DNA of 64,000 bases from the NCBI GenBank assembly GCA_963753345.1, contig CAVWBU010000021.1, positions 160,001 through 224,000 on the forward strand, given 5' to 3'. Source of the DNA: an uncultured Fibrobacterota bacterium. Lineage in GTDB: Bacteria; Fibrobacterota; Chitinivibrionia; Chitinivibrionales; FEN-1185. The notes beneath the pieces are model-generated. The model was not told where the DNA came from. It did no database searches and worked only from the letters and a program-made list of their open reading frames with translations. Positions 1-64,000 of this stretch are shown here, one piece after another; the stretch's first letter is position 1; every line of letters starts with the position of its first letter. A program made the position numbers and the translations under genes.

Positions 1-432
1 GCGGGTAGCCTCGCGCCGTCGGCGTGCAACAACCAGCCGTGGGCGTTTGTTGTCGTCCGTAAAGAGGAGACGAAGAAGCTGCTGCTGCCCGCCTACGAAA
101 GGAACTGGCTTGCGCAGGCGCCCGTTATTCTCGCGCTGTGCTGCGATCGCTCGCAGTCCTGGCGGCGCAGCGACGGAAAGAACTTCGGCGACATGGATGT
201 CGCCATCGCCATGGACCACATCACCCTTGCGGCGGCGGAAGCGGGCCTCGGCACGTGCTGGATAGGGAATTTCAAGACCGACGAGGCGCGGCGCGCGCTC
301 AGACTGCCGCAGAACGTGGAGCCGGTGGTGCTCACGCCGCTCGGGTATCCGGCGTCACAACCGCCTGTCAAGAAGCGGAAGAAGCTCGAGGAAATCGTCC
401 ACTGGGAATATTTCGGCGGGAAACAGCGCTGA
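1..432 (+). CDS. Nitroreductase family protein, 5' end outside window
   Basis: Frame 1 is open from base 1: APSACNNQPWAFVVV...DVAIAMDHITLAAAEAGLGTCWIGNF, typical nitroreductase motifs. Confidence 0.9.
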   Translation, partial: AGSLAPSACNNQPWAFVVVRKEETKKLLLPAYERNWLAQAPVILALCCDRSQSWRRSDGKNFGDMDVAIAMDHITLAAAEAGLGTCWIGNFKTDEARRALRLPQNVEPVVLTPLGYPASQPPVKKRKKLEEIVHWEYFGGKQR

Positions 433-434
433 CC

Positions 435-953
435 TCACCGCGGCGTTGCGCCGGCAACGGTGTCCGGAAGGTACCGGGTATGCACGCGGTTATGGATTTC
501 GGCGAGATGGCCGATCCTGTCGCGCGTTCCGAGCGTGAGAACAAAGGTCGCTTCCTGCTGTCCGGCGGACGTATCCTCCGCCTCAACGGTGAACCCGGCC
601 ACCCTGATGCTGTCGAAAGCAGGGCCCGGCGGCCCGTTGTTTTTTTTAAGCGAGTCGTTGCGGAAACAGTAGGTGACGGTGTCGCCGGCGGCCCCAACGA
701 AGGTCACGGAGTGGGTGTCGAACCGGACGACCTGCGATCCCTGCCTGATCTCATCGGCAATCGCGGACGCGGCAGTGTTGGTTTGCGTCTGGAAAGCGGC
801 CCTGTTTCGCTGGACAAGGGTCTGCCGGGTCATGGCTGCGAGCGAAAGCATGACGATCGCCACCACCACGACCCCGACGATGAACGCCGCGGCAAGCTCG
901 ACCATGGTGAAGCCGGCGTTGTTTCGCAGTGGCACGCCGTGTCGCGGCGCCAT
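435..953 (-). CDS. Prepilin-type N-terminal cleavage/methylation domain protein (minor pilin/pseudopilin)
   Basis: NNAG|FTMVEL class III signal followed by a hydrophobic helix; ATG at 953 chosen as start. Confidence 0.8.
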   Translation of the reverse strand: MAPRHGVPLRNNAGFTMVELAAAFIVGVVVVAIVMLSLAAMTRQTLVQRNRAAFQTQTNTAASAIADEIRQGSQVVRFDTHSVTFVGAAGDTVTYCFRNDSLKKNNGPPGPAFDSIRVAGFTVEAEDTSAGQQEATFVLTLGTRDRIGHLAEIHNRVHTRYLPDTVAGATPR

Positions 954-1035
954 TGTATTCCCGCGTCCTGCGAAAGTATTTTTGCACATGAGCGAAAAAT
1001 AATCGATGTTCCCCGGTGAAAGGAAGCGGGCGGTC

Positions 1036-1506
1036 GTGGACAAGCTGGCATTGATGAACGCGGCGTTTCAGGAGGCCGTGAAGGCGCTTGACGAAGGCGA
1101 GGTGCCGGTCGGCGCCGTGGTGGCGAAGGACGGCAGGATCGTCGGCCGCGGCTACAACCGGGTGGAAAAGCTGTTTGATGCAACGGCGCACGCCGAGGTG
1201 GTGGCGATCGGGGCGGCGTCGGCCCAGCTCGCAACATGGCGCTTGTCCGGCTGCACGCTCTACGTTACGCTCGAACCCTGCATCATGTGCCTCGGCGCCC
1301 TGATGCAGGCGCGCATCGACGCCATTGTCTTCGGCGCGGCGGATCCGCGGCTGGGCGCCGTCGACACGCATCTCTACCGGAACGAACTCGAGCGCGCCTA
1401 CCGCTATTTCCCGGCCATAACGCGCGGGGTGATGCGGGAGGAATGCGGCCGGCTGCTCACGGGATTTTTTGCGAACGTCCGCGCAAACGGTACAAAGGAA
1501 CCATAA
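1036..1506 (+). CDS. tadA: tRNA-specific adenosine deaminase
   Basis: EVPVGAV, TAHAE and TLEPCIMC zinc-deaminase motifs; start uncertain (1006/1036/1054). Confidence 0.9.
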   Translation: MDKLALMNAAFQEAVKALDEGEVPVGAVVAKDGRIVGRGYNRVEKLFDATAHAEVVAIGAASAQLATWRLSGCTLYVTLEPCIMCLGALMQARIDAIVFGAADPRLGAVDTHLYRNELERAYRYFPAITRGVMREECGRLLTGFFANVRANGTKEP

Positions 1507-2791
1507 TGGACCTCTGGACCTCCTCCGAAGCCCGGCGCTGCGTGGTGAATTTCGACAGCCTGAGCGAGTTGCAGAAGTCAAGCCTCCTTGACATCCTCAA
1601 CCGCCGCTTTCCGCCGCAAATCTATCGCGAGCACCGCTGCCGCCAGGAGGCCGCGCTGCGCAATGCCGAGTTGTGCAGGAAGATGCTTGACGGAGCGGAG
1701 CAGACATTTCCGCCCCTCATCATGCAGTCCGAGGTACGCACAACGCCCGCCGACCTCGCGGGATACGCGGTGGTGCTCACGGCGGGCGGCGACGGGGAAC
1801 GGCTGCGCGCGAGTCTTCAGGCTCGCCTTCGCTCGTCGGGCGTGAGCGACGAATCGCTCAGAGACTTTACAAAACCAACCTACCCGCTGCCGGGCTTTCC
1901 AAACGGATACGGAACGCTTCATGCAAACTGCGCGGTTGTTGCACGTCTGTGCCGCGAAAGCGGCCTGAACGTTCCCGTGATCGTCACCACCGGCCCGTTA
2001 TCGTCGGCAACGGCGCGGGCGGTTCCCGGTGCGCTGAAGAAGTTCGAAAACTTCGGACTTGCGAATGTGCGCACGCTCGCCCAGGACGAGCGGTTGCACC
2101 TAACGCTCGAAGGGAAGATGGTGGCGCGTCTGCCGACGGCGACAGCGCCCGGCCCGCGGTGAACCCCGACGAGACAGGCGGCCCTTTTGTCAAGCTCCTG
2201 CGGCAGGGGGAACACGGCGAGCCTTCCGCAGCAGAATGGCTTTTGTCGCTCGGGTGCGAAAAGATACTCGCGCTGCAGGCCACGGGCCTGTACGATCCGT
2301 CCGTCATACTCGCGATGGCCGCCGCCGGCAGGAGCCGCGACTGCCTCGGCGTGGGCGTATTGCGCACGGGGTTTGAGCCGGACGACCCGTTCGGCTCGTT
2401 CGTTATTGTCAAGAAGAACGGCCGGCCGGAGGTCCTCACCATCGTGGAACAGGGCGTGCGCAGCGATGCCACGCGCCGGCTTGCTGACGCCTCCGGACAG
2501 TATCGCTTGCCGTACAACACCGGGCTGTATGTTTTCGACATCGGGCTGCTGGCGGCCAATCCTATGCCCGATTATGCAACGCCGCCGAAGGAAATCGTTC
2601 CGTCGGTTCCCCGGAGCCCGAAGATCGGCTATGCGATTACCGACATTGTCTCCTTCGCGAAGAACCCGGCCGTGCTGGCGATAGACCAGGGTTCGTACGC
2701 AAACCTTAAGACTGTTGACGATTTGTCGCGCCTTGCCGAGCTGGCGCAGCGGTGCGGCATCCTTGATTTATGCAAGAAGAAGGCGGGCTGA
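1506..2791 (+). CDS. UDPGP-family sugar-phosphate nucleotidyltransferase-like protein, split by one indel near 2130
   Basis: VVLTAGGDGERL signature in ORF 1236..2162 continues in frame 1949..2791 (NPDETGGP...YNTGLYVF); ATG overlaps the tadA stop. Confidence 0.6.
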
Positions 2792-2792
2792 C

Positions 2793-3623
2793 GTGGAGCA
2801 ACGGTTTACCTTGTCTGATCGGCTGACCGCAGGAGAATGCCTCCTCATTGTCGGCTTGACGGGCGCGCTTGTCACCTGCGCGCTGTGCGCGGTCGCGAGC
2901 CTCCGGAATGGAAGCGCCGCCGAATTTTCCGCGTACGCGCGGCTCAGCGTGTACCTCGCCGTCACCGCGCTCATGTGCGTGTTGCTGCGGATAACGTTGA
3001 CAAAAGAGATGCGGCAGACGCAGTATATGGTTTCCGACGATTCAATTGCGCATATTCGCCCCCAGCGCATCGTGACCATTCCGCTCGAAGATGTCGAGCG
3101 TCTCAGGTACATCCGCACGCCGTTGTTCTTCAACTTCGGGCTCCTTTCATCCTCAGGCGGCGCGATCCGTATCTCGTTCCGGACCCACGACCACGCCGGC
3201 CTCATCGCTTTGCTCAAGAGCCGCTTTGACGCCGGAGGCAGGTCCGGCGTTTACAAAGAAAAGGAAATCGAACGGTATCTTCGGGACGCCCGGTCCGCCG
3301 AACAGGCCGACGCGCGAGTCCGGAGATTTCTTCCGGGCCTTTGCGGCGCAGTCGCGCTTGCCTGCGCGGCAAACACCGTGACCGCACTATACCTGTGGTG
3401 GTTTCCCGTGTTTCTGTCGCTTCTGTGGTCGGTGTTCGGGCTTCTCATGTTTGTCAACGCGGTGCGCTATGCCGAATATATTCTGGGACGCACAAGCGGC
3501 CGCACGGCCGTTTCGCCCGACGCCCCCCGCAGCGCCGCCGCCGCATATGTCATGTCGGGCTCGGCCGTTTTCACCCTGTATCTGATCTGCGGGATCGCCC
3601 TCAAAGCCGCTTTTTTCCGGTAG
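2793..3623 (+). CDS. Hypothetical multi-pass membrane protein
   Basis: About five hydrophobic segments; GTG start immediately after the upstream stop; operon position. Confidence 0.65.
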   Translation: MEQRFTLSDRLTAGECLLIVGLTGALVTCALCAVASLRNGSAAEFSAYARLSVYLAVTALMCVLLRITLTKEMRQTQYMVSDDSIAHIRPQRIVTIPLEDVERLRYIRTPLFFNFGLLSSSGGAIRISFRTHDHAGLIALLKSRFDAGGRSGVYKEKEIERYLRDARSAEQADARVRRFLPGLCGAVALACAANTVTALYLWWFPVFLSLLWSVFGLLMFVNAVRYAEYILGRTSGRTAVSPDAPRSAAAAYVMSGSAVFTLYLICGIALKAAFFR

Positions 3624-3636
3624 CAATGACTGCCCT

Positions 3637-4653
3637 ATGAGCCTTCGCCCGCTTCACCTCAGGAACCTCGTGATTGCGCCGCCGCTGCTGTGCGGCCCCA
3701 TGGCGGGCGTATCGCACAGTGCGTTCCGCAGGCTCGTGGCCGATTTCGGCGGCCATGGCGCGCTGTTCACCGAAATGCTGCCCGGCAAAGCCTTGCTCAA
3801 TGAGAACGTCGGCGCGACACCCTTTACAAAGAGGCGGCCCGAGGAGGGGATTGTTTGGTACCAGCTCGCGCTGAACGGGAGCGAGGACATCCCCGCGGTT
3901 ATCGACAGGCTGGGCGCGGTGCGGCCGGCGGCAATCGACCTCAACTGCGGATGTCCGGCGCCGGAAATGGAGCGCCAGGGCATCGGCGCCTCGCTGTTCG
4001 AAGACGAGGCGCGTTTTGCGGCCGTGCTCGGCGCGCTGCGGAAGGCATGGCCCGGTGTGCTGTCTGTCAAGTGCCGGCTGTGGAAGACCGGAAACGGATG
4101 GCAGCCGGAATTTCTGAAAAGACTTCGCATCATGGAACATGCGGGCGTCGACCTGCTCATCGTGCATCCGAGGTTCTTCGGCGAGAAACTCAAGCGCAGG
4201 GCGCGGTGGAATCTGTTCGAATGGATTTCGTCGCAGACTGCGCTGCCGATTGTCGCCAACGGCGACATCGGATTCGCGTCCGACATCGAGCAGCATGCGC
4301 AGGCGTTCACACCTGTCGCCGGACTCATGATCGCAAGGCAAGCGGTGGTGCGGCCGTGGATATTCCGCGAATTCTCCGCGCGATTCTTCGGCGGACCGGC
4401 AGTCGGCCCCGTCGACTATGCCGGGGTGTGGAAGAAGTACTACGATTTTGTCAAGGAAGATTTTGCTCCGGAACGGGCCATCGGCAGGCTCAAGGAGTTT
4501 ACAAAATACTATGCATGCAACTTCTTCTTCGGGCATCTTCTGAGGAGCGCGGTCCAAAATGCGCAATCACTGGATGAGGTGCATGAGGCGGCCGTGAAGT
4601 TCTTGTCTGCAAATCCAAAGACCGTGGAGCGGCCGGCGGTTGCGGGAGTCTAG
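3637..4653 (+). CDS. dus: tRNA-dihydrouridine synthase family protein
   Basis: GPMAGVS, IDLNCGCP, VHPR and ANGDI motifs. Confidence 0.9.
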   Translation: MSLRPLHLRNLVIAPPLLCGPMAGVSHSAFRRLVADFGGHGALFTEMLPGKALLNENVGATPFTKRRPEEGIVWYQLALNGSEDIPAVIDRLGAVRPAAIDLNCGCPAPEMERQGIGASLFEDEARFAAVLGALRKAWPGVLSVKCRLWKTGNGWQPEFLKRLRIMEHAGVDLLIVHPRFFGEKLKRRARWNLFEWISSQTALPIVANGDIGFASDIEQHAQAFTPVAGLMIARQAVVRPWIFREFSARFFGGPAVGPVDYAGVWKKYYDFVKEDFAPERAIGRLKEFTKYYACNFFFGHLLRSAVQNAQSLDEVHEAAVKFLSANPKTVERPAVAGV

Positions 4654-4656
4654 AGG

Positions 4657-4750
4657 AATTGTAGATTGCAGAATGTAGAATGTAGAATAAACAAACCATC
4701 AAACGTCCTTTCTGTTCTCTTTCAATCCCCAATCCGCATTCCGAAATGTC
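4657..4750. repeat. Inverted clusters of degenerate heptamers (GATTGCA/GAATGTA type)
   Basis: gaattgtagattgcagaatgtagaatgtagaat ... ttcaatccccaatccgcattccgaaat; similar runs near 9203, 15046, 36023 and 36885. Confidence 0.65.
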
Positions 4751-4752
4751 AT

Positions 4753-6609
4753 TTATTCGCCCGCCAGATGGACAAACGGCAGAACGGTTTGCGTTGTCTG
4801 GTTTCGCAATTGCAGGATATAACGTCCCGAGCAAATGTTCCTGTCTGCCAGATTGATGGTGACTGAGCGAAGGTTTGGCCCGGATTCGCCGCTGTAAACG
4901 ATCCTTCCGCGTATGTCGAAAATACGGATCTCATTGATGCCCTGCTGCAGATTGGCAAGGACAATCGAACCGCGGATCTTGCTGAGCATCGGCTTTCCCG
5001 GTATCTCTTTTCCGGCCAATTTCCGCGAAACGGCGTTTCCCGGCCCGGCGCCGACCGTTATCGCCGCCCTGCCGTCAACGGAATCGTTCCAGACATAGAC
5101 AATGGCTTTTTGCGCGGCCAGAGGCGCTTGCGGAAGAGGAACATCCACACTGTGCTGAAAAACGCCGGACTGCATTGCAATGGTGCTGTCAAAAGAAAAT
5201 CCCATGTTATATTGCCCGGAAAACGCCGGTACGGAATCGCGAACCGTAAAGCTCACCGAGTAGCTGATGTGCGAGGTACTGTCGCCGGGGACGGTGATTC
5301 TTACCGCAGTGGGTGCGGAGTCGGGAACTGCCGCAGCACTTACGTTGATAGTGCCATAGGTTGCCCGCAAAGCAGGATCGCCGAGAAAGAAATATGTTTG
5401 GTTGTTGTAGCTTGGTGCAATCGATTTCGCCTTTGCGAGGAGCGCTCCAAGACTTGCGCCGGGGTTTTGTTTGAGTTGCGAAAAGAATGCCCTTCCTAAC
5501 CATTCATTATCGGAGGCGTATGTTTCACTCGCACTTCCGATATACGCAATGGCGCCCCCTTGGGGCATGAAAAGAAATTTCTGGCTCATGGGCACGGGAA
5601 CGGCACTAAAAATTGAGCCATTTCTTGATGTAAAGGCAACAAGAACGAATGGCATTGAATCGTTGGTGAAGAGATTGGTATTGTCGCTGTTCAGGACGTT
5701 TCCACAGCCTAATTGTTGGTCACTCCCATAGACGGAAAAGAATGCCAATGCGACACCTTGATTGATTGTCGCTATGATTGCAGCAGTTGCCAATGGTTGC
5801 TCGTAAAACTCATCAAACGGATATGCGGAGAGATACCGTTTCCTCACCAAATATCCTTGGAGCGAGCTGTCCACTACTATTTCGTCTGCTTCCTGGAAAA
5901 CCGATCCAAGCGGACTTGGGTTGGCCCCTAGCATTGCATTGTCGGCAATGGCCATCATGCTATTGCGCCAAGCGCCTTTCGGCCGGGAAAGGTCGAACCT
6001 CTTGACTTTTTCAACATACAGGCTGCAAAGCTCCGGAGTTTGCGTCGGTATTCGGCCGATGCAGAACCCGGTATCGTTGATTCCGGACCAATTATCGGCG
6101 GCGGTCGGAGTTGCGTAAGACAACCTTGTGTAACAGTCATCGGATACGGCTACGGGACAGTCTTGGCCCTGGTAGTTCATGTCTGGCGCCAAGTTTCCCA
6201 GCGCGTACCATGTAGGCATCAAGCCGTCGCTATACATGATCGAATCGGTACCAATTTCAAAAGCATCTGTACCGATAAGAACAAGATATTTGAACGACAT
6301 CCGCCAATTTTGCTTTGCCCATTTGAGCGCATTCCACAGCGCAACGTTACGGTGATTGTAATCCGTTCCAGGAAAAGCCGTTATAATATCTTCTAGAAAC
6401 GCTACCTTTGCCTGTTCAACATCGTCGTTCTTGAATGCATTTCTGTGCTGAGCCAGCATGACCGCCGGCGTTTGGAATGCAACAGGAGCGACAATCAGAT
6501 AGTCGCAGGAAATGGTCGGGTCTTTGAACGTGGTAATGACTTCATTGTCGGCAAAGGCGATTGCTGCAAGGCTTGCAATTATCGCAATAATGAGGATGGC
6601 GGGTTTCAT
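4753..6609 (-). CDS. Secreted peptidase C25 (gingipain)-like protein with T9SS-like C-terminal domain; catalytic residues appear lost
   Basis: Signal peptide; DYLIVAP, YLVLIG, SDDCY, IGRIP, GGAIAYIG and FLGDPAL C25 motifs; tail IFDIRGRIV...SGRYILQL. Confidence 0.85.
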   Translation of the reverse strand: MKPAILIIAIIASLAAIAFADNEVITTFKDPTISCDYLIVAPVAFQTPAVMLAQHRNAFKNDDVEQAKVAFLEDIITAFPGTDYNHRNVALWNALKWAKQNWRMSFKYLVLIGTDAFEIGTDSIMYSDGLMPTWYALGNLAPDMNYQGQDCPVAVSDDCYTRLSYATPTAADNWSGINDTGFCIGRIPTQTPELCSLYVEKVKRFDLSRPKGAWRNSMMAIADNAMLGANPSPLGSVFQEADEIVVDSSLQGYLVRKRYLSAYPFDEFYEQPLATAAIIATINQGVALAFFSVYGSDQQLGCGNVLNSDNTNLFTNDSMPFVLVAFTSRNGSIFSAVPVPMSQKFLFMPQGGAIAYIGSASETYASDNEWLGRAFFSQLKQNPGASLGALLAKAKSIAPSYNNQTYFFLGDPALRATYGTINVSAAAVPDSAPTAVRITVPGDSTSHISYSVSFTVRDSVPAFSGQYNMGFSFDSTIAMQSGVFQHSVDVPLPQAPLAAQKAIVYVWNDSVDGRAAITVGAGPGNAVSRKLAGKEIPGKPMLSKIRGSIVLANLQQGINEIRIFDIRGRIVYSGESGPNLRSVTINLADRNICSGRYILQLRNQTTQTVLPFVHLAGE

Positions 6610-6666
6610 GGCGGTTTCCTTTCAGTAAAGTATTGATGGTGAACTCATCAAGCACAAAACGGTTAA

Positions 6667-8151
6667 TCATTGAATAACGTCGATCTCTGTATTTCGCATT
6701 CTGAAAACGCCTTCGTTGGTGCCGATCCACAGCGTGTTCTCGCCGTCGACCGCCAGAGCCGAGATCCAGGGATTAACCATGCCCTGTTCCGGTTTTGACC
6801 ATTGCGAGTTACAGTACAGATAAAGCCCGTTGGCGGTGCCTACATACAATGAATCTCCTTGGGTAACGGCCAGGCTTGTTACTGCGGCGCTCATCGAGCT
6901 GTCGGCGGGCATTATCCGCGTGGCGTTCGTGTCATCCCATGCAAACAGGCCCTGATTGGTTCCAATCCACACCCTGCCGCCTTCGCCTTTTGCGAGCGCG
7001 GAAACGGCATTCTGCCTGAGGCTGGACGATTCATGCCACTTAGCGGCGCTGTCTCTGAAGTACAGGCCGTGCTGTGTTCCGGCCATTACCATCCCCTTAA
7101 GGCAGATGATGGCGGAAATCGAGGTGAGCTGATTCTGCGGGTCGGCCGTGCCTATCGATGTGATGGCATCGGTTGATGAAACAGGGGTGACCGCTACGCC
7201 GTCAAAAAAGAATAGCCCTTGCGGCGTTCCGATCCACAGATTTCCCGCGGAGTCTGCCGCGAGCGCGGTGATGTTCATCATGGAAGGATTGCTCTGGAGA
7301 ATCATGCCTTCCGTGAGGCTGTCGTTCCTGACTCTTGCAAGCCGCAGCGACGTGCCGATCCACGCGGCGCCCTTCGAATCGATTGCCATGCAATTTATCC
7401 GGCTGCTTGACAAACCGTCAAAGAGGCCGTAGGTGCGCCAGTTCCCGTTGCGCAGGCTGGCGAGTCCGTTTACCGTGCCGATCCACACGCCAAACGAATC
7501 GCACGCAAGGGACGTTACGGAGGTGCTGACAAGAAGGAACGGGTTGCGAAGCGTGTCGGCCCGTCCTTCCATCACGTTCACGGCAAGCGCAATATCGAAG
7601 TAACCGCTCGATTGGGTCACCACCTTCGCAAGGTAGGTTCCGGGCGCGAGATTCGGCAGGCTAAAGGCGCCGTTGACCGAGTTGACCTGGGCGTAAACGC
7701 GGCTTCCCTGAAGGACGACAAAAGCATATTCCAGGCTTTTTCCCGAGGAATAGAGCGCAGTGCCCGTCACCGAGCCGGTTTTTTTGAGCGAAATTGTTGA
7801 AATCGTGTCGCCTGGCTTGCCGGTTATGGAAACGGAATCGACATAGGCCTTGTTCGCCCCGCTGTCGCAGAACAGGTTGTACCGCCCCCCGGTTACGTTG
7901 ACAAAACAGTATTTCCCCATACTGTCGGTCTGCTCACTGCAGATCATGAACGGCCCCTGCGGCGGTTCAAGCTCGTTGTAATCGACGGGCACCAGCGTGA
8001 CGCGCGCGCCCCGGACCGGTTTTCCGCTCAGGCCCAGAACCGCTCCCGAAGTCCCGTTGCCGGTCTCCGTGCCCGACAGCATGGGCGCGGTGCCGCAGGA
8101 GAGCAACAATGCGGCACATAGAAGCAACCATGATGATTTGAACATCGTCAT
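6667..8151 (-). CDS. Lipoprotein with carboxypeptidase-regulatory-like domains and two-component-regulator beta-propeller repeats
   Basis: Lipobox LLSC, GTETGN motif, repeated WIGTxxGL blades; ATGA overlap with the upstream gene. Confidence 0.85.
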   Translation of the reverse strand: MTMFKSSWLLLCAALLLSCGTAPMLSGTETGNGTSGAVLGLSGKPVRGARVTLVPVDYNELEPPQGPFMICSEQTDSMGKYCFVNVTGGRYNLFCDSGANKAYVDSVSITGKPGDTISTISLKKTGSVTGTALYSSGKSLEYAFVVLQGSRVYAQVNSVNGAFSLPNLAPGTYLAKVVTQSSGYFDIALAVNVMEGRADTLRNPFLLVSTSVTSLACDSFGVWIGTVNGLASLRNGNWRTYGLFDGLSSSRINCMAIDSKGAAWIGTSLRLARVRNDSLTEGMILQSNPSMMNITALAADSAGNLWIGTPQGLFFFDGVAVTPVSSTDAITSIGTADPQNQLTSISAIICLKGMVMAGTQHGLYFRDSAAKWHESSSLRQNAVSALAKGEGGRVWIGTNQGLFAWDDTNATRIMPADSSMSAAVTSLAVTQGDSLYVGTANGLYLYCNSQWSKPEQGMVNPWISALAVDGENTLWIGTNEGVFRMRNTEIDVIQ

Positions 8152-8978
8152 GAGCGAGGCCCCTGCGTCGACTTGCTCAATGGGAATATCTGAAAATTCA
8201 CCTGATACACCTTGTCGCAGCCGGCGTCCATGTTCTCCACCTCCAGAATCTCCTTTCTGAGCGCGCGGATCTTTTCCTTGATGAGCGCAAGCCCTTGCGG
8301 CGAGAGATTCACCGTGAGGGTGGATATGTCGCGCACCCCGGCCGGGAACCTTTCAATCGCCTCGCCTGCGAGCGCGATTGTTGACTTCTGGTAGTTCGCT
8401 ATGGCTATGGACCGCCAGTCTTCCCCGGTCGTAACGAACTTGTCCGTCGGTCTATAGCAGCCTTTTTGGTCCTTCCGTATCAGGCCGAGCCGGAAAAGCA
8501 GGGCAATGGCGGTTCTTGCTTCTTTTGGCGACAGGGGCGGTTCGCACATCCCCGCCAGTTGTTCGTAGTTGCCGCAGAACCGGTAATGGCTGAGCAGTTC
8601 CCGTATGGCAATGTATTTCCATGATTCGAACAGCGCATAGCGGTCGGCGAGCAGGGTAAGAACTTCGGACTTGTTGAACGAAACCGCTTTTTCGAAATAC
8701 AGTTTCTTTTCCTGCTCGCTGCGGGCCTGGTCGAGATTCACCAGCAGGCCGAAGTATGCGGTTTCCCGCTTGCCAAGCTTGAACACCGCCGCAACCGGCG
8801 CGACCATCTTCTGGGTGAGATTCCGTTTCCCCTGGAGAATGCGGACAAAGGTGCTGGCGTTGATCCCCAGCCGCCGGGCGACAAACCGGTAGGAGAAAGC
8901 GGGACTCGCCGCTTTCCGTGCTTTGTAAGCGTCCTTTAGGAATTCCCGGAACGAAAGGTAAGTGAATATCGAGATCAT
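8148..8978 (-). CDS. TIGR02147 family protein (N-terminal HTH plus DUF4423-like domain)
   Basis: IFTYLSFREFLKD..FSYR..A, ILQGKRNL, W.YIAIREL, RDISTLT and VYQVNFQIFPLS. Confidence 0.9.
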   Translation of the reverse strand: MISIFTYLSFREFLKDAYKARKAASPAFSYRFVARRLGINASTFVRILQGKRNLTQKMVAPVAAVFKLGKRETAYFGLLVNLDQARSEQEKKLYFEKAVSFNKSEVLTLLADRYALFESWKYIAIRELLSHYRFCGNYEQLAGMCEPPLSPKEARTAIALLFRLGLIRKDQKGCYRPTDKFVTTGEDWRSIAIANYQKSTIALAGEAIERFPAGVRDISTLTVNLSPQGLALIKEKIRALRKEILEVENMDAGCDKVYQVNFQIFPLSKSTQGPRS

Positions 8979-9012
8979 GCAATTGCCTTGTGGTGGTTTG
9001 TGATCCTCACCA

Positions 9013-9077
9013 AATATACCCTCGCGTCAACTGCTTGACAATCCCGGGTGAAAGAAAACGTTGCCGGTTTTGGCAAC
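9013..9077 (-). promoter_or_regulatory. Putative sigma70 promoter (TTGTCA-N17-TATATT) and upstream palindrome GTTGCC-N6-GGCAAC
   Basis: -10 at 9013-9018 and -35 at 9036-9041 on the minus strand; perfect 6-bp inverted repeat at 9060-9077. Confidence 0.5.
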
Positions 9078-9304
9078 AGATAAATAGAAGAACCCTCTTT
9101 ATTTCAGAGTATGAATACGTTATTGTGGGATGTTCTAGTATCGGATTTTAGAAAATTGATGGTTGGGTTTTGGCAACGTCGCGGAGCCCGGAAATATGAG
9201 AGGAATTGTATATTCTAGACTGTAGATTGCGGATTGAAAACCGTCCACGTTCTTCGCATTTGTCTTACAATCTCAAAACCATTGTGGCAATGTTCTTCTG
9301 CCCA

Positions 9305-9440
9305 GCGCCAGGCAGGACTGGAGGCCGCGCTGAAGCGCGGTGCCGCCTGACCACGGCCCGAAGGGCCCTCGTGGTAGGCGGCCCGAGGCCGAAGGCCGAG
9401 ACCGGAAGGACGGCCGCCGCCGTCTTCGGCGGGGCGCCCA
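9305..9440 (-). repeat. Structured repeat family C, copy 1 (136 nt)
   Basis: Colinear with 24702-24837; several GC hairpins; terminal GCGCC/GGCGC pairing. Confidence 0.7.
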
Positions 9441-9520
9441 GATTTTTCTTCATTTTTTCTCTTCATATCACTTTGTCCAACATCCTCCTCCCTTGTCTTG
9501 ACGAAAACTATTTTCTCCAC

Positions 9521-10027
9521 ATGAAGCTCCCCGCCAATGGCCGCGCTTTTCAAACTGCAGCTCAAGTCCGCGACGCTATCGCCCCGCTTCGCGCGCAGGG
9601 CAAGACCCTTGTCACCACGAACGGCTGTTTCGACATCATCCACGCGGGCCATGTGCAGTACCTGGCCGAGGCCGCGGCGCTCGGCGACATCCTTGTGGTG
9701 GGCGTCAATTGCGACAATGCGGTGGCGCGGCTCAAGGGCAAAGGCAGGCCGCTTCAGGGCGAACAGGACCGGCTGTCAATCGTCGCGTCGCTCGTCATGG
9801 TCGACTGCGCCTTTATTTTCCGGGAAGACGATCCGCGGGAGTTCATTGAAATGCTGAGGCCGGACATCCATGTCAAGGGCGGCGACTATTCGGAGGAGAT
9901 AATCGAAAAGCCGGTTGTCGAAAAATTCGGCGGCCGCATACGCATCGTTTCGTTTCTTGCGGGCCGCTCGACCACGTCATTGGTTCAACGGATGCGCTCG
10001 GCGGACGGCGCGTTGCCGATGCATTGA
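9521..10027 (+). CDS. rfaE2: D-glycero-beta-D-manno-heptose 1-phosphate adenylyltransferase (RfaE domain II)
   Basis: TNGCFDIIHAGH, LKGKGRP, KGGDY and GRSTT motifs. Confidence 0.92.
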   Translation: MKLPANGRAFQTAAQVRDAIAPLRAQGKTLVTTNGCFDIIHAGHVQYLAEAAALGDILVVGVNCDNAVARLKGKGRPLQGEQDRLSIVASLVMVDCAFIFREDDPREFIEMLRPDIHVKGGDYSEEIIEKPVVEKFGGRIRIVSFLAGRSTTSLVQRMRSADGALPMH

Positions 10028-10115
10028 GGGCCGCCGTTTTGGTTGAATACCGCGCTGTATTATGGTATTCTTATAAGTAATTGCTTGCCACACCCCACAC
10101 GGGAGTCGCTTCACC

Positions 10116-12803
10116 ATGTCACGACACGAGACCTCCGTCAAATTTCTTGAGTCCAGGCTCAACGAGAACCCGCAGTCGCTCGTTTTCTCCCGTCTTGCCG
10201 ACGGCATCCGCGAAAGCGGAGATATCCAGCAGGCGATCTCGGTGTGCATGGATGGCCTCGCCCGTCACCCGGACTGTCTCACGGGCAGGGTGGTTCTGGG
10301 ACGGTGCTACCTGGAGCAGGAAAACCTCAAGGAGGCTGCCGCCGAGTTCGTGGCGGTGCTCAAACTTGACAGACGCAATCACACCGCGATCAAGATGATC
10401 GCCGACATCTGCGCGCGCCAGGGACTCAAGGAAAAGGCCGGGGATCTCTACGCGAGCCTGCTCGGCATGGACCCGGACAACCAGTCGCTCGTCGAGCTTG
10501 CCAGCACGTTCCGCGGAACAGGCGATACCGACCTTTTCAGCATCCTTGGCATGTCATCCGTCGCCGGCAGGGTGGCCGTTGCGCCTGCGCCGGCGGCCGA
10601 CGACACGATTGCCGACGCCGACAGGACCATAGAGTTTGACGTGGAACCGAGCCGGGCCGCGGCTTCCGCAGGGGAGGATACCGAGGTCGGCGAAATGATG
10701 GCAAAGACGCAGCAGTTCGATCCGAAGGATCTCGGTGTGGCCGACAGGGCTCATGATGACACGGTGCTGACTTCAGACGTGCTCACCGGAGACGATGTGA
10801 GCTCGCGCATGGAGACGATGTTCGACATCGGCCCGGAAACCCCGCCTGCCGCAGCGCCGGAAGTGCACGAGCACATTGAGCTCGGAAGCGGTGATGAAAC
10901 CCTGGGCCCCGCCGACGATGCGGCCGCAGGAACGGTCAGGGGCGAAGAAGCGGGGGTCGTGTCGGGAAGCGACATCACCTCGCGCATCGAGCAGCTGTTC
11001 GGCGAAGAGACGCCGGTGTCTCCGCCTGAACCGACTGTTGCCGAGGCCCCAACCAGGGAAGTTGCGCGCGACGAGTTACGGCCCGTGGAGTCTTCGGCGC
11101 TTTCCGGAGAAGACATCACCTCGCGGCTCAACGAAATGTTCGAGGGCGAGCCTGCCATCGAACCTTTGGCGGAAGACACGCTGATGGAAAAACCGGTCTT
11201 GCCGGCCGACACCAAGGTTGGACCGCTTCTTGAGATCGAGGCAGAGGCGCCGGCCGGGACCGTCACGGGCGCTACGGAGGAGATTGTCCTGGGGCCGCGG
11301 GAGCCGGCGCGGCATCCCGCCGAGGAAACCGTGCTTTCCGGCGACGACGTGGCGCTGAGGCTCGATACGATATTTGACGAAGGGGAAGAAGCCGGGCCGC
11401 CCGCAAACGAAGCGGTCGCGACGCAGTCTGCGGAGGCGACCGATTTATCCACAGCCGACGGCGACAAGACACAGACCGCCGAGACGTTCCGCGCGGGAGA
11501 GGACACGAAGCCGCCGTTTGACATAGAGGAAGCCGGCGTTGTCGTCGACGAGGTGGGCTTTGACGCCGCGTCCGAGACGCTGGTGGTCGAGGAGGCGGGA
11601 AAGTCCTCTCAGGCTGCTGCTCCGCAGGAGCCGCCCGAGGCTCCCGATGCCCCCATCATCATCGACGACGCAGTTGTGGCCGAGGAGGAGCAGGAGTCTG
11701 AGTCCGGCATGTCCGGAGACGACGTGGTTGGACGCATGGAGGAGATATTCACCGAGGAGCCTGGTTCGGGAGGAACTGCCGCGCCGGCAGCACCTGCAAA
11801 GGAAGAAGCGGCAATGCATCTTGACTTTATCCCGGTGACCGAAGAGGAAGCCGGGACGGCCGGAGAGCCCAGTACTGCGCCGACCGATGTTGACAAAACA
11901 GATATCGCGGCCCCGGAATCGGACACGCTTGACCTTTCGGGCGAGACGGAGGAGCGGACGATTCTCATGGACGAGGACAGCGGCGCGGAGACAATGCCGG
12001 CCGAAGAGGAAACCATGGTGACCGGAGGGGAAGATGAGACCATGGTGGCCAGAACCGAAGCCGAGACCCTTCCTTCCGAGGCCGAGGCTGAAACCATGCC
12101 TGCCGAAGCTGAGGCTGAGACCATATCGGCCGGAGGGGAAGATGAGACCATGGTGGCCAGAACCGAAGCTGAGACCCTTCCTTCCGAGGCCGAGGCTGAA
12201 ACCATGCCTGCCGAAACTGAAGCTGAGACAATGTCGGCCGGAGCCGAAGCTGAGACTATGGCCGTTGAGGACGAAGCTGAGACCATGGTTTGGTCCCGTT
12301 CGGACCCGTTTCTGGATTCCCCGTTCCGCACCGGCTCGAAAACAGGAACTGGCGCACCGAAGGAAACGGAAAGCGTTACTCCGCGGGATTCTGAACAGGA
12401 CATTTTTACGGATCAGGAAAAAGGGGCGGGCGCGGAGTCGGATCAGGCCTTTTCCATTCCCGACCACGTGCTCACGCCGACCCTCGCCGACATCTATTAT
12501 CAGCAGGGGCAGCCCCGGCTCGCGCTGCAGATTTTCCGGCGGCTCCTTGACGCGGACCCGGACAACGAACGCATTGCGAAACGCATCAGGGAAATAGAGG
12601 CCGGCCTCAACGCCGACATCGAGCCGGCAGGTGTCGAGGAAACCGTGGTGACGACGCCCACCCCCAAGGGGGACGTGAAGCCGCCCGCCCAAAGGGTAAA
12701 ACCGAAGGTTGACAAAAAGAAAAAGGCGGCCGCTGCGGAAAAACCGCTTTCCGGCGTGCGCATCAGGAAGAAAGCCAAGACCAGGCGCAGGAAGACGAGG
12801 TGA
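10116..12803 (+). CDS. TPR-containing protein with long acidic repetitive linker
   Basis: N-terminal TPRs; C-terminal TPTLADIYYQQG TPR; very E/D-rich centre; Lys-rich tail. Confidence 0.85.
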   Translation: MSRHETSVKFLESRLNENPQSLVFSRLADGIRESGDIQQAISVCMDGLARHPDCLTGRVVLGRCYLEQENLKEAAAEFVAVLKLDRRNHTAIKMIADICARQGLKEKAGDLYASLLGMDPDNQSLVELASTFRGTGDTDLFSILGMSSVAGRVAVAPAPAADDTIADADRTIEFDVEPSRAAASAGEDTEVGEMMAKTQQFDPKDLGVADRAHDDTVLTSDVLTGDDVSSRMETMFDIGPETPPAAAPEVHEHIELGSGDETLGPADDAAAGTVRGEEAGVVSGSDITSRIEQLFGEETPVSPPEPTVAEAPTREVARDELRPVESSALSGEDITSRLNEMFEGEPAIEPLAEDTLMEKPVLPADTKVGPLLEIEAEAPAGTVTGATEEIVLGPREPARHPAEETVLSGDDVALRLDTIFDEGEEAGPPANEAVATQSAEATDLSTADGDKTQTAETFRAGEDTKPPFDIEEAGVVVDEVGFDAASETLVVEEAGKSSQAAAPQEPPEAPDAPIIIDDAVVAEEEQESESGMSGDDVVGRMEEIFTEEPGSGGTAAPAAPAKEEAAMHLDFIPVTEEEAGTAGEPSTAPTDVDKTDIAAPESDTLDLSGETEERTILMDEDSGAETMPAEEETMVTGGEDETMVARTEAETLPSEAEAETMPAEAEAETISAGGEDETMVARTEAETLPSEAEAETMPAETEAETMSAGAEAETMAVEDEAETMVWSRSDPFLDSPFRTGSKTGTGAPKETESVTPRDSEQDIFTDQEKGAGAESDQAFSIPDHVLTPTLADIYYQQGQPRLALQIFRRLLDADPDNERIAKRIREIEAGLNADIEPAGVEETVVTTPTPKGDVKPPAQRVKPKVDKKKKAAAAEKPLSGVRIRKKAKTRRRKTR
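12022..12237 (+). repeat. Intragenic near-perfect 108-bp tandem duplication built from 27-bp units
   Basis: ccggaggggaagatgagaccatggtggccagaaccgaag starts at 12022 and again at 12130; encodes ETMxxEAEA-type units. Confidence 0.9.
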
Positions 12804-12863
12804 CATTTGCCCGCTGTCTCGGCGTCTAAGCCGCCGTCCGGAGTACGTGCCACAGATTCGCCT

Positions 12864-13943
12864 ATGCACAACAGCCGCCTTTCCGCCATCAAAGCGCTTC
12901 TTGCACGGGGCCCGTACACCCGCGTTCTTCTGTCAGACCTTGCCGACATAGAATATCTCGCCGGGTTCCGTTCCTCCAATGTGTATTGCGTGATTTCGCG
13001 TCGGAGTAATTTCCTGTGCTCCGACTTCCGGTACCGCAGTGCGGCGCTGGCATTCTGCCGCAGGAACAGGGAATGGAAATTCCTTGAAATCAAGGAGAAT
13101 GACTTTTCGTTCCTCCGGAACCCGCTTGGTATGCCCTCCGTGGCGGGCTTTCAGCCCGAGGCGATCTCGGTGGGAGCATTCTCGCGCCTCAGGCGCGCGT
13201 GCCCCGGCGTGCGGTTTGCAAGGCTCCCGCCCGCGTTCAGCGACGTGTTCGTTCCCAAGACCCTCCGCGAAATCGGGTGCATGCGGAAGGCCGCGGCGAT
13301 CGGCGACAGGGCCTTCGGCGAAATGGTATGCCGCGCGCGGCTCGGCATCACCGAGCGCGAGCTCGCCGCGTTCTGCGAGGAGCGGTGCAGGAAACATGGA
13401 TCGGAGCGGCCGTCGTTCGACACCATTGTTCTGTTCGGCCGCAGGGCGGCCCTTCCGCACGGCATTCCTTCCGACGCGCGGCTCGCCGCGGGCGACTGGG
13501 TGCTGTGCGATTTCGGCTGCACCGTGCAAGGGTTTATGTCCGACATGACCAGGACGTTTGTGATGGGGAGGGCGTCTGCGCGCCAGAAAAGGATATACGA
13601 TGCGGTGCTCCGGGCGCAGGAGGCCGCCCGCTATGCGGTGACCGCGGGTGTGCGGGCGAGTGAAGTTGACAAGTGCGCAAGGGACGTGATCACGGCGGCC
13701 GGATACGGCCCGCTGTTCGGCCACGCAACCGGCCACGGCGTGGGGTTGCGCGTCCATGAAAAGCCTCGCATTGCCTCCTCCGACAAATCTATTTTACAGC
13801 CTGGCACGGTGATCACCATCGAACCGGGCGTTTACCACCCGCGATTCGGCGGCGTGCGCATCGAGGACATGGTCGTGGTGAAAAAAGGCGGCGGCGAAAC
13901 GCTCACCGCCTCGCCGCGCAGACTCATAGAGGCGGGAACCTGA
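12864..13943 (+). CDS. Xaa-Pro aminopeptidase (M24 family)
   Basis: DFG..SDMTRT, HATGHGVGLRVHE, TIEPGVY and GVRIED motifs. Confidence 0.92.
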   Translation: MHNSRLSAIKALLARGPYTRVLLSDLADIEYLAGFRSSNVYCVISRRSNFLCSDFRYRSAALAFCRRNREWKFLEIKENDFSFLRNPLGMPSVAGFQPEAISVGAFSRLRRACPGVRFARLPPAFSDVFVPKTLREIGCMRKAAAIGDRAFGEMVCRARLGITERELAAFCEERCRKHGSERPSFDTIVLFGRRAALPHGIPSDARLAAGDWVLCDFGCTVQGFMSDMTRTFVMGRASARQKRIYDAVLRAQEAARYAVTAGVRASEVDKCARDVITAAGYGPLFGHATGHGVGLRVHEKPRIASSDKSILQPGTVITIEPGVYHPRFGGVRIEDMVVVKKGGGETLTASPRRLIEAGT

Positions 13944-15040
13944 TGATCAATATCCATTCGCTCCTCAAGACGATGTTCGACAACAATGCGTCCGACCTGC
14001 ACATCCGGGTGGGAACGCCGCCCACGTTCCGCATCAACGGGGCGCTGTACCGCGCGCAGATGGACCCGGTGGCGTTCGACGAGCTGGAGCGCATCTGCGC
14101 CGAGATCATGCGGCCCGAGCAGAAAGCAGTCTTTGACAAGACGAACGAATTTGATTTCGCCATGGGCCTCAAGGGCGTTGGCAGGTTCAGGATCAATGCT
14201 TCGCGCCAGCGGGGCACGCCATCGCTCGCCATTCGGTCCATCAAGACCCAGATACCGTCGTTTACAGAACTCGGCCTTCCGAACGTGATCCTCGACCTCG
14301 CCATGAAGAAACGGGGGCTCATTCTCTGCACGGGCACCACGGGAAGCGGCAAGTCGACGCTGCTGGCCTCAATGATCGATCACATCAATGTCAACGCGTC
14401 GGTGAACGTCGTCACCATCGAAGATCCCGTGGAGTACCTTTACAAAGACAAGAAAAGCATCATCGCCCAGCGGGAGATCGGGCCCGACACCCAGACCTTT
14501 GCCAACGCGCTGCGCGCGAGCTTCCGCCAGGACCCGGATGTGATCCTCATCGGCGAAATCCGCGACTCGGACACCATGGAGACCGCCATGAGCGCGGCCG
14601 ACACCGGACATTTGGTGATGAGTACGCTCCACACCATGAACGCGATGGAGACCATCTCCCGCATCCTGTCGTTTTTTCCGCCTCACCAGCACCAGCAGGT
14701 GAGGCTCGTTCTGTCAAGTGTGCTTATCGCAGTCATTTCGCTTCGGCTCCTGCCGAAAAAGGACGCAGGCGGCCGCATTCCGGCCGCGGAAATCATGATC
14801 AACAACGCCGCGGTCGCGGAATACATTCTCGACCCGGAAAAGTCCCATCTTATCATGGCCGCCATCTGCGAAGGATACACGCAGTACGGCTCGCAGTCGT
14901 TCGACCAGTCGCTGCTCCAGCTTTACCGGGACGACCTCATCACCTTCCAGGTGGCAAAGCAGAACGCGAGCAACCCCGACGATTTCGAGCTCAAGGTGAA
15001 GGGCGTGGAAGGCGCGAGCGACCGGCGATGGGGCGGGTAA
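13943..15040 (+). CDS. pilT: Type IV pilus retraction ATPase, PilT/PilU family
   Basis: ASDLH, GTTGSGKST, TIEDPVE, RQDPDVILIGEIRD and TGHLVMSTLH. Confidence 0.92.
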   Translation: MINIHSLLKTMFDNNASDLHIRVGTPPTFRINGALYRAQMDPVAFDELERICAEIMRPEQKAVFDKTNEFDFAMGLKGVGRFRINASRQRGTPSLAIRSIKTQIPSFTELGLPNVILDLAMKKRGLILCTGTTGSGKSTLLASMIDHINVNASVNVVTIEDPVEYLYKDKKSIIAQREIGPDTQTFANALRASFRQDPDVILIGEIRDSDTMETAMSAADTGHLVMSTLHTMNAMETISRILSFFPPHQHQQVRLVLSSVLIAVISLRLLPKKDAGGRIPAAEIMINNAAVAEYILDPEKSHLIMAAICEGYTQYGSQSFDQSLLQLYRDDLITFQVAKQNASNPDDFELKVKGVEGASDRRWGG

Positions 15041-15150
15041 AAAGAAATGTAGATTGCAGATTGTGGAATGTAGATTGAAAAACTTTCCGACGGGGCCGTC
15101 GGAACGATACTTTGACAAAATGTGATTCCGATATGAAAAGGAGACAGTAC

Positions 15151-15900
15151 ATGGCAAGGACGGTGTGGATGGTGGCGGTGGTTTGTCTGATTGCCGCATC
15201 GGCGCACGTGGCGCGCGCGGAGAGCGTGGCGAAAATCACCACCTTCGAGGGCGTCGTGCAGATCATGAAGAAGGGCGCGACCGACTGGCGGAACGCCAAG
15301 CCGGGCCTGCCGCTTGAGGTAGGCGACCAGGTTTACACGCAGGAAGAAAGCTTCGCCGAGATCCGGTATTCCATCGGCACGGTGCTGCGCATGGACGAGA
15401 AGACAAAAATCACCATCGACGCGTCGTCGGAAAAGACCATCAAGACCAAGAGCGCCATCGGCAGCGTGTGGGTCAACATGCGCAAGCTTATTTCCACGGG
15501 CAAGGAGTTCCAGGTGTCGACGCCCACCGCGGTCGCGGCCATCCGCGGCACGGTGTTCGACATGTCGTGCATTCCGGATTCCGCGTCCTACGTGGCCGTG
15601 TTCGAAGGCAAGGTGGCCGTGGGCCCGTCGGACAGCCTCAAGAAAAAGCTTGAGGTTGAGAAGAAGAAGTCCGTCAAGACGGAAAAACCCGTTGAAGTTC
15701 CGGGACCCGAAGAGATCCCCGGGCCGTACGAGGTGTCGCTCGAACAGTGGCGCACCATCGTGGCCGGCCAGAAAATCTCGGTGAGGACCGACGGGAAATT
15801 CGCGCAGGAGAAGATCGACATGACGGCCGAGGAAAAGATGAAGTTCGTGAAGAAGAACCTGGCGATGGACAAGGAGTTGATGAAGGAGAAAGAGAAATAA
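15151..15900 (+). CDS. Secreted FecR-domain protein
   Basis: Signal peptide; GDQVYT, VSTPTAVAAIRGT and VFEGKVAV; AGGAG RBS before 15151. Confidence 0.85.
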   Translation: MARTVWMVAVVCLIAASAHVARAESVAKITTFEGVVQIMKKGATDWRNAKPGLPLEVGDQVYTQEESFAEIRYSIGTVLRMDEKTKITIDASSEKTIKTKSAIGSVWVNMRKLISTGKEFQVSTPTAVAAIRGTVFDMSCIPDSASYVAVFEGKVAVGPSDSLKKKLEVEKKKSVKTEKPVEVPGPEEIPGPYEVSLEQWRTIVAGQKISVRTDGKFAQEKIDMTAEEKMKFVKKNLAMDKELMKEKEK

Positions 15901-15935
15901 GCAGTTTGGTAGATAGTTACTTGATGGAATGAGGG

Positions 15936-15966
15936 CTGCCGGTTGTTAAGAACAGCCGGCAGTTTT
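15936..15966 (+). terminator. Intrinsic terminator between convergent genes
   Basis: ctgccggttgtt-aag-aacagccggcag stem followed by tttt. Confidence 0.65.
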
Positions 15967-15993
15967 CATATTCTCTCCGCAGCGGAGCGGTGT

Positions 15994-16506
15994 TCAGCGA
16001 ATTGCCGGAGGTTGTCTTGGATGGAGCGCACTTGGTTTGATCGTACGCAGTATTTGATCCGCAATTAATTCCGGATGGAGCGCTTTCGTAGCTTCAGTCG
16101 TCGCGTCAACATGTTTGCCCTTTTTGTTGTAGATGTTGCCGTAAACGCTGAACAAGAAGACTTTTGAAGATGTGTCAGCCTTGGACATGATAAAATTTTG
16201 TATGCGGGGATCTACTTCATTCCCGGCGTTAATTGCGCTGAATAGTATTGAAAATCCGTACGATGACGCATTTTCCTTGGCAGCATTTGCAAGCGATGCT
16301 TCTTTAATCTTGTAGCCTAATTTTGCAAGAGTATCGCTGATTATTCTGGAAACGGCTGTTTCCAGGTTGCTGGAGTCTTTAAGGATGAGAACCGGTTTTA
16401 TTTTGGGTTTTTCCGCTTTATTAACAACATTCTGGGCAAAAGCAAAATAGCATCCGATTGCAACGACAATCAGAAAGCTTGCTGCAAATTTTCTACACAT
16501 TTGCAT
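15994..16506 (-). CDS. Hypothetical exported protein (low GC)
   Basis: 170-aa ORF with signal peptide; AT-rich relative to neighbours. Confidence 0.65.
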   Translation of the reverse strand: MQMCRKFAASFLIVVAIGCYFAFAQNVVNKAEKPKIKPVLILKDSSNLETAVSRIISDTLAKLGYKIKEASLANAAKENASSYGFSILFSAINAGNEVDPRIQNFIMSKADTSSKVFLFSVYGNIYNKKGKHVDATTEATKALHPELIADQILRTIKPSALHPRQPPAIR

Positions 16507-16570
16507 GACTCCAACGATAAATGTACGTTCCCATATAAAATAATAAAATATTCCATAAACTCTAAATATT

Positions 16571-17572
16571 TTACTGCGACATCAAGTGTCCCGCCAGCAG
16601 CTTCTCCCACCACCCCTTATTTTCCAGGTACCATTTAATTGTCATCCTGATCCCGTCGTCAAACTTCACCTCCGGCTTCCATCCGAGTTCACGCTTGATC
16701 TTTGCCGCGTCGATGGCATAGCGCCGGTCGTGGCCCATGCGGTCGGTCACGAACGTAATCAGGCTTTCCGGTTTGCCGAGTACCCGGAGAACAAGCTTGA
16801 CAATGTCTATGTTGCGCCATTCGTTGCTGCCGCCGATATTGTAGACCTGGCCCGGTTTCCCCTTGGCAAGGACCGTTTCGATGGCCCTGCAGTGGTCGGT
16901 GACGTACAGCCAGTCGCGGATGTTAAGCCCGTCGCCGTACACCGGCAGGGGCTTATCGGCCAGCGCGTTGGTGATCATGAGGGGGATGAGCTTCTCGGGG
17001 AACTGGAACGGGCCGTAATTGTTGGAGCACCGGGTGATGATCGAGGGGAACCCGTAGGTCTCGAAATAGGCGCGCGCGACAAGGTCGCTGCCCGCCTTGC
17101 TCGCCGAGTAAGGGCTGTTGGGCGCCAGCGGCGTGGTTTCGGAAAACGAGCCTTTCGGCCCGAGCGTGCCGTAGACTTCGTCGGTTGAAATATGGATAAA
17201 TCGTTTTGATGCAAACGAGCCCTTCCATGCGTTCCGCGCGCATTCGAGCAGGTTCTGCGTGCCCAGCACGTTGGTGAGGACGAACGCGGCAGGGCCCTCT
17301 ATGCTCCGGTCCACATGCGATTCCGCCGCGAAATGCACCACCGCGTCGAAACCGTGCGACGAGAACAGTTTTTCGCACAGCGGCCGGTCGCAGATGTCGC
17401 CCTTGACAAATTCATACCGGGCGTCCTTTTCGACGCTCTTCAGGTTGTCGGGATTGCCCGCGTAGGTGAGCGCGTCGAGGGTGACAATGGAACAGTCCTT
17501 GCGGGATGAGAGCATGTGAAGGACAAAGTTTGAGCCGATAAATCCGCAGCCGCCGGTGACGAGAATTTTCAT
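16571..17572 (-). CDS. rfbB: dTDP-glucose 4,6-dehydratase
   Basis: TGGCGFIGS, FAAESHVDRS, STDEVYG, YSASKA and GHDRRYA. Confidence 0.97.
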   Translation of the reverse strand: MKILVTGGCGFIGSNFVLHMLSSRKDCSIVTLDALTYAGNPDNLKSVEKDARYEFVKGDICDRPLCEKLFSSHGFDAVVHFAAESHVDRSIEGPAAFVLTNVLGTQNLLECARNAWKGSFASKRFIHISTDEVYGTLGPKGSFSETTPLAPNSPYSASKAGSDLVARAYFETYGFPSIITRCSNNYGPFQFPEKLIPLMITNALADKPLPVYGDGLNIRDWLYVTDHCRAIETVLAKGKPGQVYNIGGSNEWRNIDIVKLVLRVLGKPESLITFVTDRMGHDRRYAIDAAKIKRELGWKPEVKFDDGIRMTIKWYLENKGWWEKLLAGHLMSQ

Positions 17573-17644
17573 GTTGGAGTTGACTCCTTATAAAGATTCG
17601 ATCAAGGCTAATTGATGTTTGCTATCAATGATATATTGACTCCG

Positions 17645-17688
17645 CCTAACCTCACCCCTGGCCCCTCTCCCACGGGGAGAGGGGAACC
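17645..17688 (+). repeat. REP-like palindrome CCTCACCCC..CCCCTCTCCC..GGGAGAGGGG
   Basis: cctaacctcacccctggcccctctcccacggggagaggggaac. Confidence 0.65.
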
Positions 17689-17739
17689 ATTGGTCTGTGC
17701 TTATCGCAATTGTAAAGTAGCCAGTGCATTTACCGCCAC

Positions 17740-17872
17740 TCTCCGTGGGTGCCCCCACACAGGTGCCTGTTTCTGCAGCTGCTTCCACTTGGGGTGCACC
17801 CAGGAGGGGGTAGCGGAGGACACCGCAGGCCGAAGGCCGAGGAGGCCGCAGCGAGGGGGAAACTTCCCCCAC
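17740..17872 (-). repeat. Structured repeat family A, copy 1
   Basis: GGGGGAAGTTTCCCCCT...ACCCCCTCCTGGGTGCACCCC-N34-GGGGGCACCCAC on the minus strand, about 12 nt after the rfbD stop. Confidence 0.85.
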
Positions 17873-17883
17873 CTGAACTCTTT

Positions 17884-18747
17884 CTAGTCTTGTGACTTCT
17901 CTTGCTCCAAATAATCTTTCAACCCTATTTCCCATTGCGGCATGATATTCCGTCCCGGTTTTTTCAGCCGCTCATTTTCCAATACGCTATTGGCCGGCCT
18001 CGGAGCAGGCCTGGGGAATTCTGCCGTGGTGCAAGGCACAAGGTCAACCTGAATAGAGTACGCTTGCACGATTGCCTTTGCGAAATCAAACCACGAGCAC
18101 CGGCCTTCGTTGGTGCAGTGGTACAGGCCGTAAAGCTTTGTGTCAAGCATCGAAAGGATTTGTTTGCACACGTGCACGGTGTACGTCGGCGTCCCGACCT
18201 GGTCGTTTACCACCTTGATGGTCTCGCCGGTCCCCGCGCGCTTCCGCGCGAGATCGCGGATCGTCTTGAGAAAGTTGCTTCCGCGGGTGCCGTACAGCCA
18301 TGCGATGCGGAATATGAAATGGCGGTCGCACGTTTCCGCGAGCAGCGTTTCCCCGGCGTGCTTTGATTTTCCGTACACCGACAGCGGATTGGGCGCATCG
18401 GTTTCAACATAGGGGGATTTCTTGGTCCCGTCGAAAACGTAGTCGGTGCTGATGTGAACGACCGACGCGCCGCAGGCCGCGGCCGCTCTTCCGATGTTTC
18501 CCACGCCCTCCGCATTGACCGCAAATGCCTTTGCGGATTCATGCTCGCACAGGTCAACCGCGGTGAACGCGGCGCAATTGATAATGGTTTCGGGCAAACA
18601 CCGGTCCGCTGCGGCGCGGACGCTTTCGGGACTGGTGATGTCGATGTCGGGGAAATCAATCCCTGTCACGGCGTGGCCCGCCGCCGCCGCGGCCCGTATC
18701 ATGTCGCTGCCGAGCTGGCCCCGGTGGCCGACAACAAGGATTCTCAC
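17884..18747 (-). CDS. rfbD: dTDP-4-dehydrorhamnose reductase
   Basis: GHRGQLG, NCAAFTAVD, STDYVFDG, YGKSK, DQVGTPT and APRP. Confidence 0.96.
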   Translation of the reverse strand: MRILVVGHRGQLGSDMIRAAAAAGHAVTGIDFPDIDITSPESVRAAADRCLPETIINCAAFTAVDLCEHESAKAFAVNAEGVGNIGRAAAACGASVVHISTDYVFDGTKKSPYVETDAPNPLSVYGKSKHAGETLLAETCDRHFIFRIAWLYGTRGSNFLKTIRDLARKRAGTGETIKVVNDQVGTPTYTVHVCKQILSMLDTKLYGLYHCTNEGRCSWFDFAKAIVQAYSIQVDLVPCTTAEFPRPAPRPANSVLENERLKKPGRNIMPQWEIGLKDYLEQEKSQD

Positions 18748-18801
18748 GGGAAACAGTGCTCCGTTTCAAATGATCGCGATGCCCGGCGCGGGATGCGCCC
18801 G

Positions 18802-20382
18802 CTATCCCTTCTGCAGCAGCATTTTGCACTCGTCCAGATCGGGATCCAGCGACCCTTTGCCTTCGTGCCAGGTTCGCTTGACTGGAAGAGAGTACTGCCT
18901 GAACTTCCAATTCTGGACCGAGGCGAACTTTGCGTACTGGTCCATGAGCTCCGCGGCGGAAATGTTCGTCTGGATTACGGCAACGAGCTGCTGGGAGAGC
19001 AGAGCGGTGAGCACGATGTTCTTGGTGCTGAGCTGTTCGAAGAGCGCCTTAATCACCCGCAGCTGACGGTCCTTGAAGTCCTCGGCGGTTGAAATGTGCG
19101 GCCGGAGAAACAAACCGACCTGGTCGCCGGAGAGTTTCTGGACCCCTTTTTTCACCTTCAACTCCGCGGCGGCCTTTTCGTCGACATCGACCGTGACCCC
19201 ACCGAGCGTCGCGGCTATGCGGACCATATCGCTCTTTTCCAGCACCGCCTGCTTTGGAACGCGCGTGTTAAGGAGCTGTTCCGCGATCAGGCTCACGTAC
19301 AGGCCGCCTCCGTACAGGAAGGCCTGGCTGAGCGTTGCGCACCCCTGCACGAATTCCTGCACGTCAAGATCCGGAGGGAGATTTACGACCTGGAACGTTC
19401 CCGTCTCATAGTCCGCCGACGCAACGTAATAGACGCTCGGAATGCCGCAGAACACAAAGGTGAAGGGCGTGGCGCGCTGCATGACTTCGGATTTCGCTTT
19501 TGTCAAAACGGAAAAACGGGCGATCGGCCGCATGTCCTGGGTCACGGGCGAAACCTGGAAGGGCCTTCCGTCGCCGAACACCGACGCGCTCTGGCCGGAG
19601 ACCAGGTTGATCGCCTCGTTGCCTTTGACGCGCTCGACCAGGACCTGCCCGTCCATGGCGTTCACGTCGATTTCGTCCGGCTTGACCGCAACGGTGAAGT
19701 CCGCGCCGCTGCCCGCGACCGTGATGGTGACAAGCGACGTTGTGATCCTGAACAGCTCGCTTGCGGAACCGTACACGATCTTGTACCAGACGACGCCCGA
19801 TTTCTGGGTGGGCCAGGTGGTGGTCCTGCCGTCCTCAACCGATGCGACCTTGTCAAACGCTACTTCCGAAGCGCTGTCCAGGTCGATGCGGGAGAACGAG
19901 GAGGCCGACAGCTCGGCCTGCGACTTGTCCGCCGTTATCACGCGGTCGCCCTGGTGAATTTCCATGCCGCTTTCCAGGGGCCTGGTCTGGCCGCCCGAGG
20001 CGGTGACCGAAACGCCGCCGGTATGGAACTCCAGACGGATCCTGTCCGGCAATCTTTTCATGGTGACGGGGTTGGGCATCGTGCCGACCTGCAACTGCTG
20101 GTTGTTGGTGATCTGCCCGGCAAGATCGAACGCGGAAATGTCGGATGTCGGCCGGATGCCCGCGACCTTGAGAATCTCGAAGGGAGTGGTGCCTTGGGGG
20201 ACCCTGTACTCGCCCGGTCTCATCACGTTGCCGGTCACGCTGACGACCCAATTGTCGCCCGTGCCGGGACCGCTCCATCCGAGCGAAGGTGCAAGAATGG
20301 AAAACAGTCTCCACGCGATTCCTGCGGCAAGAAGACCATAGACCGACCAGACGGCAATCTGCTTCCGGGTTTTTCTTGTCAT
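18802..20382 (-). CDS. Membrane-anchored SLBB + FecR + LCP (LytR-CpsA-Psr)-like fusion protein
   Basis: TM helix; VSVTGNVMRPGEY (SLBB); GDRVIT..DGQVLV (FecR); LGGVTVDV..KKGVQKLSGDQ..RQ..IQTNIS (LCP). Confidence 0.75.
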   Translation of the reverse strand: MTRKTRKQIAVWSVYGLLAAGIAWRLFSILAPSLGWSGPGTGDNWVVSVTGNVMRPGEYRVPQGTTPFEILKVAGIRPTSDISAFDLAGQITNNQQLQVGTMPNPVTMKRLPDRIRLEFHTGGVSVTASGGQTRPLESGMEIHQGDRVITADKSQAELSASSFSRIDLDSASEVAFDKVASVEDGRTTTWPTQKSGVVWYKIVYGSASELFRITTSLVTITVAGSGADFTVAVKPDEIDVNAMDGQVLVERVKGNEAINLVSGQSASVFGDGRPFQVSPVTQDMRPIARFSVLTKAKSEVMQRATPFTFVFCGIPSVYYVASADYETGTFQVVNLPPDLDVQEFVQGCATLSQAFLYGGGLYVSLIAEQLLNTRVPKQAVLEKSDMVRIAATLGGVTVDVDEKAAAELKVKKGVQKLSGDQVGLFLRPHISTAEDFKDRQLRVIKALFEQLSTKNIVLTALLSQQLVAVIQTNISAAELMDQYAKFASVQNWKFRQYSLPVKRTWHEGKGSLDPDLDECKMLLQKG

Positions 20383-23300
20383 GGCAGTACTCCGTATTTT
20401 TCGCGGACAATTCGCCATTGACTATTGGTGCGTTGCCAGATAATCGAATAGTGCCGACGGCTGGTGTCCGATCCCGCAATGCAGGTTCCGACGAAGGACA
20501 TCCGGTAAAAGGGCTGTGCCGCGGTGTCTGCCCACATGCTGTCCACATGAAGGTTCTGCACAAAAGGCCCTTGCTTCATTGCGGCGGTCTTTTCGGACAC
20601 CCATTCCCTGAATCCACCGGAAGGATACATGAACCGGGTCGAATCGTAAAAGGAAAAATAGCGCATGGCGTCGCCTTCGTTGAAGGCCTTTTCCCAGAGC
20701 CGCAGGCTGTCGGAAATGGCCGCGAAGAGATCCTGCGGCGTCGCGGCGGCGCCGTCGCGGGCAATGCCTTCCGCAACGGACCGTGCCGGCAGTGAAGACG
20801 AATCGGGGGGGCGGACTTTTTGGCCCGAGGCGATTTCTTCGAGCGACGAGCCCGAGCCTGATCCCGCCCGGCCTTCGGTGGAAAGATATTGGATGTCCGG
20901 TTTTTTGCCGAGATAGGAAATGGCGCGGTTGTGCAACTGAATGCCGAACAGCCTGAGGCCGGTCGGAAGAAGCGGGAGCAGCAGAAAGACCGCGAGCAGA
21001 ACCCAGAATGTTTTCTTGCGCAATAGGTGCTTTGCAAAATTGAGAGCAACGGCCGTGTAATGCGGAAACGAAAAGCGGATCGCCTCCAGGGCGTTTCTCA
21101 TTTTGAGTTCGGCGGCAAGCCCGAATTCGCGCATCGAGAATTTCCTGTCCCTGTCCTGTCCTTCTTCGTAGGCGTACTGGTAGGAATAATACCGGTAATA
21201 GCCGTAGTAGTACGGGTAATATCCGCGGGAATGGGAAATCCCGTTGAGCACCGCGCCCATAATGCTGCAGCCGATACGCTTGAGCTGGCTTTTTGCCTGC
21301 AGCGCGGCCTTGAGCGGCGTCCACAGCGCCCGCACCAGCATGATGCATGCGTCAACCTTCGGCGCCATGCTCAGGCCGTCGCTCACCGGGAGCAGGGCCG
21401 GCGAGTCGATGATGACGTAATCGGCCATGCCGCGCAGCGTTGTGACCAGTTGGTCGAACCGCGCGCTTCCGATGAGTTCCGCGGGGTTCTGCGGATGTTC
21501 GCCGGCCGTGATGACAAGGAGGTTCTCATGCACGGTTTTTTTGAGGACGCCGGCTGCGTCGCTCGCGCCCGTGAGAAAATCGGCCAGGCCGTTCTTCTTG
21601 GGAAGGTTGAACAGGGTGTGCATCTGGGCGCGTCGGAGGTCGCCGTCCACGAGGATCACTTTCTTTCCGTCAAGGGCGAACGTGATGGAGATGTTTGCTG
21701 CCAGCGTCGTTTTCCCTTCGCCCTTCACCGCGCTGCAGATGAGGAAGGTCTTTAGGTTCTGGGTTGCGGCAAGATGCTTGAGGGTCGCGCGAAGGGCGCG
21801 AAAAGGCTCCAGGATGGTTTTCCACTTTGCCGCGGAGCTGTCGATAATGCCTTTGTCCATTTCAATGAGCGGCACGATGCCGAGCAGCGGAACTTCGAGG
21901 CTGCGCTCCACCTGCTGGGGGTCCTTGATCGACTGGTCGAGAAACTCGACGAGAAAGGCGAGCACGATGCCGATGACGATGCCGATGAGCAGGTAGAGCA
22001 GCATGTTGGTGAGGCTCATGCTTGATTTTCCAGAAAGAGGAAGCGGCGCCCATTCCAGGATCTTGAGGTCGGATTCCTGGGAATCCCGCTTGATTTTTGC
22101 CTCCTCGTACCTGCTCTTGAGCAGCTTGAGTATCCCGACCGTGGATTCGGTCTCCCTGGTAAGCTGGGCGAACTGGAGCTGGACCGTGGGCAGCTTGTAG
22201 AGCTCCTGGTCGAATTCCTGGATCATTTTCCCCTGGGCGTCGTGCTTGGTCTCGGCGGCGCTTTTTTCTATGGTGAGGTTGATGAACTCCTGAAGGAGCG
22301 ACTCGCGAATGGGGTTCTTTACCAGCGTGCGCGACTCGGCCTCCTTGGTGATGTCGGTCTTGAGCGCTTCCTTGATCTTGTCGATCTGGTTCTTTATCAT
22401 CCGCACCTTGAAGTGCTCGGGGCTGTATTCTGCCGATGCGCTGTTGAGCTGGAGCTCGAGGTCGGCAAGCTTCGCCTGGAACGGGTTCGAATAGGTAAGG
22501 GACTGGATCACGTTGATGTCCTGCTGGTCTATTTCTTTCCTGATCTGGGAGAGCCGGTTCCTGTTCTCCATCATGTCAAGGTCGGTCTGCTGCAGCGCGA
22601 GTTCCATGTTGGAAAGCTTGGCAACCGTGATGTTCGTCTCCTGCGAAAGCTCCACGGTGCGGTTCTTCTCCTTGAACTCGCGGAGGGCATTTTCTTTATT
22701 GTCAACATCGAGTTCCATTTTGCCTATCTGGTCTTCCAGCTTGGTGATGAGGCTCGTGAGGTCCGAAACGTTCACGTCCCTCATGTAGTCGATGTATTCC
22801 CGGCAGATCTGGTTCACCACGTCCCGTGCGGTTTCCGGCCTGGCATTGCGAAAGACGATGTCGACGATGTCGTTCTGCGTGCCGTTGAACGAGCCGCGCG
22901 TCACCTTGAGCTCCGTCTGGATGTCATCGGTGGTGATGCCGGCGCCGAGGTCCTTGCACACGCGCTTGAGAAGGGTTTCGGACTTGAGCAGCGCGAGGTG
23001 CGTGTTGAACCGCTGCTCGTCGCGGTTAAAGGAACCCTGGGTGCTGATGTTGTCGCTCATGATGTCCTGAAAACCCGGGGAAAACAGCATCCGCGCGTGC
23101 GCGGTGTAAAGCTTCACGGCGCGCACGTATCCGACCAGGGCGAATAGCGCGGCCAGAATGGAGACAAGAATGATAATGTTCTTTCTTCTGACAAGCACGC
23201 CGACATACTGCATGATATCGAACGGCGCGCCGTCTTCGGTCGCCGTTGTTTCCGCGACGGCAGGCGCGGCCGCCAGCTTGACGCCCGGCGTCTCGAACGC

Positions 23301-23615
23301 GACCGGGGCGATTTCCGCGCGCGCAGGGGCGGGTGCGGGGCCGGTGAGCGGAGGTGGAGCCGGAGGCTGATCCAGAAAGGTTGCGGGGGGAGGTTCGGGA
23401 CCAAATCGGGGCGCCGTCTCGGTCGGCTGAGCGGCAGCGGTTTCGGGCGAACGCGGGAACATGCGCGGCCTCACCGGCGAAGGCGCGGGCACTTCCGGGG
23501 TCGCCGCAGGCTCCGGTTCGTTGGTGACGGGCTCGCCGGACGCTGCCTTGGCTTCGTTCAGCTTCTGGATAATGTCGCCCAGCAGGAATTTTCTTTTGCC
23601 CTTTTCTTTCATCAC
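20379..23615 (-). CDS. wzc: Wzc-like polysaccharide co-polymerase/tyrosine autokinase with N- and C-terminal extensions
   Basis: Two TM helices flanking a coiled coil; GEGKTT, DGDLRR and IIDSP; Tyr cluster YYPYYYGYYRYY. Confidence 0.88.
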   Translation of the reverse strand: MMKEKGKRKFLLGDIIQKLNEAKAASGEPVTNEPEPAATPEVPAPSPVRPRMFPRSPETAAAQPTETAPRFGPEPPPATFLDQPPAPPPLTGPAPAPARAEIAPVAFETPGVKLAAAPAVAETTATEDGAPFDIMQYVGVLVRRKNIIILVSILAALFALVGYVRAVKLYTAHARMLFSPGFQDIMSDNISTQGSFNRDEQRFNTHLALLKSETLLKRVCKDLGAGITTDDIQTELKVTRGSFNGTQNDIVDIVFRNARPETARDVVNQICREYIDYMRDVNVSDLTSLITKLEDQIGKMELDVDNKENALREFKEKNRTVELSQETNITVAKLSNMELALQQTDLDMMENRNRLSQIRKEIDQQDINVIQSLTYSNPFQAKLADLELQLNSASAEYSPEHFKVRMIKNQIDKIKEALKTDITKEAESRTLVKNPIRESLLQEFINLTIEKSAAETKHDAQGKMIQEFDQELYKLPTVQLQFAQLTRETESTVGILKLLKSRYEEAKIKRDSQESDLKILEWAPLPLSGKSSMSLTNMLLYLLIGIVIGIVLAFLVEFLDQSIKDPQQVERSLEVPLLGIVPLIEMDKGIIDSSAAKWKTILEPFRALRATLKHLAATQNLKTFLICSAVKGEGKTTLAANISITFALDGKKVILVDGDLRRAQMHTLFNLPKKNGLADFLTGASDAAGVLKKTVHENLLVITAGEHPQNPAELIGSARFDQLVTTLRGMADYVIIDSPALLPVSDGLSMAPKVDACIMLVRALWTPLKAALQAKSQLKRIGCSIMGAVLNGISHSRGYYPYYYGYYRYYSYQYAYEEGQDRDRKFSMREFGLAAELKMRNALEAIRFSFPHYTAVALNFAKHLLRKKTFWVLLAVFLLLPLLPTGLRLFGIQLHNRAISYLGKKPDIQYLSTEGRAGSGSGSSLEEIASGQKVRPPDSSSLPARSVAEGIARDGAAATPQDLFAAISDSLRLWEKAFNEGDAMRYFSFYDSTRFMYPSGGFREWVSEKTAAMKQGPFVQNLHVDSMWADTAAQPFYRMSFVGTCIAGSDTSRRHYSIIWQRTNSQWRIVREKYGVLP

Positions 23616-24454
23616 CCGTGCTTTCGCATGTCGTCGAGAATAAGTTCGATGTCTTCTCTGTCGATTTCCGTGAGTTCCTGGGCGAACCCGTAGTTGAGCG
23701 CGAGTTTGCAGAGGCGGTTTATTTCCCGGGGAACCCCGCCGGTGGACCTGAAAATCATTTCGAGCGCGCTGCCGGTGAATATGCCGAGATTGTCGAGCCC
23801 GGCAATCCGGAGCCGGTGCTGGACATACTTGGCCGTGTTGTTGTAATCGAGTGTGTTGAGATGGAACCGCAGGAAGATCCGCTGGTCCACCTGGCGCAGC
23901 GACCGTATCTTTTCCCGCAGCTCCGGCTGGCCCACGAAGAAAATGGTGAGGTAATTCTGGGTTTCCGACGTGATGTTGGTGAGGTTTTTCACTTCGTCAA
24001 GCACCTTATTGTCCATCTGCTGCGCTTCGTCGAAGATGAGGACCAGGTGGCGCTTCTGCTCGTACACCAGGGCTTCGAGTTGCTTCTTGAACATCGACAC
24101 GAGAAGGTATTTGTCGTCCCGCGGCGGCCGTGCCTCCGACGCGGGCCTTAAACCGCGGAACGGGGCCCGGTTGAGAATGTCGAAGAGGATGTCGAGAAAC
24201 GAGAAATCGGAGTTTTCGAACCCTATCACTTCGAAATGCTGGTTGGGCAGGGAACTTTCGAACACGCTCTTGGTGATGGTCTTGCCGCACCCGACTTCGC
24301 CCGTGAGCAGCCCCATGTTCATGTTGCGGTCGTTTACAACATACAGCATTCTGTCGAGGGCTTCCCGGTGGTCGTCGCTTTCGAAGAAAAAACGCGTATT
24401 GCAGACTTCTTCAAACGGTTTTTCCGACAGCTTCCAGAATTTCAAGTATCCCAT
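23612..24454 (-). CDS. ExeA/GspA-family AAA ATPase
   Basis: YLKFWKLSEKPF, GEVGCGKT, IFDEAQ, VGQPEL and GGVPREINRLC; start set at 24454 because the longer ORF runs through repeats. Confidence 0.9.
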   Translation of the reverse strand: MGYLKFWKLSEKPFEEVCNTRFFFESDDHREALDRMLYVVNDRNMNMGLLTGEVGCGKTITKSVFESSLPNQHFEVIGFENSDFSFLDILFDILNRAPFRGLRPASEARPPRDDKYLLVSMFKKQLEALVYEQKRHLVLIFDEAQQMDNKVLDEVKNLTNITSETQNYLTIFFVGQPELREKIRSLRQVDQRIFLRFHLNTLDYNNTAKYVQHRLRIAGLDNLGIFTGSALEMIFRSTGGVPREINRLCKLALNYGFAQELTEIDREDIELILDDMRKHG

Positions 24455-24488
24455 GATCAGATTATCCTTGTGAGAGAAAAGCGTTTGG

Positions 24489-24620
24489 TGGGGGAAGTGT
24501 CCCCCTGGCCCCAAGCCTCCTCGTCCCGCGGGACTGCGGGGTCTTGGGGCACACCCCCTCGTGGGTAGCCCCCTAGTAAGTTGATTTGCGAGAAAGAACC
24601 ACTTGCTGGGGGGCACCGAG
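24489..24620 (+). repeat. Structured repeat family A, copy 2, with a family D hairpin nested in its variable arm
   Basis: GGGGGAAGTGTCCCCCT-[gccccaag..cctcgtcccgcgggactgcgggg..cttggggc]-ACCCCCTCGTGGGTAGCCCCC-N34-GGGGGGCACC. Confidence 0.85.
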
Positions 24621-24701
24621 AAAGAGAGTTGGAAGTTGACAGTTGAACGTTGAAGGCTGGCGCAAGAAAAAACAGTTGACCGAATAGATTTCTCATGCCG
24701 C

Positions 24702-24837
24702 GCGTTAGGTGGACCGGAGGGTGAGCCAGAGCGAATTGCCGGCCGACCCTCGCCGCAGGCGACTGGGGCGGTCCGGCAACGAGGCCGAACGGCCGAGCCC
24801 GCGGGGAGACCGACCCCGCAAAGCGGGGGAACGCCCA
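24702..24837 (-). repeat. Structured repeat family C, copy 2 (136 nt)
   Basis: Minus strand reads GGGCGTT...CCTAACGC; colinear with 9305-9440 and 35858-36076. Confidence 0.75.
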
Positions 24838-24938
24838 ACTTCTTTTCTTGCGTTTTAGAAAAGTATTGCGCATGGATATTCAACCACCCGAAAGATACTT
24901 CCCTGCGGGTGCATACACCAAGAACGCGGCTTCGCGAC

Positions 24939-25640
24939 CTAGTGTTTGGAGAGCGAGTTTACGTAAATGAATATTTCAAGGGAGAGGACGATACAGGTAA
25001 GAACGGTCATGATAAGACCCCAGGGAACTTCGAGACTCTCGGGGACATACATGGCGTCGCCGGGGTACAGGATGTATTTCTTGCTGTCGCGTTTCCCTTC
25101 CGAGCCCCAGAGAATCTTGGAGTCGACGCGGAGGATTGTTCCATCGGCGCGGATGATCCGTATATTCTTCTCCTTGGACTTAATGGTCCCGCCGCACATG
25201 GCGATCGCTTTGAGCACGTCGATGGGCTCGTAGATTTGATACACGCCGGGCGAATGCACCGCGCCCATGACGTAAATCTTGTTCGCGAAATATTCTTCGA
25301 TGGAAACCGAGATGACCGGGCTGTTAACGTACGCGGACAGCTTACCCTCCATAATTTTGACAAGCTGCGCGCAGGTGAGCGACGCGACATCGATTTCGCC
25401 GATCACCGGATAATTGATCTTGCCGTCGGGACGGATCTTGTAGCGGACGGAAAACTCGGGATGTTCCACAACATTGATGCCGATGACGTCTCCGCGCTGC
25501 AGAACGTATTCTTCGGTCTGTCCGTAACAGAAGGAAAGGGCACCTAGCACAAACAGGGCGAACCACGTGCGCTTGGAAAATTGCTGCTGTTTGCCGACAG
25601 GGCATGTCCGCGACACTGGTGCTGCGCATTGAAATGGCAT
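24939..25640 (-). CDS. wza: Polysaccharide biosynthesis/export family protein (Poly_export + SLBB)
   Basis: YVLQRGDVI, IRPDGKINYPVIG, IYVMGAVHSPG and LYPGD; start approximate. Confidence 0.85.
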   Translation of the reverse strand: MPFQCAAPVSRTCPVGKQQQFSKRTWFALFVLGALSFCYGQTEEYVLQRGDVIGINVVEHPEFSVRYKIRPDGKINYPVIGEIDVASLTCAQLVKIMEGKLSAYVNSPVISVSIEEYFANKIYVMGAVHSPGVYQIYEPIDVLKAIAMCGGTIKSKEKNIRIIRADGTILRVDSKILWGSEGKRDSKKYILYPGDAMYVPESLEVPWGLIMTVLTCIVLSLEIFIYVNSLSKH

Positions 25641-25875
25641 TTCACCCTCTTGCATCCCAGTCCTGCAGTGTAAAGGAGAAGAGTGCTCCCACCGGCCGAA
25701 GAAATTGGCAGATAGCACAGATCCTCCGTTTAACGGCTCAGGCGTCAAACGGAAGAAACGAAAGTATAAATTATTTACAAGACTCAATTCAAGCGAAAAA
25801 TCGGAATTCTGCAATCGGGAGACAAAGGCAACGCCCAATTATTCAACAGGTTGCGTTTTGTTTGATAACGGCAGT

Positions 25876-26862
25876 CTATTTGCCGGCTGCCGGGGTATCG
25901 GCCGAGGAAGACGGAGAACCTCCCTGCACAGGCGACGAAAGCGCCGGCTCCGCGGGTTGTGAAAGGTTCTTTTTGATTTCGCCGGGCGAGGAAGGTGTTC
26001 CCATGCTGCCGCCGGCAGCGCCGAGAGAATCGGCCGGGACAGCCACCCGTTTCCGGGCCGGCAGCCTTCTTTTTCCCGCCAAAGGAGCAGGATTTCCGGC
26101 CGTCAGCCGCTCCGTGATGGTTTTCCCGACGGGCTTTTGCGCGGGGAGGCTGTCGCCGGCAACAGCCGGGCCGGCATGCACTGGGTGCTGGGAATCCGCC
26201 GGCGGCGCCGCGTTTTCAGATTTCACCACATGAGAATCAGGCGGATTGACAACAGGGCGCGAAGGGAAGAGCCGCCGGTTGATTGCCAAAGGCAGTTCTA
26301 CGCTGCTATGACGGCCGGCCTTCGAAACAATGACCGTCACGGAGGCGTGGGCGAATGTCATCCAGCAGTACAAAGCGGCCGCTGCCGCCGCGAGCGTGAT
26401 AAGGACCGTGGCGCCGCCTTTCAGCAGTGACCGTGTCTTGACAAAAGAGATAATCCTGCCGGCGACCGCTCCGCCGCCCGCCATCATCCTGCCGTAATTG
26501 CGCTGTAAGGCCAGGCGCACCTGCGATTCGAAATCGGACATGTCGGCCGCCGGGAACGCGTCGGGCGACGGCATGCCCTCTTTGCTTTCCCCGATGTTCA
26601 CCCCTCGCGGCAGGTGCCTTTTCATCTGGCCGTTGTACCATTCGTCAAATGAAACGTTCCCGGGTTTTCCTTTGAAAGCGCTGTGGCTCTTCTTGAAAAA
26701 CGGCACAAGAACTGTTGTTGCGTCGGCGTGACTCTTGCCCGCGTTCCTCAGGGAGACATACGCCGCACGCGCGCGGGAGCCAACAAGCGTGGCAAACGCG
26801 GTGGGATCGCCGCGCGCCGCCAGGTGGGCGAGAAGTTCCTCGGGAGTCTTGATGCCGGTCAT
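25876..26862 (-). CDS. Hypothetical membrane protein with degenerate ECF sigma region-2-like N-terminus
   Basis: EELLAHLAARGDPTAFATLV...FDEW; one TM helix; Pro-rich tail. Confidence 0.55.
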   Translation of the reverse strand: MTGIKTPEELLAHLAARGDPTAFATLVGSRARAAYVSLRNAGKSHADATTVLVPFFKKSHSAFKGKPGNVSFDEWYNGQMKRHLPRGVNIGESKEGMPSPDAFPAADMSDFESQVRLALQRNYGRMMAGGGAVAGRIISFVKTRSLLKGGATVLITLAAAAAALYCWMTFAHASVTVIVSKAGRHSSVELPLAINRRLFPSRPVVNPPDSHVVKSENAAPPADSQHPVHAGPAVAGDSLPAQKPVGKTITERLTAGNPAPLAGKRRLPARKRVAVPADSLGAAGGSMGTPSSPGEIKKNLSQPAEPALSSPVQGGSPSSSADTPAAGK

Positions 26863-26985
26863 GCAACCAAAATAAATCGTGTAGGTTCGCTTCAGCCGGT
26901 TTTCCTCTGTTGGAGCGATGGCCCAGCATGAGGTATTTTAGCAGTTGCAAACCTAGTGCACTTTTTAATGCGGGGAATTCCGTCG

Positions 26986-28105
26986 ATGCACAATCAAAAG
27001 GCACCTGTCGGCTGGAGCGATGCCGACATCGGATTCATGCAACTGGCCCTGTCTCTTGCCGATAAGGCAAAGGGCGAAACGTTTCCCAATCCTGCGGTGG
27101 GGGCCGTTGTCGTCAAGAAGGGGACCGTTGTCGGAAAAGGCGCGACCTCGCCGTACGGCGGGCCCCATGCCGAGCGCAATGCCCTGGCGCAGGCGGGCAG
27201 GAGAGCGCGTGGCGCAACAATGTATGTGACGCTCGAACCCTGCTGCCATTTCGGCAGGACCGCTCCCTGCACCACTGCGATCATCGATGCAGGCATACGC
27301 AGGGTGGTCGCGTCGGTCCGTGACCCCAACCCGCTTGTCAACGGAAAGGGCATGACCCTGCTCGCAGAAGCCGGAGCCGAGGTTTGCACCGGATTGCTTG
27401 AGCACGAGGCGCACCGGCTCAACGAAGACTTTTTCTTCTGGGTTACGCACCGGCGGCCGTGGGTGAGCGTCAAGCTCGCCCTGACGCTTGACGCCAGGAT
27501 CGCGGACGCGGCCGGCGATTCCCGCTGGATAACGTCGGTGCAATCGAGGGCGTTTGTTCACGACTTGCGGAGGAAACATGCGGCAATCGGCGTCGGCCGC
27601 ACAACGCTTGAAAAGGACGATCCGCGCCTTACCGTCCGCCACGGAAAAACCGGCAACCCGGCCCGCATCGTGTTTTCTTCAAGGGCGTCCGTTCCACCCA
27701 ACAGTTATTTTGTGAGAACTGCGGGAAAAAAGTCGCGGAGCATTCTCGTTGTGCGCGGCGGCCGAAACCGCTCGCGGCACATGCTTGACAACGGAGTGGA
27801 AGATCTGGCGCACCGCCGCAGCCGACGGGAAGGGAAGCCTTCGCGGGTTTCTGAAAACCGCGTACGAAGAGAACATTCCCTCAGTTCTCATCGAGGGCGG
27901 CGGCAGGCTTGCATCGGCCTTTGTGGAGAGCGGGCTTGCGAACAGGGTGTACCTGATGTTCGCGAACAAAATTCTGGGCGGCGGCGCGGAGGGGCTGGCA
28001 TTTGAGAGGCCGCTTGCGCTTTCCCGATGCATATACCTTGATAAAATGGAAATCTCAACATTCGGGGGCGACGTTGTGATCACCGGCGTCCCGGCGAGGA
28101 GATAG
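26986..28105 (+). CDS. ribD: Bifunctional riboflavin deaminase/reductase, one extra base near 27800
   Basis: PNPAVG, HAE, LEPCCH and KLALTLD; C-terminus (VLIEGGG) is in frame 27749..28105. Confidence 0.93.
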
Positions 28106-28108
28106 ATC

Positions 28109-28768
28109 GTGTTCACGGGGATAATCGAAACTACGGGAACGGTGCGCGAGATCCGGACCGACGGCCCGGCAATCAGGCTCGGGGTGTCGCCGGACATTGC
28201 CGGTTTTTCCGTTGCCCCCGGCGCGTCGGTCAACGTCGACGGCGCGTGCCTCACGCTGGAATCCTCGCGCGGGAATGTTTTGTATTTTACCGCGGTCCGG
28301 GAGACGCTGTCGCGCACCACGCTCGGGACCCTGCGCGTGGGCGGCTCGGTGAACCTGGAGCGCGCGCTCGCGCTTTCCGGCAGGCTCGACGGCCATTTCG
28401 TGCTCGGGCATGTTGACGCAGTGGGAACAATCGCGTCCGACACAAACGACGGGGTCGCGCTGGTGAGAACGGTGGGAATCCCCGGAGACATCGCAAGGTT
28501 CTGCGCGGAGAAAGGCTCGGTGGCGCTCGACGGCATCAGCCTCACCATCACCCGCGCCTCGGCGGCGGCAATCGACGTCTCGCTTGTGCCGTTTACCATA
28601 GAGAAAACCACCATGGCCCGCAAGCGGCCGGGCGACCGGTTGAACGTGGAGTGCGACGTGATCGCGCGCTACATTGCGAGGCTCGCCGAAGCGGGCCGGC
28701 CCGGCGCAACGGACGGCGGCGAAGCCAAGAGCACGCTGCTTGACACACTGGAGAGGTCGGGATTTTAA
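28109..28768 (+). CDS. ribE: Riboflavin synthase (alpha chain)
   Basis: [27 protein letters not shown] and DGISLT. Confidence 0.96.
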
Positions 28769-29982
28769 TGCCGTTTAAAAGCATAGAGGCCGCCATAGAA
28801 GACTTTAAAAACGGCGGCTTCGTCATCATCGTGGACGACGAGGACCGGGAAAACGAGGGCGACCTCGCGTTCGCGGCGCAGCTGTGCACGGCCGACAAGA
28901 TAAACTTTTTGGCAAGGTACGGCCGGGGGCTCATCTGCGTCACCATGGAAGGCAACCGGCTCGACGATCTTGGCATTCCCATGATGGTGTCGTGCAACAC
29001 CTCGCGGTTCGAGACCGCGTTCACCGACACCGTTGACGCACGCGAAGGAACCACCACCGGCATCTCCGCCGCCGACAGGTCGGTCACGGTGCTCAAGCTG
29101 GTGGACCCGGCGAGCAAGCCGTCGGATTTCGTACGTCCCGGCCACATGCTCCCGCTTCGCGCACGTGAAGGCGGCGTGCTGGTGCGCAGCGGCCAGACCG
29201 AGGCGTCGGTGGACCTCGCGCGTCTTGCGGGCCTCACGCCCGCGGGCGTGATCTGCGAGATCATGAACGAGGACGGCACCATGGCGCGCATGCCGCAGCT
29301 CAAGGAATTTTCCGCAAAGCACGGCATGAAAATAATCACGATAGCCGACCTCATCCGCTACCGCACCGCGCACGAGCGGTACGTTAAATGCACGGCGGCG
29401 GCAAAACTGCCCAGCCGCTACGGCGAGTTCGAGGTCAAGTGCTACGAAGACGCGCTCAATCAGGGTGTCCACGTAGTGCTGCAAAAAGGACCTGTGGACG
29501 CGGAATCGACGGTGCTGGTCCGGGTCCACTCGGAGTGCTTTACCGGTGATATTCTCAGATCGCTTCGGTGCGAGTGCGGCGATCAGCTGGAAAAATCCAT
29601 GGAGGAGATCGGCAAAAAGGGCGGCGTCATTCTGTACCTGCGCCAGGAAGGACGAGGCATAGGGCTTGTCAACAAGATCCGTGCTTATGCACTGCAGGAC
29701 AAGGGCCTCGACACGGTCGAGGCGAACGAGCAGCTCGGGTTCCCTGCCGACCGCAGGGACTACGGCATCGGCGCGCAGATCCTCGCGGACCTCGGCATAC
29801 GCAAGATCCGGCTCATGACGAACAACCCGAAGAAAATCGTGGGGCTTGCCGGGTACGGCATCGAGATCGTGGAGCGCGTCCCGATCGAGATTCCCCCTCG
29901 CAGGGAAAACGCAAGGTATCTCTCGACAAAAAAGGAAAAACTCGGACACCTTCTTGAAGGAGGAGCACAATGTCAACCGTAA
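28768..29982 (+). CDS. ribBA: Bifunctional DHBP synthase/GTP cyclohydrolase II
   Basis: [33 protein letters not shown] and MTNNP. Confidence 0.97.
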
Positions 29983-30434
29983 CGGAAGGACTGCTCAACG
30001 CGTCGGGACGGCGCTTCGCTATCGTAGCGAGCAGGTTCAACGAACTCATCGGCAAGAAACTGCTCGAAGGGGCCATTGACTGCCTCCTGCGGCACAACGG
30101 AACCCAGGAAAACATTTCGGTGGTGTGGGTGCCTGGAGCTTTTGAAATCCCCATCGTGGCAAAGAAGCTGGCCAAAACGAAGAAGTTCGATGCGGTGATC
30201 TGCCTGGGCGCCGTGATCCGCGGCAACACCCCGCATTTCGACTACATCGCCGCCGAAGTCTCCAAGGGAATAGCCGCCATCAGCCTTGAGTTGGAAGTGC
30301 CGGTGATTTTCGGGGTGCTCACCACCGACACCATCGAGCAGGCGGTGGAGCGGGCGGGCACCAAGAACGGCAACAGGGGATGGGACGCGGCCCTGTCGGC
30401 CATCGAAATGGCCGATCTCCTTAAGAAACTATAG
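29970..30434 (+). CDS. ribH: 6,7-dimethyl-8-ribityllumazine synthase
   Basis: [21 protein letters not shown] and FGVLT. Confidence 0.97.
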
Positions 30435-30440
30435 GAAGTT

Positions 30441-30582
<142 letters not shown>

Positions 30583-30610
30583 TTTTTTTTCAGCACGCCG
30601 GAATGGAACC

Positions 30611-31042
30611 ATGCAATCTTCCAGAAGAAAATCGCGCGAACTTGCCCTGCAGACGCTGTACGCATGCGACGTCGGCGACACGGTTGACTTCCGCAAGGTG
30701 CTCGCCGGCATCGTTGAGGACCAGAGCGGTCTTGACGGCGCGGACGAGTACGCCGCCGGGCTCGTGGAAAAAACGCTGCTGTACCGAAACGAGATCGACG
30801 CGCTGCTGAGCTCGCATGCCGCAAACTGGGACCTCAAACGCATGACCGCCATCGACCGCAACATCCTGCGCATGGCCGTGGCCGAGCTCAGGTCGACCCC
30901 CGACGTGCCGTTCAAAGTGGTGATCGACGAGGCGGTGGAGCTCGCCAAGAGGTACGGGACCGATGATTCCGGCAAGTTTGTGAACGGCGTGATAGATTCG
31001 ATTAGAAAAGAATTGCCGGCGGATAAGAGCGAGAGCATATAG
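30611..31042 (+). CDS. nusB: Transcription antitermination factor NusB
   Basis: RRKSRELALQTLY, IDRNILR, IDEAVELAK and FVNGVID; follows ribH. Confidence 0.96.
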   Translation: MQSSRRKSRELALQTLYACDVGDTVDFRKVLAGIVEDQSGLDGADEYAAGLVEKTLLYRNEIDALLSSHAANWDLKRMTAIDRNILRMAVAELRSTPDVPFKVVIDEAVELAKRYGTDDSGKFVNGVIDSIRKELPADKSESI

Positions 31043-31061
31043 TAGTTAAAAAATGTTCAAG

Positions 31062-31215
31062 TGGGGGAAGTTTCCCCCTCGCTCCGGCCCGGCGTGCTTC
31101 ACAAGCAATCATTCCACTATTCTTCGCACGCCGGTCCTCCGCTACCCCCTCCTGGGTAGCCCCCTTGACAAAGTAGTTGCTGAACCATACGCCCGTGTGG
31201 GGGCACCCACGAAGA
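31062..31215 (+). repeat. Structured repeat family A, copy 3
   Basis: GGGGGAAGTTTCCCCCT..ccggcgtgc/gcacgccgg arm..ACCCCCTCCTGGGTAGCCCCC-N34-GGGGGCACCCAC, about 20 nt after nusB. Confidence 0.88.
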
Positions 31216-31279
31216 ACAGTTGTAAGTTGACAGTTGGTGGTTGACGGTGACAGGAACGCCCAAGTCATTTTAAAGCTAC

Positions 31280-34204
31280 TTATAGCAGCGGTTCCCTCTT
31301 CAGCCTTACTCCCTCTTTTTCTGCTTTGTCAAAGGCGGCTGAACTCCCCAGCGCGGTGACGGCAAAGCGCGGGCTTGCAAGTACCTTTTGCGCGGCAACG
31401 GCCACGAGCGCGGGCGAGGCGGCGAGCACGCCGTCGCGCACACGCTGGCGGTACTCCCGCGTGCGGCCGTACAAAAGTGCCGCGGTCTCGGCGAACCCCT
31501 TTTCGTGCGGGGTGCGCGGCGCGTCGATCCTGCCGATGGTCCCGATGATGCTCTGGTCTATTGCGGCGGCGGGAAGTCCCGCGGCGGCCTCGGCGAGGCC
31601 CTTTTCAAAATGCGAAAACGTCGAGGCGAGGTTGGGGTCGCGGTACGAGGCGCAGGAAAAAATGGGATCGCCGCCCGAGACCATGGCCGCACCGCCGTAG
31701 GCGCCGCCTTCAACACGGACCTTGTCCCACAGATAGCCCGTGGAAAGGTTTCTTGACAAGAGGAGAAAAACGCCGGTCTTCTCCGGCGGAATCTTCCCGA
31801 GCGCCCAGGACTTTGCCGCGAAATTGACCGACGAGCTTATTTCGATTCCTGCCGCGCCGGTCCTCTCCTGAAAGTCAAATTCCTTCTTCGCCGCTTTTGC
31901 CTGCGGTAGGACCGAAACAACTGGCCCGATTGCCAAAGCAGCCTTTTCCGGGTCGTCGGCGGTGATTGAAAGCCTGCATCCCGCGGACGACACCACCGCC
32001 GAATGCACCTTCTTCATGGCGGCCGCAACGTCCTCGGGCGAGTCGCCGCGCACCAGGCCGTCAAGAAAGCGGAGCTGGGTGATGCCGCCGAGTATCTCGT
32101 CGATGCGGCTTGCGGCCGAGATGTTCGCCGATGCATGGAGCACCGCGAAAGTGTTGCCTCCGTCAATCACGGATGCGTTGAGGTTGTTCCGCATCTCGAG
32201 CAGCACGTCCTTCAGTTGCTTCGTGTTCGAGAAGTCGGGCTCCAGAAAAATGTCGCGCAGGATGCCGGCGGCTTCGTCGAAACGCGAGGCGAGCGACTTC
32301 ATGTGGACAAATGACAAGAAGACAAGGCCCCCCGCGCCGACCGCAGTGTCGCACATGAACGAGCCATGAATGCCGCCGGTGGAAAGCGACATGCGTTTTG
32401 CCATTTCCTCGTACGAAAGGCCTGCGGCGCCGCACCGGGTGAGCAGTTCAAGGTACAGGGGCAGGTACGGGAGGAGATCGGCCGGGACCGCGGTGCAGTT
32501 GAAGCTTATGTCGCAGTAGACGATGCCTGACGTAAAGATCGGGTGCAGGTACGCTTCCGCGCCGCCGACGCGGGCGAGGGTCGCCGGCACCTCGCGATTT
32601 TTCGGCGGCAGGTCCGATTTCACAAGTTTCGGCAGGGTGGCGAGCGCCTCGGGCGGCGAAGGCTTCTTCTGTCCCTCAATAAGCGTGCGCGTTTCCTCGA
32701 CGATGCGGAGCCTGTCGCCTTTTGTAAAGTGCGCGCTTAGCGACGCAGCCTGCTCCGTGGATTGCGTTTCGAGCCGTTTTCCCAGGGACGACGACGCGCG
32801 CACCGTGATGCGCAGCCGGTGCGGGTTGCGCACGAGCATTGCGCCGATCTTGGCGGCGAACCAGTCGCACCCCTTGTCCTTTTCCGCTCGCAGCGCCGCC
32901 AGCGGCTTTTCAAATGCGAGATGCGCGAGCGGGTCGCCGTTGTACAGCCACGACCGCAGGCACCGCTCGGCGAGCTGGAGGTTGTACGGAAACCTTCCCG
33001 CGTCGGCGACCTCGCGCAGGCGGAACTCGGTCTGGCGGAGCGCGCCTTCGAGCAGGCGTTCATCAATCGCGCCTGCCGCCTGCTGTTCGAGCGTGGAAAG
33101 CACGAGCGATTCTATTGCGTCGGCGCGCTCGGGCCTGCTTTTTCGGAGGCCCACGCAGAACATGCCGTGGATTAGTTCGTTGGAAAACCCGCAGATATCG
33201 TCGAGGTCCTCGCCGAGCCCGGAATCCACGAGCGCGCGCCTGAGCGGCCCGCTTTCGGTGCCCATGAGGTAGCGGTAGAGAACGCGGCCGAGCAGGGACG
33301 TTGCGGGATCGGCCGACATGCCGAATTTCCAGGCAAGGGCCACGGTGGCGAGTCCGTCGTCCTGTTCGGGCGAGGGCGCCTCGACCTCGGCGCGCCGGGG
33401 CGAGGCCCAGTCCGGCTGGGGAACGACCTCGGCGCGGTGCTGCAGCTTGTCAAAAGAGGCCAGATATTTTTCGTTGATAAACCGCAGGGTCTTTTCCGAG
33501 GGGATGTTGCCGTAGAGAATGATAAACGAATTTGACGGATGGTAAAACCGCGCGTGGAAGCTCTTGAACTGCTCGAACGTGAGGTCGGTGATGTGCTGCG
33601 GCTCGCCGCCGCTCTCGAAGGAATAGGACGTGTCGGGGAACAGCAGCCCCATGGCTTTCCGCTCCACATGGCTTGCGAAATCGGAGAAGACACCCTTCAT
33701 TTCGTTGTACACGATGCCCTTGATGCCCACAACCGCGTCCTCCGATTCCAGCTCGAAGTGCCATCCTTCCTGCCGGAACGTGGCGCTGGTGAGAAGCGGG
33801 TGGAACACCGCGTCACAGTACACGTTCACCAGGTTGAAGAAATCGGCCTCCACCTGGCTTGACACCGGGTACACGGTCTTGTCCGGGTAGGTTAGCGCGT
33901 TGAGGAACGTCTGGAGCGAGCCCTTTAAAAGCTCCTGGAACGGGTCCTTGAGGGGAAACGCGCGGGAGCCGCCGAGCACCGAGTGCTCGAGGATGTGCGG
34001 GACGCCCGTGCTGTCGGACACCGGCGTGCAGAAGGCGATGGAAAACAGGTTGTTCGGGTCGTCGTTGAAAAGGTGCAGCAGACGTGCCCGGGTTTTCTCA
34101 TGCGTAAATACAAAGGCCGTGGTGCGGAGCTCCGGCACGGGCTCCACGCGCTCGAGGAGAAAGCCGGCGCATCGGGCCGAGGGCGAAAGATCGTTCTGGT
34201 TCAT
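31280..34204 (-). CDS. Insulinase family (M16C, PreP-like) metallopeptidase
   Basis: HILEH, LNALTYPDKTVYP, GIVYNEMKG, VRVEGGAYG and SYRDP. Confidence 0.95.
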   Translation of the reverse strand: MNQNDLSPSARCAGFLLERVEPVPELRTTAFVFTHEKTRARLLHLFNDDPNNLFSIAFCTPVSDSTGVPHILEHSVLGGSRAFPLKDPFQELLKGSLQTFLNALTYPDKTVYPVSSQVEADFFNLVNVYCDAVFHPLLTSATFRQEGWHFELESEDAVVGIKGIVYNEMKGVFSDFASHVERKAMGLLFPDTSYSFESGGEPQHITDLTFEQFKSFHARFYHPSNSFIILYGNIPSEKTLRFINEKYLASFDKLQHRAEVVPQPDWASPRRAEVEAPSPEQDDGLATVALAWKFGMSADPATSLLGRVLYRYLMGTESGPLRRALVDSGLGEDLDDICGFSNELIHGMFCVGLRKSRPERADAIESLVLSTLEQQAAGAIDERLLEGALRQTEFRLREVADAGRFPYNLQLAERCLRSWLYNGDPLAHLAFEKPLAALRAEKDKGCDWFAAKIGAMLVRNPHRLRITVRASSSLGKRLETQSTEQAASLSAHFTKGDRLRIVEETRTLIEGQKKPSPPEALATLPKLVKSDLPPKNREVPATLARVGGAEAYLHPIFTSGIVYCDISFNCTAVPADLLPYLPLYLELLTRCGAAGLSYEEMAKRMSLSTGGIHGSFMCDTAVGAGGLVFLSFVHMKSLASRFDEAAGILRDIFLEPDFSNTKQLKDVLLEMRNNLNASVIDGGNTFAVLHASANISAASRIDEILGGITQLRFLDGLVRGDSPEDVAAAMKKVHSAVVSSAGCRLSITADDPEKAALAIGPVVSVLPQAKAAKKEFDFQERTGAAGIEISSSVNFAAKSWALGKIPPEKTGVFLLLSRNLSTGYLWDKVRVEGGAYGGAAMVSGGDPIFSCASYRDPNLASTFSHFEKGLAEAAAGLPAAAIDQSIIGTIGRIDAPRTPHEKGFAETAALLYGRTREYRQRVRDGVLAASPALVAVAAQKVLASPRFAVTALGSSAAFDKAEKEGVRLKREPLL

Positions 34205-34361
34205 GCAATGTCCTTGTGCAGAGATGTGTATGAAAAACCGTTGCTAAAATACACCATAGCTGCGGCGGGTTCGAGGGATTTGTGCGGGGGACAGAGTTCC
34301 GATTAATGTATATTGGTACGGAAAGTCAAGGCGGTCAGGCGTTCGTTGAAAGGACGGAACC

Positions 34362-35582
34362 ATGCCGAAGTATCAAAAGTCAAGCAAGCTCGACAACGTG
34401 CTCTACGACATCCGCGGGCCGGTCCCCCGGGAGGCCAAGCGCATGGAGGAGGAGGAAGGCCTCCAGATCATCAAGCTCAACATCGGCAACCCGGCGCCGT
34501 TCGGCCTCTTTGCGCCCGACGAGATCGTCCATGACATGATCCGCAACCTTCCGGCAACCGAGGGCTACAGCGATTCCAAGGGCCTGTTCTCGGCGCGCAA
34601 GGCCGTGATGCAGTACTGCCAGCAGAAGCGGTTCCAGGGTGTTGACATAGAAGACATCTACACGGGAAACGGCGTGAGCGAGCTCGTGGTGATGGTGATG
34701 CAGGGGCTGTGCAACAACGGCACCGAGGTGCTCATTCCGGCGCCCGACTATCCGCTGTGGACCGCGGCGGTTAACCTCGCGGGCGGCAGGCCGGTGCATT
34801 ACCTGTGCGACGAGGAGTCCGGCTGGCTGCCGGATGTCAAGGACATCCGGAAGAAGATAACCGCGAACACCAGGGGCATTGTGGTGATCAACCCGAACAA
34901 CCCCACGGGCGCGCTGTATCCGAAGGACGTGCTGCAGAACATCGTCGACCTTGCGCGCGAGCACGGCCTCATCGTTTTTTCGGATGAAATTTACGACAAG
35001 ATCCTCTATGACGGCGCCAAGCATGTGTCAATCGCGACGCTCGCCGACGACGTGCTGTTCATCACCATGAGCGGCCTGTCCAAGGCCTACCGCATCGCCG
35101 GGTTCCGCGCCGGCTGGATGGTGGTGTCGGGCGACAAAAAGGCCGCCGCCGATTTCATCGAGGGGCTCGACCTGCTCTCGTCCATGCGCCTGTGCAGCAA
35201 CGTGCCGGCGCAGTCGATCATCCAGACCGCGCTCGGCGGATACCAGAGCATCAACGACCTCGTGGCGCCGGGCGGCAGGCTGTATGTGCAGCGTGAGGCG
35301 TGCATGAGCGCGCTGGCGAACATGCCGGGCGTGTCGTGCGTGCATCCGAAGGCCGCGTTCTACGCTTTTCCGAAACTTGACGTCAAGAAGTTCAACATTT
35401 CCGATGATGTCAAGTTCGCCTACGACCTGCTGCACGACCAGCACGTCCTCGTGGTGCAGGGCACGGGGTTCAACTGGCCCAGGCCCGACCATTTCCGCAT
35501 CGTGTTTCTGCCGGTGGTTGAGGAGCTGGCGGTTGCGATGGAGCGGATAGGAAAATTTTTAAAGACCTATAAGCAGCAGTAA
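34362..35582 (+). CDS. alaA: PLP-dependent alanine aminotransferase (AlaA/AlaT type)
   Basis: YDIRGP, KLNIGNP, GNGVSEL, NPNNPTG, SKAYRIAGFRAGW and QGTGFNW. Confidence 0.93.
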   Translation: MPKYQKSSKLDNVLYDIRGPVPREAKRMEEEEGLQIIKLNIGNPAPFGLFAPDEIVHDMIRNLPATEGYSDSKGLFSARKAVMQYCQQKRFQGVDIEDIYTGNGVSELVVMVMQGLCNNGTEVLIPAPDYPLWTAAVNLAGGRPVHYLCDEESGWLPDVKDIRKKITANTRGIVVINPNNPTGALYPKDVLQNIVDLAREHGLIVFSDEIYDKILYDGAKHVSIATLADDVLFITMSGLSKAYRIAGFRAGWMVVSGDKKAAADFIEGLDLLSSMRLCSNVPAQSIIQTALGGYQSINDLVAPGGRLYVQREACMSALANMPGVSCVHPKAAFYAFPKLDVKKFNISDDVKFAYDLLHDQHVLVVQGTGFNWPRPDHFRIVFLPVVEELAVAMERIGKFLKTYKQQ

Positions 35583-35626
35583 TCGTTTTTATTACTTCTT
35601 GTTAGTCAATTAATATAATTATATAA

Positions 35627-35741
35627 GGGGGGAGGTATCCCCCTCGCTGCGGCCCTGCGGTCCTCCGCTACCCCCTCTTGGGTGACCGCCTTGATAAAGC
35701 AGCTGCAAAACCGTGCATTGTTGTGGCGGCACCCACGGAGA
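35627..35741 (+). repeat. Structured repeat family A, copy 4
   Basis: GGGGGAGGTATCCCCCT...ACCCCCTCTTGGGTGACCGCC-N34-GGCGGCACCCAC, about 45 nt after alaA. Confidence 0.88.
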
Positions 35742-35857
35742 GTAGTTGAGAAGGAAATCGTTGAAAAGTGGAAATTGCAGGGAAGAAGCTTAGCTGATTT
35801 ATCGCGAATGCCGATTGGCGTGAGGACGTAATTGACTGAATAGACTTCCGTTGCCGC

Positions 35858-36076
35858 GCGTTAGGTGGACTGGAGGGTGAGCTAAAGCGAATTGTCACTT
35901 CGTTCCCCAAGGTATGGTAATAGCGCTTCGCGCTTCATTCTTGTGTCTCTTGCCTTGTGCCGCCCGGATCATTCGATTGATGATTGAGAATCGTGTGACG
36001 CGGATTGTTCGGTCTACGCTGATTTCAAATCCGCAATCCGCATTCTACAATCTACAATTAGGAGGGGGAACGCCCA
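35858..36076 (-). repeat. Structured repeat family C, copy 3, interrupted by a family G unit (35894-35958) and heptamers
   Basis: gcgttaggtggactggagggtgagctaaagcgaattg and gggggaacgccca match both ends of copy 2. Confidence 0.7.
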
Positions 36077-36108
36077 ATCCCTTTTTGTCTATAAAGCGAA
36101 TCTCTTTA

Positions 36109-36669
36109 TCATTTCCCCCGCATCGTCTTTAGCGCCCCGCCCCAGGCAATGACCTGGTCGAGCATGGTATTGACGTACTGCTCGTGCATGGGAGCGGGCT
36201 TGAACACGGAGTAGTTCTCGAAATCGGTGAAGAGCGAGAGCATCACCTGTGCCCGTACTGTGGCCACCTGCAGTTCCGCCAGGTTGAGGCGCAGCTGCTC
36301 GACGGACCTGGCCCCGCCCATGGACCCGTAACTCACGAATCCCGCGGCCTTGTTGTTCCATTCCCTGTAAATAAAATCGAGGGCGTTCTTGAGTGCCGCA
36401 GCGGGCCCATGGGAATATTCCGGAGTGACAAAGACGAATGCGTCAAATCCGTCGATCTTCGCGGCCCATGCCTTGGTGTGGGGCTTGGTATACTGACCGA
36501 GGGAAGGGGGCGCTGGCTCGTCGAGGAGCGGCAGGTTAAAGTCTTTTATGTCAACGATGTCGAATTCCGCATCCTTGCGCTTTTCCGCAATGCCGAGCAC
36601 CCATTGCGCAACGGAATCGGCCTTGCGTCCGGGACGGGTGCTTCCCACAATAATGGCGATCTTGAGCAT
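36109..36669 (-). CDS. NADPH-dependent FMN reductase
   Basis: IIVGSTRPGR, VTPEY, LKNALD and GFVSYG. Confidence 0.93.
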   Translation of the reverse strand: MLKIAIIVGSTRPGRKADSVAQWVLGIAEKRKDAEFDIVDIKDFNLPLLDEPAPPSLGQYTKPHTKAWAAKIDGFDAFVFVTPEYSHGPAAALKNALDFIYREWNNKAAGFVSYGSMGGARSVEQLRLNLAELQVATVRAQVMLSLFTDFENYSVFKPAPMHEQYVNTMLDQVIAWGGALKTMRGK

Positions 36670-36762
36670 ACGTTTTCCTTTTGTTGATGAGTGGATATTC
36701 TCAGATTTCGTTTGCAGCAATCATGCCGGCGAACCATCAAGAAAGATCGCAAGACGTTTGTG

Positions 36763-36857
36763 CCCCCTTTCCAAGGGGGTGGCGGCGCTTTGGCCGCCGG
36801 GGGTTGTTATAATAGGCATTTTCCCTGGCGGGTCTAAGGGCCGGCCAGGCCCTTCCA
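36763..36857. repeat. CCCCCTT..AAGGGGG REP-like palindrome plus family H unit
   Basis: ccccctttccaagggggtggcggc..gccgccggggg; gcgggtctaagggccggccaggcccttcca recurs at 41528. Confidence 0.6.
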
Positions 36858-36953
36858 ACTCTTCCATTTTATTTATCTTGCTCATTGGGGATTTCGGATT
36901 GCAGATTTCGGATTGAAATTACCATATCGTCAATCTGCAACGAGATGGACTTT

Positions 36954-37508
36954 TCAGGCCTTCTTAAGAACTGCGGTTCTTCCCAAAAATATCTTTGGCG
37001 ATTCTATCGGCACTAAACCCGCTGCTTTTGCTTTGCTCACGGATTCGGCAAATTCATTTCTTGACACATGCATCGGAGGTTCGACAAGGAGGACCTTTCC
37101 GTCAGGCTTGAGCAGCGAGGATATTTCCTTCAAATACTTTTCCTGGTCCGGAATTTCGTGAAGCATATAGAAAACAAGAATAAAATCAACCTTGTCCGAC
37201 ACGCCGATCCTGTCCGCCGCGCATTTGTGCAGGGAAATCACCTTTTCAAATTTGCTTCCCGCGATCTTTGCGCGCAGTTTCTGCAGCATGCCGTCCTGCA
37301 GGTCGCAGGCGATCACCCGGCCTGACGGGCCGACCAGTTCGGCCATAGCAAGGGTAAAGAAACCCGGACCGCAGCCGAAATCCAATGCCGCCATTCCTTC
37401 CTTGACATAAGGCTTCAGGATTTTACGCGGGTTCTGGAGCCATCGCCGGAAAATATTGTCGAGGCCGCCGGAGAGTTCGACGGGACAGACGCGGTTTTTA
37501 TCATTCAT
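36954..37508 (-). CDS. Class I SAM-dependent methyltransferase
   Basis: LDFGCGPG, VIACDLQ and LKPDG. Confidence 0.9.
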   Translation of the reverse strand: MNDKNRVCPVELSGGLDNIFRRWLQNPRKILKPYVKEGMAALDFGCGPGFFTLAMAELVGPSGRVIACDLQDGMLQKLRAKIAGSKFEKVISLHKCAADRIGVSDKVDFILVFYMLHEIPDQEKYLKEISSLLKPDGKVLLVEPPMHVSRNEFAESVSKAKAAGLVPIESPKIFLGRTAVLKKA

Positions 37509-37560
37509 GGTGTGTTCCTTTTAAAGTGAGTTGATCATGAGTTGAGCCGCAGGTTTATTA

Positions 37561-37592
37561 AGATACGCTTCGGTTATTGGGCGCGTCCAGAT
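37561..37592 (-). promoter_or_regulatory. Conserved motif CTGGACG-N14-AGCGTATCTT (promoter-like), copy 1 of 3
   Basis: Same sequence and spacing near 43808 and 45087; about 50 nt upstream of the methyltransferase start. Confidence 0.5.
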
Positions 37593-37638
37593 TATTCCGG
37601 TAATCCCTTCATGGTCGCCGGGTGCCTTGTCCTCCGGT

Positions 37639-37800
37639 GTGAATCCCACAGCGAGCGTATTCCCCGGAGGTTCGCTGTCGCGGCTACTCCTGTAGTGTTG
37701 TATGCAGTTGTAGATGTGGCGCTCCGGGGTTAGCGAGCGACTATAGGTTTGTTTTCTTTCCGGAAGATTCCCCGTCCCGCGGGACTGCAGGGTTCTTCAA
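37639..37800. mobile_element. Family D two-hairpin element, possible non-autonomous IS200/IS605-type remnant
   Basis: gtgaatcccac..gcgagcg.attcc..gcgagcgactatag..gattcc.cgtcccgcgggactgc.ggg..ttcaa shared with 42860-42980; IS family assignment is inference. Confidence 0.5.
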
Positions 37801-37959
37801 TTATTTGTTACACGTTTGTGTAACGGATAACAGCCTTCTTCACCATCATTTTCGGTTAAGCAGTACCAGGCGCGTTTATATTAATCATAATTGGGAACGT
37901 GAAAAAAAGGTATGGAAGCAAACCGATTAACCACAATAATTAAAAAGGGAGGATCAAAC

Positions 37960-39369
37960 ATGAGGCGAATTTACCTGTATCGATTAGCTGCGGCTTTTCT
38001 CGTGTGCGTCGGCATGACGTGGGCACAGACATGTCCGTCATTTGTCCATAAGGCGAATATCACGCACTATGTGGATTCCGGGGCCACTCTTGCTGTTTCA
38101 GGAACTGTTGTCGCCGGTTCAATCAACGGCGGGATTTACAAATCTGCTTTGGGCACGAATGCTCCTACATTGATTACAAACACCTCGGGCGATCACACCA
38201 ACAGTACCGACATAACCGAAGACGGACAGTGGGTGCTTTATAGTTCGGGCGGGATCAAACTCATCCGCATTGATGGCCAGTTCAAGACCACAGTACCGGC
38301 GACTAATCCCTCCACCAGCGACGGTAGCTGTACTTTCTGGTGGAACGCTCCCAGCGGGAAACTGGAGGTCGTCTATAGAGAAAGCGGCGACAAAGTAATT
38401 CACTCGGTTCCCGTCACCTTTTCGGCAAATGCCGCTCCGACCTTCGGCACAGACCATATAATCTGCCAATTCACCTCGCAGTGTGAGTTTTCAATGGGCT
38501 GCGCCCTCAATCATTTTTTTACCAGAATAGACTATAGTCCGAGTTCGGGAGTGTGTAATTTTGGGCCGGTAATGGTTACCCTTCCCGGTAACGGCACCAC
38601 TGCCACCGAAGCCAATGAGTGGCACCCGGCCGCGAGCGCACCTGTTCCTCAAATGGGATGCATGTGCACAATATCACACAACGGGGCAATCGGTTGCTTC
38701 AATGCCGGGTACGACCAATGGTGCGGCTGCCTGGCTGATGAAGCTTGCTTGCTGAGGCACAAATCCTTTGTCTTGCTCCCTTTTCAGGAGGTGAACGCGC
38801 CGGCAGTGGCCTGGCCAACCACTCTTGAAATGACCATGGCTGTCGGCATAAACTGGGCGCCCAAAAAGTATTTATTCCTTAGTTCTACAGACTCTACTAA
38901 AGGTCAAACTGATCTTTCCAGCAATTTCTGGTCTGATTTCAAGGATTGGAGGTACACTAACGACACCAGCTATATTGTGGGGGATTTGGATTGCCTTGCC
39001 TATGGCAATTGCGCCGTTAACCCGGATTCTTGTGCCGGCAGTCGTATGCCGGACTCGGGCACCATATGGCTTGCTCATTATCCCACCAACACCTGGACAA
39101 TGATTCTCCGCTTGGCCGCGGGCGTTAGACTGAACCACCCGGCGGTTTGGATATGCAAAGATGCATCATGCCAATCAGGCACCATTGCACCGTTGCCCGA
39201 GAATCGTCTGGAGTATCGCGGCATTCCGTCGCAGGGCACCACCTATATGGTTGATATAAGAGGACGCCGCATTGTGTCAAATTCCACGACAGCGCTAAAA
39301 CTTCCACCGGGTATTTATTATTCCGTAACCCAGTATGGAGTGATGAGGCGCATTGCTATCGGCCAATGA
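37960..39369 (+). CDS. Cys-rich secreted protein with T9SS-like C-terminal tail
   Basis: GGAGG RBS; signal peptide; tail MVDIRGRRIV..LPPGIYY. Confidence 0.75.
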   Translation: MRRIYLYRLAAAFLVCVGMTWAQTCPSFVHKANITHYVDSGATLAVSGTVVAGSINGGIYKSALGTNAPTLITNTSGDHTNSTDITEDGQWVLYSSGGIKLIRIDGQFKTTVPATNPSTSDGSCTFWWNAPSGKLEVVYRESGDKVIHSVPVTFSANAAPTFGTDHIICQFTSQCEFSMGCALNHFFTRIDYSPSSGVCNFGPVMVTLPGNGTTATEANEWHPAASAPVPQMGCMCTISHNGAIGCFNAGYDQWCGCLADEACLLRHKSFVLLPFQEVNAPAVAWPTTLEMTMAVGINWAPKKYLFLSSTDSTKGQTDLSSNFWSDFKDWRYTNDTSYIVGDLDCLAYGNCAVNPDSCAGSRMPDSGTIWLAHYPTNTWTMILRLAAGVRLNHPAVWICKDASCQSGTIAPLPENRLEYRGIPSQGTTYMVDIRGRRIVSNSTTALKLPPGIYYSVTQYGVMRRIAIGQ

Positions 39370-39485
39370 TGACGGACGGGTGGTCTGTTCCTCTGTGTGA
39401 ATTTAATGTGTGTGCCACGATCGTCCCGGTGGTGTGTTTTTTCCTGCGCATCATCGTGACGACCGTGGCACCCGCGCGAAGGTGA

Positions 39486-41111
39486 TTACTTCTTGTTGAA
39501 AACCCCCACCATACCCGTCGTCGGCGTTTCCGCGCCGGACGCCCTCACGCAATACCGTCCCGCAGTTAATCCTGCATTGTCGATCGCCATGATGCCGCTG
39601 GTGTTTCTTTCGACAACGGTCTTCAGACATTTTCCGTCCAAGGAGAAAATTTGCACTGTTGTCGAAATGTCCGGCTCAAGTCCGCAAATGACGATCGAGC
39701 GTCCCATTGAAAAAATGTCTAAAAGCTTCCGCTGTGAAATGCGGTACTGTCGCAGGACGTTTGCGGCGCCGACCTCATCCGCGCCGATATCAATAATGCC
39801 GTCCTGCACCCGCGCCTGGCCGTCAATGTCAAGCGTTCCCGCGACATCCGCCGCAAGGGTCGCGCCCGCGTTTTTCGCGGGCGAGGCCGATTGGATATGC
39901 AGGTCGGCCGGCGCGTTGACCAGGAGCGGATTGGCATATTTTGCGTGCGCATCGGTCCATGCCCCCGGCGAATTCGTACTTGCGCCGTAATACAGATTGT
40001 TGTCGACAGCGATGCCGGTGTTGTTGCTCCCGGAATTCGAGCAATAGTCGTTGCCCGGGTTGGCGACGCAGATGTTGTTGACAATGGTGATGACGCTGCA
40101 GTTGTACTGGAGAATCACCTCGCCGTCCTGGCCGTGATACAGGGTGTTGTTGACAATTACGATACTGTCGGCGTTGCCCTTGCTGGCGGCGTAACCACCC
40201 GACATGATGTTCCCCTGATACGAACGGGACACGAAATTGCTCCGCACCGTGATCCCGCTGGTTGTTTTTCCGCCGTGTTCGCTCGCGACTTCGATGCCGA
40301 TGTCGCAATTGTCTACAATGTTCCGTTCGATGACGATGTCTTTGCCGCCGTCCACGTAAATGCCGTCCGCGCTCCGGTCGCCGCCGTAGGTCGGATTTGT
40401 CGCGGAGCTGATATTGTACACGCGGTTGCCTGCGCACACGCCGCTGCGCGCCTGGTCCTGGCCGGTTGGACCGTTGCCTTCGAACCCGATAAAGTCGATG
40501 CCGATGTTGTCGTTATCGTGGACCACGTTATTGGTCACGGTGAAATCGGTGACATTGCCGTTGAACACCATCGATTCGCTCTGGCCGAGTTTGCAACTGT
40601 CAACTTCGTTGCCGTCAACGATCACCGCGCTTATCGGGGTGGCCGACGTCCCGTAGAAGGCGATGCCGTGCGCGTTGCCGTTGTCGTTTTCTATGGTGTG
40701 CACCTTGTTGTTGCGGATCTCGAGGTTGCTCGAGCTGCCCTCTATGCTGATGCCGATGGGCGTGTTGGTTCCCGAAAAGTTCCGGACTTCCATTCCTATC
40801 ACTTTTATGTAATTCCTGCTCGCAATGGAAATACCCAGCTCGCCTTTTCCGGTCCCGTCAACGATCGCGCCGGAATCGCCCTTGAGGGTGATGGAGCCGG
40901 CGGCAGTCCCGCTTTTGCCGAACGCCACGGCCTCATTGTAGATGCCGGCCTGCACGAGAACGGTGTCGCCCGCATTCGCGGCGGTGACGGCTGCCTGGAT
41001 GGTGGTGTAGGGAGCGCCGGATTTTGCGACAATGAGGGTTGAGGAATAGGTGATACCTGAAAGGGTTGATATGATAAGCAAGATTCGAATTCGTGATAGG
41101 GAGGGTTTCAT
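39486..41111 (-). CDS. Secreted right-handed parallel beta-helix protein with T9SS-like tail
   Basis: YTTIQAAV..AGDTVLVQAGIY; PbH1-like repeats; IDIGADE; IFSLDGK..AGRYCVR. Confidence 0.85.
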   Translation of the reverse strand: MKPSLSRIRILLIISTLSGITYSSTLIVAKSGAPYTTIQAAVTAANAGDTVLVQAGIYNEAVAFGKSGTAAGSITLKGDSGAIVDGTGKGELGISIASRNYIKVIGMEVRNFSGTNTPIGISIEGSSSNLEIRNNKVHTIENDNGNAHGIAFYGTSATPISAVIVDGNEVDSCKLGQSESMVFNGNVTDFTVTNNVVHDNDNIGIDFIGFEGNGPTGQDQARSGVCAGNRVYNISSATNPTYGGDRSADGIYVDGGKDIVIERNIVDNCDIGIEVASEHGGKTTSGITVRSNFVSRSYQGNIMSGGYAASKGNADSIVIVNNTLYHGQDGEVILQYNCSVITIVNNICVANPGNDYCSNSGSNNTGIAVDNNLYYGASTNSPGAWTDAHAKYANPLLVNAPADLHIQSASPAKNAGATLAADVAGTLDIDGQARVQDGIIDIGADEVGAANVLRQYRISQRKLLDIFSMGRSIVICGLEPDISTTVQIFSLDGKCLKTVVERNTSGIMAIDNAGLTAGRYCVRASGAETPTTGMVGVFNKK

Positions 41112-41199
41112 GCGATTTTCCTTTTGAATGTTTTTGGTTGTATTGATATGATATTCGCCTGACAATCGACTTCTGCAATTAATAAGTAAATGAATTCAA

Positions 41200-41339
41200 T
41201 TGGGAGCTTCGCGGGGTGCGGCGTGGTTGGGCCTGTGGCAAGGCCGGAACACTTGTTGCGCGCACCCTTGGAGCGGCAGTTGTGAAGGAAAGATGTTGTA
41301 TCCGTTCAAGACCATAGCATTTTTTGGTGTCAGGTGAAT
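41200..41339 (+). repeat. Family F direct repeat, copy 1 (140 nt)
   Basis: Highly similar to 42726-42865; long imperfect hairpin gggtgc...gcaccc. Confidence 0.9.
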
Positions 41340-41457
41340 ACCATCACTAAATTCATCAACATCAGTGAAACTAAGTATTTCTGAAAACAAAAGCAACTTT
41401 CACAAAAAGTTGGGGAGTATGTTGTGTTCCTTTGTCGCTTTTTTTCTTTGTAACTTT

Positions 41458-41558
41458 GTCATTTCATTTCTTAAGGGTATGGTAGTAGCGCTTCGCGCCA
41501 TATATTATGTCTTTTGCCCTTTCCTAAGCGGGTCTAAGGGCCGGCTAGGCACTTCCAG
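41458..41558. repeat. Family G unit (41458-41522) followed by family H unit
   Basis: Reverse complement of the 65-nt unit at 55286/55351/61071, then gcgggtctaagggccggctaggc. Confidence 0.7.
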
Positions 41559-41746
41559 CTTTATCATATTCTTGTATTCATGAATCAGACTTTGCAAGGG
41601 ATGAAACAAATATTGGCAGCGTTTTTGAAATAAATACGCAAGCTTCAAGTCCGATAAATTGATATTTGACAATGGTAAACGTAAATACCTATATTGTTTA
41701 TCAACGTCATTCCCAAAATGCAACACCTATTCAAAGGAGCAAGAAA

Positions 41747-42706
41747 ATGGTCAAAGTCTGGATTGCGTATTTGTCGGTAATGTTCATGGTCAGCGGTATT
41801 AATGCCGATGTGGTGAACAAGGACGAGATCAAAAAGGTCAAAAAGATCGCCATCCTCAGTTTTTATTCCACCAAGAAGATCATGTGTTTTGAACCTAAGG
41901 CCGGTGCCTCGTCCCTGGGCCTTAAAGATTATGTCGTAAAAGATCCGGCGAAATCCGATGCGCCGGCCGGATGGAAGGGCGTCAAACAATCCGAATCCGA
42001 CCTCGACGCGCTGTGCCAGGCCGCCCTGACAATTTATCAGGACAGCCTCTCCAAAGCCGGGTATTGGGAGGTGGTCCCGTTTGACAAAATAAAAGACAAT
42101 GCCTCCTACCAGAATACACCCATTGAAATTACCAAGGTGCGGGAAAATACGGCCCTGTCAATGATGAGGAGTTCCATGAGCAAAGGTGGAAATTCAACTG
42201 CACCTTCAACGCCGGAAAAGAAGACCGAAGCGCAATACAAGGCCATGTTCAGGGTGGTTAATGAAATGAGGTGTCTTCCCGCAGACATGTTCCGTGAGGC
42301 GGGAACAACCCGTATGGGAGGCAGCGATCCCTATCAGAATGAAAAGAAAGCCCTTGGCGAAATCTGCAAAAGCCTTGGCGTCGACGGGGTTGCCATTATT
42401 TCTTTCAGACCATTGTTCAAATATGGATCGTGGGCGCGCTTGAAAGTGGGCGACTATGTCAAAGCGAGCCCCAGGATCGGCGCAACCTTTGTTGTCTTGA
42501 GCAGCGAAGGGAAAGTGGTTGCCGAAACCGGTGATATTGTTAGTTTGCTGGGCTGGGACTTTGAAGGCTCGACGGTCAACATGATTAAAAACGACGAATT
42601 GATGCTTGCCGACAAGGAAGTGAAAGACGGTTACATCGCCACGATCCAGGAATCCGCCGGCAGGCTCAAGGAAATTCTGTCAAAGGAATTTTCCAAGATC
42701 AAATAA
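41747..42706 (+). CDS. Hypothetical exported protein
   Basis: AAGGAG RBS, signal peptide, 319-aa ORF; no family recognised. Confidence 0.75.
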   Translation: MVKVWIAYLSVMFMVSGINADVVNKDEIKKVKKIAILSFYSTKKIMCFEPKAGASSLGLKDYVVKDPAKSDAPAGWKGVKQSESDLDALCQAALTIYQDSLSKAGYWEVVPFDKIKDNASYQNTPIEITKVRENTALSMMRSSMSKGGNSTAPSTPEKKTEAQYKAMFRVVNEMRCLPADMFREAGTTRMGGSDPYQNEKKALGEICKSLGVDGVAIISFRPLFKYGSWARLKVGDYVKASPRIGATFVVLSSEGKVVAETGDIVSLLGWDFEGSTVNMIKNDELMLADKEVKDGYIATIQESAGRLKEILSKEFSKIK

Positions 42707-42725
42707 AGAATTAATCAAAATGCCT

Positions 42726-42980
42726 TTGGGAGCTTCGCGGGGTGCAGCGTGGATGGGCCTGTGGCAAGACCGCAACACCCGTTGCACGCACCCTTGGAGC
42801 CACAGTTGTGAAACAATAATTTAATGTTTGTTCAAGCCTATAGCATTTTTAGGTGTCAGGTGAATCCCACGCGAGCGCATTCCTCGAAGCTTGCTTCAGG
42901 GCTGGCGAGCGACTATAGATATGTTTTATTCTATAGGGATGGAAAGATTCCTCGTCCCGCGGGACTGCGGGGTCTTTCAA
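42726..42980 (+). repeat. Family F copy 2 fused to family D copy 2
   Basis: 42726-42865 matches 41200-41339; 42860-42980 matches 37639-37800. Confidence 0.85.
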
Positions 42981-43036
42981 TACCATTATTGTACACAAAG
43001 CTGGTTGCCAAGGTGGACGGCCATGATTTAACGACG

Positions 43037-43333
43037 TTAGCCCCCAATATCTTCTGTTGGCAGGATTTGTTTAAAATGTCTTACCGTTACGATGGCGATT
43101 TGATTTTTCAGAACTCTGTAAATTATCCTATAATTTCCAAAGATAAGCTCTTTTATATCTTGCTGGGTTAGCTCCGGAACCTTCCTTCCAATGTGCGGCG
43201 CTGTTTCCAATATTTCAACTTTCTCAAATATTGTATCAACCCATTTCAATGCCGCTTTTTTGCTGTCCAAAGCAATAAAATCGGCTATTTCTTGAACACG
43301 TTGAAGTGCCAAAGGAGACCAGGAGATCTTCAT
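43037..43333 (-). CDS. RelE/ParE family type II toxin
   Basis: ISWSPLA..IADFIA, PHIGRKVPEL and NYRIIYRV..VRH. Confidence 0.9.
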   Translation of the reverse strand: MKISWSPLALQRVQEIADFIALDSKKAALKWVDTIFEKVEILETAPHIGRKVPELTQQDIKELIFGNYRIIYRVLKNQIAIVTVRHFKQILPTEDIGG

Positions 43334-43614
43334 TTTGTATATTTTGACCTGATGGTTTTGTGGGCTTCCGAATGAGTAATCCCTTTCCCTCCATCTATTT
43401 GTTTTGAGCCAAGTTCAACATCCTGAAGCAGCTCCAATTTTTCCACCATTGAGTCATACGCGGCGACATCGAGCAAAACGGCCGCACTCTTGCCATTTTG
43501 AGTTATCACCAAAGGTCTTTTGGTGTTATGAACTTGTGCAATGAATCCAGCCGCTTTGGACCTGAATTCCGAAACAGGATGCACATCCTCGGCAAACATA
43601 ATTCCTTTTGTCAT
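43330..43614 (-). CDS. Phd/YefM family antitoxin
   Basis: PVSEFR..PLVITQNGKSAAVLL; ATGA overlap with the toxin. Confidence 0.92.
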   Translation of the reverse strand: MTKGIMFAEDVHPVSEFRSKAAGFIAQVHNTKRPLVITQNGKSAAVLLDVAAYDSMVEKLELLQDVELGSKQIDGGKGITHSEAHKTIRSKYTK

Positions 43615-43629
43615 AGGGGCTCCTTTAAT

Positions 43630-43680
43630 GGTACGTTATTACGTACCAATTATTATACACTATTCCGTACTATAGCGCAA
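43630..43680 (-). promoter_or_regulatory. TA promoter TTGCGC-N17-TATAAT with operator palindrome
   Basis: -35 at 43675-43680, -10 at 43652-43657; GGTACGT-N4-ACGTACC at 43630-43647. Confidence 0.75.
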
Positions 43681-44411
43681 GGCTTTTTCGGTATTATCGG
43701 GTTCGAACGCCGTATAGCGCTGCCGGTCGCTGCGACCGGTCATGTCTTGAACACGAAGTCTGGCCAGATTTCCATTTCTGGTTGTCTTCACTTGTCTTCC
43801 GTTATGAAGATACGCTGTGGAAAATGCATTCGTCCAGATCTTTCAGGGTTGTCTCCCATGCAGGGGAGAGAGGTAGATCATTTGCATGAAGTAAGAAATG
43901 GTGACATGGATGATCCTGCCGCACTGCGGATTGTGGAAGGCGCAGGTGCGGCATCCGTCGCCGGAAGAGAATCCGCCGCCTGAAGCCTAGGCGTCTGGCC
44001 TCGATTACGGATTCACTTCGACGACGCTCAGTGCAGGCTTCGAGAAAACCTGCGCATGAAAAACCAGCCTTTTTTCAAACTTCGATCTTATTCCGGGAGA
44101 CCGGAATTCTCCGGTTTGACAATGGTTAGGGAGAACACCTATATTTTCCCTTGAAGCAGTTTGGTGTCCCGAAGGCGGAAGCGGGGGGATAGATGAGCGT
44201 CTGTGGAGCTTCGGCGACATCCCGTAACCTTCGGCGAAGGGGATAAAGAAACTTTCTTTGTACGCCCACCCGCTCGCGAAAAACAAATTACCTATCAGTA
44301 TCGGTTGCCGGGATATTGACAGGAGCAATCATAGAGTGTACAATTTGGTTTCCTCTTGTTGTCGCCTGCGAGATGAATTGATTACTCTAGCGGCAGGGTG
44401 CCGAAGTCCAC

Positions 44412-45014
44412 ATGCGAAACATCTCTACTCTCGTTGCCGTTCTTGCTACGTTGGTTCTTGTTGCCTGTTGCGCCCATCTTAGGGGCGTCGAAATGGAATG
44501 GAGGTCGACAGACGATTCCGGGAACTATTCGCCGAGGAATCTCGCAAATTTCGCGGGGCGCACGTACAAACTGGACACGATTGAGGATTGCAGATCTGAG
44601 AAAAAAGATACAATCATTTGGACCGACCACGGCCCTCACACCTGGGACAACCGGCTTATCTACTGGGTAACAACTAAGACTGATATTCCTTCTTTCATCA
44701 TGACCAATTTTCCAAAGGTCTTTGCCATATTCGGTCTTTCTACCTCATCGTCGCCGACCTACGACTACAAGATATCCGGAAAACTTTTGCAATTTGAGGT
44801 GATCGAGAAAGACCTGTACAGAGGAAAAGTAATGATAGAATTCTCAATCCTCGACAAGAACAACGACACGCTTTCCAGGTGTACCGCCATCGGCACGTCA
44901 AACCGATTCGGCCGCGTCTACTCATACGACAATTACATGGAATGTCTTTCGAACGCGGTGAATGCTTGTTTCAATGATTTTCTGTCCAGGTGCGATATCC
45001 CAAAAAGGAAATGA
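44412..45014 (+). CDS. Hypothetical lipoprotein
   Basis: Hydrophobic N-terminus ending LVACC; 200-aa ORF. Confidence 0.7.
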   Translation: MRNISTLVAVLATLVLVACCAHLRGVEMEWRSTDDSGNYSPRNLANFAGRTYKLDTIEDCRSEKKDTIIWTDHGPHTWDNRLIYWVTTKTDIPSFIMTNFPKVFAIFGLSTSSSPTYDYKISGKLLQFEVIEKDLYRGKVMIEFSILDKNNDTLSRCTAIGTSNRFGRVYSYDNYMECLSNAVNACFNDFLSRCDIPKRK

Positions 45015-45237
45015 CTACACCCCTAAAGCAGCTCGCCTTCACTTCACGGTAGCAAACCCGGATCGCGGCCATCGTCCGGTGTCCCTAAGATACGCTTCGG
45101 AAAGCGCGCTCGTCCAGGGGCTTGCGGCAACCTCTCCGCAGTTGCAGACGTTCCTCATTTGACAATAGAGAGCGGAAATACCTATATTTTTTGCCGACGT
45201 CGGTCTCGCCGCACGCCGCAACGCTTCTGAGAGATCC

Positions 45238-46014
45238 ATGAAAAGAATATGCATCTATGCCCACTACGATTCCCGAGGCACGATAAAGGGGTATGTCCGC
45301 CATTGCCTGTCGAATATCCGGAACGAATTCGACGAACTTGTTTTCGTGACCTCCTCCACGCTGGGCCCGTTTGAAAAGAGCAAGATCGCCGGACTTTGCA
45401 CGGCCATACTGGAAGTGGAGAACATTGGCTTTGATTTTTATTCGTGGAAGAAGGGCATCGAAACGGTCCGGGAGCGTCTGAACACCTTCGACGCTCTTGT
45501 CCTCCTCAACTCAAGCGTTTTGGGGCCGGTTTCGCCGCTCGGCAATGTGTTTGCAAAAATGGAGGCGTCGCGTTGCGATTTCTGGGGTATGACGGAGTGC
45601 TTTCTCGTGCGACACCATTTGCAAAGCTACTTTCTCTGCTGCAACGGGCGGATGTGCTCGTCGCGCGCGTTTCGCGAGTATTGGTCGGCGCTCGAACCGC
45701 TGGCTGTCAAGGAGAAAGTGATAAGCGAATACGAAACAGCGTTTACCAGGCATTTCGCGCGCCGTGGTTTCAAGAAGGGCGTCGCCTTCCCGGTGGGAAT
45801 GTTCATTCCCCTTTGGAAACGGATCCTCGACAAAAACCTTGCCAAACGCAACACCACGCTCGTGTTTGCCCCCGAACTGCTGGAGGCGGGAATGCCTTTT
45901 GTCAAGATTCAGCTCTTGGCGTCAAACCCCTTTGGAGCGGATCTGCCGCGCCTCAGGGCATTACTCGAGCAGCGATATCCGGCGGAATACCTCGCCGAGG
46001 CGTGCACGAAATAG
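45238..46014 (+). CDS. Rhamnan synthesis protein F (RgpF)-like protein
   Basis: IYAHYD, ENIGFDFYSW, NSSVLGP, DFWGMT, HLQSYF and MPFVK. Confidence 0.85.
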   Translation: MKRICIYAHYDSRGTIKGYVRHCLSNIRNEFDELVFVTSSTLGPFEKSKIAGLCTAILEVENIGFDFYSWKKGIETVRERLNTFDALVLLNSSVLGPVSPLGNVFAKMEASRCDFWGMTECFLVRHHLQSYFLCCNGRMCSSRAFREYWSALEPLAVKEKVISEYETAFTRHFARRGFKKGVAFPVGMFIPLWKRILDKNLAKRNTTLVFAPELLEAGMPFVKIQLLASNPFGADLPRLRALLEQRYPAEYLAEACTK

Positions 46015-46176
46015 GCCCCGCGCGGGCCTTTTGCGCCGACGCTGAAGGCTGTGCGTGACAGGATAACAACCGTATCGGGAAGGTCGGTGTGCGGAGCAGC
46101 GGTGACGCCGGGGATTTATATCGACGGGAACAATAAAAGGGTGAGGATCGGGCAGGGCGGCAAGTAGCAACAATCG

Positions 46177-47457
46177 CTACTTTGTTTCATTCAAGGTGAA
46201 GCTCCTCACCGTATCCTTCGGCTTCTTCCCCTTGTAAAATTCCCGCCACGCAAAGTAGAACGCGTCGAGGAGTTCCGATTCGGAAAAGTTCTTCGGCTTG
46301 AAAACCACGTTGGCATGATTCCACAGAGAGTAATTCCTGTGCAGCAGCCTGTTCTCACGGACCACCTGCTCACCGAACTTTGTGCCGGGAAACGGGGTCG
46401 GAATGTAGAATTCCGCAAGGTCAATCGCCGCGTCACGGGTGAAGGCAAGGATGCGCTCGGCCACGCCTTTGTCCTGGTTGTCGAAACCGATGCCGAACGA
46501 CCCGAAGAAATGGATGCCGCTGTCTTCGATCATGCGCACGAGGTTCACGGCTGCCGACCACTGCTCTTTGGGGCACTCCTTGTCAAACAGCGTTTGCGAA
46601 ATCCGGTCGAACCCGAACACGGTGTAGATCGAGGCCGTGCCGCCGGCTGCGAGCTTCCGGTAAAACGCGGGGTCGGGCGCCATCATCATGGTGGAGGAGA
46701 GGAATATCTTTATGTCGCCCAGTTCCGCGGTGCGCTCCATGATCGACAGAAGGAATTTTGCGGGTTTCTTGCCGGGGAGCATCACCGTGTCGTCGGTGAA
46801 GTAGAATTCGCGAAAGGGCATGGAGGCGATGTCGGCCAGTATGTGGTCGACCGGCCGCAGCCGAAACAGGGTTCCGCCCATGTAGGGAACCGGGCATCCC
46901 GCGCATGGCGCGGGGCAGCCGCGCATCACCTGCACAAGGTGCGCCTTCCATCGGTACTTGTCGGGCGAGAAAATGCCGCGCTTGGGAATGGGCATCTTTG
47001 ACAGATCGTAATAGGAGCCCGCTTGGTAGCGTTTTTTAAGCGATCCTTGCGCGGCGTCCTTAAGGATGTCGCTCCACACCAGCTCCGCCTCGCCCACGCA
47101 CACCGAATCCGCATGGAGCAGCGCCTCGTCGGCCATTGCGGTCGGGTGGATGCCGCCGATCACGGTTTTTGTTCCGCGCCTGCGGAACCCGTCGGCGATC
47201 TCGTAGGCGCGCTGCGCCTGCGGGGTAAAGCAGCTTATCACAACGAGGTCGATCTTTTCGTCGAAATCGACGGGGGAGATGTTGTCGTCCGTCAAGGCAA
47301 CGTCGATCGAATCCGGCGTGAGCGCCGCAACAATCGGCAGGGCGAGCGACGGCGGCATGGTGTAGTCGCCGATCACATGGTCTTTGAGTTCCTCCCGAAG
47401 GGACCGATGGTCTTCGAGGAACTTCTTGAATTTCGGATATATGAGCCGCAGTTTCAT
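46177..47457 (-). CDS. B12-binding-domain radical SAM protein
   Basis: IGGIHPT..VCVGEAE; RGCPAPCAGC (CxxxCxxC); TPFPGT. Confidence 0.92.
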   Translation of the reverse strand: MKLRLIYPKFKKFLEDHRSLREELKDHVIGDYTMPPSLALPIVAALTPDSIDVALTDDNISPVDFDEKIDLVVISCFTPQAQRAYEIADGFRRRGTKTVIGGIHPTAMADEALLHADSVCVGEAELVWSDILKDAAQGSLKKRYQAGSYYDLSKMPIPKRGIFSPDKYRWKAHLVQVMRGCPAPCAGCPVPYMGGTLFRLRPVDHILADIASMPFREFYFTDDTVMLPGKKPAKFLLSIMERTAELGDIKIFLSSTMMMAPDPAFYRKLAAGGTASIYTVFGFDRISQTLFDKECPKEQWSAAVNLVRMIEDSGIHFFGSFGIGFDNQDKGVAERILAFTRDAAIDLAEFYIPTPFPGTKFGEQVVRENRLLHRNYSLWNHANVVFKPKNFSESELLDAFYFAWREFYKGKKPKDTVRSFTLNETK

Positions 47458-47461
47458 AGTT

Positions 47462-48892
47462 TTATTCCTGCTTCAGTATCATATCCGCCACTGCCTTGCC
47501 GCTCGACATCACATTGTAAATCCCGCCGCCCGCCTTTGTCCAATGCCCGGCCTGATAGAGATTGGGAATATACGTTGTAAACGGCAGCTTGGATCGTCCG
47601 TACAGGTCGCTGGTGTTCTCGAACCCGTACAGGGCGCCGGCCGTGTTGCCCGTGTAGCGTTCGAACGTGTCCGGTGATGCGACTTCGCAGACGCGGATTT
47701 TCGGGGTAAAGTCGCCGAGGAGTTCCTTCGCCTTTTGAATCATGGCGTCGGCGATGCGTTTCTTTTCGTCGTGCCACGCGATGCCCGGCTGCTGCTTCAC
47801 AAGATGGATGAGCGTGATGCATGCGCCGCGGCCCGGGTCAGGCGGTCTTGCAATCACCAGATGGTCGATGTCGGCGGGAAGGCCGCTTCTGATGCGGCGG
47901 TAGATGGCGTCGTGATCGTTCGATCCGAACCACAGGGTAATGTTTTGTTCCGCTATGCCGGCCGCGTCGCCTTCCACGCCGAGGTAAACGCACACCGCGG
48001 ACACCGACGGCGAAAGGTTTTCCAGCCGGCGCAGCCAGAGCGCCTTGCGCGACGGTTCGGGAACGAGCGTGCGATGCAGAAGATAGGGGCTGATGTTCGA
48101 AACGAAAACTCGGGCGGTAATCTCCTCCCCGCGGTCGCCTACGGCGGCGACCACCCTGCCGTGCTCCATCCTGAGAGAGCGGACCGGCCACGACGTGCGC
48201 ACCTCGCCGCCGCAAGAGGTGACCGCGGCCGAAAGCGCCTGCGCGAGCGCGGCGAACCCGCCTTTGACATAATGCGATCCATCACAGGCGTGGGCGATGA
48301 AGATGAACGCGTTGTAGAACGGGGCGATCGACGGCGATGACCCGCCGAACGGCCAGATCGAACCCAGAAGGAACCGCAGCCGCGGGTCGGCAACGAAATG
48401 CTCGATGTACTCCTTGTACGAACCCGCGGCGCTGACGCCGGGGGACGCGAGTGAGGCCTCGCCGCCCGCGAGATTCCCCTTGTACTGCGTAAACAGCCGC
48501 CGCATGTCGTCAAGAATCGCCCGCACGGCAGTGCGTTCATGCGGGAAGTCGCGGCACAGGGAATCCGTGAGCCCGGCCATGTCTGCGGGGAGCGTGTACG
48601 AAAAACCCGGCGAAAGAACGCGGGCCGTGCTGGTGTTCGGGACGATGTCGAGTTTTTTTCGGACGCCGAGCTGCGCAAGCAGCCCGGATACGAAACCGCT
48701 ATCGCCCATGGAGACCGAATGGACCGAGGAATCGAACGTGAAGGAGTTGCGGGAGAATTCCTGCGCGCAGCCGCCGATCCGGGAAAATCGCTCCAGCACC
48801 GCCGTGCGCATGCCCTGCCGCGACAGGAGCGCCGCGCAGGTGAGCCCGCCGATGCCGGATCCGATGACCGCTGCGTCGAAGTCAGTTGACAA
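47462..48892 (-). CDS. Phytoene desaturase/CrtI-like FAD-dependent oxidoreductase
   Basis: VIGSGIGGL, FTFD, SPDTFERYTGNTAGALYG and NLYQAGHW..GGG; probable TTG start overlapping the upstream stop. Confidence 0.88.
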   Translation of the reverse strand: MSTDFDAAVIGSGIGGLTCAALLSRQGMRTAVLERFSRIGGCAQEFSRNSFTFDSSVHSVSMGDSGFVSGLLAQLGVRKKLDIVPNTSTARVLSPGFSYTLPADMAGLTDSLCRDFPHERTAVRAILDDMRRLFTQYKGNLAGGEASLASPGVSAAGSYKEYIEHFVADPRLRFLLGSIWPFGGSSPSIAPFYNAFIFIAHACDGSHYVKGGFAALAQALSAAVTSCGGEVRTSWPVRSLRMEHGRVVAAVGDRGEEITARVFVSNISPYLLHRTLVPEPSRKALWLRRLENLSPSVSAVCVYLGVEGDAAGIAEQNITLWFGSNDHDAIYRRIRSGLPADIDHLVIARPPDPGRGACITLIHLVKQQPGIAWHDEKKRIADAMIQKAKELLGDFTPKIRVCEVASPDTFERYTGNTAGALYGFENTSDLYGRSKLPFTTYIPNLYQAGHWTKAGGGIYNVMSSGKAVADMILKQE

Positions 48893-49757
48893 AGGGAATT
48901 TCCTCGTGGAGAAAGTACCATTGGGCGCACCGGGTTCCGAGCAGCGGCTCCAGGTCGTTGTACAGGGACTGGACCAGCATCGGGTCGTCGGCATCGAGCC
49001 GGTGAAGGCGGAGTTCGAATCGCTCGTCGTCTCCCCTCTCGGCAAAGGCGGTGAAAACACGGGCTCCCGGCTGCGCGAATCGCACCAGCCTGTCCAGGCC
49101 GGCGCCGCCCCACACCTGCCTGCGCAAGAGGGTCACCGGCAGCGAGTACGGCGTCTTTTCGTCGAAGACCGCAAGCAGAACGCCGCCGCGCCTGAGCACC
49201 GCGGCCATGTCGAGCGCCGCCGGCCGGTCCGACCCTATTTCGATGAAATTGACAGGAGCGAACATGCCGGACGCCGCCATTGCGCCGCTGCGCGCGCGGG
49301 CCGCATCCGCGAGGCCCGGGGTCGCAAAGCGCAGCGCGCCGGTGACGGGAATGCCGCGGGCCGCGAGCGCCGGGGCGATGCATTCAACCGCGCCGAAGTG
49401 GCACACCGCGATCACGACGCCGCTTGTGCTTCCCGCGTCGGCCGCAAGCGTTTCGAATTCCGGCGGCATGGCGATACGCTCGGTGAGATAGCGGTGGTAG
49501 TCGCCGGGCGAAAGGCACAGCGGCAGCATTTTTTCGTAGTAGTGCAGCAGGACGTTGTTCTGGATTTCGCGGACGAGCGCGCCGGTGGCGGGGATGGAAA
49601 AGGCCCTGAGGTTCCGTGCGATTACCATGGACTCCTCCGGGTATGCGTCGAACCATTCTCTCCCCTTTGTGAAGATCAGGCTGCGCAGCTCCTCCCTGCT
49701 TTTTCTGGGCAGCGACGCGAGAAAATCCGGTGATTGGAGGAAACCTGAGAGTTTCAT
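48882..49757 (-). CDS. Lysophospholipid/lipid A-type acyltransferase family protein
   Basis: HFGAVE (HxGxxE) motif, LAVFDE and C-terminal QWYFLH. Confidence 0.7.
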   Translation of the reverse strand: MKLSGFLQSPDFLASLPRKSREELRSLIFTKGREWFDAYPEESMVIARNLRAFSIPATGALVREIQNNVLLHYYEKMLPLCLSPGDYHRYLTERIAMPPEFETLAADAGSTSGVVIAVCHFGAVECIAPALAARGIPVTGALRFATPGLADAARARSGAMAASGMFAPVNFIEIGSDRPAALDMAAVLRRGGVLLAVFDEKTPYSLPVTLLRRQVWGGAGLDRLVRFAQPGARVFTAFAERGDDERFELRLHRLDADDPMLVQSLYNDLEPLLGTRCAQWYFLHEEIPFVN

Positions 49758-49857
49758 AGGGTTCAAAAATGGATGGCGGCGCCGAAAAAAGCAAAGCGTC
49801 GGCCCTCAATCATGCGCGCCTTACGCCCGGGAGGGAAGGGCGCAGCAGGCTCCACGG

Positions 49858-50118
49858 TCATTTCTTTTGGGCCAGGTACTTTTCAACGGTCGCGGTACAC
49901 TTGTCGATGGTAACGATATTGGGGAATTCGGTCTCGGGGATCGTGATGCCGAATTTTTTTTCCATGGTTGCCAAAACCTCGAGGAGCGCCATTGAATCGA
50001 GGCCCATGTCGTTGATGAAATGCGCATCGTCGGTGATCTTCTCTTCGCTTATCTCCATGTCTTCCGCGATTTCCTTGATCAGGTCGCGTATGGTTGCCTT
50101 GATGTCGGCCGAATTCAT
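49858..50118 (-). CDS. Acyl carrier protein
   Basis: 86 aa, acidic, DMGLDSM phosphopantetheine site; GGAGAG RBS. Confidence 0.93.
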   Translation of the reverse strand: MNSADIKATIRDLIKEIAEDMEISEEKITDDAHFINDMGLDSMALLEVLATMEKKFGITIPETEFPNIVTIDKCTATVEKYLAQKK

Positions 50119-50207
50119 CAGCTCTCCCTTACATGGTGATGGTATGGCAGCCCGCAGGCGCCCCCGCTCCTGCGCCAGAAGCAATAAAATATAATATGTG
50201 TTCGGCC

Positions 50208-51407
50208 TTAATTTCTGTTTTTGAGAAGAATACTTCCGCAATACCCGTCGCATGAAAAGGAGTTTACGAGCGCATATTCGGCCGACACGGCATGCCGCGT
50301 GTCGGCCACGAGGTCGATCTCGCGGCACAGCGCATAGCGGCCGCCGGTCCCGCTGATCCTGGTATGCTTCAGGTCGCTCAGGGCGCAGGCAAGGGAAACG
50401 CACGGCGAGGCGCCGATGCATTCGCCGGTTTTCGCCTTGTAAGCGGCAACCGGTGTCGCGGGCAGCAGTTCTTCGAGCGCGAGCGCTTCCATTCCGTCGG
50501 CTGCGGCAACGCCGTTTGCGCTTGCGGCCACGAACCCCACGGCCGATAGGGGAATGCCCGCATCTGCGCAGGCCTGTTTCATCGCATGGCGGGCGCCGTC
50601 GCCGCCGGGGTTGAAGCCGCCCGGACCTCTCTTAGGATCGAAGCAGCTGGCAATGCCCGCGATCTCCGCGACAGGAACCGCGCCGCGCGCCTTTGCGGAT
50701 TCCTCTGTTTCAAGACAGAAAACCGCGCAGCCTTCGCCCGCTACGGTGCCGCCCCCGTCCTTTGCAAACGGCAGGAGCGTTCCTGTTGCAGAAAGAAGCC
50801 CTGTCCTTTCGAGCCCCACGATACCGTAATAGCTTATTTCCTCGAGCCCGCCCGCGATAAGGCACTGTTCGTAGCCGCGACGCAGGAACATGATCGCGTA
50901 GGCCAGCGCGTCGAGCCCGGCATTGAAGGTTGTTGAGACGGTTGAACTGAGAGCGCGAGCGGCGTAGCGGATGTTCGCGTTGGAGGCGGGTGAATTGATG
51001 ACCGTATTGGCGAACGCCTGCGGGTTGACATTGTGCGACCCATTGACAATTGCGTCGGACAAAAAGTCGCCGATGCTGGCGACGCTGCCGAACGCCGTGC
51101 CCACGCAAAGGCCGGGCTTGCGGCCGTCCGGCGCGGATTCGAACAGCCCCTTGCACCCCAGTTCGACGGCCGACAGCAGGAGCTTGGTCGCCCGGTCCTT
51201 GGTGCGCAGGCCTTTCTTTCCGAGAATCGCCTCCGGGTCGAAATTGCCTATCGCGAAGGCCTGCCGCGCTTCGGGAAGCGAGTGGAATTCGAAGTCCTTC
51301 ACCGCGGCTGTCTTCGGCGGCGCAAGGAGCGAGGCGGCCATTGCATCCGGGCTTGTGCCCAGACAGGTTACTGCGGCCGCGTGTGTTATGACGATGTTCG
51401 TGTCCAT
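50208..51407 (-). CDS. Ketosynthase-like protein lacking the catalytic triad (chain-length-factor-like)
   Basis: KS fold motifs present, but TTFNAG, ASANG and TGEC replace TACAAG, AHGTG and IGHT. Confidence 0.85.
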   Translation of the reverse strand: MDTNIVITHAAAVTCLGTSPDAMAASLLAPPKTAAVKDFEFHSLPEARQAFAIGNFDPEAILGKKGLRTKDRATKLLLSAVELGCKGLFESAPDGRKPGLCVGTAFGSVASIGDFLSDAIVNGSHNVNPQAFANTVINSPASNANIRYAARALSSTVSTTFNAGLDALAYAIMFLRRGYEQCLIAGGLEEISYYGIVGLERTGLLSATGTLLPFAKDGGGTVAGEGCAVFCLETEESAKARGAVPVAEIAGIASCFDPKRGPGGFNPGGDGARHAMKQACADAGIPLSAVGFVAASANGVAAADGMEALALEELLPATPVAAYKAKTGECIGASPCVSLACALSDLKHTRISGTGGRYALCREIDLVADTRHAVSAEYALVNSFSCDGYCGSILLKNRN

Positions 51408-51416
51408 GCTTCCGCC

Positions 51417-52646
51417 TTATCCCCCGAATTTTCCGAGAACAAGCGTGGAATTGTTGCCGCCGAACGCATACGCGTTCGAGACCGCGACCCGCACCTCGGC
51501 GTTGCGCGCGGTATTGGGCACATAGTCAAGGTCGCAGTCGGGGTCCGGCTCGCGGTAATTGATGGTCGGCAGAATAACGCCCCGGTTGACCATAAGGGCG
51601 CAGGCCGCGGCCTCTATGGCCGAGGCCGCGCCCATGGTATGGCCGATCATGGACTTAATTGACGATACGGGAATCGATTTCGCCCTGTTGCCGAACACGG
51701 CCTTGATGATAAGCGTTTCGGTCTTGTCGTTTTCCTCGGTCCCGGTGCCGTGGGCGCTTATGTAGTCGACGCTTTCGGGCGTTACGGCCGCGTTGGCAAG
51801 CGCCCTTTTCAGGGCAAGGATGCCGCCGCTGCCGGAAGGGTCGGGGATGGTCATCTTGAACGCGTCGCACCCGAGGCCGTAGCCGAGGACCTCGGCGTAG
51901 AGTCTTGCGCCGCGGCTCTTCGCATGAGTCAATGATTCGAGCGCAAGCACGCCCGCGCCTTCGCCCACGCACATGCCGTCGCGGTTTTTGTCGAACGGTC
52001 TGCACAGGTCCTTTGCGGTGGCCATCAGGCGGTTGAACCCGGTGAACGCGATTTTCGAAATCGGGTCGCTGCCGCCGGCGATCGCCACGTCGACAATCCC
52101 GGTGGCGATGAGGTCGAATGCGTAACCGATAGCGTAATTGCCCGCGGCGCAGGCCGTGGGGATCATGATGACCGGTCCGCAAGCCCCCACGCTCCGGGCC
52201 ACGTTTGCGGAAATGACGCCGCACGGGTACTGGGCAGGAAGGTCGGCCGGAACAGCGCCGGGAGCGCCCTGGCCGCGGTACAGCATCTCGATTCCCTGTT
52301 CGAGTATCTGCGGTTCGCCCATAGTGGTGCCCATGCTCACCGCCACGCGGTACGGGTCGAGTTTCAGTTTGTCAAGGCCGGCGTCGCCGAGCGCCATCTT
52401 CGCCGCGGCGCAGGCAAACTGGCTCGAGCGTCCCATGGATGAAATCTGCTGCGGCGAGAGAAATGCGGCGGGTGAGAAGTCCTTCACCTCGGCGCCCACG
52501 CTGGTGCGAAAGCCTGACGTATCAAAGGCGGTGATGGGCGCGATTCCGTTAATGCCTTTGCACGCGGCATTCCAGAATGCTTCGGTGCCTGTGCCGATGG
52601 GGGAGACGACACCCAGTCCTGTGACGACAATCCTGTCTTTTTTCAT
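51417..52646 (-). CDS. fabF: Beta-ketoacyl-ACP synthase II family
   Basis: TACAAG, SAHGTGT, KSMIGH and AFGGNN; intact Cys-His-His. Confidence 0.93.
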   Translation of the reverse strand: MKKDRIVVTGLGVVSPIGTGTEAFWNAACKGINGIAPITAFDTSGFRTSVGAEVKDFSPAAFLSPQQISSMGRSSQFACAAAKMALGDAGLDKLKLDPYRVAVSMGTTMGEPQILEQGIEMLYRGQGAPGAVPADLPAQYPCGVISANVARSVGACGPVIMIPTACAAGNYAIGYAFDLIATGIVDVAIAGGSDPISKIAFTGFNRLMATAKDLCRPFDKNRDGMCVGEGAGVLALESLTHAKSRGARLYAEVLGYGLGCDAFKMTIPDPSGSGGILALKRALANAAVTPESVDYISAHGTGTEENDKTETLIIKAVFGNRAKSIPVSSIKSMIGHTMGAASAIEAAACALMVNRGVILPTINYREPDPDCDLDYVPNTARNAEVRVAVSNAYAFGGNNSTLVLGKFGG

Positions 52647-52767
52647 GAGGCCTGTTCAGATGGAACGATAAACGACAAAAAACGGGCGCGTGCCCGAAGA
52701 AAAGGGCAAAATGCGGCTAAACTTCTAAAATAGTAAAAATAAAGGCGTGATTCAACACAAAGAATAA

Positions 52768-53505
52768 TCAGGCGCTCAGGCCTCCGTCCACGGTTAGTAC
52801 GCTTCCGGTGACATACTGCGCCTTGTCGGAGACGAGAAAGGAGACACAATCGGCCACTTCACGGGGCGTTCCCATCCGCCCGACGGGAATGGATTTCCTG
52901 ATTTCCTCAAGCTGTTTTTCGGTCATTTTCGCGGTCATGTCGGTCTCGATGAAGCCGGGCGCGATGCACACCACCCTCACGCCGGTCTTTGCAACTTCCC
53001 TGGCAAGCGCCCTGGTGAATCCGATGATGCCGGCTTTCGAAGCGCAGTAATTGGTCTGGCCGGCAACTCCCGAAATACCGCCCACCGAGCCGATGTTCAC
53101 CACGCACCCTTTTTTGTTCTTCATGAAATGGCCGATGAGCGCGCGGGTCACGTTGAAATAGCCGGTGAGATTGGTGGCGATGACGTCGTCCCAATCCTCC
53201 TTCGGCATGATGAACAGGCTCTTGTCGCGTGTGATCCCCGCGTTGTTGACAAGCGCGTCGATCCCGCCGAGCTTCTCTTTTGCAAATGCGACCAGCTTGT
53301 CCACATGGTCCGGCCGGGAAACATCGGCCTCGAACGGCCACACCATGCACCCATCTTTGGAAAGGCGGTCGGCAAGCTTCACCGAAGCTTCCCTGCCGCT
53401 CCTGTAACTGAACACCACGCGGTTGCCTTCGGCAGCCAGCGTTTCGACTATTGCTCTGCCGATCCCCTTGGACCCGCCAGTAATGATGATATTTTTGCCT
53501 GACAT
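52768..53505 (-). CDS. fabG: 3-oxoacyl-ACP reductase
   Basis: TGGSKGIG, NNAGITRD, NYCASK and PGFIETDM. Confidence 0.93.
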   Translation of the reverse strand: MSGKNIIITGGSKGIGRAIVETLAAEGNRVVFSYRSGREASVKLADRLSKDGCMVWPFEADVSRPDHVDKLVAFAKEKLGGIDALVNNAGITRDKSLFIMPKEDWDDVIATNLTGYFNVTRALIGHFMKNKKGCVVNIGSVGGISGVAGQTNYCASKAGIIGFTRALAREVAKTGVRVVCIAPGFIETDMTAKMTEKQLEEIRKSIPVGRMGTPREVADCVSFLVSDKAQYVTGSVLTVDGGLSA

Positions 53506-53624
53506 GATTACTCCTTAAGAGAAGATTCACCACAAAGACACAGAGAAGAAAAATTCACTCAGTTTACAAACCGGAGACAAAGATACAAAATCATAAAGAA
53601 GCAAGGTGAAAGTGCAACTTAATT

Positions 53625-53752
53625 TACAACCGGTGCTCGTGGGTGCCGCCGCAACAATGCTTGGTCTCGCAGCTGCTTTGTCAAGGCGGCCACCCAGGAG
53701 GGGGTGCCGGAGAACGCCGAAGGCGCTCGCAGGCAGGGGGATACTTCCCCCA
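53625..53752 (-). repeat. Structured repeat family A, copy 5
   Basis: GGGGGAAGTATCCCCCT...ACCCCCTCCTGGGTGGCCGCC-N34-GGCGGCACCCAC, about 28 nt after the radical SAM stop. Confidence 0.88.
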
Positions 53753-53779
53753 CATACATACTCTTCTATCATCAACTAT

Positions 53780-55123
53780 TCAACTTTTCAACCCTTTTCT
53801 CACCGCATCCTTCACCTTCTGCGAATATTCCCGTGATTTTAAAATATTTTCCGCCTTCTGCCGGAACGAAGACAGCGATTCTTCCAGGTCGGCTCCGGCA
53901 AAAAACTCCTTCCACAGCCTTATAAACCCCTGCCGCAGTTTGTCCTCCGAAATAAGCTTCGGCCTGAACACGATGTTGGCGCAATTGTACTTTTTCCAGT
54001 CGCGCGGAAGGATGAACCGGCCTTCCGCCTCGATGCGCTTCCAGAACGGCGTTCCCGGAAAGGGCGTCGCGATGAAGAACTCGGCGGTTTTCACCTGCGC
54101 CTGCCTGCAGAAGTCAAGGATGGTGTCGAACTGGTCGTTCGCCCATGGTGTCGAACCCCACGCCGAACGACCCGAAGAACCGGATGCCGCGGTCTTCGAG
54201 GGCGGCGAGCGAGGTCGAGCGTACGCCGCCATACTGCCGGGTCGCGGCGATAGAACCGCACGCTCACCGGGTCGCTCGCGAACACCGTGTACATGCTCGC
54301 CGCGCCCGCCGAGGCCAGGGCGTCGAGGAACGCGGGATCGTTGTGCATCGCCGGCGAGCAGGACAGAAACATCCTCACGCCGAGCCCTTTGATGCGCTCG
54401 CATAAGTCAATCATGTACCTGGTGATGCGCGGCCGGTTGAGCATCACCATGTCGTCGGTGACGTAGAATTCCTTGCCCGCGAGGGCGGCGATTTCCGCGA
54501 CCACGGATTCAAGAGGCCGCAGGCGGATTTTCGTGTCCTGGTACAGCGGTATATTGCACCACTCGCACCCGAACGGGCAGCCGCGCGTGATCGACACGAG
54601 CGACGCGTGCCAGTCGTATTTGTCCTCAACGTCGAAAATGCCGGGCTTTGCGGATGCGATCTGCTCCGGCAGCGGTACGGTTTCCGCTTTGTATAGCTTT
54701 TTGAGAGAGCCGGCCGCAACATCGGCTAGGATCTCCGGCCATACCGTGTCGGCCTCGCCCACGCACACGGCTCGTGCAATGGAGCGCCGCCTCCTCGGGC
54801 ATAGTTGACGGATGCATGCCGCCGGCGATCACGGTTTTCCCGCGCCGCAGAAACTCGTCGCCGATCTCGTAGGCAAACCCCGCCTGCGGCGTGAAATAGC
54901 TTATGGCGACGACGTCGGCGTCGTCGCTAAAGTCAACCGGCTCGATGTTCTGGTCTATCACCCGGAAGGAGACGTCCGCCGGCAGGAGGTTGGCGAGAAT
55001 GGGAATGCCCAGCGCCGGCGGCATGCGGAACGCCCACGTGGCGGCAACCGCGGGCAGCTCCGCAAGCTCGGGATAGGTTTCGAGGAATTTTTCGAACCTG
55101 GGATAGACAAAGGTGACTTTCAT
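53780..55123 (-). CDS. B12-binding-domain radical SAM protein, interrupted by three single-base insertions (near 54770, 54201, 54138)
   Basis: Paralogue of 46177..47457; AGGMHPS, RGCPFGCEWC, FFGSFGVGFD and TPFPGT lie in successive frames. Confidence 0.88.
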
Positions 55124-55285
55124 GAAGGAAAAATAGTTTACAACGGCGCGCATGGGGTGGCCGGCGTGGGGCCCGTTGACCTGGCAATTTGACCAAGCCG
55201 GCATCGTACGCCGCGGAATTCCCTTTTTTCAAGGGTGTTTCAATATGTATATTGCATCCATCCACCTGCCTGCAACGGCATTGAT

Positions 55286-55415
55286 AAAGGGCAAACGACA
55301 TAAGGGAAGGTGCGCAGCACCATTACCAAACCCTTAGGGAACGCAGTGACAAAGGGCAAACGACATAATGGAAGGTGCGCAGCACCATTACCAAACCCTT
55401 AAGGAACGCAGTGAC
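55286..55415 (+). repeat. Family G, tandem pair of 65-nt units
   Basis: aaagggcaaacgacataa.ggaaggtgcgcagcaccattaccaaaccctta.ggaacgcagtgac at 55286 and 55351. Confidence 0.92.
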
Positions 55416-55428
55416 AAAAGGGGCCAAC

Positions 55429-56115
55429 GTGAAGGAATATCCTAAAAACCTGCCGGTATCCGTTGCGTTTCTTGTTGCGCTGTTCTTCAATGCAGGGATT
55501 TTCGCGGCGCCTGCCGCGATTCCCCGGACCGCCGTTTCCGATACCGTCAAACCGGACGCCGTGTACGTCCCCAATTCGTCCGCCGAAAAAACCGCGGAGC
55601 CGGTGGTTATTCCAAACTCCAGGGCAGGAGGCATCGACTCGGCCTCAATGGAGCATCCCTCCGAGACCATCATCGAAGAGGGACAGAGCCCGCGTCAAGA
55701 CCTTTCAGCGAAGCATGCGGCTCCGGTTTCCGGCAACCAACGGGTGCGTCACAAGGGAAGAATTATCACCGGCGCCGCGTTGTTCGGCGTTTCCTACGGC
55801 CTGGCGCTCGCCGTCTCAACCACGGTGATCTCGGAAGGCTCCACATCGTCAGGCAGCAACGCGGCAGGATACCTGTGCATCCCCGTGCTCGGCCCGATAA
55901 TCCTGTATTTTTCCGAGCCTTCCTCCGGCGCCGACGCCACGCCCGTGGCGCTTCTCTGCGCAGGCTGGTCAGTGGCGCAGGGCATCGGTCTCTGGCTGCT
56001 TATTTCCGGGATTGTGGGAACTCCTGCGACGTCGCAAATGTCGGCGCTGCCTTTCACCGTCGAGCCGCTTGTCATGAAGGACAGGGCAGGGCTCACGTTC
56101 AGAATGCGGCTGTAA
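55429..56115 (+). CDS. Hypothetical membrane protein with signal peptide
   Basis: GTG start; signal peptide, low-complexity linker, three hydrophobic segments. Confidence 0.7.
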   Translation: MKEYPKNLPVSVAFLVALFFNAGIFAAPAAIPRTAVSDTVKPDAVYVPNSSAEKTAEPVVIPNSRAGGIDSASMEHPSETIIEEGQSPRQDLSAKHAAPVSGNQRVRHKGRIITGAALFGVSYGLALAVSTTVISEGSTSSGSNAAGYLCIPVLGPIILYFSEPSSGADATPVALLCAGWSVAQGIGLWLLISGIVGTPATSQMSALPFTVEPLVMKDRAGLTFRMRL

Positions 56116-56165
56116 GCAGGGGATGCACGAGGCTGGTCTGACATTGCAGAATGGTGCGGGCAATC

Positions 56166-56351
56166 ATGAAGAAATTCTCAAGTCGGACCCAATACCGTAT
56201 GCGATCCGCACAAAAGCGCCCATCTCTTAAAACCTTGTTACTTTCATTTTCCATCATTCTGCTCGTGCTTGCCATCACGTTCGCAAGAATGTTCCGGACA
56301 TTCCACTCATTCTCTCCGAAATCATCTGCAAGCCATCCTCGCTTCAGATAG
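56166..56351 (+). CDS. Small basic single-pass membrane protein
   Basis: 61 aa with one TM segment; fits between co-directional genes. Confidence 0.4.
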   Translation: MKKFSSRTQYRMRSAQKRPSLKTLLLSFSIILLVLAITFARMFRTFHSFSPKSSASHPRFR

Positions 56352-56452
56352 TGTTGCAGTACCGGTATTGAGGTTTTGGTTCTTGTCCAATGTTATATTT
56401 TTGTGATCATTTAACCATCAACTCATTCGTTCTTCAGAAGAGAGAGAACAGC

Positions 56453-56971
56453 ATGCCCTCTGAAACACTTCCTTTGACCAAGCGGCCCCTCGATATTGCC
56501 ATTGTCGGGTTTTTCCTTTTCAATGCCGTGTTCATCACCTACTTCTTCGACCTCGAACAGATTGTGATACCCGACACGTCGCATTTTATCTACCCGCTGT
56601 GGCCTCCGCGTTTTCTCGTCGACACGGCGCACTGGTGGGGAAGGCATTTTGATCCGCTCCTCTATGCGCGACCGGTGTGGTGGCGAGCGACGATATGGAT
56701 CGATGTGCTCCTTTTCGGCCCGTTCTACTTTGTCGCAATTTATGCATTTGTAAAAGGCAGGAACTGGATACGCGTTCCCAGCCTTCTGTACTCGGCGGTG
56801 ATGCTCACCAACGTCACCATCATTCTGAGCGAAGAGATAGGGGGGCCGCACGCAACGCCCGCGCTGATGGCCGTGATCGGCGCAAATGCCTCGTGGATCA
56901 TTTTTCCCGTTCTTATCATCCAGCGCATGTGGCGCAGCGAGCATCCGTTTTCGCACGAAGCGTCGCGCTGA
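56453..56971 (+). CDS. EXPERA (emopamil-binding/TM6SF2-like) domain membrane protein
   Basis: Four TM helices; DLEQ, WW..HFDPLL..RPVW..IWID and N..WIIFP. Confidence 0.75.
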   Translation: MPSETLPLTKRPLDIAIVGFFLFNAVFITYFFDLEQIVIPDTSHFIYPLWPPRFLVDTAHWWGRHFDPLLYARPVWWRATIWIDVLLFGPFYFVAIYAFVKGRNWIRVPSLLYSAVMLTNVTIILSEEIGGPHATPALMAVIGANASWIIFPVLIIQRMWRSEHPFSHEASR

Positions 56972-57004
56972 CTTCATCCAACAACGGCGGCGGGAACAAG
57001 AACC

Positions 57005-57829
57005 ATGCGCAACAGCAAATTTACAGAGAAATACGGGCCCTGGGCCATCGTTGCCGGCGCCTCGGAAGGTTTGGGCGCGGCTTTTGCCGAAGAATCCGCC
57101 AGGCGGGGCCTCAATGTGGTCCTGGTCGCGCGCTCGAGAGACAAATTAATCTCTCTGCAGCATGCGCTTGCGGACCGATATAAAATAGAGTGCCGTATTC
57201 TTGTGCAGAATTTGGCGGATCAAGACGCAGCAGCGGTTCTGGACCGGCAGACCTCGGATATCGATATCGGGCTTATGATATACAATGCGGCGTTGTCGCT
57301 CATCGGGCCGTATCTGTCCTTCCCGGAGGATTTGCACCGTGCTACCGTGGCGACCAATTGCCAGGCGCCTGCGCTGTGCGCCTACCTTTTTGGAAAGCGG
57401 TTCAAAACGCGCGGGCGCGGCGGCATGATTTTGATGTCGTCTCTGGCCGGATTTCAGGGCAGCCCTTTTATCGCACATTACGCGGCCACCAAGGCATACA
57501 CCATGGTGCTCGCCCAGGGCATAAGCAGGGAATACGCGGCCGACAACATCGATGTGCTTGCCTGCTGCGCCGGCCCGACCGGCACTCCCGGATATTACCG
57601 GGCGGGGAACGTTCCTGGGAAATCGCCTTTGGTGATGCGTCCGCAAACCGTTGCGCGCATGGCGCTTGACAGAATCCACAGGCGCGGCATTTTTGTTCCG
57701 GGATTTTTCAACGCGCTTGGCGCTTTCGCGCTCCAGAGGCTGCTTCCGCGCGGCGTTGCAGTCGGCATTATTGCGCGATCGACGCAAAAAATGTCCTTTG
57801 TTCCATCGGACAGCCGGGGACCGCAATGA
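57005..57829 (+). CDS. SDR family oxidoreductase (17-beta-HSD/ketoacyl reductase-like)
   Basis: KYGPWAIVAGASEGLG, YNAA and YAATK. Confidence 0.9.
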   Translation: MRNSKFTEKYGPWAIVAGASEGLGAAFAEESARRGLNVVLVARSRDKLISLQHALADRYKIECRILVQNLADQDAAAVLDRQTSDIDIGLMIYNAALSLIGPYLSFPEDLHRATVATNCQAPALCAYLFGKRFKTRGRGGMILMSSLAGFQGSPFIAHYAATKAYTMVLAQGISREYAADNIDVLACCAGPTGTPGYYRAGNVPGKSPLVMRPQTVARMALDRIHRRGIFVPGFFNALGAFALQRLLPRGVAVGIIARSTQKMSFVPSDSRGPQ

Positions 57830-58737
57830 CCGCGCGACCCCTCCGCCATGGCGCCTTGTCCAAACGCACATCCGTTGTTCTCTGCTGCGTCGTCTACCTC
57901 ATCGCGGCTGTAAGCGCCTGCGGCACTGGGTTGCTCTTCACCGGCCGACACCCGCTGGCCGTCGCCGCCCTGGCCGACATCACTGCAACGGCGGCGGTAT
58001 TTCTCTTCAGCGTCATTCTTGACAATTCGAGCATCTATGATCCCTATTGGAGCGTGGCGCCGGCAGGCATTGCTGCTTATTTCCTCTGCCAATCGCCCGG
58101 GTTTCCCTCCGTGCGTCAGGTTCTTCTGATGCTCCTCGTGGCATGGTGGGCCGCTCGGCTTACCGGGAACTGGCTGCTGCGCTGGCGCGGAATGGGGGAC
58201 GAGGACTGGCGATATGCGGACTTCCGTTTCTCCCGTGCATACTGGCTGGTGAGCTTTGCGGGTTTTCACGTGTTTCCGACCATCGCCGTTTTCGCAGGGT
58301 GTCTTCCGCTTGTTCCCGCGTTGCTTTCCCCGTCGCGTTCCCCTGGCGCTTGGGACGCAATCGCGCTGGTCGTCACCGTCCTGGGCATAATCATCGAGAT
58401 GAAGGCCGACAGTGATCTGCGGATCTTCAGGCGCCGGCACCCGACCACGCGCGAGCTCTTGACATCAGGGATATGGTCCTGGTGCCGGCACCCAAACTAT
58501 CTCGGGGAAGTGACCTTCTGGTGGGGGATCGCCCTGTTCGGTATTTCGGCGAATCCTTCATGGTGGTGGACGGCGGCCGGCGCGGGCTTGATAACCGCGC
58601 TTTTCCTGTTCATTAGCGCTCCCATGATGGACAAGCATATGTCAAGCAGGTATCCCGGCTACCGTGAGCGGATGAAACAGGTGCCGGGAATCCTGCCGCT
58701 GGGGTTGTTTCGCCGCACCGGCATCCAACCACTTTGA
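57826..58737 (+). CDS. DUF1295 / steroid 5-alpha-reductase-like membrane protein
   Basis: NSSIYDPYWS, EDWRY and GIWSWCRHPNYLGE. Confidence 0.9.
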   Translation: MTARPLRHGALSKRTSVVLCCVVYLIAAVSACGTGLLFTGRHPLAVAALADITATAAVFLFSVILDNSSIYDPYWSVAPAGIAAYFLCQSPGFPSVRQVLLMLLVAWWAARLTGNWLLRWRGMGDEDWRYADFRFSRAYWLVSFAGFHVFPTIAVFAGCLPLVPALLSPSRSPGAWDAIALVVTVLGIIIEMKADSDLRIFRRRHPTTRELLTSGIWSWCRHPNYLGEVTFWWGIALFGISANPSWWWTAAGAGLITALFLFISAPMMDKHMSSRYPGYRERMKQVPGILPLGLFRRTGIQPL

Positions 58738-58873
58738 ACCTTGGCAGAGGTTCCGGCGACTGTACTGTTCGGGAATGTGCCGGGAATGACCGCCTTCCAG
58801 AGCGGCATGATCGGGGAATCGTGAAATCTCCAGTTTCTGAAAAATGCCACCGTTAAATAAGCCTGATTAGACA

Positions 58874-58902
58874 TTGACAACCGGTGTTGGTGGCTATATA
58901 CT
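58874..58902 (+). promoter_or_regulatory. Near-consensus sigma70 promoter TTGACA-N17-TATACT
   Basis: -35 at 58874-58879 and -10 at 58897-58902. Confidence 0.7.
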
Positions 58903-59260
58903 ATTATGTGTTGGGAGCAGGAAAGCCAACATCCGGCCGAGTATCTGGAAAAAGAAAAGCCTGGGCAACCATTCGGGAGTAGATGCCAATCTCGGCAACC
59001 GATTGATAATACGTCGGTAACAAAGATAATCCGTCGGCATTTCGCTTTCGGGCAGGAAGAGGTTTTCTGTCAGAAAACGCTTTTTTCCTGCAGAGCTTGT
59101 TTTTTCTCGGAAAAAATCATATCTTTAGATTGTAGAACAGAAGGCAAGCGCAGAGGGCGAACGGGAAGTGAGGCTTCTGAAAGAAGCTGAGCCAATTCGA
59201 GGGCTGGAACTAGACGACCATTCACCATCATTTCAATAAATTTTACCCGAGGGAGGCGTT

Positions 59261-60382
59261 ATGCACAGGTGCAAAGCGGCGGTTATGTCTGTCGGCACGG
59301 CGTTGTTCACCTTATTGATGTTCTGTCAGGGGCCGGTTCAGAGTTCCCTTGATTCCGGCGCCGGCCAGGGAGTGGCAATGATGAAAATGCTTGCCGCTTC
59401 AAATTCTTCATTTCATTTGATCGCCCGTTCGGCCACCGTGACGATAAGCGCGCCGGACATGACGCAAATGTCAAAGGCTCTCACGGTTACCGATACGTCG
59501 GTCGAGGGTCTTGTGACGGGCATACCGGCCGGTCCCAACCGGTTGTTCACCGTCAGCGTCTTCGACTCCGCGCAGGTGGTCTGCTACCGTGGGTCTGCGA
59601 CCGCCGCCATAGTTCCGGATGACACGGTTATGGTCACTCTGAACCTCTACCGCGTCGGCGGCGCCGCGGAGATCAACGGCACCATTTCCGATCAGCCCGA
59701 AACCGACAGTGACAATTCATCTCTTCTTCAGGGGTTGATGGCATATTACCCCTTTAATGGAAATGCCGCCGACGAAAGCGGCCACGGTTTTAATATGACC
59801 GCAAACGGCGCCCAGTTGACAACCGACAGGTTCGGCAATCCGAACAAAGCCTACTACTTTAACGGAAATGCGACAATGGAAACGCCGGTCACGCCCGTTC
59901 TGTCGCTTTCCAAGTTCACGCTGTGCGTCTGGATGAAAAGCTCGGTTCCCGGCTCCTATCTCCCTCGCCTCGTGGCGGTGGGGATTCCCGGGCAGGCGCA
60001 GAATTATTACGGGCTGCTCTACAGCAACGGGGTGTATGCCCATGCGCCGGCGCTTTCCCGGCAGATCATATTCATGAACGGGGATCCTCAGGACTACTTC
60101 AGCTACGAACTGCAGTATTCGAACGGCGCCATCGACACGCTTACGTGGCACCACGCCGCGGTCTCGTACGATGCCGGGCGGCTCAGGTTCTATATCGACG
60201 GGGCGCTTGACAAAGACACGGTGATCAGCACGGTCATTTACCAGTTCTCGACCACTGCCGACCTGACCATCGGGTGTTCCGACGGCCCGGACCGGTTCGT
60301 GGGCAAGCTTGACGACGTGCGCATTTATAACCGCGCGCTCAGCGACCAGGAAATACGGAGCATATATTCGTCGGTGAACTAG
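59261..60382 (+). CDS. Putative lipoprotein with C-terminal LamG/concanavalin A-like domain
   Basis: GGAGG RBS; LMFC; AYYPFNGNA.D.SG, TTDRFG, WHHAA and LDDVRIYNRALS. Confidence 0.88.
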   Translation: MHRCKAAVMSVGTALFTLLMFCQGPVQSSLDSGAGQGVAMMKMLAASNSSFHLIARSATVTISAPDMTQMSKALTVTDTSVEGLVTGIPAGPNRLFTVSVFDSAQVVCYRGSATAAIVPDDTVMVTLNLYRVGGAAEINGTISDQPETDSDNSSLLQGLMAYYPFNGNAADESGHGFNMTANGAQLTTDRFGNPNKAYYFNGNATMETPVTPVLSLSKFTLCVWMKSSVPGSYLPRLVAVGIPGQAQNYYGLLYSNGVYAHAPALSRQIIFMNGDPQDYFSYELQYSNGAIDTLTWHHAAVSYDAGRLRFYIDGALDKDTVISTVIYQFSTTADLTIGCSDGPDRFVGKLDDVRIYNRALSDQEIRSIYSSVN

Positions 60383-60394
60383 CGGGCATCCGGT

Positions 60395-60431
60395 ACAATG
60401 CCGTTCGCCCCGTTGGGGCGAACGGCATTGT
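60395..60431. terminator. Perfect 17-bp hairpin between convergent genes
   Basis: ACAATGCCGTTCGCCCC-GTT-GGGGCGAACGGCATTGT; no clear U-tract. Confidence 0.6.
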
Positions 60432-60446
60432 CATTGGTATCCCGTC

Positions 60447-61031
60447 CTACTTCCGACCCAACGTAATCAGCACGAACCTCGGCCACATTTTTTTCTGAAG
60501 CAGTGTCGAAAGCCCTGTTTCCTCAAACATCCTCCGTATCTGCTTCCCGCTTTTTGCATTCTCTCCCAGCAGATTGGCGAAAATCGCCGTGTGATCGGCA
60601 AGGCAGAACCTGCCTCCGGGTACAAGCACCCGCACGATTTCACCCAGTGCTTTTTGCTGGTCGGCCCAGTGATGGAAGGACATGCTGCTTACGGCAAGGT
60701 CCACGGACCTGTCCTCAACAGGAAGCGATTCGGCCATGCCGACCATAAAATCCGGCCGCTCGTCGAGCCGCCTTGCCTCGGCGATCATCCGCGGCGCAGG
60801 ATCGACGCCCGTCAACACCGCCTTGGGCCACCGCAGCGCGGCGGCGCGCAGGAACCTGCCGGTGCCGCAGCCCACGTCGAGAACGCGCCGCGGCGGACCC
60901 GAAGTGCTGTCGCAAACATCAAGCATTCTCGCCTGAATGGGCCCGAAGAACAGACGCTGCATAAAGGACCGGTCGTAGGTGGCGGCCCAGTTGTTGAAAC
61001 GGTTGATGTCGTGCTCGGATTGCATGGTCAT
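60447..61031 (-). CDS. Class I SAM-dependent methyltransferase (type 11)
   Basis: VLDVGCGTG, GVDP, AESLP, SFHHW and LVPGG. Confidence 0.9.
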   Translation of the reverse strand: MTMQSEHDINRFNNWAATYDRSFMQRLFFGPIQARMLDVCDSTSGPPRRVLDVGCGTGRFLRAAALRWPKAVLTGVDPAPRMIAEARRLDERPDFMVGMAESLPVEDRSVDLAVSSMSFHHWADQQKALGEIVRVLVPGGRFCLADHTAIFANLLGENAKSGKQIRRMFEETGLSTLLQKKMWPRFVLITLGRK

Positions 61032-61070
61032 GAAGATAAAGATCAAGAAAGGACAAAGTAACAAAGTGGC

Positions 61071-61135
61071 AAAGGGCAAACGACATAATGAAGGGTGCGC
61101 AGCACCATTACCAAACCCTTAAGGAACGTAGTGAC
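61071..61135 (+). repeat. Family G unit (65 nt)
   Basis: Nearly identical to 55351-55415. Confidence 0.9.
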
Positions 61136-61171
61136 AACGACACAAAGTAAACAAAGCGCCCGTACAATTAC

Positions 61172-61287
61172 TGCTCGTGGGTGCCCCCCAATCGAAGTTT
61201 GGTTCTCGCAAATCAACTTCCTTGGGGGCCACCCAAGAGGGGGTGACGGAGGACCGCAGGGCCGGAGGCAGGGGGATACTTCCCCCA
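61172..61287 (-). repeat. Structured repeat family A, copy 6
   Basis: GGGGGAAGTATCCCCCT...ACCCCCTCTTGGGTGGCCCCC-N34-GGGGGGCACCCAC, about 36 nt after the ABC permease stop. Confidence 0.88.
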
Positions 61288-61322
61288 CCAAACAACCAGT
61301 TATCCTCTTGTAAACCTTTCCC

Positions 61323-62450
61323 TCAGCTCACTTTTCTCTGAAACGTCAGCAGCGACGCGCCGAACACCACGGCGCCGATGGCGAGCATGGCGAGGCCCTG
61401 CGGCCACAGCTCCGCAAATCCGCTGCCCTTGAGGAACATTTCGCGCAGGATAAACATGAAGTACCGAAGGGGGTTAATCACGGTCACCTTCTGCACCCAC
61501 ACCGGCAGGTTTTCGAGCGGAAGGAAAAACCCCGACAGAAACAGAAAGAAGATGAGGATGAACCACAGCAGGAACAGCACCTGCTGTGCGTTGCGCACCA
61601 CTGTCGAAACAAGGATTCCCACGCCGAGCGAACTCGTCATGTAGATGAGGCCGAACAGGAGCACGATGAAGAAGTTGCCGTGGAACGGAACGCGGAACCA
61701 CAGCATGGCCGAGGCGAGGACCGCGGTCAGCTCGAACAGGCCGATGATAATGTAGGGAACAATTTTGCCGAGCACCACGTGCACGGGCGACAGCGGCGTC
61801 ACCATGAGCTGTTCGAGCGTGCCGTTCTCCTTTTCCTTGACTATAGAGAACGCCGTGAGGATCGCGGTGATCATGGTGACGAGAATCACGGCAAACGCCG
61901 GCACCATGTACCACGTGGACTTGAGCATGGGGTTGTACAGAATAACGGGCCGCACCTCCACGGGCAACACATTTCTGATGGTCAGGCCGCGCGCCGCAAG
62001 CTTCGCCTTGAGAAAAGAGAGACTCCATCCCATGACGATCGAGTTGACGTAGCCGCTCGCAATGTTCGAGGAATTAGCGTCCTGGCCGTCGATAAAGAGT
62101 GAAAGATCGGCGCCCGACGTTGCGGAGAGGTTCTTGGCGAAATCCGCGGGGATGATGAGCGCCAGCTTCGCGTCGCCCGCGTCGAGGCGGGAGCGGCAGT
62201 CGGCCTCGCTTGCAGCGTAGCCGGCGAAGCGGAAGAGCTTGTTGTGGAGCACCGACTGGACAAGCGACACGCTCTGGGGTGTATTGCTTCTGTCAAGTAC
62301 TGTTATCGTGGTGTTCTTCACCTCGGTGGTGAGGGCGTAGCCGAGCACGAACATCTGCAGGAACACGGGCAAAATGATGAGCCGGATGGTGAGCGGGTCC
62401 GAGCGGATCTGCGTGAATTCCTTCCAGATGATGAGGCGTAAAAACTTCAT
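61323..62450 (-). CDS. ABC-2 type exporter permease (YbhR-like)
   Basis: KEFTQI, YNP, EKENGTLEQLMVTP and LSGFFLP. Confidence 0.9.
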   Translation of the reverse strand: MKFLRLIIWKEFTQIRSDPLTIRLIILPVFLQMFVLGYALTTEVKNTTITVLDRSNTPQSVSLVQSVLHNKLFRFAGYAASEADCRSRLDAGDAKLALIIPADFAKNLSATSGADLSLFIDGQDANSSNIASGYVNSIVMGWSLSFLKAKLAARGLTIRNVLPVEVRPVILYNPMLKSTWYMVPAFAVILVTMITAILTAFSIVKEKENGTLEQLMVTPLSPVHVVLGKIVPYIIIGLFELTAVLASAMLWFRVPFHGNFFIVLLFGLIYMTSSLGVGILVSTVVRNAQQVLFLLWFILIFFLFLSGFFLPLENLPVWVQKVTVINPLRYFMFILREMFLKGSGFAELWPQGLAMLAIGAVVFGASLLTFQRKVS

Positions 62451-63553
62451 TGTTTCACCTGGAACTTCCTGACGGAAACGGCCAGAAGGAAAAGCCCCAT
62501 GCAGCCCAGCACGAGCATGGGCTGCCACAGCACCGCGAGCCCCACGCCCTTGAGAATGATGCCGCGCACGATTTCGAGGAAATAGGTGGCGGGGACGATG
62601 TGGGCCAGCCATTGCAGCCACAGCGGCAGGCTCGGGAGGGGAAACATGAATCCTGACAGAAGCACGGTGGGCATAACGGTCACGGGCAGCACGATCATCA
62701 TGGCGTGCTCCTGCTTGCGCGATATGGTGCTGATGAGCAGGCCGAGTGCAAGGGCAGTGAAAATGTAGATGAGGCTCGCCGCTGAAAGCAAAAGCAGGCT
62801 GCCGTTTACCACCACGCCGAACACGAAATATCCCACCAGCAGGATGAGCGCGCCGTCAATGGCCGCGAGCGCAATGTAGGGCGTGATCTTGCCGATCATG
62901 ATCTCGGCCGGGCGTATGGGCGACACGAGCATCTGTTCCATGGTGCCGAGTTCCTTCTCGCGCGTGAGCGTGAGCGAGGTGAGCATGGCCGAGATCATCA
63001 TGAGAATGATCACCATGAGGCCGGGCACGAAATACATGGCGCTCTTCTGCTGCGGGTTGTACAAAATAACCTGGCGCACATTGACGGCCGCGGGCACGGG
63101 CACATGCAGGAGATCGAGCACGCATTTCTGCAGGAAAGGCTCCACCGCGTTGCGCAGGATGGTGCCGAGGTTCTGGTCCGATCCGTCAATAAGCACCTGG
63201 ACCGATGCGGGAGAGCCCGGCCGCCGCAGGTCGGCGGTAAAGTGCGGGGAGAAGCGGAACAGCGCCTTGATATGGCGCTGACGGAACAGTGCGTCCGGGT
63301 TCGGCACGGAATTTACCACGCCCGTAACCTTGAACAGGCTGCTTTGGTCGATGGCCCGGATCAGCAGCGCCGTTTCGGGCGTGGGCGAGGGGTCTTCCAC
63401 CATCACTGCCACGTCGTTGATGTTCACGTCGAGCGCGTAGCCGTAGAGGAACATCATGAACACCGGCATGGCGAGCACGATGAGCAGGGTCTGCCAGTCA
63501 CGCAGAATGTGCCAGACTTCTTTACGGATAAGAGCCATTATGCGCGGGTTCAC
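62447..63553 (-). CDS. ABC-2 type exporter permease (YbhS-like)
   Basis: KEVWHILRD, YNP, EKELGTMEQ and LSGFMFP. Confidence 0.9.
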   Translation of the reverse strand: MNPRIMALIRKEVWHILRDWQTLLIVLAMPVFMMFLYGYALDVNINDVAVMVEDPSPTPETALLIRAIDQSSLFKVTGVVNSVPNPDALFRQRHIKALFRFSPHFTADLRRPGSPASVQVLIDGSDQNLGTILRNAVEPFLQKCVLDLLHVPVPAAVNVRQVILYNPQQKSAMYFVPGLMVIILMMISAMLTSLTLTREKELGTMEQMLVSPIRPAEIMIGKITPYIALAAIDGALILLVGYFVFGVVVNGSLLLLSAASLIYIFTALALGLLISTISRKQEHAMMIVLPVTVMPTVLLSGFMFPLPSLPLWLQWLAHIVPATYFLEIVRGIILKGVGLAVLWQPMLVLGCMGLFLLAVSVRKFQVKQ

Positions 63554-64000
63554 CGGCCGCCCCCTTCCACGATGGCAAGGAACGCGTCGAGGAGCGTGTC
63601 GCAGCGGTGTCGCTTCTTGAGCGCCTGCGGCGAGTCGATGGCCGCGATTTTGCCGCTGATCATGATCGAAATCCGGTGGCAGTATTCCGCTTCGTCCATG
63701 TGGTGCGTGGTGACGAAAATGGTGGTGCCGCCCCGGGACAGGGACTGGATAAGGTCCCAGAAATTGCGCCGGCTTATGGGGTCAACCGATCCGGTGGGCT
63801 CGTCGAGGAACAGGATTTCCGGTTTGTGAAGATTGGCGCAGGCTAGGCTCAGCTTTTGCTGCCATCCCCACGGCAGGGTGCCGGTGATCCGGGGCAAGAG
63901 GTCGGCAAGGCCGAGGAACTCCGACATTTCCGCCGATGCGCGCGGCGAGTTCATTCCCGGAAAGCCCGTAGAGCGAGCCGAAAAGTCTGAGGTTGTCGCG
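63550..64000 (-). CDS. ABC transporter ATP-binding protein, 5' end outside window; one extra base near 63933
   Basis: LFLDEPTGSVDP and VTTHHMDEAE; the upstream part RDNLRLFGSLYG is in another frame. Confidence 0.9.
   Translation of the reverse strand, partial: ATTSDFSARSTGFPGMNSPRASAEMSEFLGLADLLPRITGTLPWGWQQKLSLACANLHKPEILFLDEPTGSVDPISRRNFWDLIQSLSRGGTTIFVTTHHMDEAEYCHRISIMISGKIAAIDSPQALKKRHRCDTLLDAFLAIVEGGGR

Follow-up and report, generated by a model that had tools for sequence, protein, structure and literature searches.

Family A copies in the window and their neighbouring genes

The window (the whole stretch of DNA analysed, 64,000 nt) contains six copies of a structured element, here called family A, five of which lie in sense just 3' of a gene: rmlD, nusB, an aminotransferase gene, a radical-SAM/DUF4070 ORF and an ABC-2 permease gene. 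All six were present at the positions and on the strands given in the original prediction, they align with each other over their whole length, and a profile search over the window retrieved exactly the same six copies. The proposed layout was also recovered: a GGGGGA-N4-TCCCCC hairpin (H1) is followed by a variable arm (H2), by ACCCCCTC and by a stem of the type TGGGT..CCSCC/GGSGG-CACCCA (H3). The fold z-scores of the six copies range from -1.8 to -3.9.

Copy 1 (17740..17872, minus strand) carries an H3 of subfamily S3, with a CACCCC arm, and an H2 arm of medium length; it starts in sense 11 nt past the rmlD stop codon, within the rmlD-rmlB junction. Copy 3 (31062..31215, plus strand), with a long H2 arm and an AT-rich loop, is in sense 19 nt past the nusB stop codon, in a convergent intergenic region. 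Copy 4 (35627..35741, plus strand), the exemplar for the fold, belongs to subfamily S1, has a short H2 arm and is located in sense 44 nt past the aminotransferase stop codon. The other sense copies are copy 5 (53625..53752, minus strand, subfamily S1), 27 nt past the stop of the DUF4070/radical-SAM ORF, and copy 6 (61172..61287, minus strand, subfamily S2), 35 nt past that of the ABC-2 permease gene. The proposed placement shortly after a co-oriented gene applies to these five copies (11-44 nt) but not to copy 2 (24489..24620, plus strand), which belongs to subfamily S2, has a long H2 arm of its own type and is antisense, flanked by minus-strand Poly_export and AAA_22 ATPase genes. A plus-strand ORF (23970-24473) that has no Pfam match and overlaps the AAA ATPase gene ends just 5' of copy 2.

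Other repeats accompany the element. Copy 2 is followed on the plus strand by a GTTGA tail of 8-nt periodic repeats (24628..24656) and by a second structured repeat, module B (24657..24839), with the core GTTAGGTGGAC... and the end GGGGGAACGCCCAA. Module B often follows family A on the same strand; the module B found after copy 4 (35815..36078, plus strand) holds an inserted third repeat, module C.

Structure of the element

In the exemplar, all on the plus strand, H1 (35628..35643) is a GGGGGA/TCCCCC hairpin with a 4-nt loop. H2 (35644..35670) is a helix whose base has conserved C·U, U·C and C·U mismatches and whose apical part differs in length from copy to copy. A C-rich joiner, J (35671..35678; CCCCCTC...), apparently parallel-complementary to the purine strand of H1, leads to H3 (35679..35735), composed of a TGGGTG/CACCCA stem, one bulged purine and a CCGCC/GGCGG stem enclosing a 34-nt segment (35691-35724). 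The helices, both as predicted and as seen from covariation, form three local hairpins, and the ends of the element do not pair together.

Covariation persisted when more copies were included, above all shuffled and slid controls. In 25 copies, 90.7% of the cells are paired, compared with 84.1% after shuffling (0 of 500 shuffles as high) and 50-57% in slid controls. For H1 and H2 only, 43 copies from across the phylum show 94.9% of cells paired and 46 both-side changes (9.8±2.5 in shuffled sets, 0 of 500 as high). Fibrobacter copies have a compensatory G-C to A-U change in H1; a G-C to A-U exchange in H2 divides 165 copies into 142 and 19, the H2 x-y pair gives a chi-square p=6e-5, and the pyrimidine-pyrimidine mismatches are retained in 163 of 165. 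In copy number, fold z-scores and covariation the family A pattern exceeds chance. That the element is structured and folds on one strand only was borne out by the inner stem of H3, where 130 of 310 cells are G·T and a single one is A·C. Folding energy fails to separate the strands (mean z about -2.7 for the element strand and -2.2 for the opposite one).

The covariation proposed for the H3 stem holds genome-wide among parsable copies, CCGCC being matched by GGCGG in 49 of 49 and CCCCC by GGGGG in 101 of 102. The enclosed segment had been described as a fixed 34 nt (plus or minus one) of variable sequence. It measures 34 or 35 nt in the six window copies. The pattern could parse 204 of the 276 genomic copies; 61 of these have 34 nt, another 61 have 35 nt and 73 have 36 nt, with nine outside this range. 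The sequence varies between subfamilies, of which there are three or four, and not between individual copies. The segment consists of a bulge, a covarying inner stem of 5-6 bp rich in G·U, and a loop in which a TTGCAAGA motif is conserved; in the exemplar the bulge has 8 nt, the stem 5 bp and the loop, with its TGCAAGA-type motif, 16 nt. The inner stem is paired in 95% of cells in S1 and 86% in S2, and nearly all its variation is made of wobble-preserving transitions. Alternative inner stems, GACAAAGCA/TGCATTGTT for S1 (79% paired) and AAGTT/AACTT for S2 (72%), fall below this wobble-rich scheme. The suggestion that the segment is a guide or spacer was abandoned, since its sequences follow a few subfamily consensuses in which an inner stem covaries and the loop is conserved. 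RNAalifold, applied to all 252 distinct H3 domains and to the subfamilies, yielded little structure or none, as the subfamilies cannot be aligned column by column.

J and H1 vary together. H1 GGGGGA pairs up with J CCCCCU, H1 GGGGGAGA goes with J CCCCUCU (20 copies, 3 mixed), and H1 GGGGAA goes with J CCCCUU in 5 of 6 cases, compared with 10 of 36 otherwise (Fisher p=0.016). The complementarity of J to the H1 purine strand is parallel, not antiparallel. An unlikely possibility is that J occupies the major groove of H1, forming a pyrimidine-motif triple helix (C+·G-C, U·A-U) with it, the core then being a new class of structured RNA common to Fibrobacterota and their phages. Such a clamp, if true, could make the RNA withstand exonucleases or hold on to RNA polymerase, and would account for the same core sequence being kept by hosts and phages.

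Copy number and gene context in the source genome

A profile search of the source genome (G000, a 4.5 Mb Chitinivibrionales-type MAG, 94% complete) gave 276 copies of 115-190 nt, so that the label of a six-copy element is right for the window and not for the genome. Copies are intergenic, only one of the 276 being within a strong predicted gene, itself an over-extended ORF. They are scattered over both strands, neighbouring copies being 6.2 kb apart at the median (1st percentile, 830 nt), and only one pair of opposite-strand copies is less than 250 nt apart. With genes called by a home-made method combining ORFs and codon scores, the upstream gene is sense to the copy in 177 cases and antisense in 86 (p=2e-8); in tandem gene contexts the numbers are 111 and 37 (p=9e-10). 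This bias is kept in both replication directions (75/34 and 42/26). H1 lies a median of 29 nt past the stop codon (5-60 nt in 116 of 147 copies); 66 copies are at convergent gene ends. The proposed location after stop codons in sense is a strong genome-wide bias but not a rule, about one third of the copies being antisense.

Downstream of the element there is a purine-rich consensus and then the GTTGA repeats, at least one GTTGA being present within 80 nt in 185 of 255 anchorable copies. TTTT occurs within 25 nt past H3 in only 3 of 268 copies, and family A does not qualify as an intrinsic terminator. No promoter is conserved at a fixed distance upstream of the copies, where only a weak A-rich and then T-rich stretch is seen. 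Terminal inverted repeats were not found: in 224 copies, the first 24 nt and the reverse-complemented last 24 nt share 9.6 identical positions, compared with 8.8 after shuffling.

Distribution in sister species, the phylum and phages

Empty orthologous sites exist: the rmlD-rmlB junction is filled in G000, G001 and G005 and empty in G002, G003 and G004. At this site G000 and G001 share the same H2 arm but carry different H3 subfamilies. No target duplication is visible in this sole filled/empty pair compared, in which the flanks are so diverged and the element ends so uncertain that a short duplication could have escaped notice. Fibrobacter has about a dozen copies and one uncultured genus has hundreds, while a sister species of that genus has none.

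The 5' half (H1, H2 and J), conserved across the phylum Fibrobacterota, occurs in 82 of the 151 genomes sampled. Complete Fibrobacter-type genomes have 11-21 dispersed, compact copies each, with no orientation bias by crude ORF calls (14 same and 16 opposite of 30). About 10 of the 52 ORFs flanking these copies are mobile or defence genes (PDDEXK_2, DDE_3, IstB, AbiEii, AbiH and Eco57I), and none of the 52 matches an integrase family; nor was an integrase found beside any copy examined. The PDDEXK_2 nuclease was dismissed as a partner of the element, being without a copy in the source genome. Flanks match in different genera for the locus pairs L171/L173, L165/L168 and L169/L175. In the Fibrobacter 3' hairpin a possible H-type pseudoknot (GCCAG with CUGGC) was noticed by eye, with some compensatory and some mismatched cases.

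The 5' half is also present in seven phage-like contigs and six microviruses, and a phage search with one whole copy as query gave matches only to this half. In the phage-like contigs the element is co-oriented with the neighbouring ORFs in 7 of 7 cases, one copy being directly 3' of a repressor-like regulator gene; in the six microviruses it is on the strand opposite to every annotated gene. From a collection scan with a loose pattern, only Chitinivibrionales and Fibrobacterota records proved real, as most of the listed matches came from unrelated high-GC genomes.

Search for known families and associated enzymes

Family A matches no Rfam family, with 0 hits at the gathering score over the whole window. 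A search of Rfam 15 with positions 24400-35800, which include three copies and one A-B composite, gave only two unrelated low matches at E<=10, and 12 Fibrobacter-type loci gave none at E<=0.1. A full-text literature search revealed no description of the element and nothing comparable for Fibrobacterota.

The suggested link to an HUH or IS110 enzyme found no support. The source genome (94% complete) has no match to Y1 transposase/RAYT (PF01797), TnpB (PF07282) or reverse transcriptase (PF00078), so that family A is not classed as IS200/IS605-derived or retroelement-derived. Its single IS110 gene (PF01548) is at the end of contig C16, and this 2.1-kb locus has no element match at E<=1. In sister species G002, G004 and G005, 8 Y1/IS200 loci contain 0 element matches, the Y1 genes of G002 being ordinary IS200 copies with ends unrelated to the element.

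Possible function and origin

The copy number, the covarying and strand-specific fold, the bias relative to transcription, the insertion polymorphism, the phylum-wide core and the presence in phages are observed, whereas RNA as the active form, the stabiliser or processing role, the host factor and the mode of spread are inferred. We favour, with a probability of roughly 45%, a cis-acting structured RNA module of mRNAs that serves as a barrier or processing signal recognised by a host factor and has multiplied in one genus. Judging by its position, the element would be transcribed within the mRNA of the preceding gene, as 3' UTR or intercistronic spacer, where its very stable three-helix fold could be recognised by a putative conserved host factor. 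Most likely it would protect or delimit the message upstream of it by serving as a barrier or processing point, in the way REP/BIME sequences act in enterobacteria. Expansion to hundreds of copies in one genus may have proceeded through insertion into intergenic spacers and module exchange between copies. Against an RNA signal are the antisense third of the copies (window copy 2 included), the lack of bias in Fibrobacter, the strand used in microviruses and the strand-neutral folding energy; moreover, G·T-tolerant hairpins suit single-stranded DNA as well as RNA. A hairpin barrier needs no phylum-wide conservation of sequence, and the stabiliser role may therefore be incomplete or wrong.

The same tolerance is compatible with an element acting as single-stranded DNA, whose folded strand would either be acted on by an HUH, tyrosine or Xer type of transposase or recombinase or serve as a signal for priming or as an origin; family A would then be a non-autonomous mobile element and its post-gene position a target preference. 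The insertion polymorphism, the copy burst in one genus, the modules swapped between orthologous copies, the 5' domain in six single-stranded-DNA microviruses and seven phage-like contigs, and the mobile or defence genes next to Fibrobacter-type copies all agree with this idea. However, the source genome lacks Y1/RAYT, TnpB and reverse transcriptase, the lone IS110 locus and the sister-species IS200 loci are without the element, neither terminal inverted repeats nor inverted doublets are seen, no integrase was matched among the 52 flanking ORFs, and orientation tracks transcription rather than replication, which makes it unlikely.

Two further explanations seem less probable still. Family A could consist of separate small-RNA genes, or of gene-like integration targets, in which case the compact form would be the true gene and the copies in the window would have arisen by degenerate expansion. 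The 11-21 dispersed, unbiased copies of Fibrobacter-type genomes, their sharing of loci across genera, the adjoining mobile and defence genes and whole copies in phage genomes, reminiscent of attP-type copies of RNA genes, would fit; this is nevertheless improbable, because no fixed-distance promoter is conserved, no integrase adjoins the copies examined, and sense starts about 29 nt past a stop codon fit read-through better than own promoters. The element could also act in cis as an RNA that alters elongation by binding to RNA polymerase or to a termination factor, through processive antitermination (as HK022 put or EAR) or the reverse. This would account for its place inside operons, such as rmlD-rmlB and other polysaccharide genes of the window, and inside phage transcription units, where all seven phage-contig copies are co-oriented and one follows a regulator gene. 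The phylum-wide core argues for a conserved housekeeping partner, and the lack of a T-run indicates that the fold is not itself an intrinsic terminator. The put and EAR RNAs are structured cis RNAs of about 70-130 nt in phage and polysaccharide transcription units and are conserved in sequence and fold, but a genome or operon has only one or two of them. With 276 copies, a third of them antisense and 66 at convergent ends with nothing downstream for read-through, elongation control is likewise improbable.

Comparison with known repeats and significance

Structured repeats scattered through the genome are familiar from proteobacteria and firmicutes, in which they influence both the stability of mRNAs and the plasticity of the genome. 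Family A resembles REP/BIME sequences in its hundreds of intergenic copies, its stable imperfect hairpins, often just past stop codons and, for family A, probably co-transcribed, its mosaic build from A, GTTGA repeats, module B and module C, put together as BIME parts are, and its variable presence among related species. However, it is longer (115-190 nt and three helices, compared with a 20-40 nt hairpin), it has no inverted doublets of the REPIN type and no RAYT/Y1 gene in the source genome, and its core sequence is conserved phylum-wide and present in phages, whereas REP sequences are usually species-specific. Correia/NEMIS, ERIC and RUP/BOX are of similar size (100-200 nt): they too insert into intergenic regions, take on structure once transcribed and can affect mRNA processing. 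Family A differs from these MITE-like repeats, with which sequence relation was checked via Rfam only, in lacking terminal inverted repeats; no target duplication is visible between the diverged flanks of the one site compared. Integron attC sites (e.g., Vibrio VCRs) are similar in that a single strand folds with bulged bases and a length-constrained variable centre, directly past the stop of the preceding gene and in sense. The ends of family A are not paired with each other, its 5' end being a local hairpin, and its copies are scattered on both strands after housekeeping genes instead of forming one-directional arrays.

The element is unusual in having a three-helix core with conserved non-canonical pairs and a sequence kept phylum-wide, in its copy number (about a dozen in Fibrobacter, hundreds in one genus, zero in a sister species), and in its presence in tailed-phage-like contigs and 4.8-kb microviruses. 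A core that bound a conserved host factor, or that formed a triple helix, would be a novel RNA motif and perhaps also reveal a novel way for phages to borrow a host signal. Since Fibrobacter succinogenes is cultivable, direct functional testing is possible. In four DNA runs, read joints connect different copies, with no informative deletion joint, and contigs end at elements, where depth is 15-30-fold. Short-read assemblies of these genomes are broken up by the element, and annotation would benefit from a model of it.

Structure of the element

Family A, a structured intergenic repeat, is a real, ancient and strand-specific folded element that has been expanded in one bacterial genus. The window contains six copies, located at 17740-17872(-), 24489-24620(+), 31062-31215(+), 35627-35741(+), 53625-53752(-) and 61172-61287(-). 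A profile search, using a profile built from copies of the source genome (G000), returns exactly these six, and all of them, each read on its own strand, share the layout originally described. This layout can be divided into a 5' hairpin called H1 (GGGGGA, a 4-nt loop, and TCCCCC), an arm whose length varies between copies (H2), a joiner (J, ACCCCCTC) located between H2 and H3, and a long 3' hairpin (H3) composed of TGGGTG/CACCCA, one unpaired base, CCSCC/GGSGG, and an enclosed segment.

H2 begins directly after H1 and stops directly before J. Its basal helix consists of U-A, C·U, G-C, C-G, U·C, x-y, C·U, G-C, and G-C. The three pyrimidine-pyrimidine mismatches are retained in 163 of 165 parsable copies, one G-C pair swaps with A-U (142 vs. 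19 in the same set), and the x and y positions covary (chi-square p=6e-5). The H1 loop may hold an insertion, and a second type of 5' half is present in about 20 copies. In an alignment of 25 copies, 90.7% of the cells of the whole proposed structure are paired, compared with 50-57% in slid controls, and none of 500 shuffles reached the observed covariation, so that the prediction of a structured, covarying element is upheld.

The joiner mirrors the H1 purine strand instead of complementing it, and in three variants the two change together. This is what a pyrimidine-motif triple helix of J with H1 would require; judged from these sequence relationships, such a helix might form, although we consider it rather improbable.

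The segment enclosed by H3 had been counted at 34 nt, plus or minus one, in all six copies and read as possibly guide-like. It measures 34-35 nt in the six window copies. Genome-wide, a pattern parse yielded 34, 35 and 36 nt in 61, 61 and 73 of the 204 parsable copies, respectively, with nine outside this range; therefore, the length is constrained, in agreement with the original reading. The guide-like character did not hold: the H3 segment forms a structured domain and does not represent a guide. Its sequences group into a few subfamilies (by a rough classifier, 62 S1, 77 S2, 78 S3, and 59 others), which pair freely with short, medium or long H2 arms, and every subfamily keeps a TTGCAAGA-like loop motif. 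The S1 segment is composed of an 8-nt bulge, a 5-bp stem and a 16-nt loop. In this inner stem 95% of cells are paired, and the variable positions are nearly all transitions that exchange G·U and Watson-Crick pairs, with 130 wobble cells vs. a single A·C cell. S2 possesses an inner stem of different sequence at the same place (86% of cells paired). The two strands are not distinguished by folding energy alone; the wobble excess indicates that the fold is possible on the stated strand only.

Copy number and position relative to genes

The G000 assembly (4.52 Mb, 55 contigs, 55.9% G+C, estimated to be 94% complete) carries 276 family A copies, of which 273 are nearly complete in length (nhmmer, 3' module). 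Public metagenome contigs from four runs terminate at these elements, where depth is 15-30-fold, indicating that the repeats exist in the reads themselves and were not created by assembly. The records with true copies bear the depositor labels Chitinivibrionales, Fibrobacterota or Fibrobacteres, and no match was obtained at six control loci taken from other phyla.

As first noted, five of the six window copies lie shortly after co-oriented stop codons, 11-44 nt 3' of Pfam-supported genes (rmlD, nusB, a class I/II aminotransferase gene, a DUF4070/radical-SAM ORF, and an ABC-2 permease gene). The remaining copy (24489-24620) is antisense, with a Poly_export gene on one side and an AAA_22 ATPase gene on the other, and the plus-strand ORF ending just 5' of it has no family match. 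In the region 53780-54768(-), a Radical_SAM ORF (54091-54768) overlaps a weakly DUF4070-like ORF (53780-54403) in another frame; together they look like a single B12-type radical SAM gene interrupted by a frameshift or a sequencing error.

Genome-wide, sense placement stands as a bias and not as a rule, since about a third of the copies are antisense: the gene 5' of the copy is co-oriented in 177 cases and opposed in 86 (p=2e-8), according to home-made gene calls in which the longest ORFs were ranked by codon score (3119 genes, 78% coding). Spacers between tandem genes hold 111 sense and 37 antisense copies (p=9e-10). The bias is present in both fork directions (75 vs. 34 with replication, 42 vs. 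26 against it, direction being judged by local GC skew); thus, the orientation of family A tracks transcription. The median distance from stop codon to H1 is 29 nt, with 116 of 147 copies within 5-60 nt. No copy was found inside well-supported genes of G000, and a T-run follows the fold in only 3 of 268 copies. Neither terminal inverted repeats nor inverted pairing of copies was found in this genome.

Adjoining repeats

The 3' side of family A is usually followed by CACCCACGRAGAG and then by GTTGA repeats of 8-nt periodicity. In the window, repeats of this GTTGA(A/N) type fill the spacers at 24628-24656(+), 35745-35775(+) and 53765-53795(-). In other families of the order (loci L132 and L135), the same repeat type occurs on both sides, as TCAAC on the element strand.

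Module B, another structured repeat (about 180-260 nt), is located at 24657-24839(+) and 35815-36078(+). It has a conserved core (GTTAGGTGGAC) and the end GGGGGAACGCCCAA, and no Rfam match. G000 contains 121 core motifs of module B, 74 of which are on the same strand and no more than 300 nt 3' of a family A copy, and the module often terminates shortly 5' of the ribosome-binding site of the next gene. A third repeat, module C (...GGTATGGTAAT(A/G)G(C/T)GCT..., with about 15 core motifs genome-wide), is found inside a module B at 35895-35965(+) and after the sixth copy at about 61090-61160(-). Since family A, GTTGA repeats, B and C combine in spacers, the spacers of G000 are module mosaics. The rmlD-rmlB spacer also holds, 3' of the first copy, a perfect hairpin of the CCCCTCTCCCC / GGGAGAGGGG type (17640-17690, -), which is outside family A.

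Turnover within the genus

With the covariance model of family A (R1), copies are numerous (up to at least 74 per species) in four of the five other members of the genus, G001, G002, G004 and G005; the fifth, G003, which is 99% complete, has no match. When DNA containing both A and B served as the query, 34-59 matches were obtained in these four, and G003 returned just the two gene matches. This species is without A or B repeats, while the other four have dozens to hundreds.

Empty orthologous sites, whose search had been proposed, do exist. At the rmlD-rmlB junction the genes overlap in G003 and G004 and are separated by a 27-nt spacer in G002, while G000, G001 and G005 have a family A copy. 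The G000 and G001 copies share the same H2 arm but carry different H3 subfamilies, and only G001 has GTTGA repeats and module B there. The copy 3' of the aminotransferase gene is common to G000 and G001 only, and 3' of nusB the G001 copy is on the opposite strand. Empty and filled sites, together with swapped modules, indicate that copies of family A are inserted, lost and remodelled by module exchange over the time in which species diverge.

Occurrence in the phylum and in phages

Among 151 genomes from other families of the order and a phylum sample, R1 matches 82, including 50 of 55 in Fibrobacter, the family with the Fib_succ_major domain in flanking genes. Three complete or near-complete Fibrobacter-type genomes have 21, 15 and 11 copies. 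These are compact (about 90-130 nt) and comprise H1, H2 with the same mismatches, J, a short sequence-variable hairpin and the tail AACGCCCC. Across 43 compact copies, 94.9% of the H1 and H2 cells are paired (slid controls, 36-65%), and changes on both sides affect 7 of 13 pairs (46 cells vs. 9.8±2.5 in shuffled alignments, 0 of 500 as high), in an alignment that was fitted to the model, and thus favours structure, and that includes non-independent kin. Fibrobacter copies show no orientation bias (14 vs. 16), and housekeeping genes are mixed with mobile and defence genes in their flanks. An Rfam search of Fibrobacter-type loci gave no family match.

The core pattern is also present in seven IMG/VR contigs (L207-L213), all confirmed by R1. 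These A+T-rich contigs encode terminase, portal, protease and major head proteins, and in all seven the G+C-rich element is co-oriented with neighbouring ORFs. The contigs are related and carry one copy each in a similar place; none of the ORFs inspected is a tail gene. They may represent small phages or satellites that form capsids.

Six Microviridae records (about 4.8 kb) are hit by a whole-copy query, which aligns through its 5' half at 84-86% identity. The record inspected, PQ006453.1 (L214), has intact H1, H2 and J at 1984-2043 on the minus strand. Its annotated genes are on the other strand, and one of them, a hypothetical CDS, overlaps the three parts with its final codons. The six microviruses come from rodent faeces, and the 5' domain of the element is opposite to all their genes. 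Its presence may point to a Fibrobacterota host, and a genome of about 4.8 kb is unlikely to carry it idly.

Possible functions

We favour, with a probability of roughly 0.45, a role in cis as RNA, in which a conserved factor would recognise family A as a barrier within the message or as a signal for processing. This preference is due to the link with transcription, the tight post-stop spacing, the insertions in operons and the sense orientation in the tailed-phage contigs. Confidence is held below one half by, among others, the antisense third, the absence of bias in Fibrobacter and the orientation in microviruses. As other RNA functions, separate sRNA genes are improbable, and an RNA controlling elongation is judged marginally less probable still.

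That family A is a single-stranded DNA substrate is doubtful, though ahead of these two RNA alternatives. The suggested link to an HUH or IS110 enzyme found no support. G000 (94% complete) has no Y1 transposase/RAYT, TnpB domain, reverse transcriptase or PDDEXK_2 nuclease, and the 2.1-kb locus of its single IS110 gene contains no family A copy. Y1 genes of sister species belong to ordinary IS200 copies, and their loci are devoid of family A elements. In the portions of the published literature retrieved on intergenic repeats of Fibrobacterota/Chitinivibrionales and on Fibrobacter repeats or non-coding RNA, no such element appears; the matching passages of PMC11237797 concern Gemmatimonadota. 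Unrelated to family A, G002 harbours at least six identical IS200-type copies, each about 0.5 kb long and bearing typical hairpins at the ends (L157, L160, L163, L164).

Follow-up and report, generated by a model that had tools for sequence, protein, structure and literature searches.

A type II fatty-acid-synthase-like gene cluster of a Fibrobacterota bacterium that pairs an anammox-like ketosynthase with B12 radical SAM enzymes and probably makes a tailored membrane lipid

The 64,000-nucleotide stretch of DNA that we analysed, hereafter the window, comes from a Chitinivibrionia (Fibrobacterota) genome and carries a real biosynthetic cluster that is a variation on a known but uncharacterised kind. 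Its product is probably a tailored membrane lipid and unlikely to be a ladderane. The reading that we prefer, and rate at somewhat better than even, sees in it a dedicated type II line, FAS-like and built on the chassis of the anammox ‘Cluster I’, from which a tailored chain would be passed to a membrane lipid or glycolipid.

Results

The first-pass annotation of this DNA had described eight co-directional genes in a probable Fibrobacterota organism, and both the origin and the gene order hold: on the minus strand between 46177 and 55123 lie rSAM-A, fabG, a ketosynthase (KS), a chain-length-factor (CLF)-like KS homologue, an acyl carrier protein (ACP), an acyltransferase, a CrtI-like oxidoreductase and rSAM-B, with spacing that runs from an 11-nt overlap up to 275 nt (Table 1). 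This order is repeated in four of four close relatives (L001–L004) and, with variations, in further loci, which argues that the cluster is more than chance. Synteny, on which the annotation had made its reading depend, was found in many genomes, Fibrobacterota MAGs included. Measured against L004, dN/dS lies between 0.04 and 0.19 across all eight genes.

Table 1. Features of the cluster and of its possible neighbours in the window.
Feature	Position	Strand	Basis
rSAM-A, B12-binding radical SAM, A-type clade, three frames (pseudogene or assembly error)	53780..55123	-	Pfam on three ORF pieces
fabG-type 3-oxoacyl-ACP reductase, 245 aa	52768..53505	-	TIGR01830 305.3 bits, adh_short_C2 1.7e-67
Active ketosynthase, amxFabF2 type, 409 aa, Cys-His-His present	51417..52646	-	9s5h_B 483.8 bits
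Catalytically dead KS homologue, CLF-like, 399 aa	50208..51407	-	9s5h_C 169.6 bits; triad Phe/Ser/Glu
Acyl carrier protein, 86 aa	49858..50118	-	PP-binding 2e-12
LpxL/LpxM/PatA-family membrane acyltransferase, 294 aa, H-x4-E motif	48882..49766	-	orthologue PF03279 matches, profile, AF2 model
CrtI-family FAD oxidoreductase, 476 aa from TTG 48892	47462..48892	-	Amino_oxidase 4.7e-22
rSAM-B, intact B12-binding radical SAM, 426 aa, B-type clade	46177..47457	-	B12-binding 4.1e-12, Radical_SAM 8.6e-7
ABC-2 transporter genes, possibly associated	61323..63954	-	ABC2_membrane_3 + ABC_tran matches

Because the radical SAM served to retrieve the related loci, the linkage counts that follow are biased towards it. 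KS, CLF and ACP occur together within the fetched stretch at 18 of 25 A-type radical SAM loci, and among 20 core loci we counted FabG in 18, CrtI in 15, FabZ in 14 and the acyltransferase in 10. The phyla represented include Fibrobacterota, Myxococcota and Planctomycetota, the KS-CLF-ACP-rSAM core also occurs at two Spirochaetota loci, and none of the 73 related loci came from a named anammox genus. In L002 and L003 the gene that stops immediately upstream of rSAM-A, in the same orientation, is an ABC-2 permease homologue (83-86%); the window has a plus-strand block of 5 kb separating the cluster from its ABC-2 genes.

As first annotated, the cluster has no dehydratase, and neither a gene nor a remnant was detected (best tblastn E = 2.1). 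The accompanying suggestion that this activity is borrowed or not needed applies to this locus and does not extend to the system: because FabZ is present at most core loci, its absence is best read as a loss within the window’s subclade. FabZ sits between fabG and KS in more distant relatives, while L001–L004 lack it with all their genes intact. Pfam annotation revealed no enoyl reductase in the cluster, and no fabH, fabD, fabI or acc genes were found within the window.

Among PDB chains, the KS is nearest to 9s5h_B (about 55% identical, counted from the printed alignment), followed by ishigamide Iga11 (358 bits) and Bacillus subtilis FabF (BsFabF, 347 bits), and the CLF is nearest to 9s5h_C, with a runner-up at 103.7 bits. 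The anammox resemblance that had been proposed for the cluster is thus real and specific for the KS/CLF pair. In 9s5h, 13 of 14 named amxFabF2 residues match the published numbering at a +5 offset and three of three amxFabFmut residues at -1; from this match we infer that the structure represents the amxFabF2/amxFabFmut heterodimer of Cluster I from Brocadia fulgida. Judging from the accessible part of the published account, neither partner of the B. fulgida amxFabF heterodimer decarboxylates malonyl-ACP without the other. Assignment of the KS to housekeeping FabF, which the first-pass annotation had named as one part of what would overturn it, was rejected on the margin between 9s5h_B and BsFabF and on the missed cutoff of the fabF equivalog TIGR03150 (425.8 against 493.75). 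The KS scores above the cutoff of the broad PRK07314 subfamily (406.7 against 387) and falls short of NF005490, the model for ‘polyketide KS’, with 208.9 against a cutoff of 445.

The protein annotated as a dead KS is CLF-like and lacks the Cys-His-His triad: read from alignments, Cys is replaced by Phe and the two His residues by Ser and Glu. All 21 sequences compared keep its F132, T135 and V136, the counterparts in the alignment of Phe135, Thr138 and Val139 in the amxFabFmut tunnel, and its predicted model (pLDDT 87.2) has the FabF fold (TM 0.88).

Two paralogous B12 radical SAMs with CxxxCxxC motifs had been said to bracket the cluster. The motifs (CPFGCEWC and CPAPCAGC), the B12-binding regions and the paralogy (43-45% identity over long aligned pieces) stand, whereas rSAM-A is not a single open frame. 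Its Pfam matches (B12-binding 1.5e-9, Radical_SAM 4.1e-10, DUF4070 9e-4) are spread over three ORF pieces, each in a frame of its own, and alignment with the intact L004 orthologue (91% DNA identity) places single-base (+1) insertions near 54768, 54209 and 54139; translation begun at 55123 would terminate at 54626. With the insertions ignored, rSAM-A is 95.1% identical to L004 at the amino acid level, with a dN/dS of 0.109. We read rSAM-A as broken in the window genome, as either a pseudogene or an assembly error.

At E<=1e-3 rSAM-B has 908 homologues, and its B clade has a support of 96. The solved structure nearest to its profile is the glutamine C-methyltransferase QCMT (9ccb), at 43.6 bits, a weak similarity that says little about the reaction; HpnR, HpnJ and BchE reach 17-39 bits against the cluster radical SAMs. 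Neither enzyme approaches the NCBIfam family TIGR04072 ‘rSAM_ladder_B12’ (37 and 30 bits, rSAM-B scoring 37.1, against a cutoff of 360). At 1e-40 none of the curated radical SAM families in NCBIfam was matched by any of the 149 nearest representative clusters, and the radical SAM chemistry is therefore without an anchoring characterised relative. At 18 of 46 B-type loci, all six Planctomycetota-type loci among them, the rSAM-B homologue is solitary, and rSAM-B might therefore act on a substrate that does not belong to this line.

Long rSAM-A homologues, found in phyla that include Verrucomicrobiota and Omnitrophota, are fusions: 49 of 55 join a B12 radical SAM to a KS and six join a radical SAM to a CrtI-like enzyme. 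The one KS-type fusion that we examined (P0404) carries a CLF-like third domain after the KS, and the CrtI-like half of a radical SAM fusion examined individually (P0241) is 43% identical to the CrtI-like enzyme of the window. Such fusions suggest that tailoring occurs while the chain sits on its carrier. At one related locus (L049) an AMP-ligase adjoins the radical SAM homologue, and at another (L051), a flexirubin-like cluster, a 44% homologue lies beside an aromatic amino acid lyase, FabG, KS, ACP, an LpxL-type acyltransferase, an O-methyltransferase and a thioesterase.

The HxGxxE acyltransferase call is borne out, H123-x-G125-x-x-E128 being invariant in 19 of 19 aligned homologues. The window protein itself has no Pfam match; its orthologues match PF03279 at 1e-9 to 2e-7, and its profile matches LpxM (5kn7) with an E of 8.4e-5. 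In its AF2 model (pLDDT 92.4), which matches PatA at 1.6e-12 and LpxM at 2.5e-11, the 294-aa protein is predicted to fold like these acyltransferases.

The anammox likeness does not extend to the ACP or to the relatives’ FabZ, both of which are nearer to canonical proteins. The ACP scores 44 bits to canonical ACPs, 38 to 7auf, presumably an anammox ACP, and 37.7 to the ACP chain of 9s5i, and the relatives’ FabZ reaches 131 bits with 6n3p, whose deposition names it FabZ, compared with about 100 for 7qv0/8ay*, which we take to be anammox FabZ. FabG passes the TIGR01830 cutoff (297.75) and reaches 253 bits to the flexirubin reductase FlxB, under that model’s cutoff of 340. With FabG, ACP and the relatives’ FabZ all of canonical appearance, part of the flux could go into ordinary fatty acids. 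The CrtI-like enzyme, whose TTG start overlaps the acyltransferase stop, scores 138.1 bits against crtI_fam, under the cutoff of 238.1, and 50.6 and 45.1 bits to CrtD (4rep) and CrtI (4dgk).

Discussion

In the tailored-lipid line that we favour, the KS and its dead partner would form a KS/chain-length-factor heterodimer and, with the cluster’s ACP and FabG, build an ACP-bound acyl chain. Dehydration in the window genome would be borrowed from the housekeeping FabZ, relatives having a FabZ of their own, and the chain would probably be at least partly unsaturated because no enoyl reductase is encoded. The CrtI-like flavoenzyme would then alter the unsaturation, and a cobalamin radical SAM would form a C-C bond at a carbon that is not activated, the chain most likely being still carrier- or KS-bound, with C-methylation the likeliest reaction and ring closure a possible one. 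Finally, the PatA/LpxM-like acyltransferase would transfer the finished chain to a membrane lipid or glycolipid. As rSAM-B alone is intact in the window genome, the product there would lack the rSAM-A step.

The broken rSAM-A and absent FabZ mean that the line may be impaired in the window genome, and one could go further and read the locus as a decaying remnant that makes nothing, its upstream radical SAM dead and its FabZ lost without trace. Three frameshifts in a single 1.3-kb gene among seven intact neighbours fit this, as does the 5-kb block that parts the cluster from ABC-2 genes which abut it in L002 and L003. However, the dN/dS of rSAM-A is like that of its neighbours, so the breaks would be very recent or assembly errors, L001–L004 lack FabZ with every gene intact, and L026 and L033 hold the core with rSAM-B and without rSAM-A, so a B-only version exists naturally; we consider complete decay unlikely. 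At the other extreme, FabG above its equivalog cutoff, KS above that of PRK07314 and a canonical-like ACP would suit a plain housekeeping fatty-acid elongation locus, but this is scarcely credible given a dead KS, a CrtI-like enzyme, two B12 radical SAMs and an LpxM/PatA-like acyltransferase, all foreign to housekeeping FAS, a KS below the fabF equivalog cutoff and a window without fabH, fabD, fabI or acc genes.

The interpretation in the first-pass annotation is supported in part, and a ladderane is an unlikely product. That Chitinivibrionia make true ladderanes (fused cyclobutanes) or close analogues seems to us very improbable: the KS/CLF pair is most similar to that of Cluster I and the gene content runs parallel (ACP, relatives’ FabZ, KS, dead KS, PDH-like enzyme, B12 radical SAM), yet both radical SAMs miss TIGR04072, the ACP and relatives’ FabZ lean towards canonical proteins and no related locus is from a named anammox genus. 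The literature, as far as the accessible portions go, describes ladderanes as unique to anammox bacteria, reports none found in Desulfotalea despite similar clusters (PMC2649909), and leaves the cluster-to-ladderane link unproven even in anammox bacteria. A conjugated polyene or an aryl-polyene/flexirubin-like lipid pigment, made by KS/CLF, ketoreductase and dehydratase without an enoyl reductase and anchored in the membrane by the acyltransferase, is improbable too. The missing enoyl reductase, the polyene-forming Iga11 as second-best KS structure match, the LpxL-type acyltransferase shared with the L051 cluster and the FlxB similarity speak for it; against it stand the lack, in the window and in the Chitinivibrionia loci inspected, of a lyase or adenylase to supply the starter unit, the FlxB score under its cutoff, the shortfall against NF005490 and a KS far closer to amxFabF2 than to Iga11.

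Returning to the tailored-lipid line, its parts can be set beside known systems. The acyltransferase model shares the fold of PatA, which acylates PIM, and of LpxM, the secondary acyltransferase of lipid A (TM 0.66-0.78, E 1e-12 to 1e-10), and their catalytic H-x4-D/E motif, but at 15-19% identity and below the Pfam reporting level. The highly reducing type II PKS of ishigamide would use the same KS/CLF heterodimer logic (Iga11/Iga12), though Iga11 is 126 bits further from the KS than amxFabF2, and we know of no radical SAM or CrtI-like partner there. With the cobalamin radical SAM class of OxsB, TsrM, TokK and QCMT, and with the lipid modifiers GrsA/B and HpnP/HpnR, as described in the accessible text of PMC12931638 and PMC13459092, the cluster enzymes share an N-terminal B12-binding domain and a CxxxCxxC radical SAM core, but QCMT, HpnR, HpnJ and BchE are all distant from them by score.

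The accessible parts of two reports list BGCs called as ‘ladderane’ by antiSMASH in MAGs from outside the anammox bacteria, Fibrobacterota among them (10.1101/2022.12.20.521206; PMC11968836); this phylum and the phylum set are shared with the relatives of our cluster, a likeness at phylum level only. Against the favoured line, Chitinispirillum alkaliphilum, which may or may not carry the cluster, has, in the portion of its description available, ordinary fatty acids and two unidentified polar lipids. FASII clusters with SAM-radical and phytoene-dehydrogenase-like genes occur in Desulfotalea psychrophila, Geobacter and Pelobacter (Rattray 2009, PMC2649909) and, going by the available part of that description, resemble ours in altered-active-site FabF paralogues, radical SAM and amine-oxidase-family enzymes and non-anammox hosts, but add a phenylacetyl-CoA ligase and a membrane protein that the window lacks. 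Cluster I itself is given, in the accessible text, as KustE3603-3608: amxACP, amxFabZ, amxFabF2, amxFabFmut, a phytoene-dehydrogenase-like protein and a B12 radical SAM (bioRxiv 10.64898/2026.05.19.726425). The window differs from it in having two radical SAM paralogues outside TIGR04072, an extra FabG and PatA/LpxM-like acyltransferase, a more canonical ACP (and FabZ in relatives) and a host that is not an anammox bacterium, but it resembles Cluster I in its dedicated ACP, CrtI/PDH-like flavoenzyme and cobalamin radical SAM, in the FabZ of its relatives, and in an active KS beside a triad-less one that are nearest to the two 9s5h chains and keep the CLF tunnel residues.

A conserved gene order with a disrupted first gene

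The first-pass annotation had described a radical SAM, fabG, fabF, dead ketosynthase, ACP, acyltransferase, phytoene-desaturase-like and radical SAM gene in that order, and this order and content are real, as ORF listing and family scans of the window, the tight intergenic spacing (from an 11-nt overlap to 275 nt) and the CxxxCxxC motifs in both radical SAM genes agree on eight co-directional minus-strand genes at 46177-55123. The two radical SAM paralogues, rSAM-A and rSAM-B, are 43-45% identical over long aligned pieces, and both match PF02310 and PF04055, with an N-terminal B12-binding region and a radical SAM core. By these features they are predicted class B (cobalamin-dependent) radical SAM enzymes.

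Genes of the cluster, in the direction of transcription
Gene	Position	Strand	Remarks
rSAM-A, B12-binding radical SAM	53780-55123	-	first in transcription direction
fabG	52768-53505	-	TIGR01830 305.3 bits, cutoff 297.75
KS	51417-52646	-	ketosynthase
CLF, second ketosynthase homologue	50208-51407	-	9 nt from KS
ACP	49858-50118	-	86 aa
Acyltransferase	48882-49766	-	294 aa; window protein itself without Pfam match
CrtI-family flavoenzyme	47462-48892	-	TTG start overlaps preceding gene's stop
rSAM-B, B12-binding radical SAM	46177-47457	-	last in transcription direction

While both radical SAM genes and their motifs are present as first described, rSAM-A is not a single open frame. With rSAM-B as tblastn query its parts are spread over three frames, and comparison with the intact orthologue in L004, one of the four closest loci from other genomes (91% DNA identity), places single-base insertions near 54768, 54209 and 54139; translation from the ATG at 55123 reaches a stop at 54626. 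When the insertions are ignored, the protein is 95.1% identical to that of L004 with a dN/dS of 0.109, which lies within the range of seven neighbouring genes against the same locus (0.04-0.19), so the breaks are either very recent or assembly errors. By our own estimate, three random errors would rarely be expected in one 1.3-kb gene when the other long ORFs of the 64-kb window are whole.

The ketosynthase pair resembles that of anammox bacteria

Compared with all solved structures, KS scored highest with chain B of PDB entry 9s5h (483.8 bits), followed by the ishigamide ketosynthase Iga11 (358), B. subtilis FabF (347) and E. coli FabF (~280), and CLF scored 169.6 bits with chain C of the same entry, the next match reaching 103.7. 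Hand counts on the printed alignments give about 55% identity between KS and chain B and about one third between CLF and chain C. At the triad positions the aligned CLF has Phe, Ser and Glu in place of Cys-His-His, and this triad-less homologue adjoins an active KS, the arrangement of a ketosynthase and chain length factor in type II polyketide synthases. Three tunnel residues are kept in CLF and are invariant in 21 of 21 CLF homologues. The two proteins would be expected to form a heterodimer.

We infer the identity of 9s5h from residue numbering and not from the entry title. It contains two distinct KS-like chains, an 80-aa ACP is present in addition in its sister entry 9s5i, and the triad positions of chain C are Val, Asn and Glu. 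The same three residues are given in the accessible part of a preprint for amxFabFmut, encoded in the anammox candidate ladderane genes KustE3603-3608, or Cluster I (bioRxiv 10.64898/2026.05.19.726425). The preprint also names Ala110, Ala164, Cys165, Phe203, Ser296, Ala297, His298, His335, Met337, Glu344, Asn389, Asn390, Phe394 and Ile112 of B. fulgida amxFabF2 (bioRxiv 10.64898/2026.05.19.726425); 13 of these 14 fit chain B at a constant offset of +5, Ile112 alone being off by one, and Phe135, Thr138 and Val139 of amxFabFmut fit chain C at an offset of -1. Because the two chains, the accompanying ACP, the triad letters and the offsets agree, 9s5h is probably the B. fulgida amxFabF heterodimer, and sequence comparison thus places KS and CLF as a predicted pair of the amxFabF2/amxFabFmut type found in Cluster I.

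No anammox protein is among the 120 listed KS homologues, all 63-100% identical, and the 18 of them that carry organism names are all from Chitinivibrionia/Fibrobacter MAGs. A complex prediction for KS with rSAM-B scored 0.00, which is evidence for neither side.

The radical SAM enzymes form two clades outside TIGR04072

On TIGR04072 ('rSAM_ladder_B12'), which we take to have been built on anammox genes, rSAM-B scored 37.1 bits and the middle piece of rSAM-A 30.4 against a cutoff of 360, and their orthologues and other homologues scored 36.7-53.9. Among solved sequences, QCMT, a glutamine C-methyltransferase, came closest, with a score of only 43.6 bits. A HMMER search with intact rSAM-A returned 12,974 representative clusters at E<=1e-3, of which 893 pass 1e-30, and none of the best 149 of the 12,974 reaches a curated NCBIfam radical SAM family at 1e-40; in the ESM Atlas, rSAM-A found only generic B12 radical SAM clusters from Fibrobacterota, Myxococcota and Thermoplasmatota. 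At E<=1e-3, rSAM-B had 908 homologues; of those with names, the nearest belong to Chitinivibrionales and Chitinispirillaceae MAGs. In a FastTree phylogeny of 59 rows hand-picked from 117 to span the clades (58 left out), the enzymes split into an A clade (support 94) and a B clade (support 96), with the fusion proteins P0393 and P0394 on a long branch.

Distribution of the cluster and its parts

Species-representative genomes were scanned with an alignment of 15 homologues, yielding 146 relatives, and the window proteins were run by tblastn against the 73 loci that hold the best 80 of these. The four closest loci (L001-L004; rSAM-B identity 78-94%) have exactly the gene order of the window, with rSAM-A intact. 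Among A-type loci from the best 80 relatives (radical SAM >=60% identity), KS, CLF and ACP lie in the fetched stretch of 18 of 25, two of them from Spirochaetota (L054, L058), and at least three of the remaining seven are cut by contig ends. B-type loci from the same set are more varied: nine of 46 have the KS-CLF-ACP core, 14 carry the acyltransferase but not the full core (11 of these with no further cluster gene beside rSAM-B), five have only the CrtI-like gene, and 18, including Planctomycetota and 'Brocadiia' MAG loci, have rSAM-B alone. The 20 core loci within the best 80 of 146 relatives contain FabG in 18, FabZ in 14, the CrtI-like gene in 15, the acyltransferase in 10, rSAM-A in 18 and rSAM-B in nine; since all loci were fetched via the radical SAM, these counts say nothing about whether every KS/CLF pair has one. 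A version with rSAM-B only occurs naturally, as L026 and L033 carry the core without rSAM-A.

Several relatives have additional genes. L003 has a third cobalamin radical SAM of 694 aa (L003:5537-7621) inserted between ACP and acyltransferase, whose best NCBIfam match is the KedN5 methyltransferase family (92 bits vs 700); L010 has a metallo-beta-lactamase-fold gene (L010:7798-8793) and L026 a second CrtI-like gene (L026:6924-8423). In a Bacteroidota MAG (L051:10001-20184), a 44% identical radical SAM homologue lies beside a flexirubin/aryl-polyene-like set comprising an aromatic amino acid lyase, FabG, KS, ACP, LpxL-type acyltransferase, O-methyltransferase, thioesterase and second KS. In a Paludibacteraceae genome (L049:10001-18142), a homologue lies near an AMP-dependent ligase, a 4Fe-4S protein, an AAT-family acyltransferase and two CrtI-like genes, a neighbourhood that recalls the 'phenylacetyl-CoA ligase' synteny of Kuenenia and Desulfotalea as far as the accessible text describes it (PMC2649909).

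Loss of the dehydratase gene in one subclade

More distant Chitinivibrionia encode a 145-aa FabZ between fabG and KS, with FabA-like Pfam matches of 1e-25 to 2e-28 and 159.4 bits on TIGR01750 (cutoff 155.15). FabZ is absent from the window and from L001-L004, and tblastn of the 64-kb window found no remnant of FabZ, of the metallo-beta-lactamase-fold gene or of the third radical SAM (nothing better than E = 0.59). As distant relatives keep FabZ, its absence here is a loss in one subclade and not a property of the system. The relatives' FabZ scored 131 bits to 6n3p, deposited as FabZ, vs ~100 to 7qv0/8ay*, presumably the anammox FabZ.

At the position of the relatives' FabZ, the 121-nt gap between fabG and KS contains a G+C-rich hairpin followed by a T run (52683-52696, minus strand). 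Overall, terminator-like sites number 13 vs 13.3 in shuffled sequence, and promoter-like sites seven vs 3.2 expected.

Acyltransferase, CrtI-like enzyme and ACP

Orthologues of the acyltransferase match PF03279 weakly (up to 1e-9), with the window protein below the Pfam threshold, and a profile search finds LpxM at E 8.4e-5. Its AlphaFold model (pLDDT 92.4) matched PatA (E 1.6e-12, TM 0.66-0.78) and LpxM (2.5e-11) in Foldseek; H123, G125 and E128 are invariant among the aligned homologues, and the H-x4-D/E motif is present. Predicted fold and motif together assign it to the LPLAT/lipid A biosynthesis acyltransferase family (PF03279; LpxL, LpxM, PatA), which would place it with the membrane-associated glycolipid acyltransferases.

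The CrtI-like enzyme is a divergent family member (crtI_fam 138 vs 238; CrtD 50.6 and CrtI 45.1 bits among PDB sequences), and is a candidate counterpart of the phytoene-dehydrogenase-like enzyme of Cluster I (KustE3607). The ACP scored 44 bits with canonical ACPs, 38 with 7auf, which we take to be an anammox ACP, and 37.7 with 9s5i_E; by these scores it appears no closer to the presumed anammox chains than to ordinary ACPs. Given its ACP scores and missing FabZ, the window appears to have no counterpart of the specialised amxACP and amxFabZ of Cluster I.

Natural fusions of the radical SAM enzyme

A search restricted to long homologues of rSAM-A returned 55 proteins. In 49 of them (P0395-P0443), mostly ~1250 aa, B12-binding/radical SAM and ketosynthase domains are joined, some records standing for tens of member sequences; in the other six (P0390-P0394, P0241), mostly ~930 aa, the radical SAM is joined to a CrtI-like domain. 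The one rSAM-KS fusion checked in detail, P0404, has a radical SAM at 1-~410, an active KS at 440-841 and a triad-less KS at 852-1250, and the CrtI-like enzyme of the window shares 43% identity with the CrtI half of P0241. The three fusion proteins with source names are from Verrucomicrobiota and Omnitrophota. Some single fusion records may reflect gene-calling errors. The large rSAM-KS group suggests a radical enzyme that contacts KS/CLF physically and acts on carrier-bound intermediates.

Surroundings of the cluster

Between the cluster and a set of methyltransferase/ABC-2 genes lies a plus-strand block (55375-58737) of a 246-aa ORF without family, an EXPERA/EBP-superfamily protein, an SDR and a DUF1295 (steroid-reductase-like) protein, which may be another lipid-modifying set. 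By tblastn, neither these genes nor the following LamG gene (59261-60382) have a homologue in L001-L003; the 246-aa ORF is common to L004. The ABC-2 transporter genes are 5 kb from the cluster (61323-63954, minus strand), and in two relatives (L002:5-673, L003:3-347) they immediately precede rSAM-A on its own strand; such genes may export the cluster product. On the other side, the stretch at 41666-46014 has a G+C content of 0.48-0.52 vs 0.59-0.64 in the cluster and ORFs without Pfam family; at its end lies a 258-aa RgpF (rhamnan synthesis) protein, possibly truncated, as it matches only profile positions 1-197 of 503. A riboflavin operon (ribD, ribE, ribBA and ribH domains) lies at 26956-30434; no FMN riboswitch was detected upstream of it, since Rfam at the gathering threshold gave 0 matches in the 64-kb window.

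Proposed working and alternatives

From these genes and kinships we propose that a KS/CLF heterodimer would work with ACP, FabG and a FabZ borrowed here from elsewhere to build a carrier-bound chain, probably unsaturated because the cluster encodes no enoyl reductase, whose unsaturation the CrtI-like flavoenzyme would adjust. A cobalamin radical SAM enzyme would then create a C-C bond on a carbon that is not activated, most likely by methylation, as methylases make up most of the characterised members of this class (cf. the list in PMC12931638); ring closure is possible. Through the PatA/LpxM-like enzyme, the chain would end up on a membrane lipid or glycolipid. In this genome the rSAM-B step alone would remain.

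KS could instead have belonged to a housekeeping fatty acid synthase, the grouping that the first-pass annotation had set against its own reading; it scores 425.8 on the fabF equivalog TIGR03150, below the cutoff of 493.75, and with CLF and the tailoring genes alongside we reject this explanation. An aryl polyene or flexirubin cluster was considered as well, and is judged unlikely, as the window lacks any enzyme for a starter unit (aromatic amino acid lyase or adenylase) and the corresponding models score below cutoff (FlxB reductase 253 vs 340; NF005490 208.9 vs 445). The analogy to ladderane clusters drawn in the first-pass annotation survives for the chassis, through the kinship to 9s5h, and finds no support for the radical SAM step (30-37 bits vs 360 on TIGR04072) or for the product: we regard ladderane synthesis by this cluster as very improbable. 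The cluster is a real, conserved variant of the 'ladderane-type' FASII kind.

The fusions of rSAM-KS-CLF and rSAM-CrtI suggest a bolder version of the proposed working, in which the A- and B-type enzymes belong to an undescribed 'on-line' radical tailoring fatty-acid synthase that adds rings or branches during elongation on KS/CLF-ACP. We consider this unlikely, if less so than ladderane synthesis. Were it true, the Chitinivibrionia operon would represent a variant of the Cluster I chassis within a lineage that includes cultured members, and would open a stepwise, ladderane-type 'ring while elongating' model to testing beyond the anammox group; its product would be a novel membrane lipid, carbocyclic or branched at several points.

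Comparison with known systems

The kind of cluster is already known, as Cluster I, the clusters of Rattray 2009 and antiSMASH 'ladderane' reports precede this one. We found no paper describing four aspects, for which the preprint's supplements may hold relevant tables: a KS/CLF pair that appears from sequence to be specifically of the amxFabF type, a two-clade radical SAM family outside TIGR04072, a modular rSAM-B/acyltransferase unit, and the radical SAM fusions. Our search for literature joining a cobalamin radical SAM with a chain length factor yielded one unrelated HemN-like paper besides the anammox preprint.

According to the accessible part of that preprint, ladderane biosynthesis is unsolved, anammox bacteria not being genetically manipulable and no in vitro synthesis being available; Cluster I is called unique to ladderane producers, and its link to ladderanes is itself unproven (bioRxiv 10.64898/2026.05.19.726425). 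Similar clusters are described in the available text of Rattray 2009 for Desulfotalea, Geobacter and Pelobacter, no ladderanes having been found in Desulfotalea (PMC2649909), and antiSMASH 'ladderane' clusters, their function stated as unknown in the parts of the reports available, occur in Fibrobacterota, Verrucomicrobiota, Omnitrophota, Myxococcota, Planctomycetota and other phyla (10.1101/2022.12.20.521206, PMC11968836). For annotation, the locus is a warning that 'ladderane' labels outside anammox bacteria stand for a family of unknown lipids. The single-polypeptide rSAM-KS-CLF proteins, with fused forms in source-named Verrucomicrobiota and Omnitrophota proteins, are among the simpler systems for working out the chemistry of such clusters. 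The window cluster and anammox Cluster I, so far as the latter is described in the sources available, have the chassis in common. A Cluster I-type KS/CLF chassis with CrtI-like and cobalamin radical SAM enzymes is found widely in Chitinivibrionia and also occurs in Spirochaetota, which weakens the case for taking the chassis alone as a sign of ladderane synthesis.
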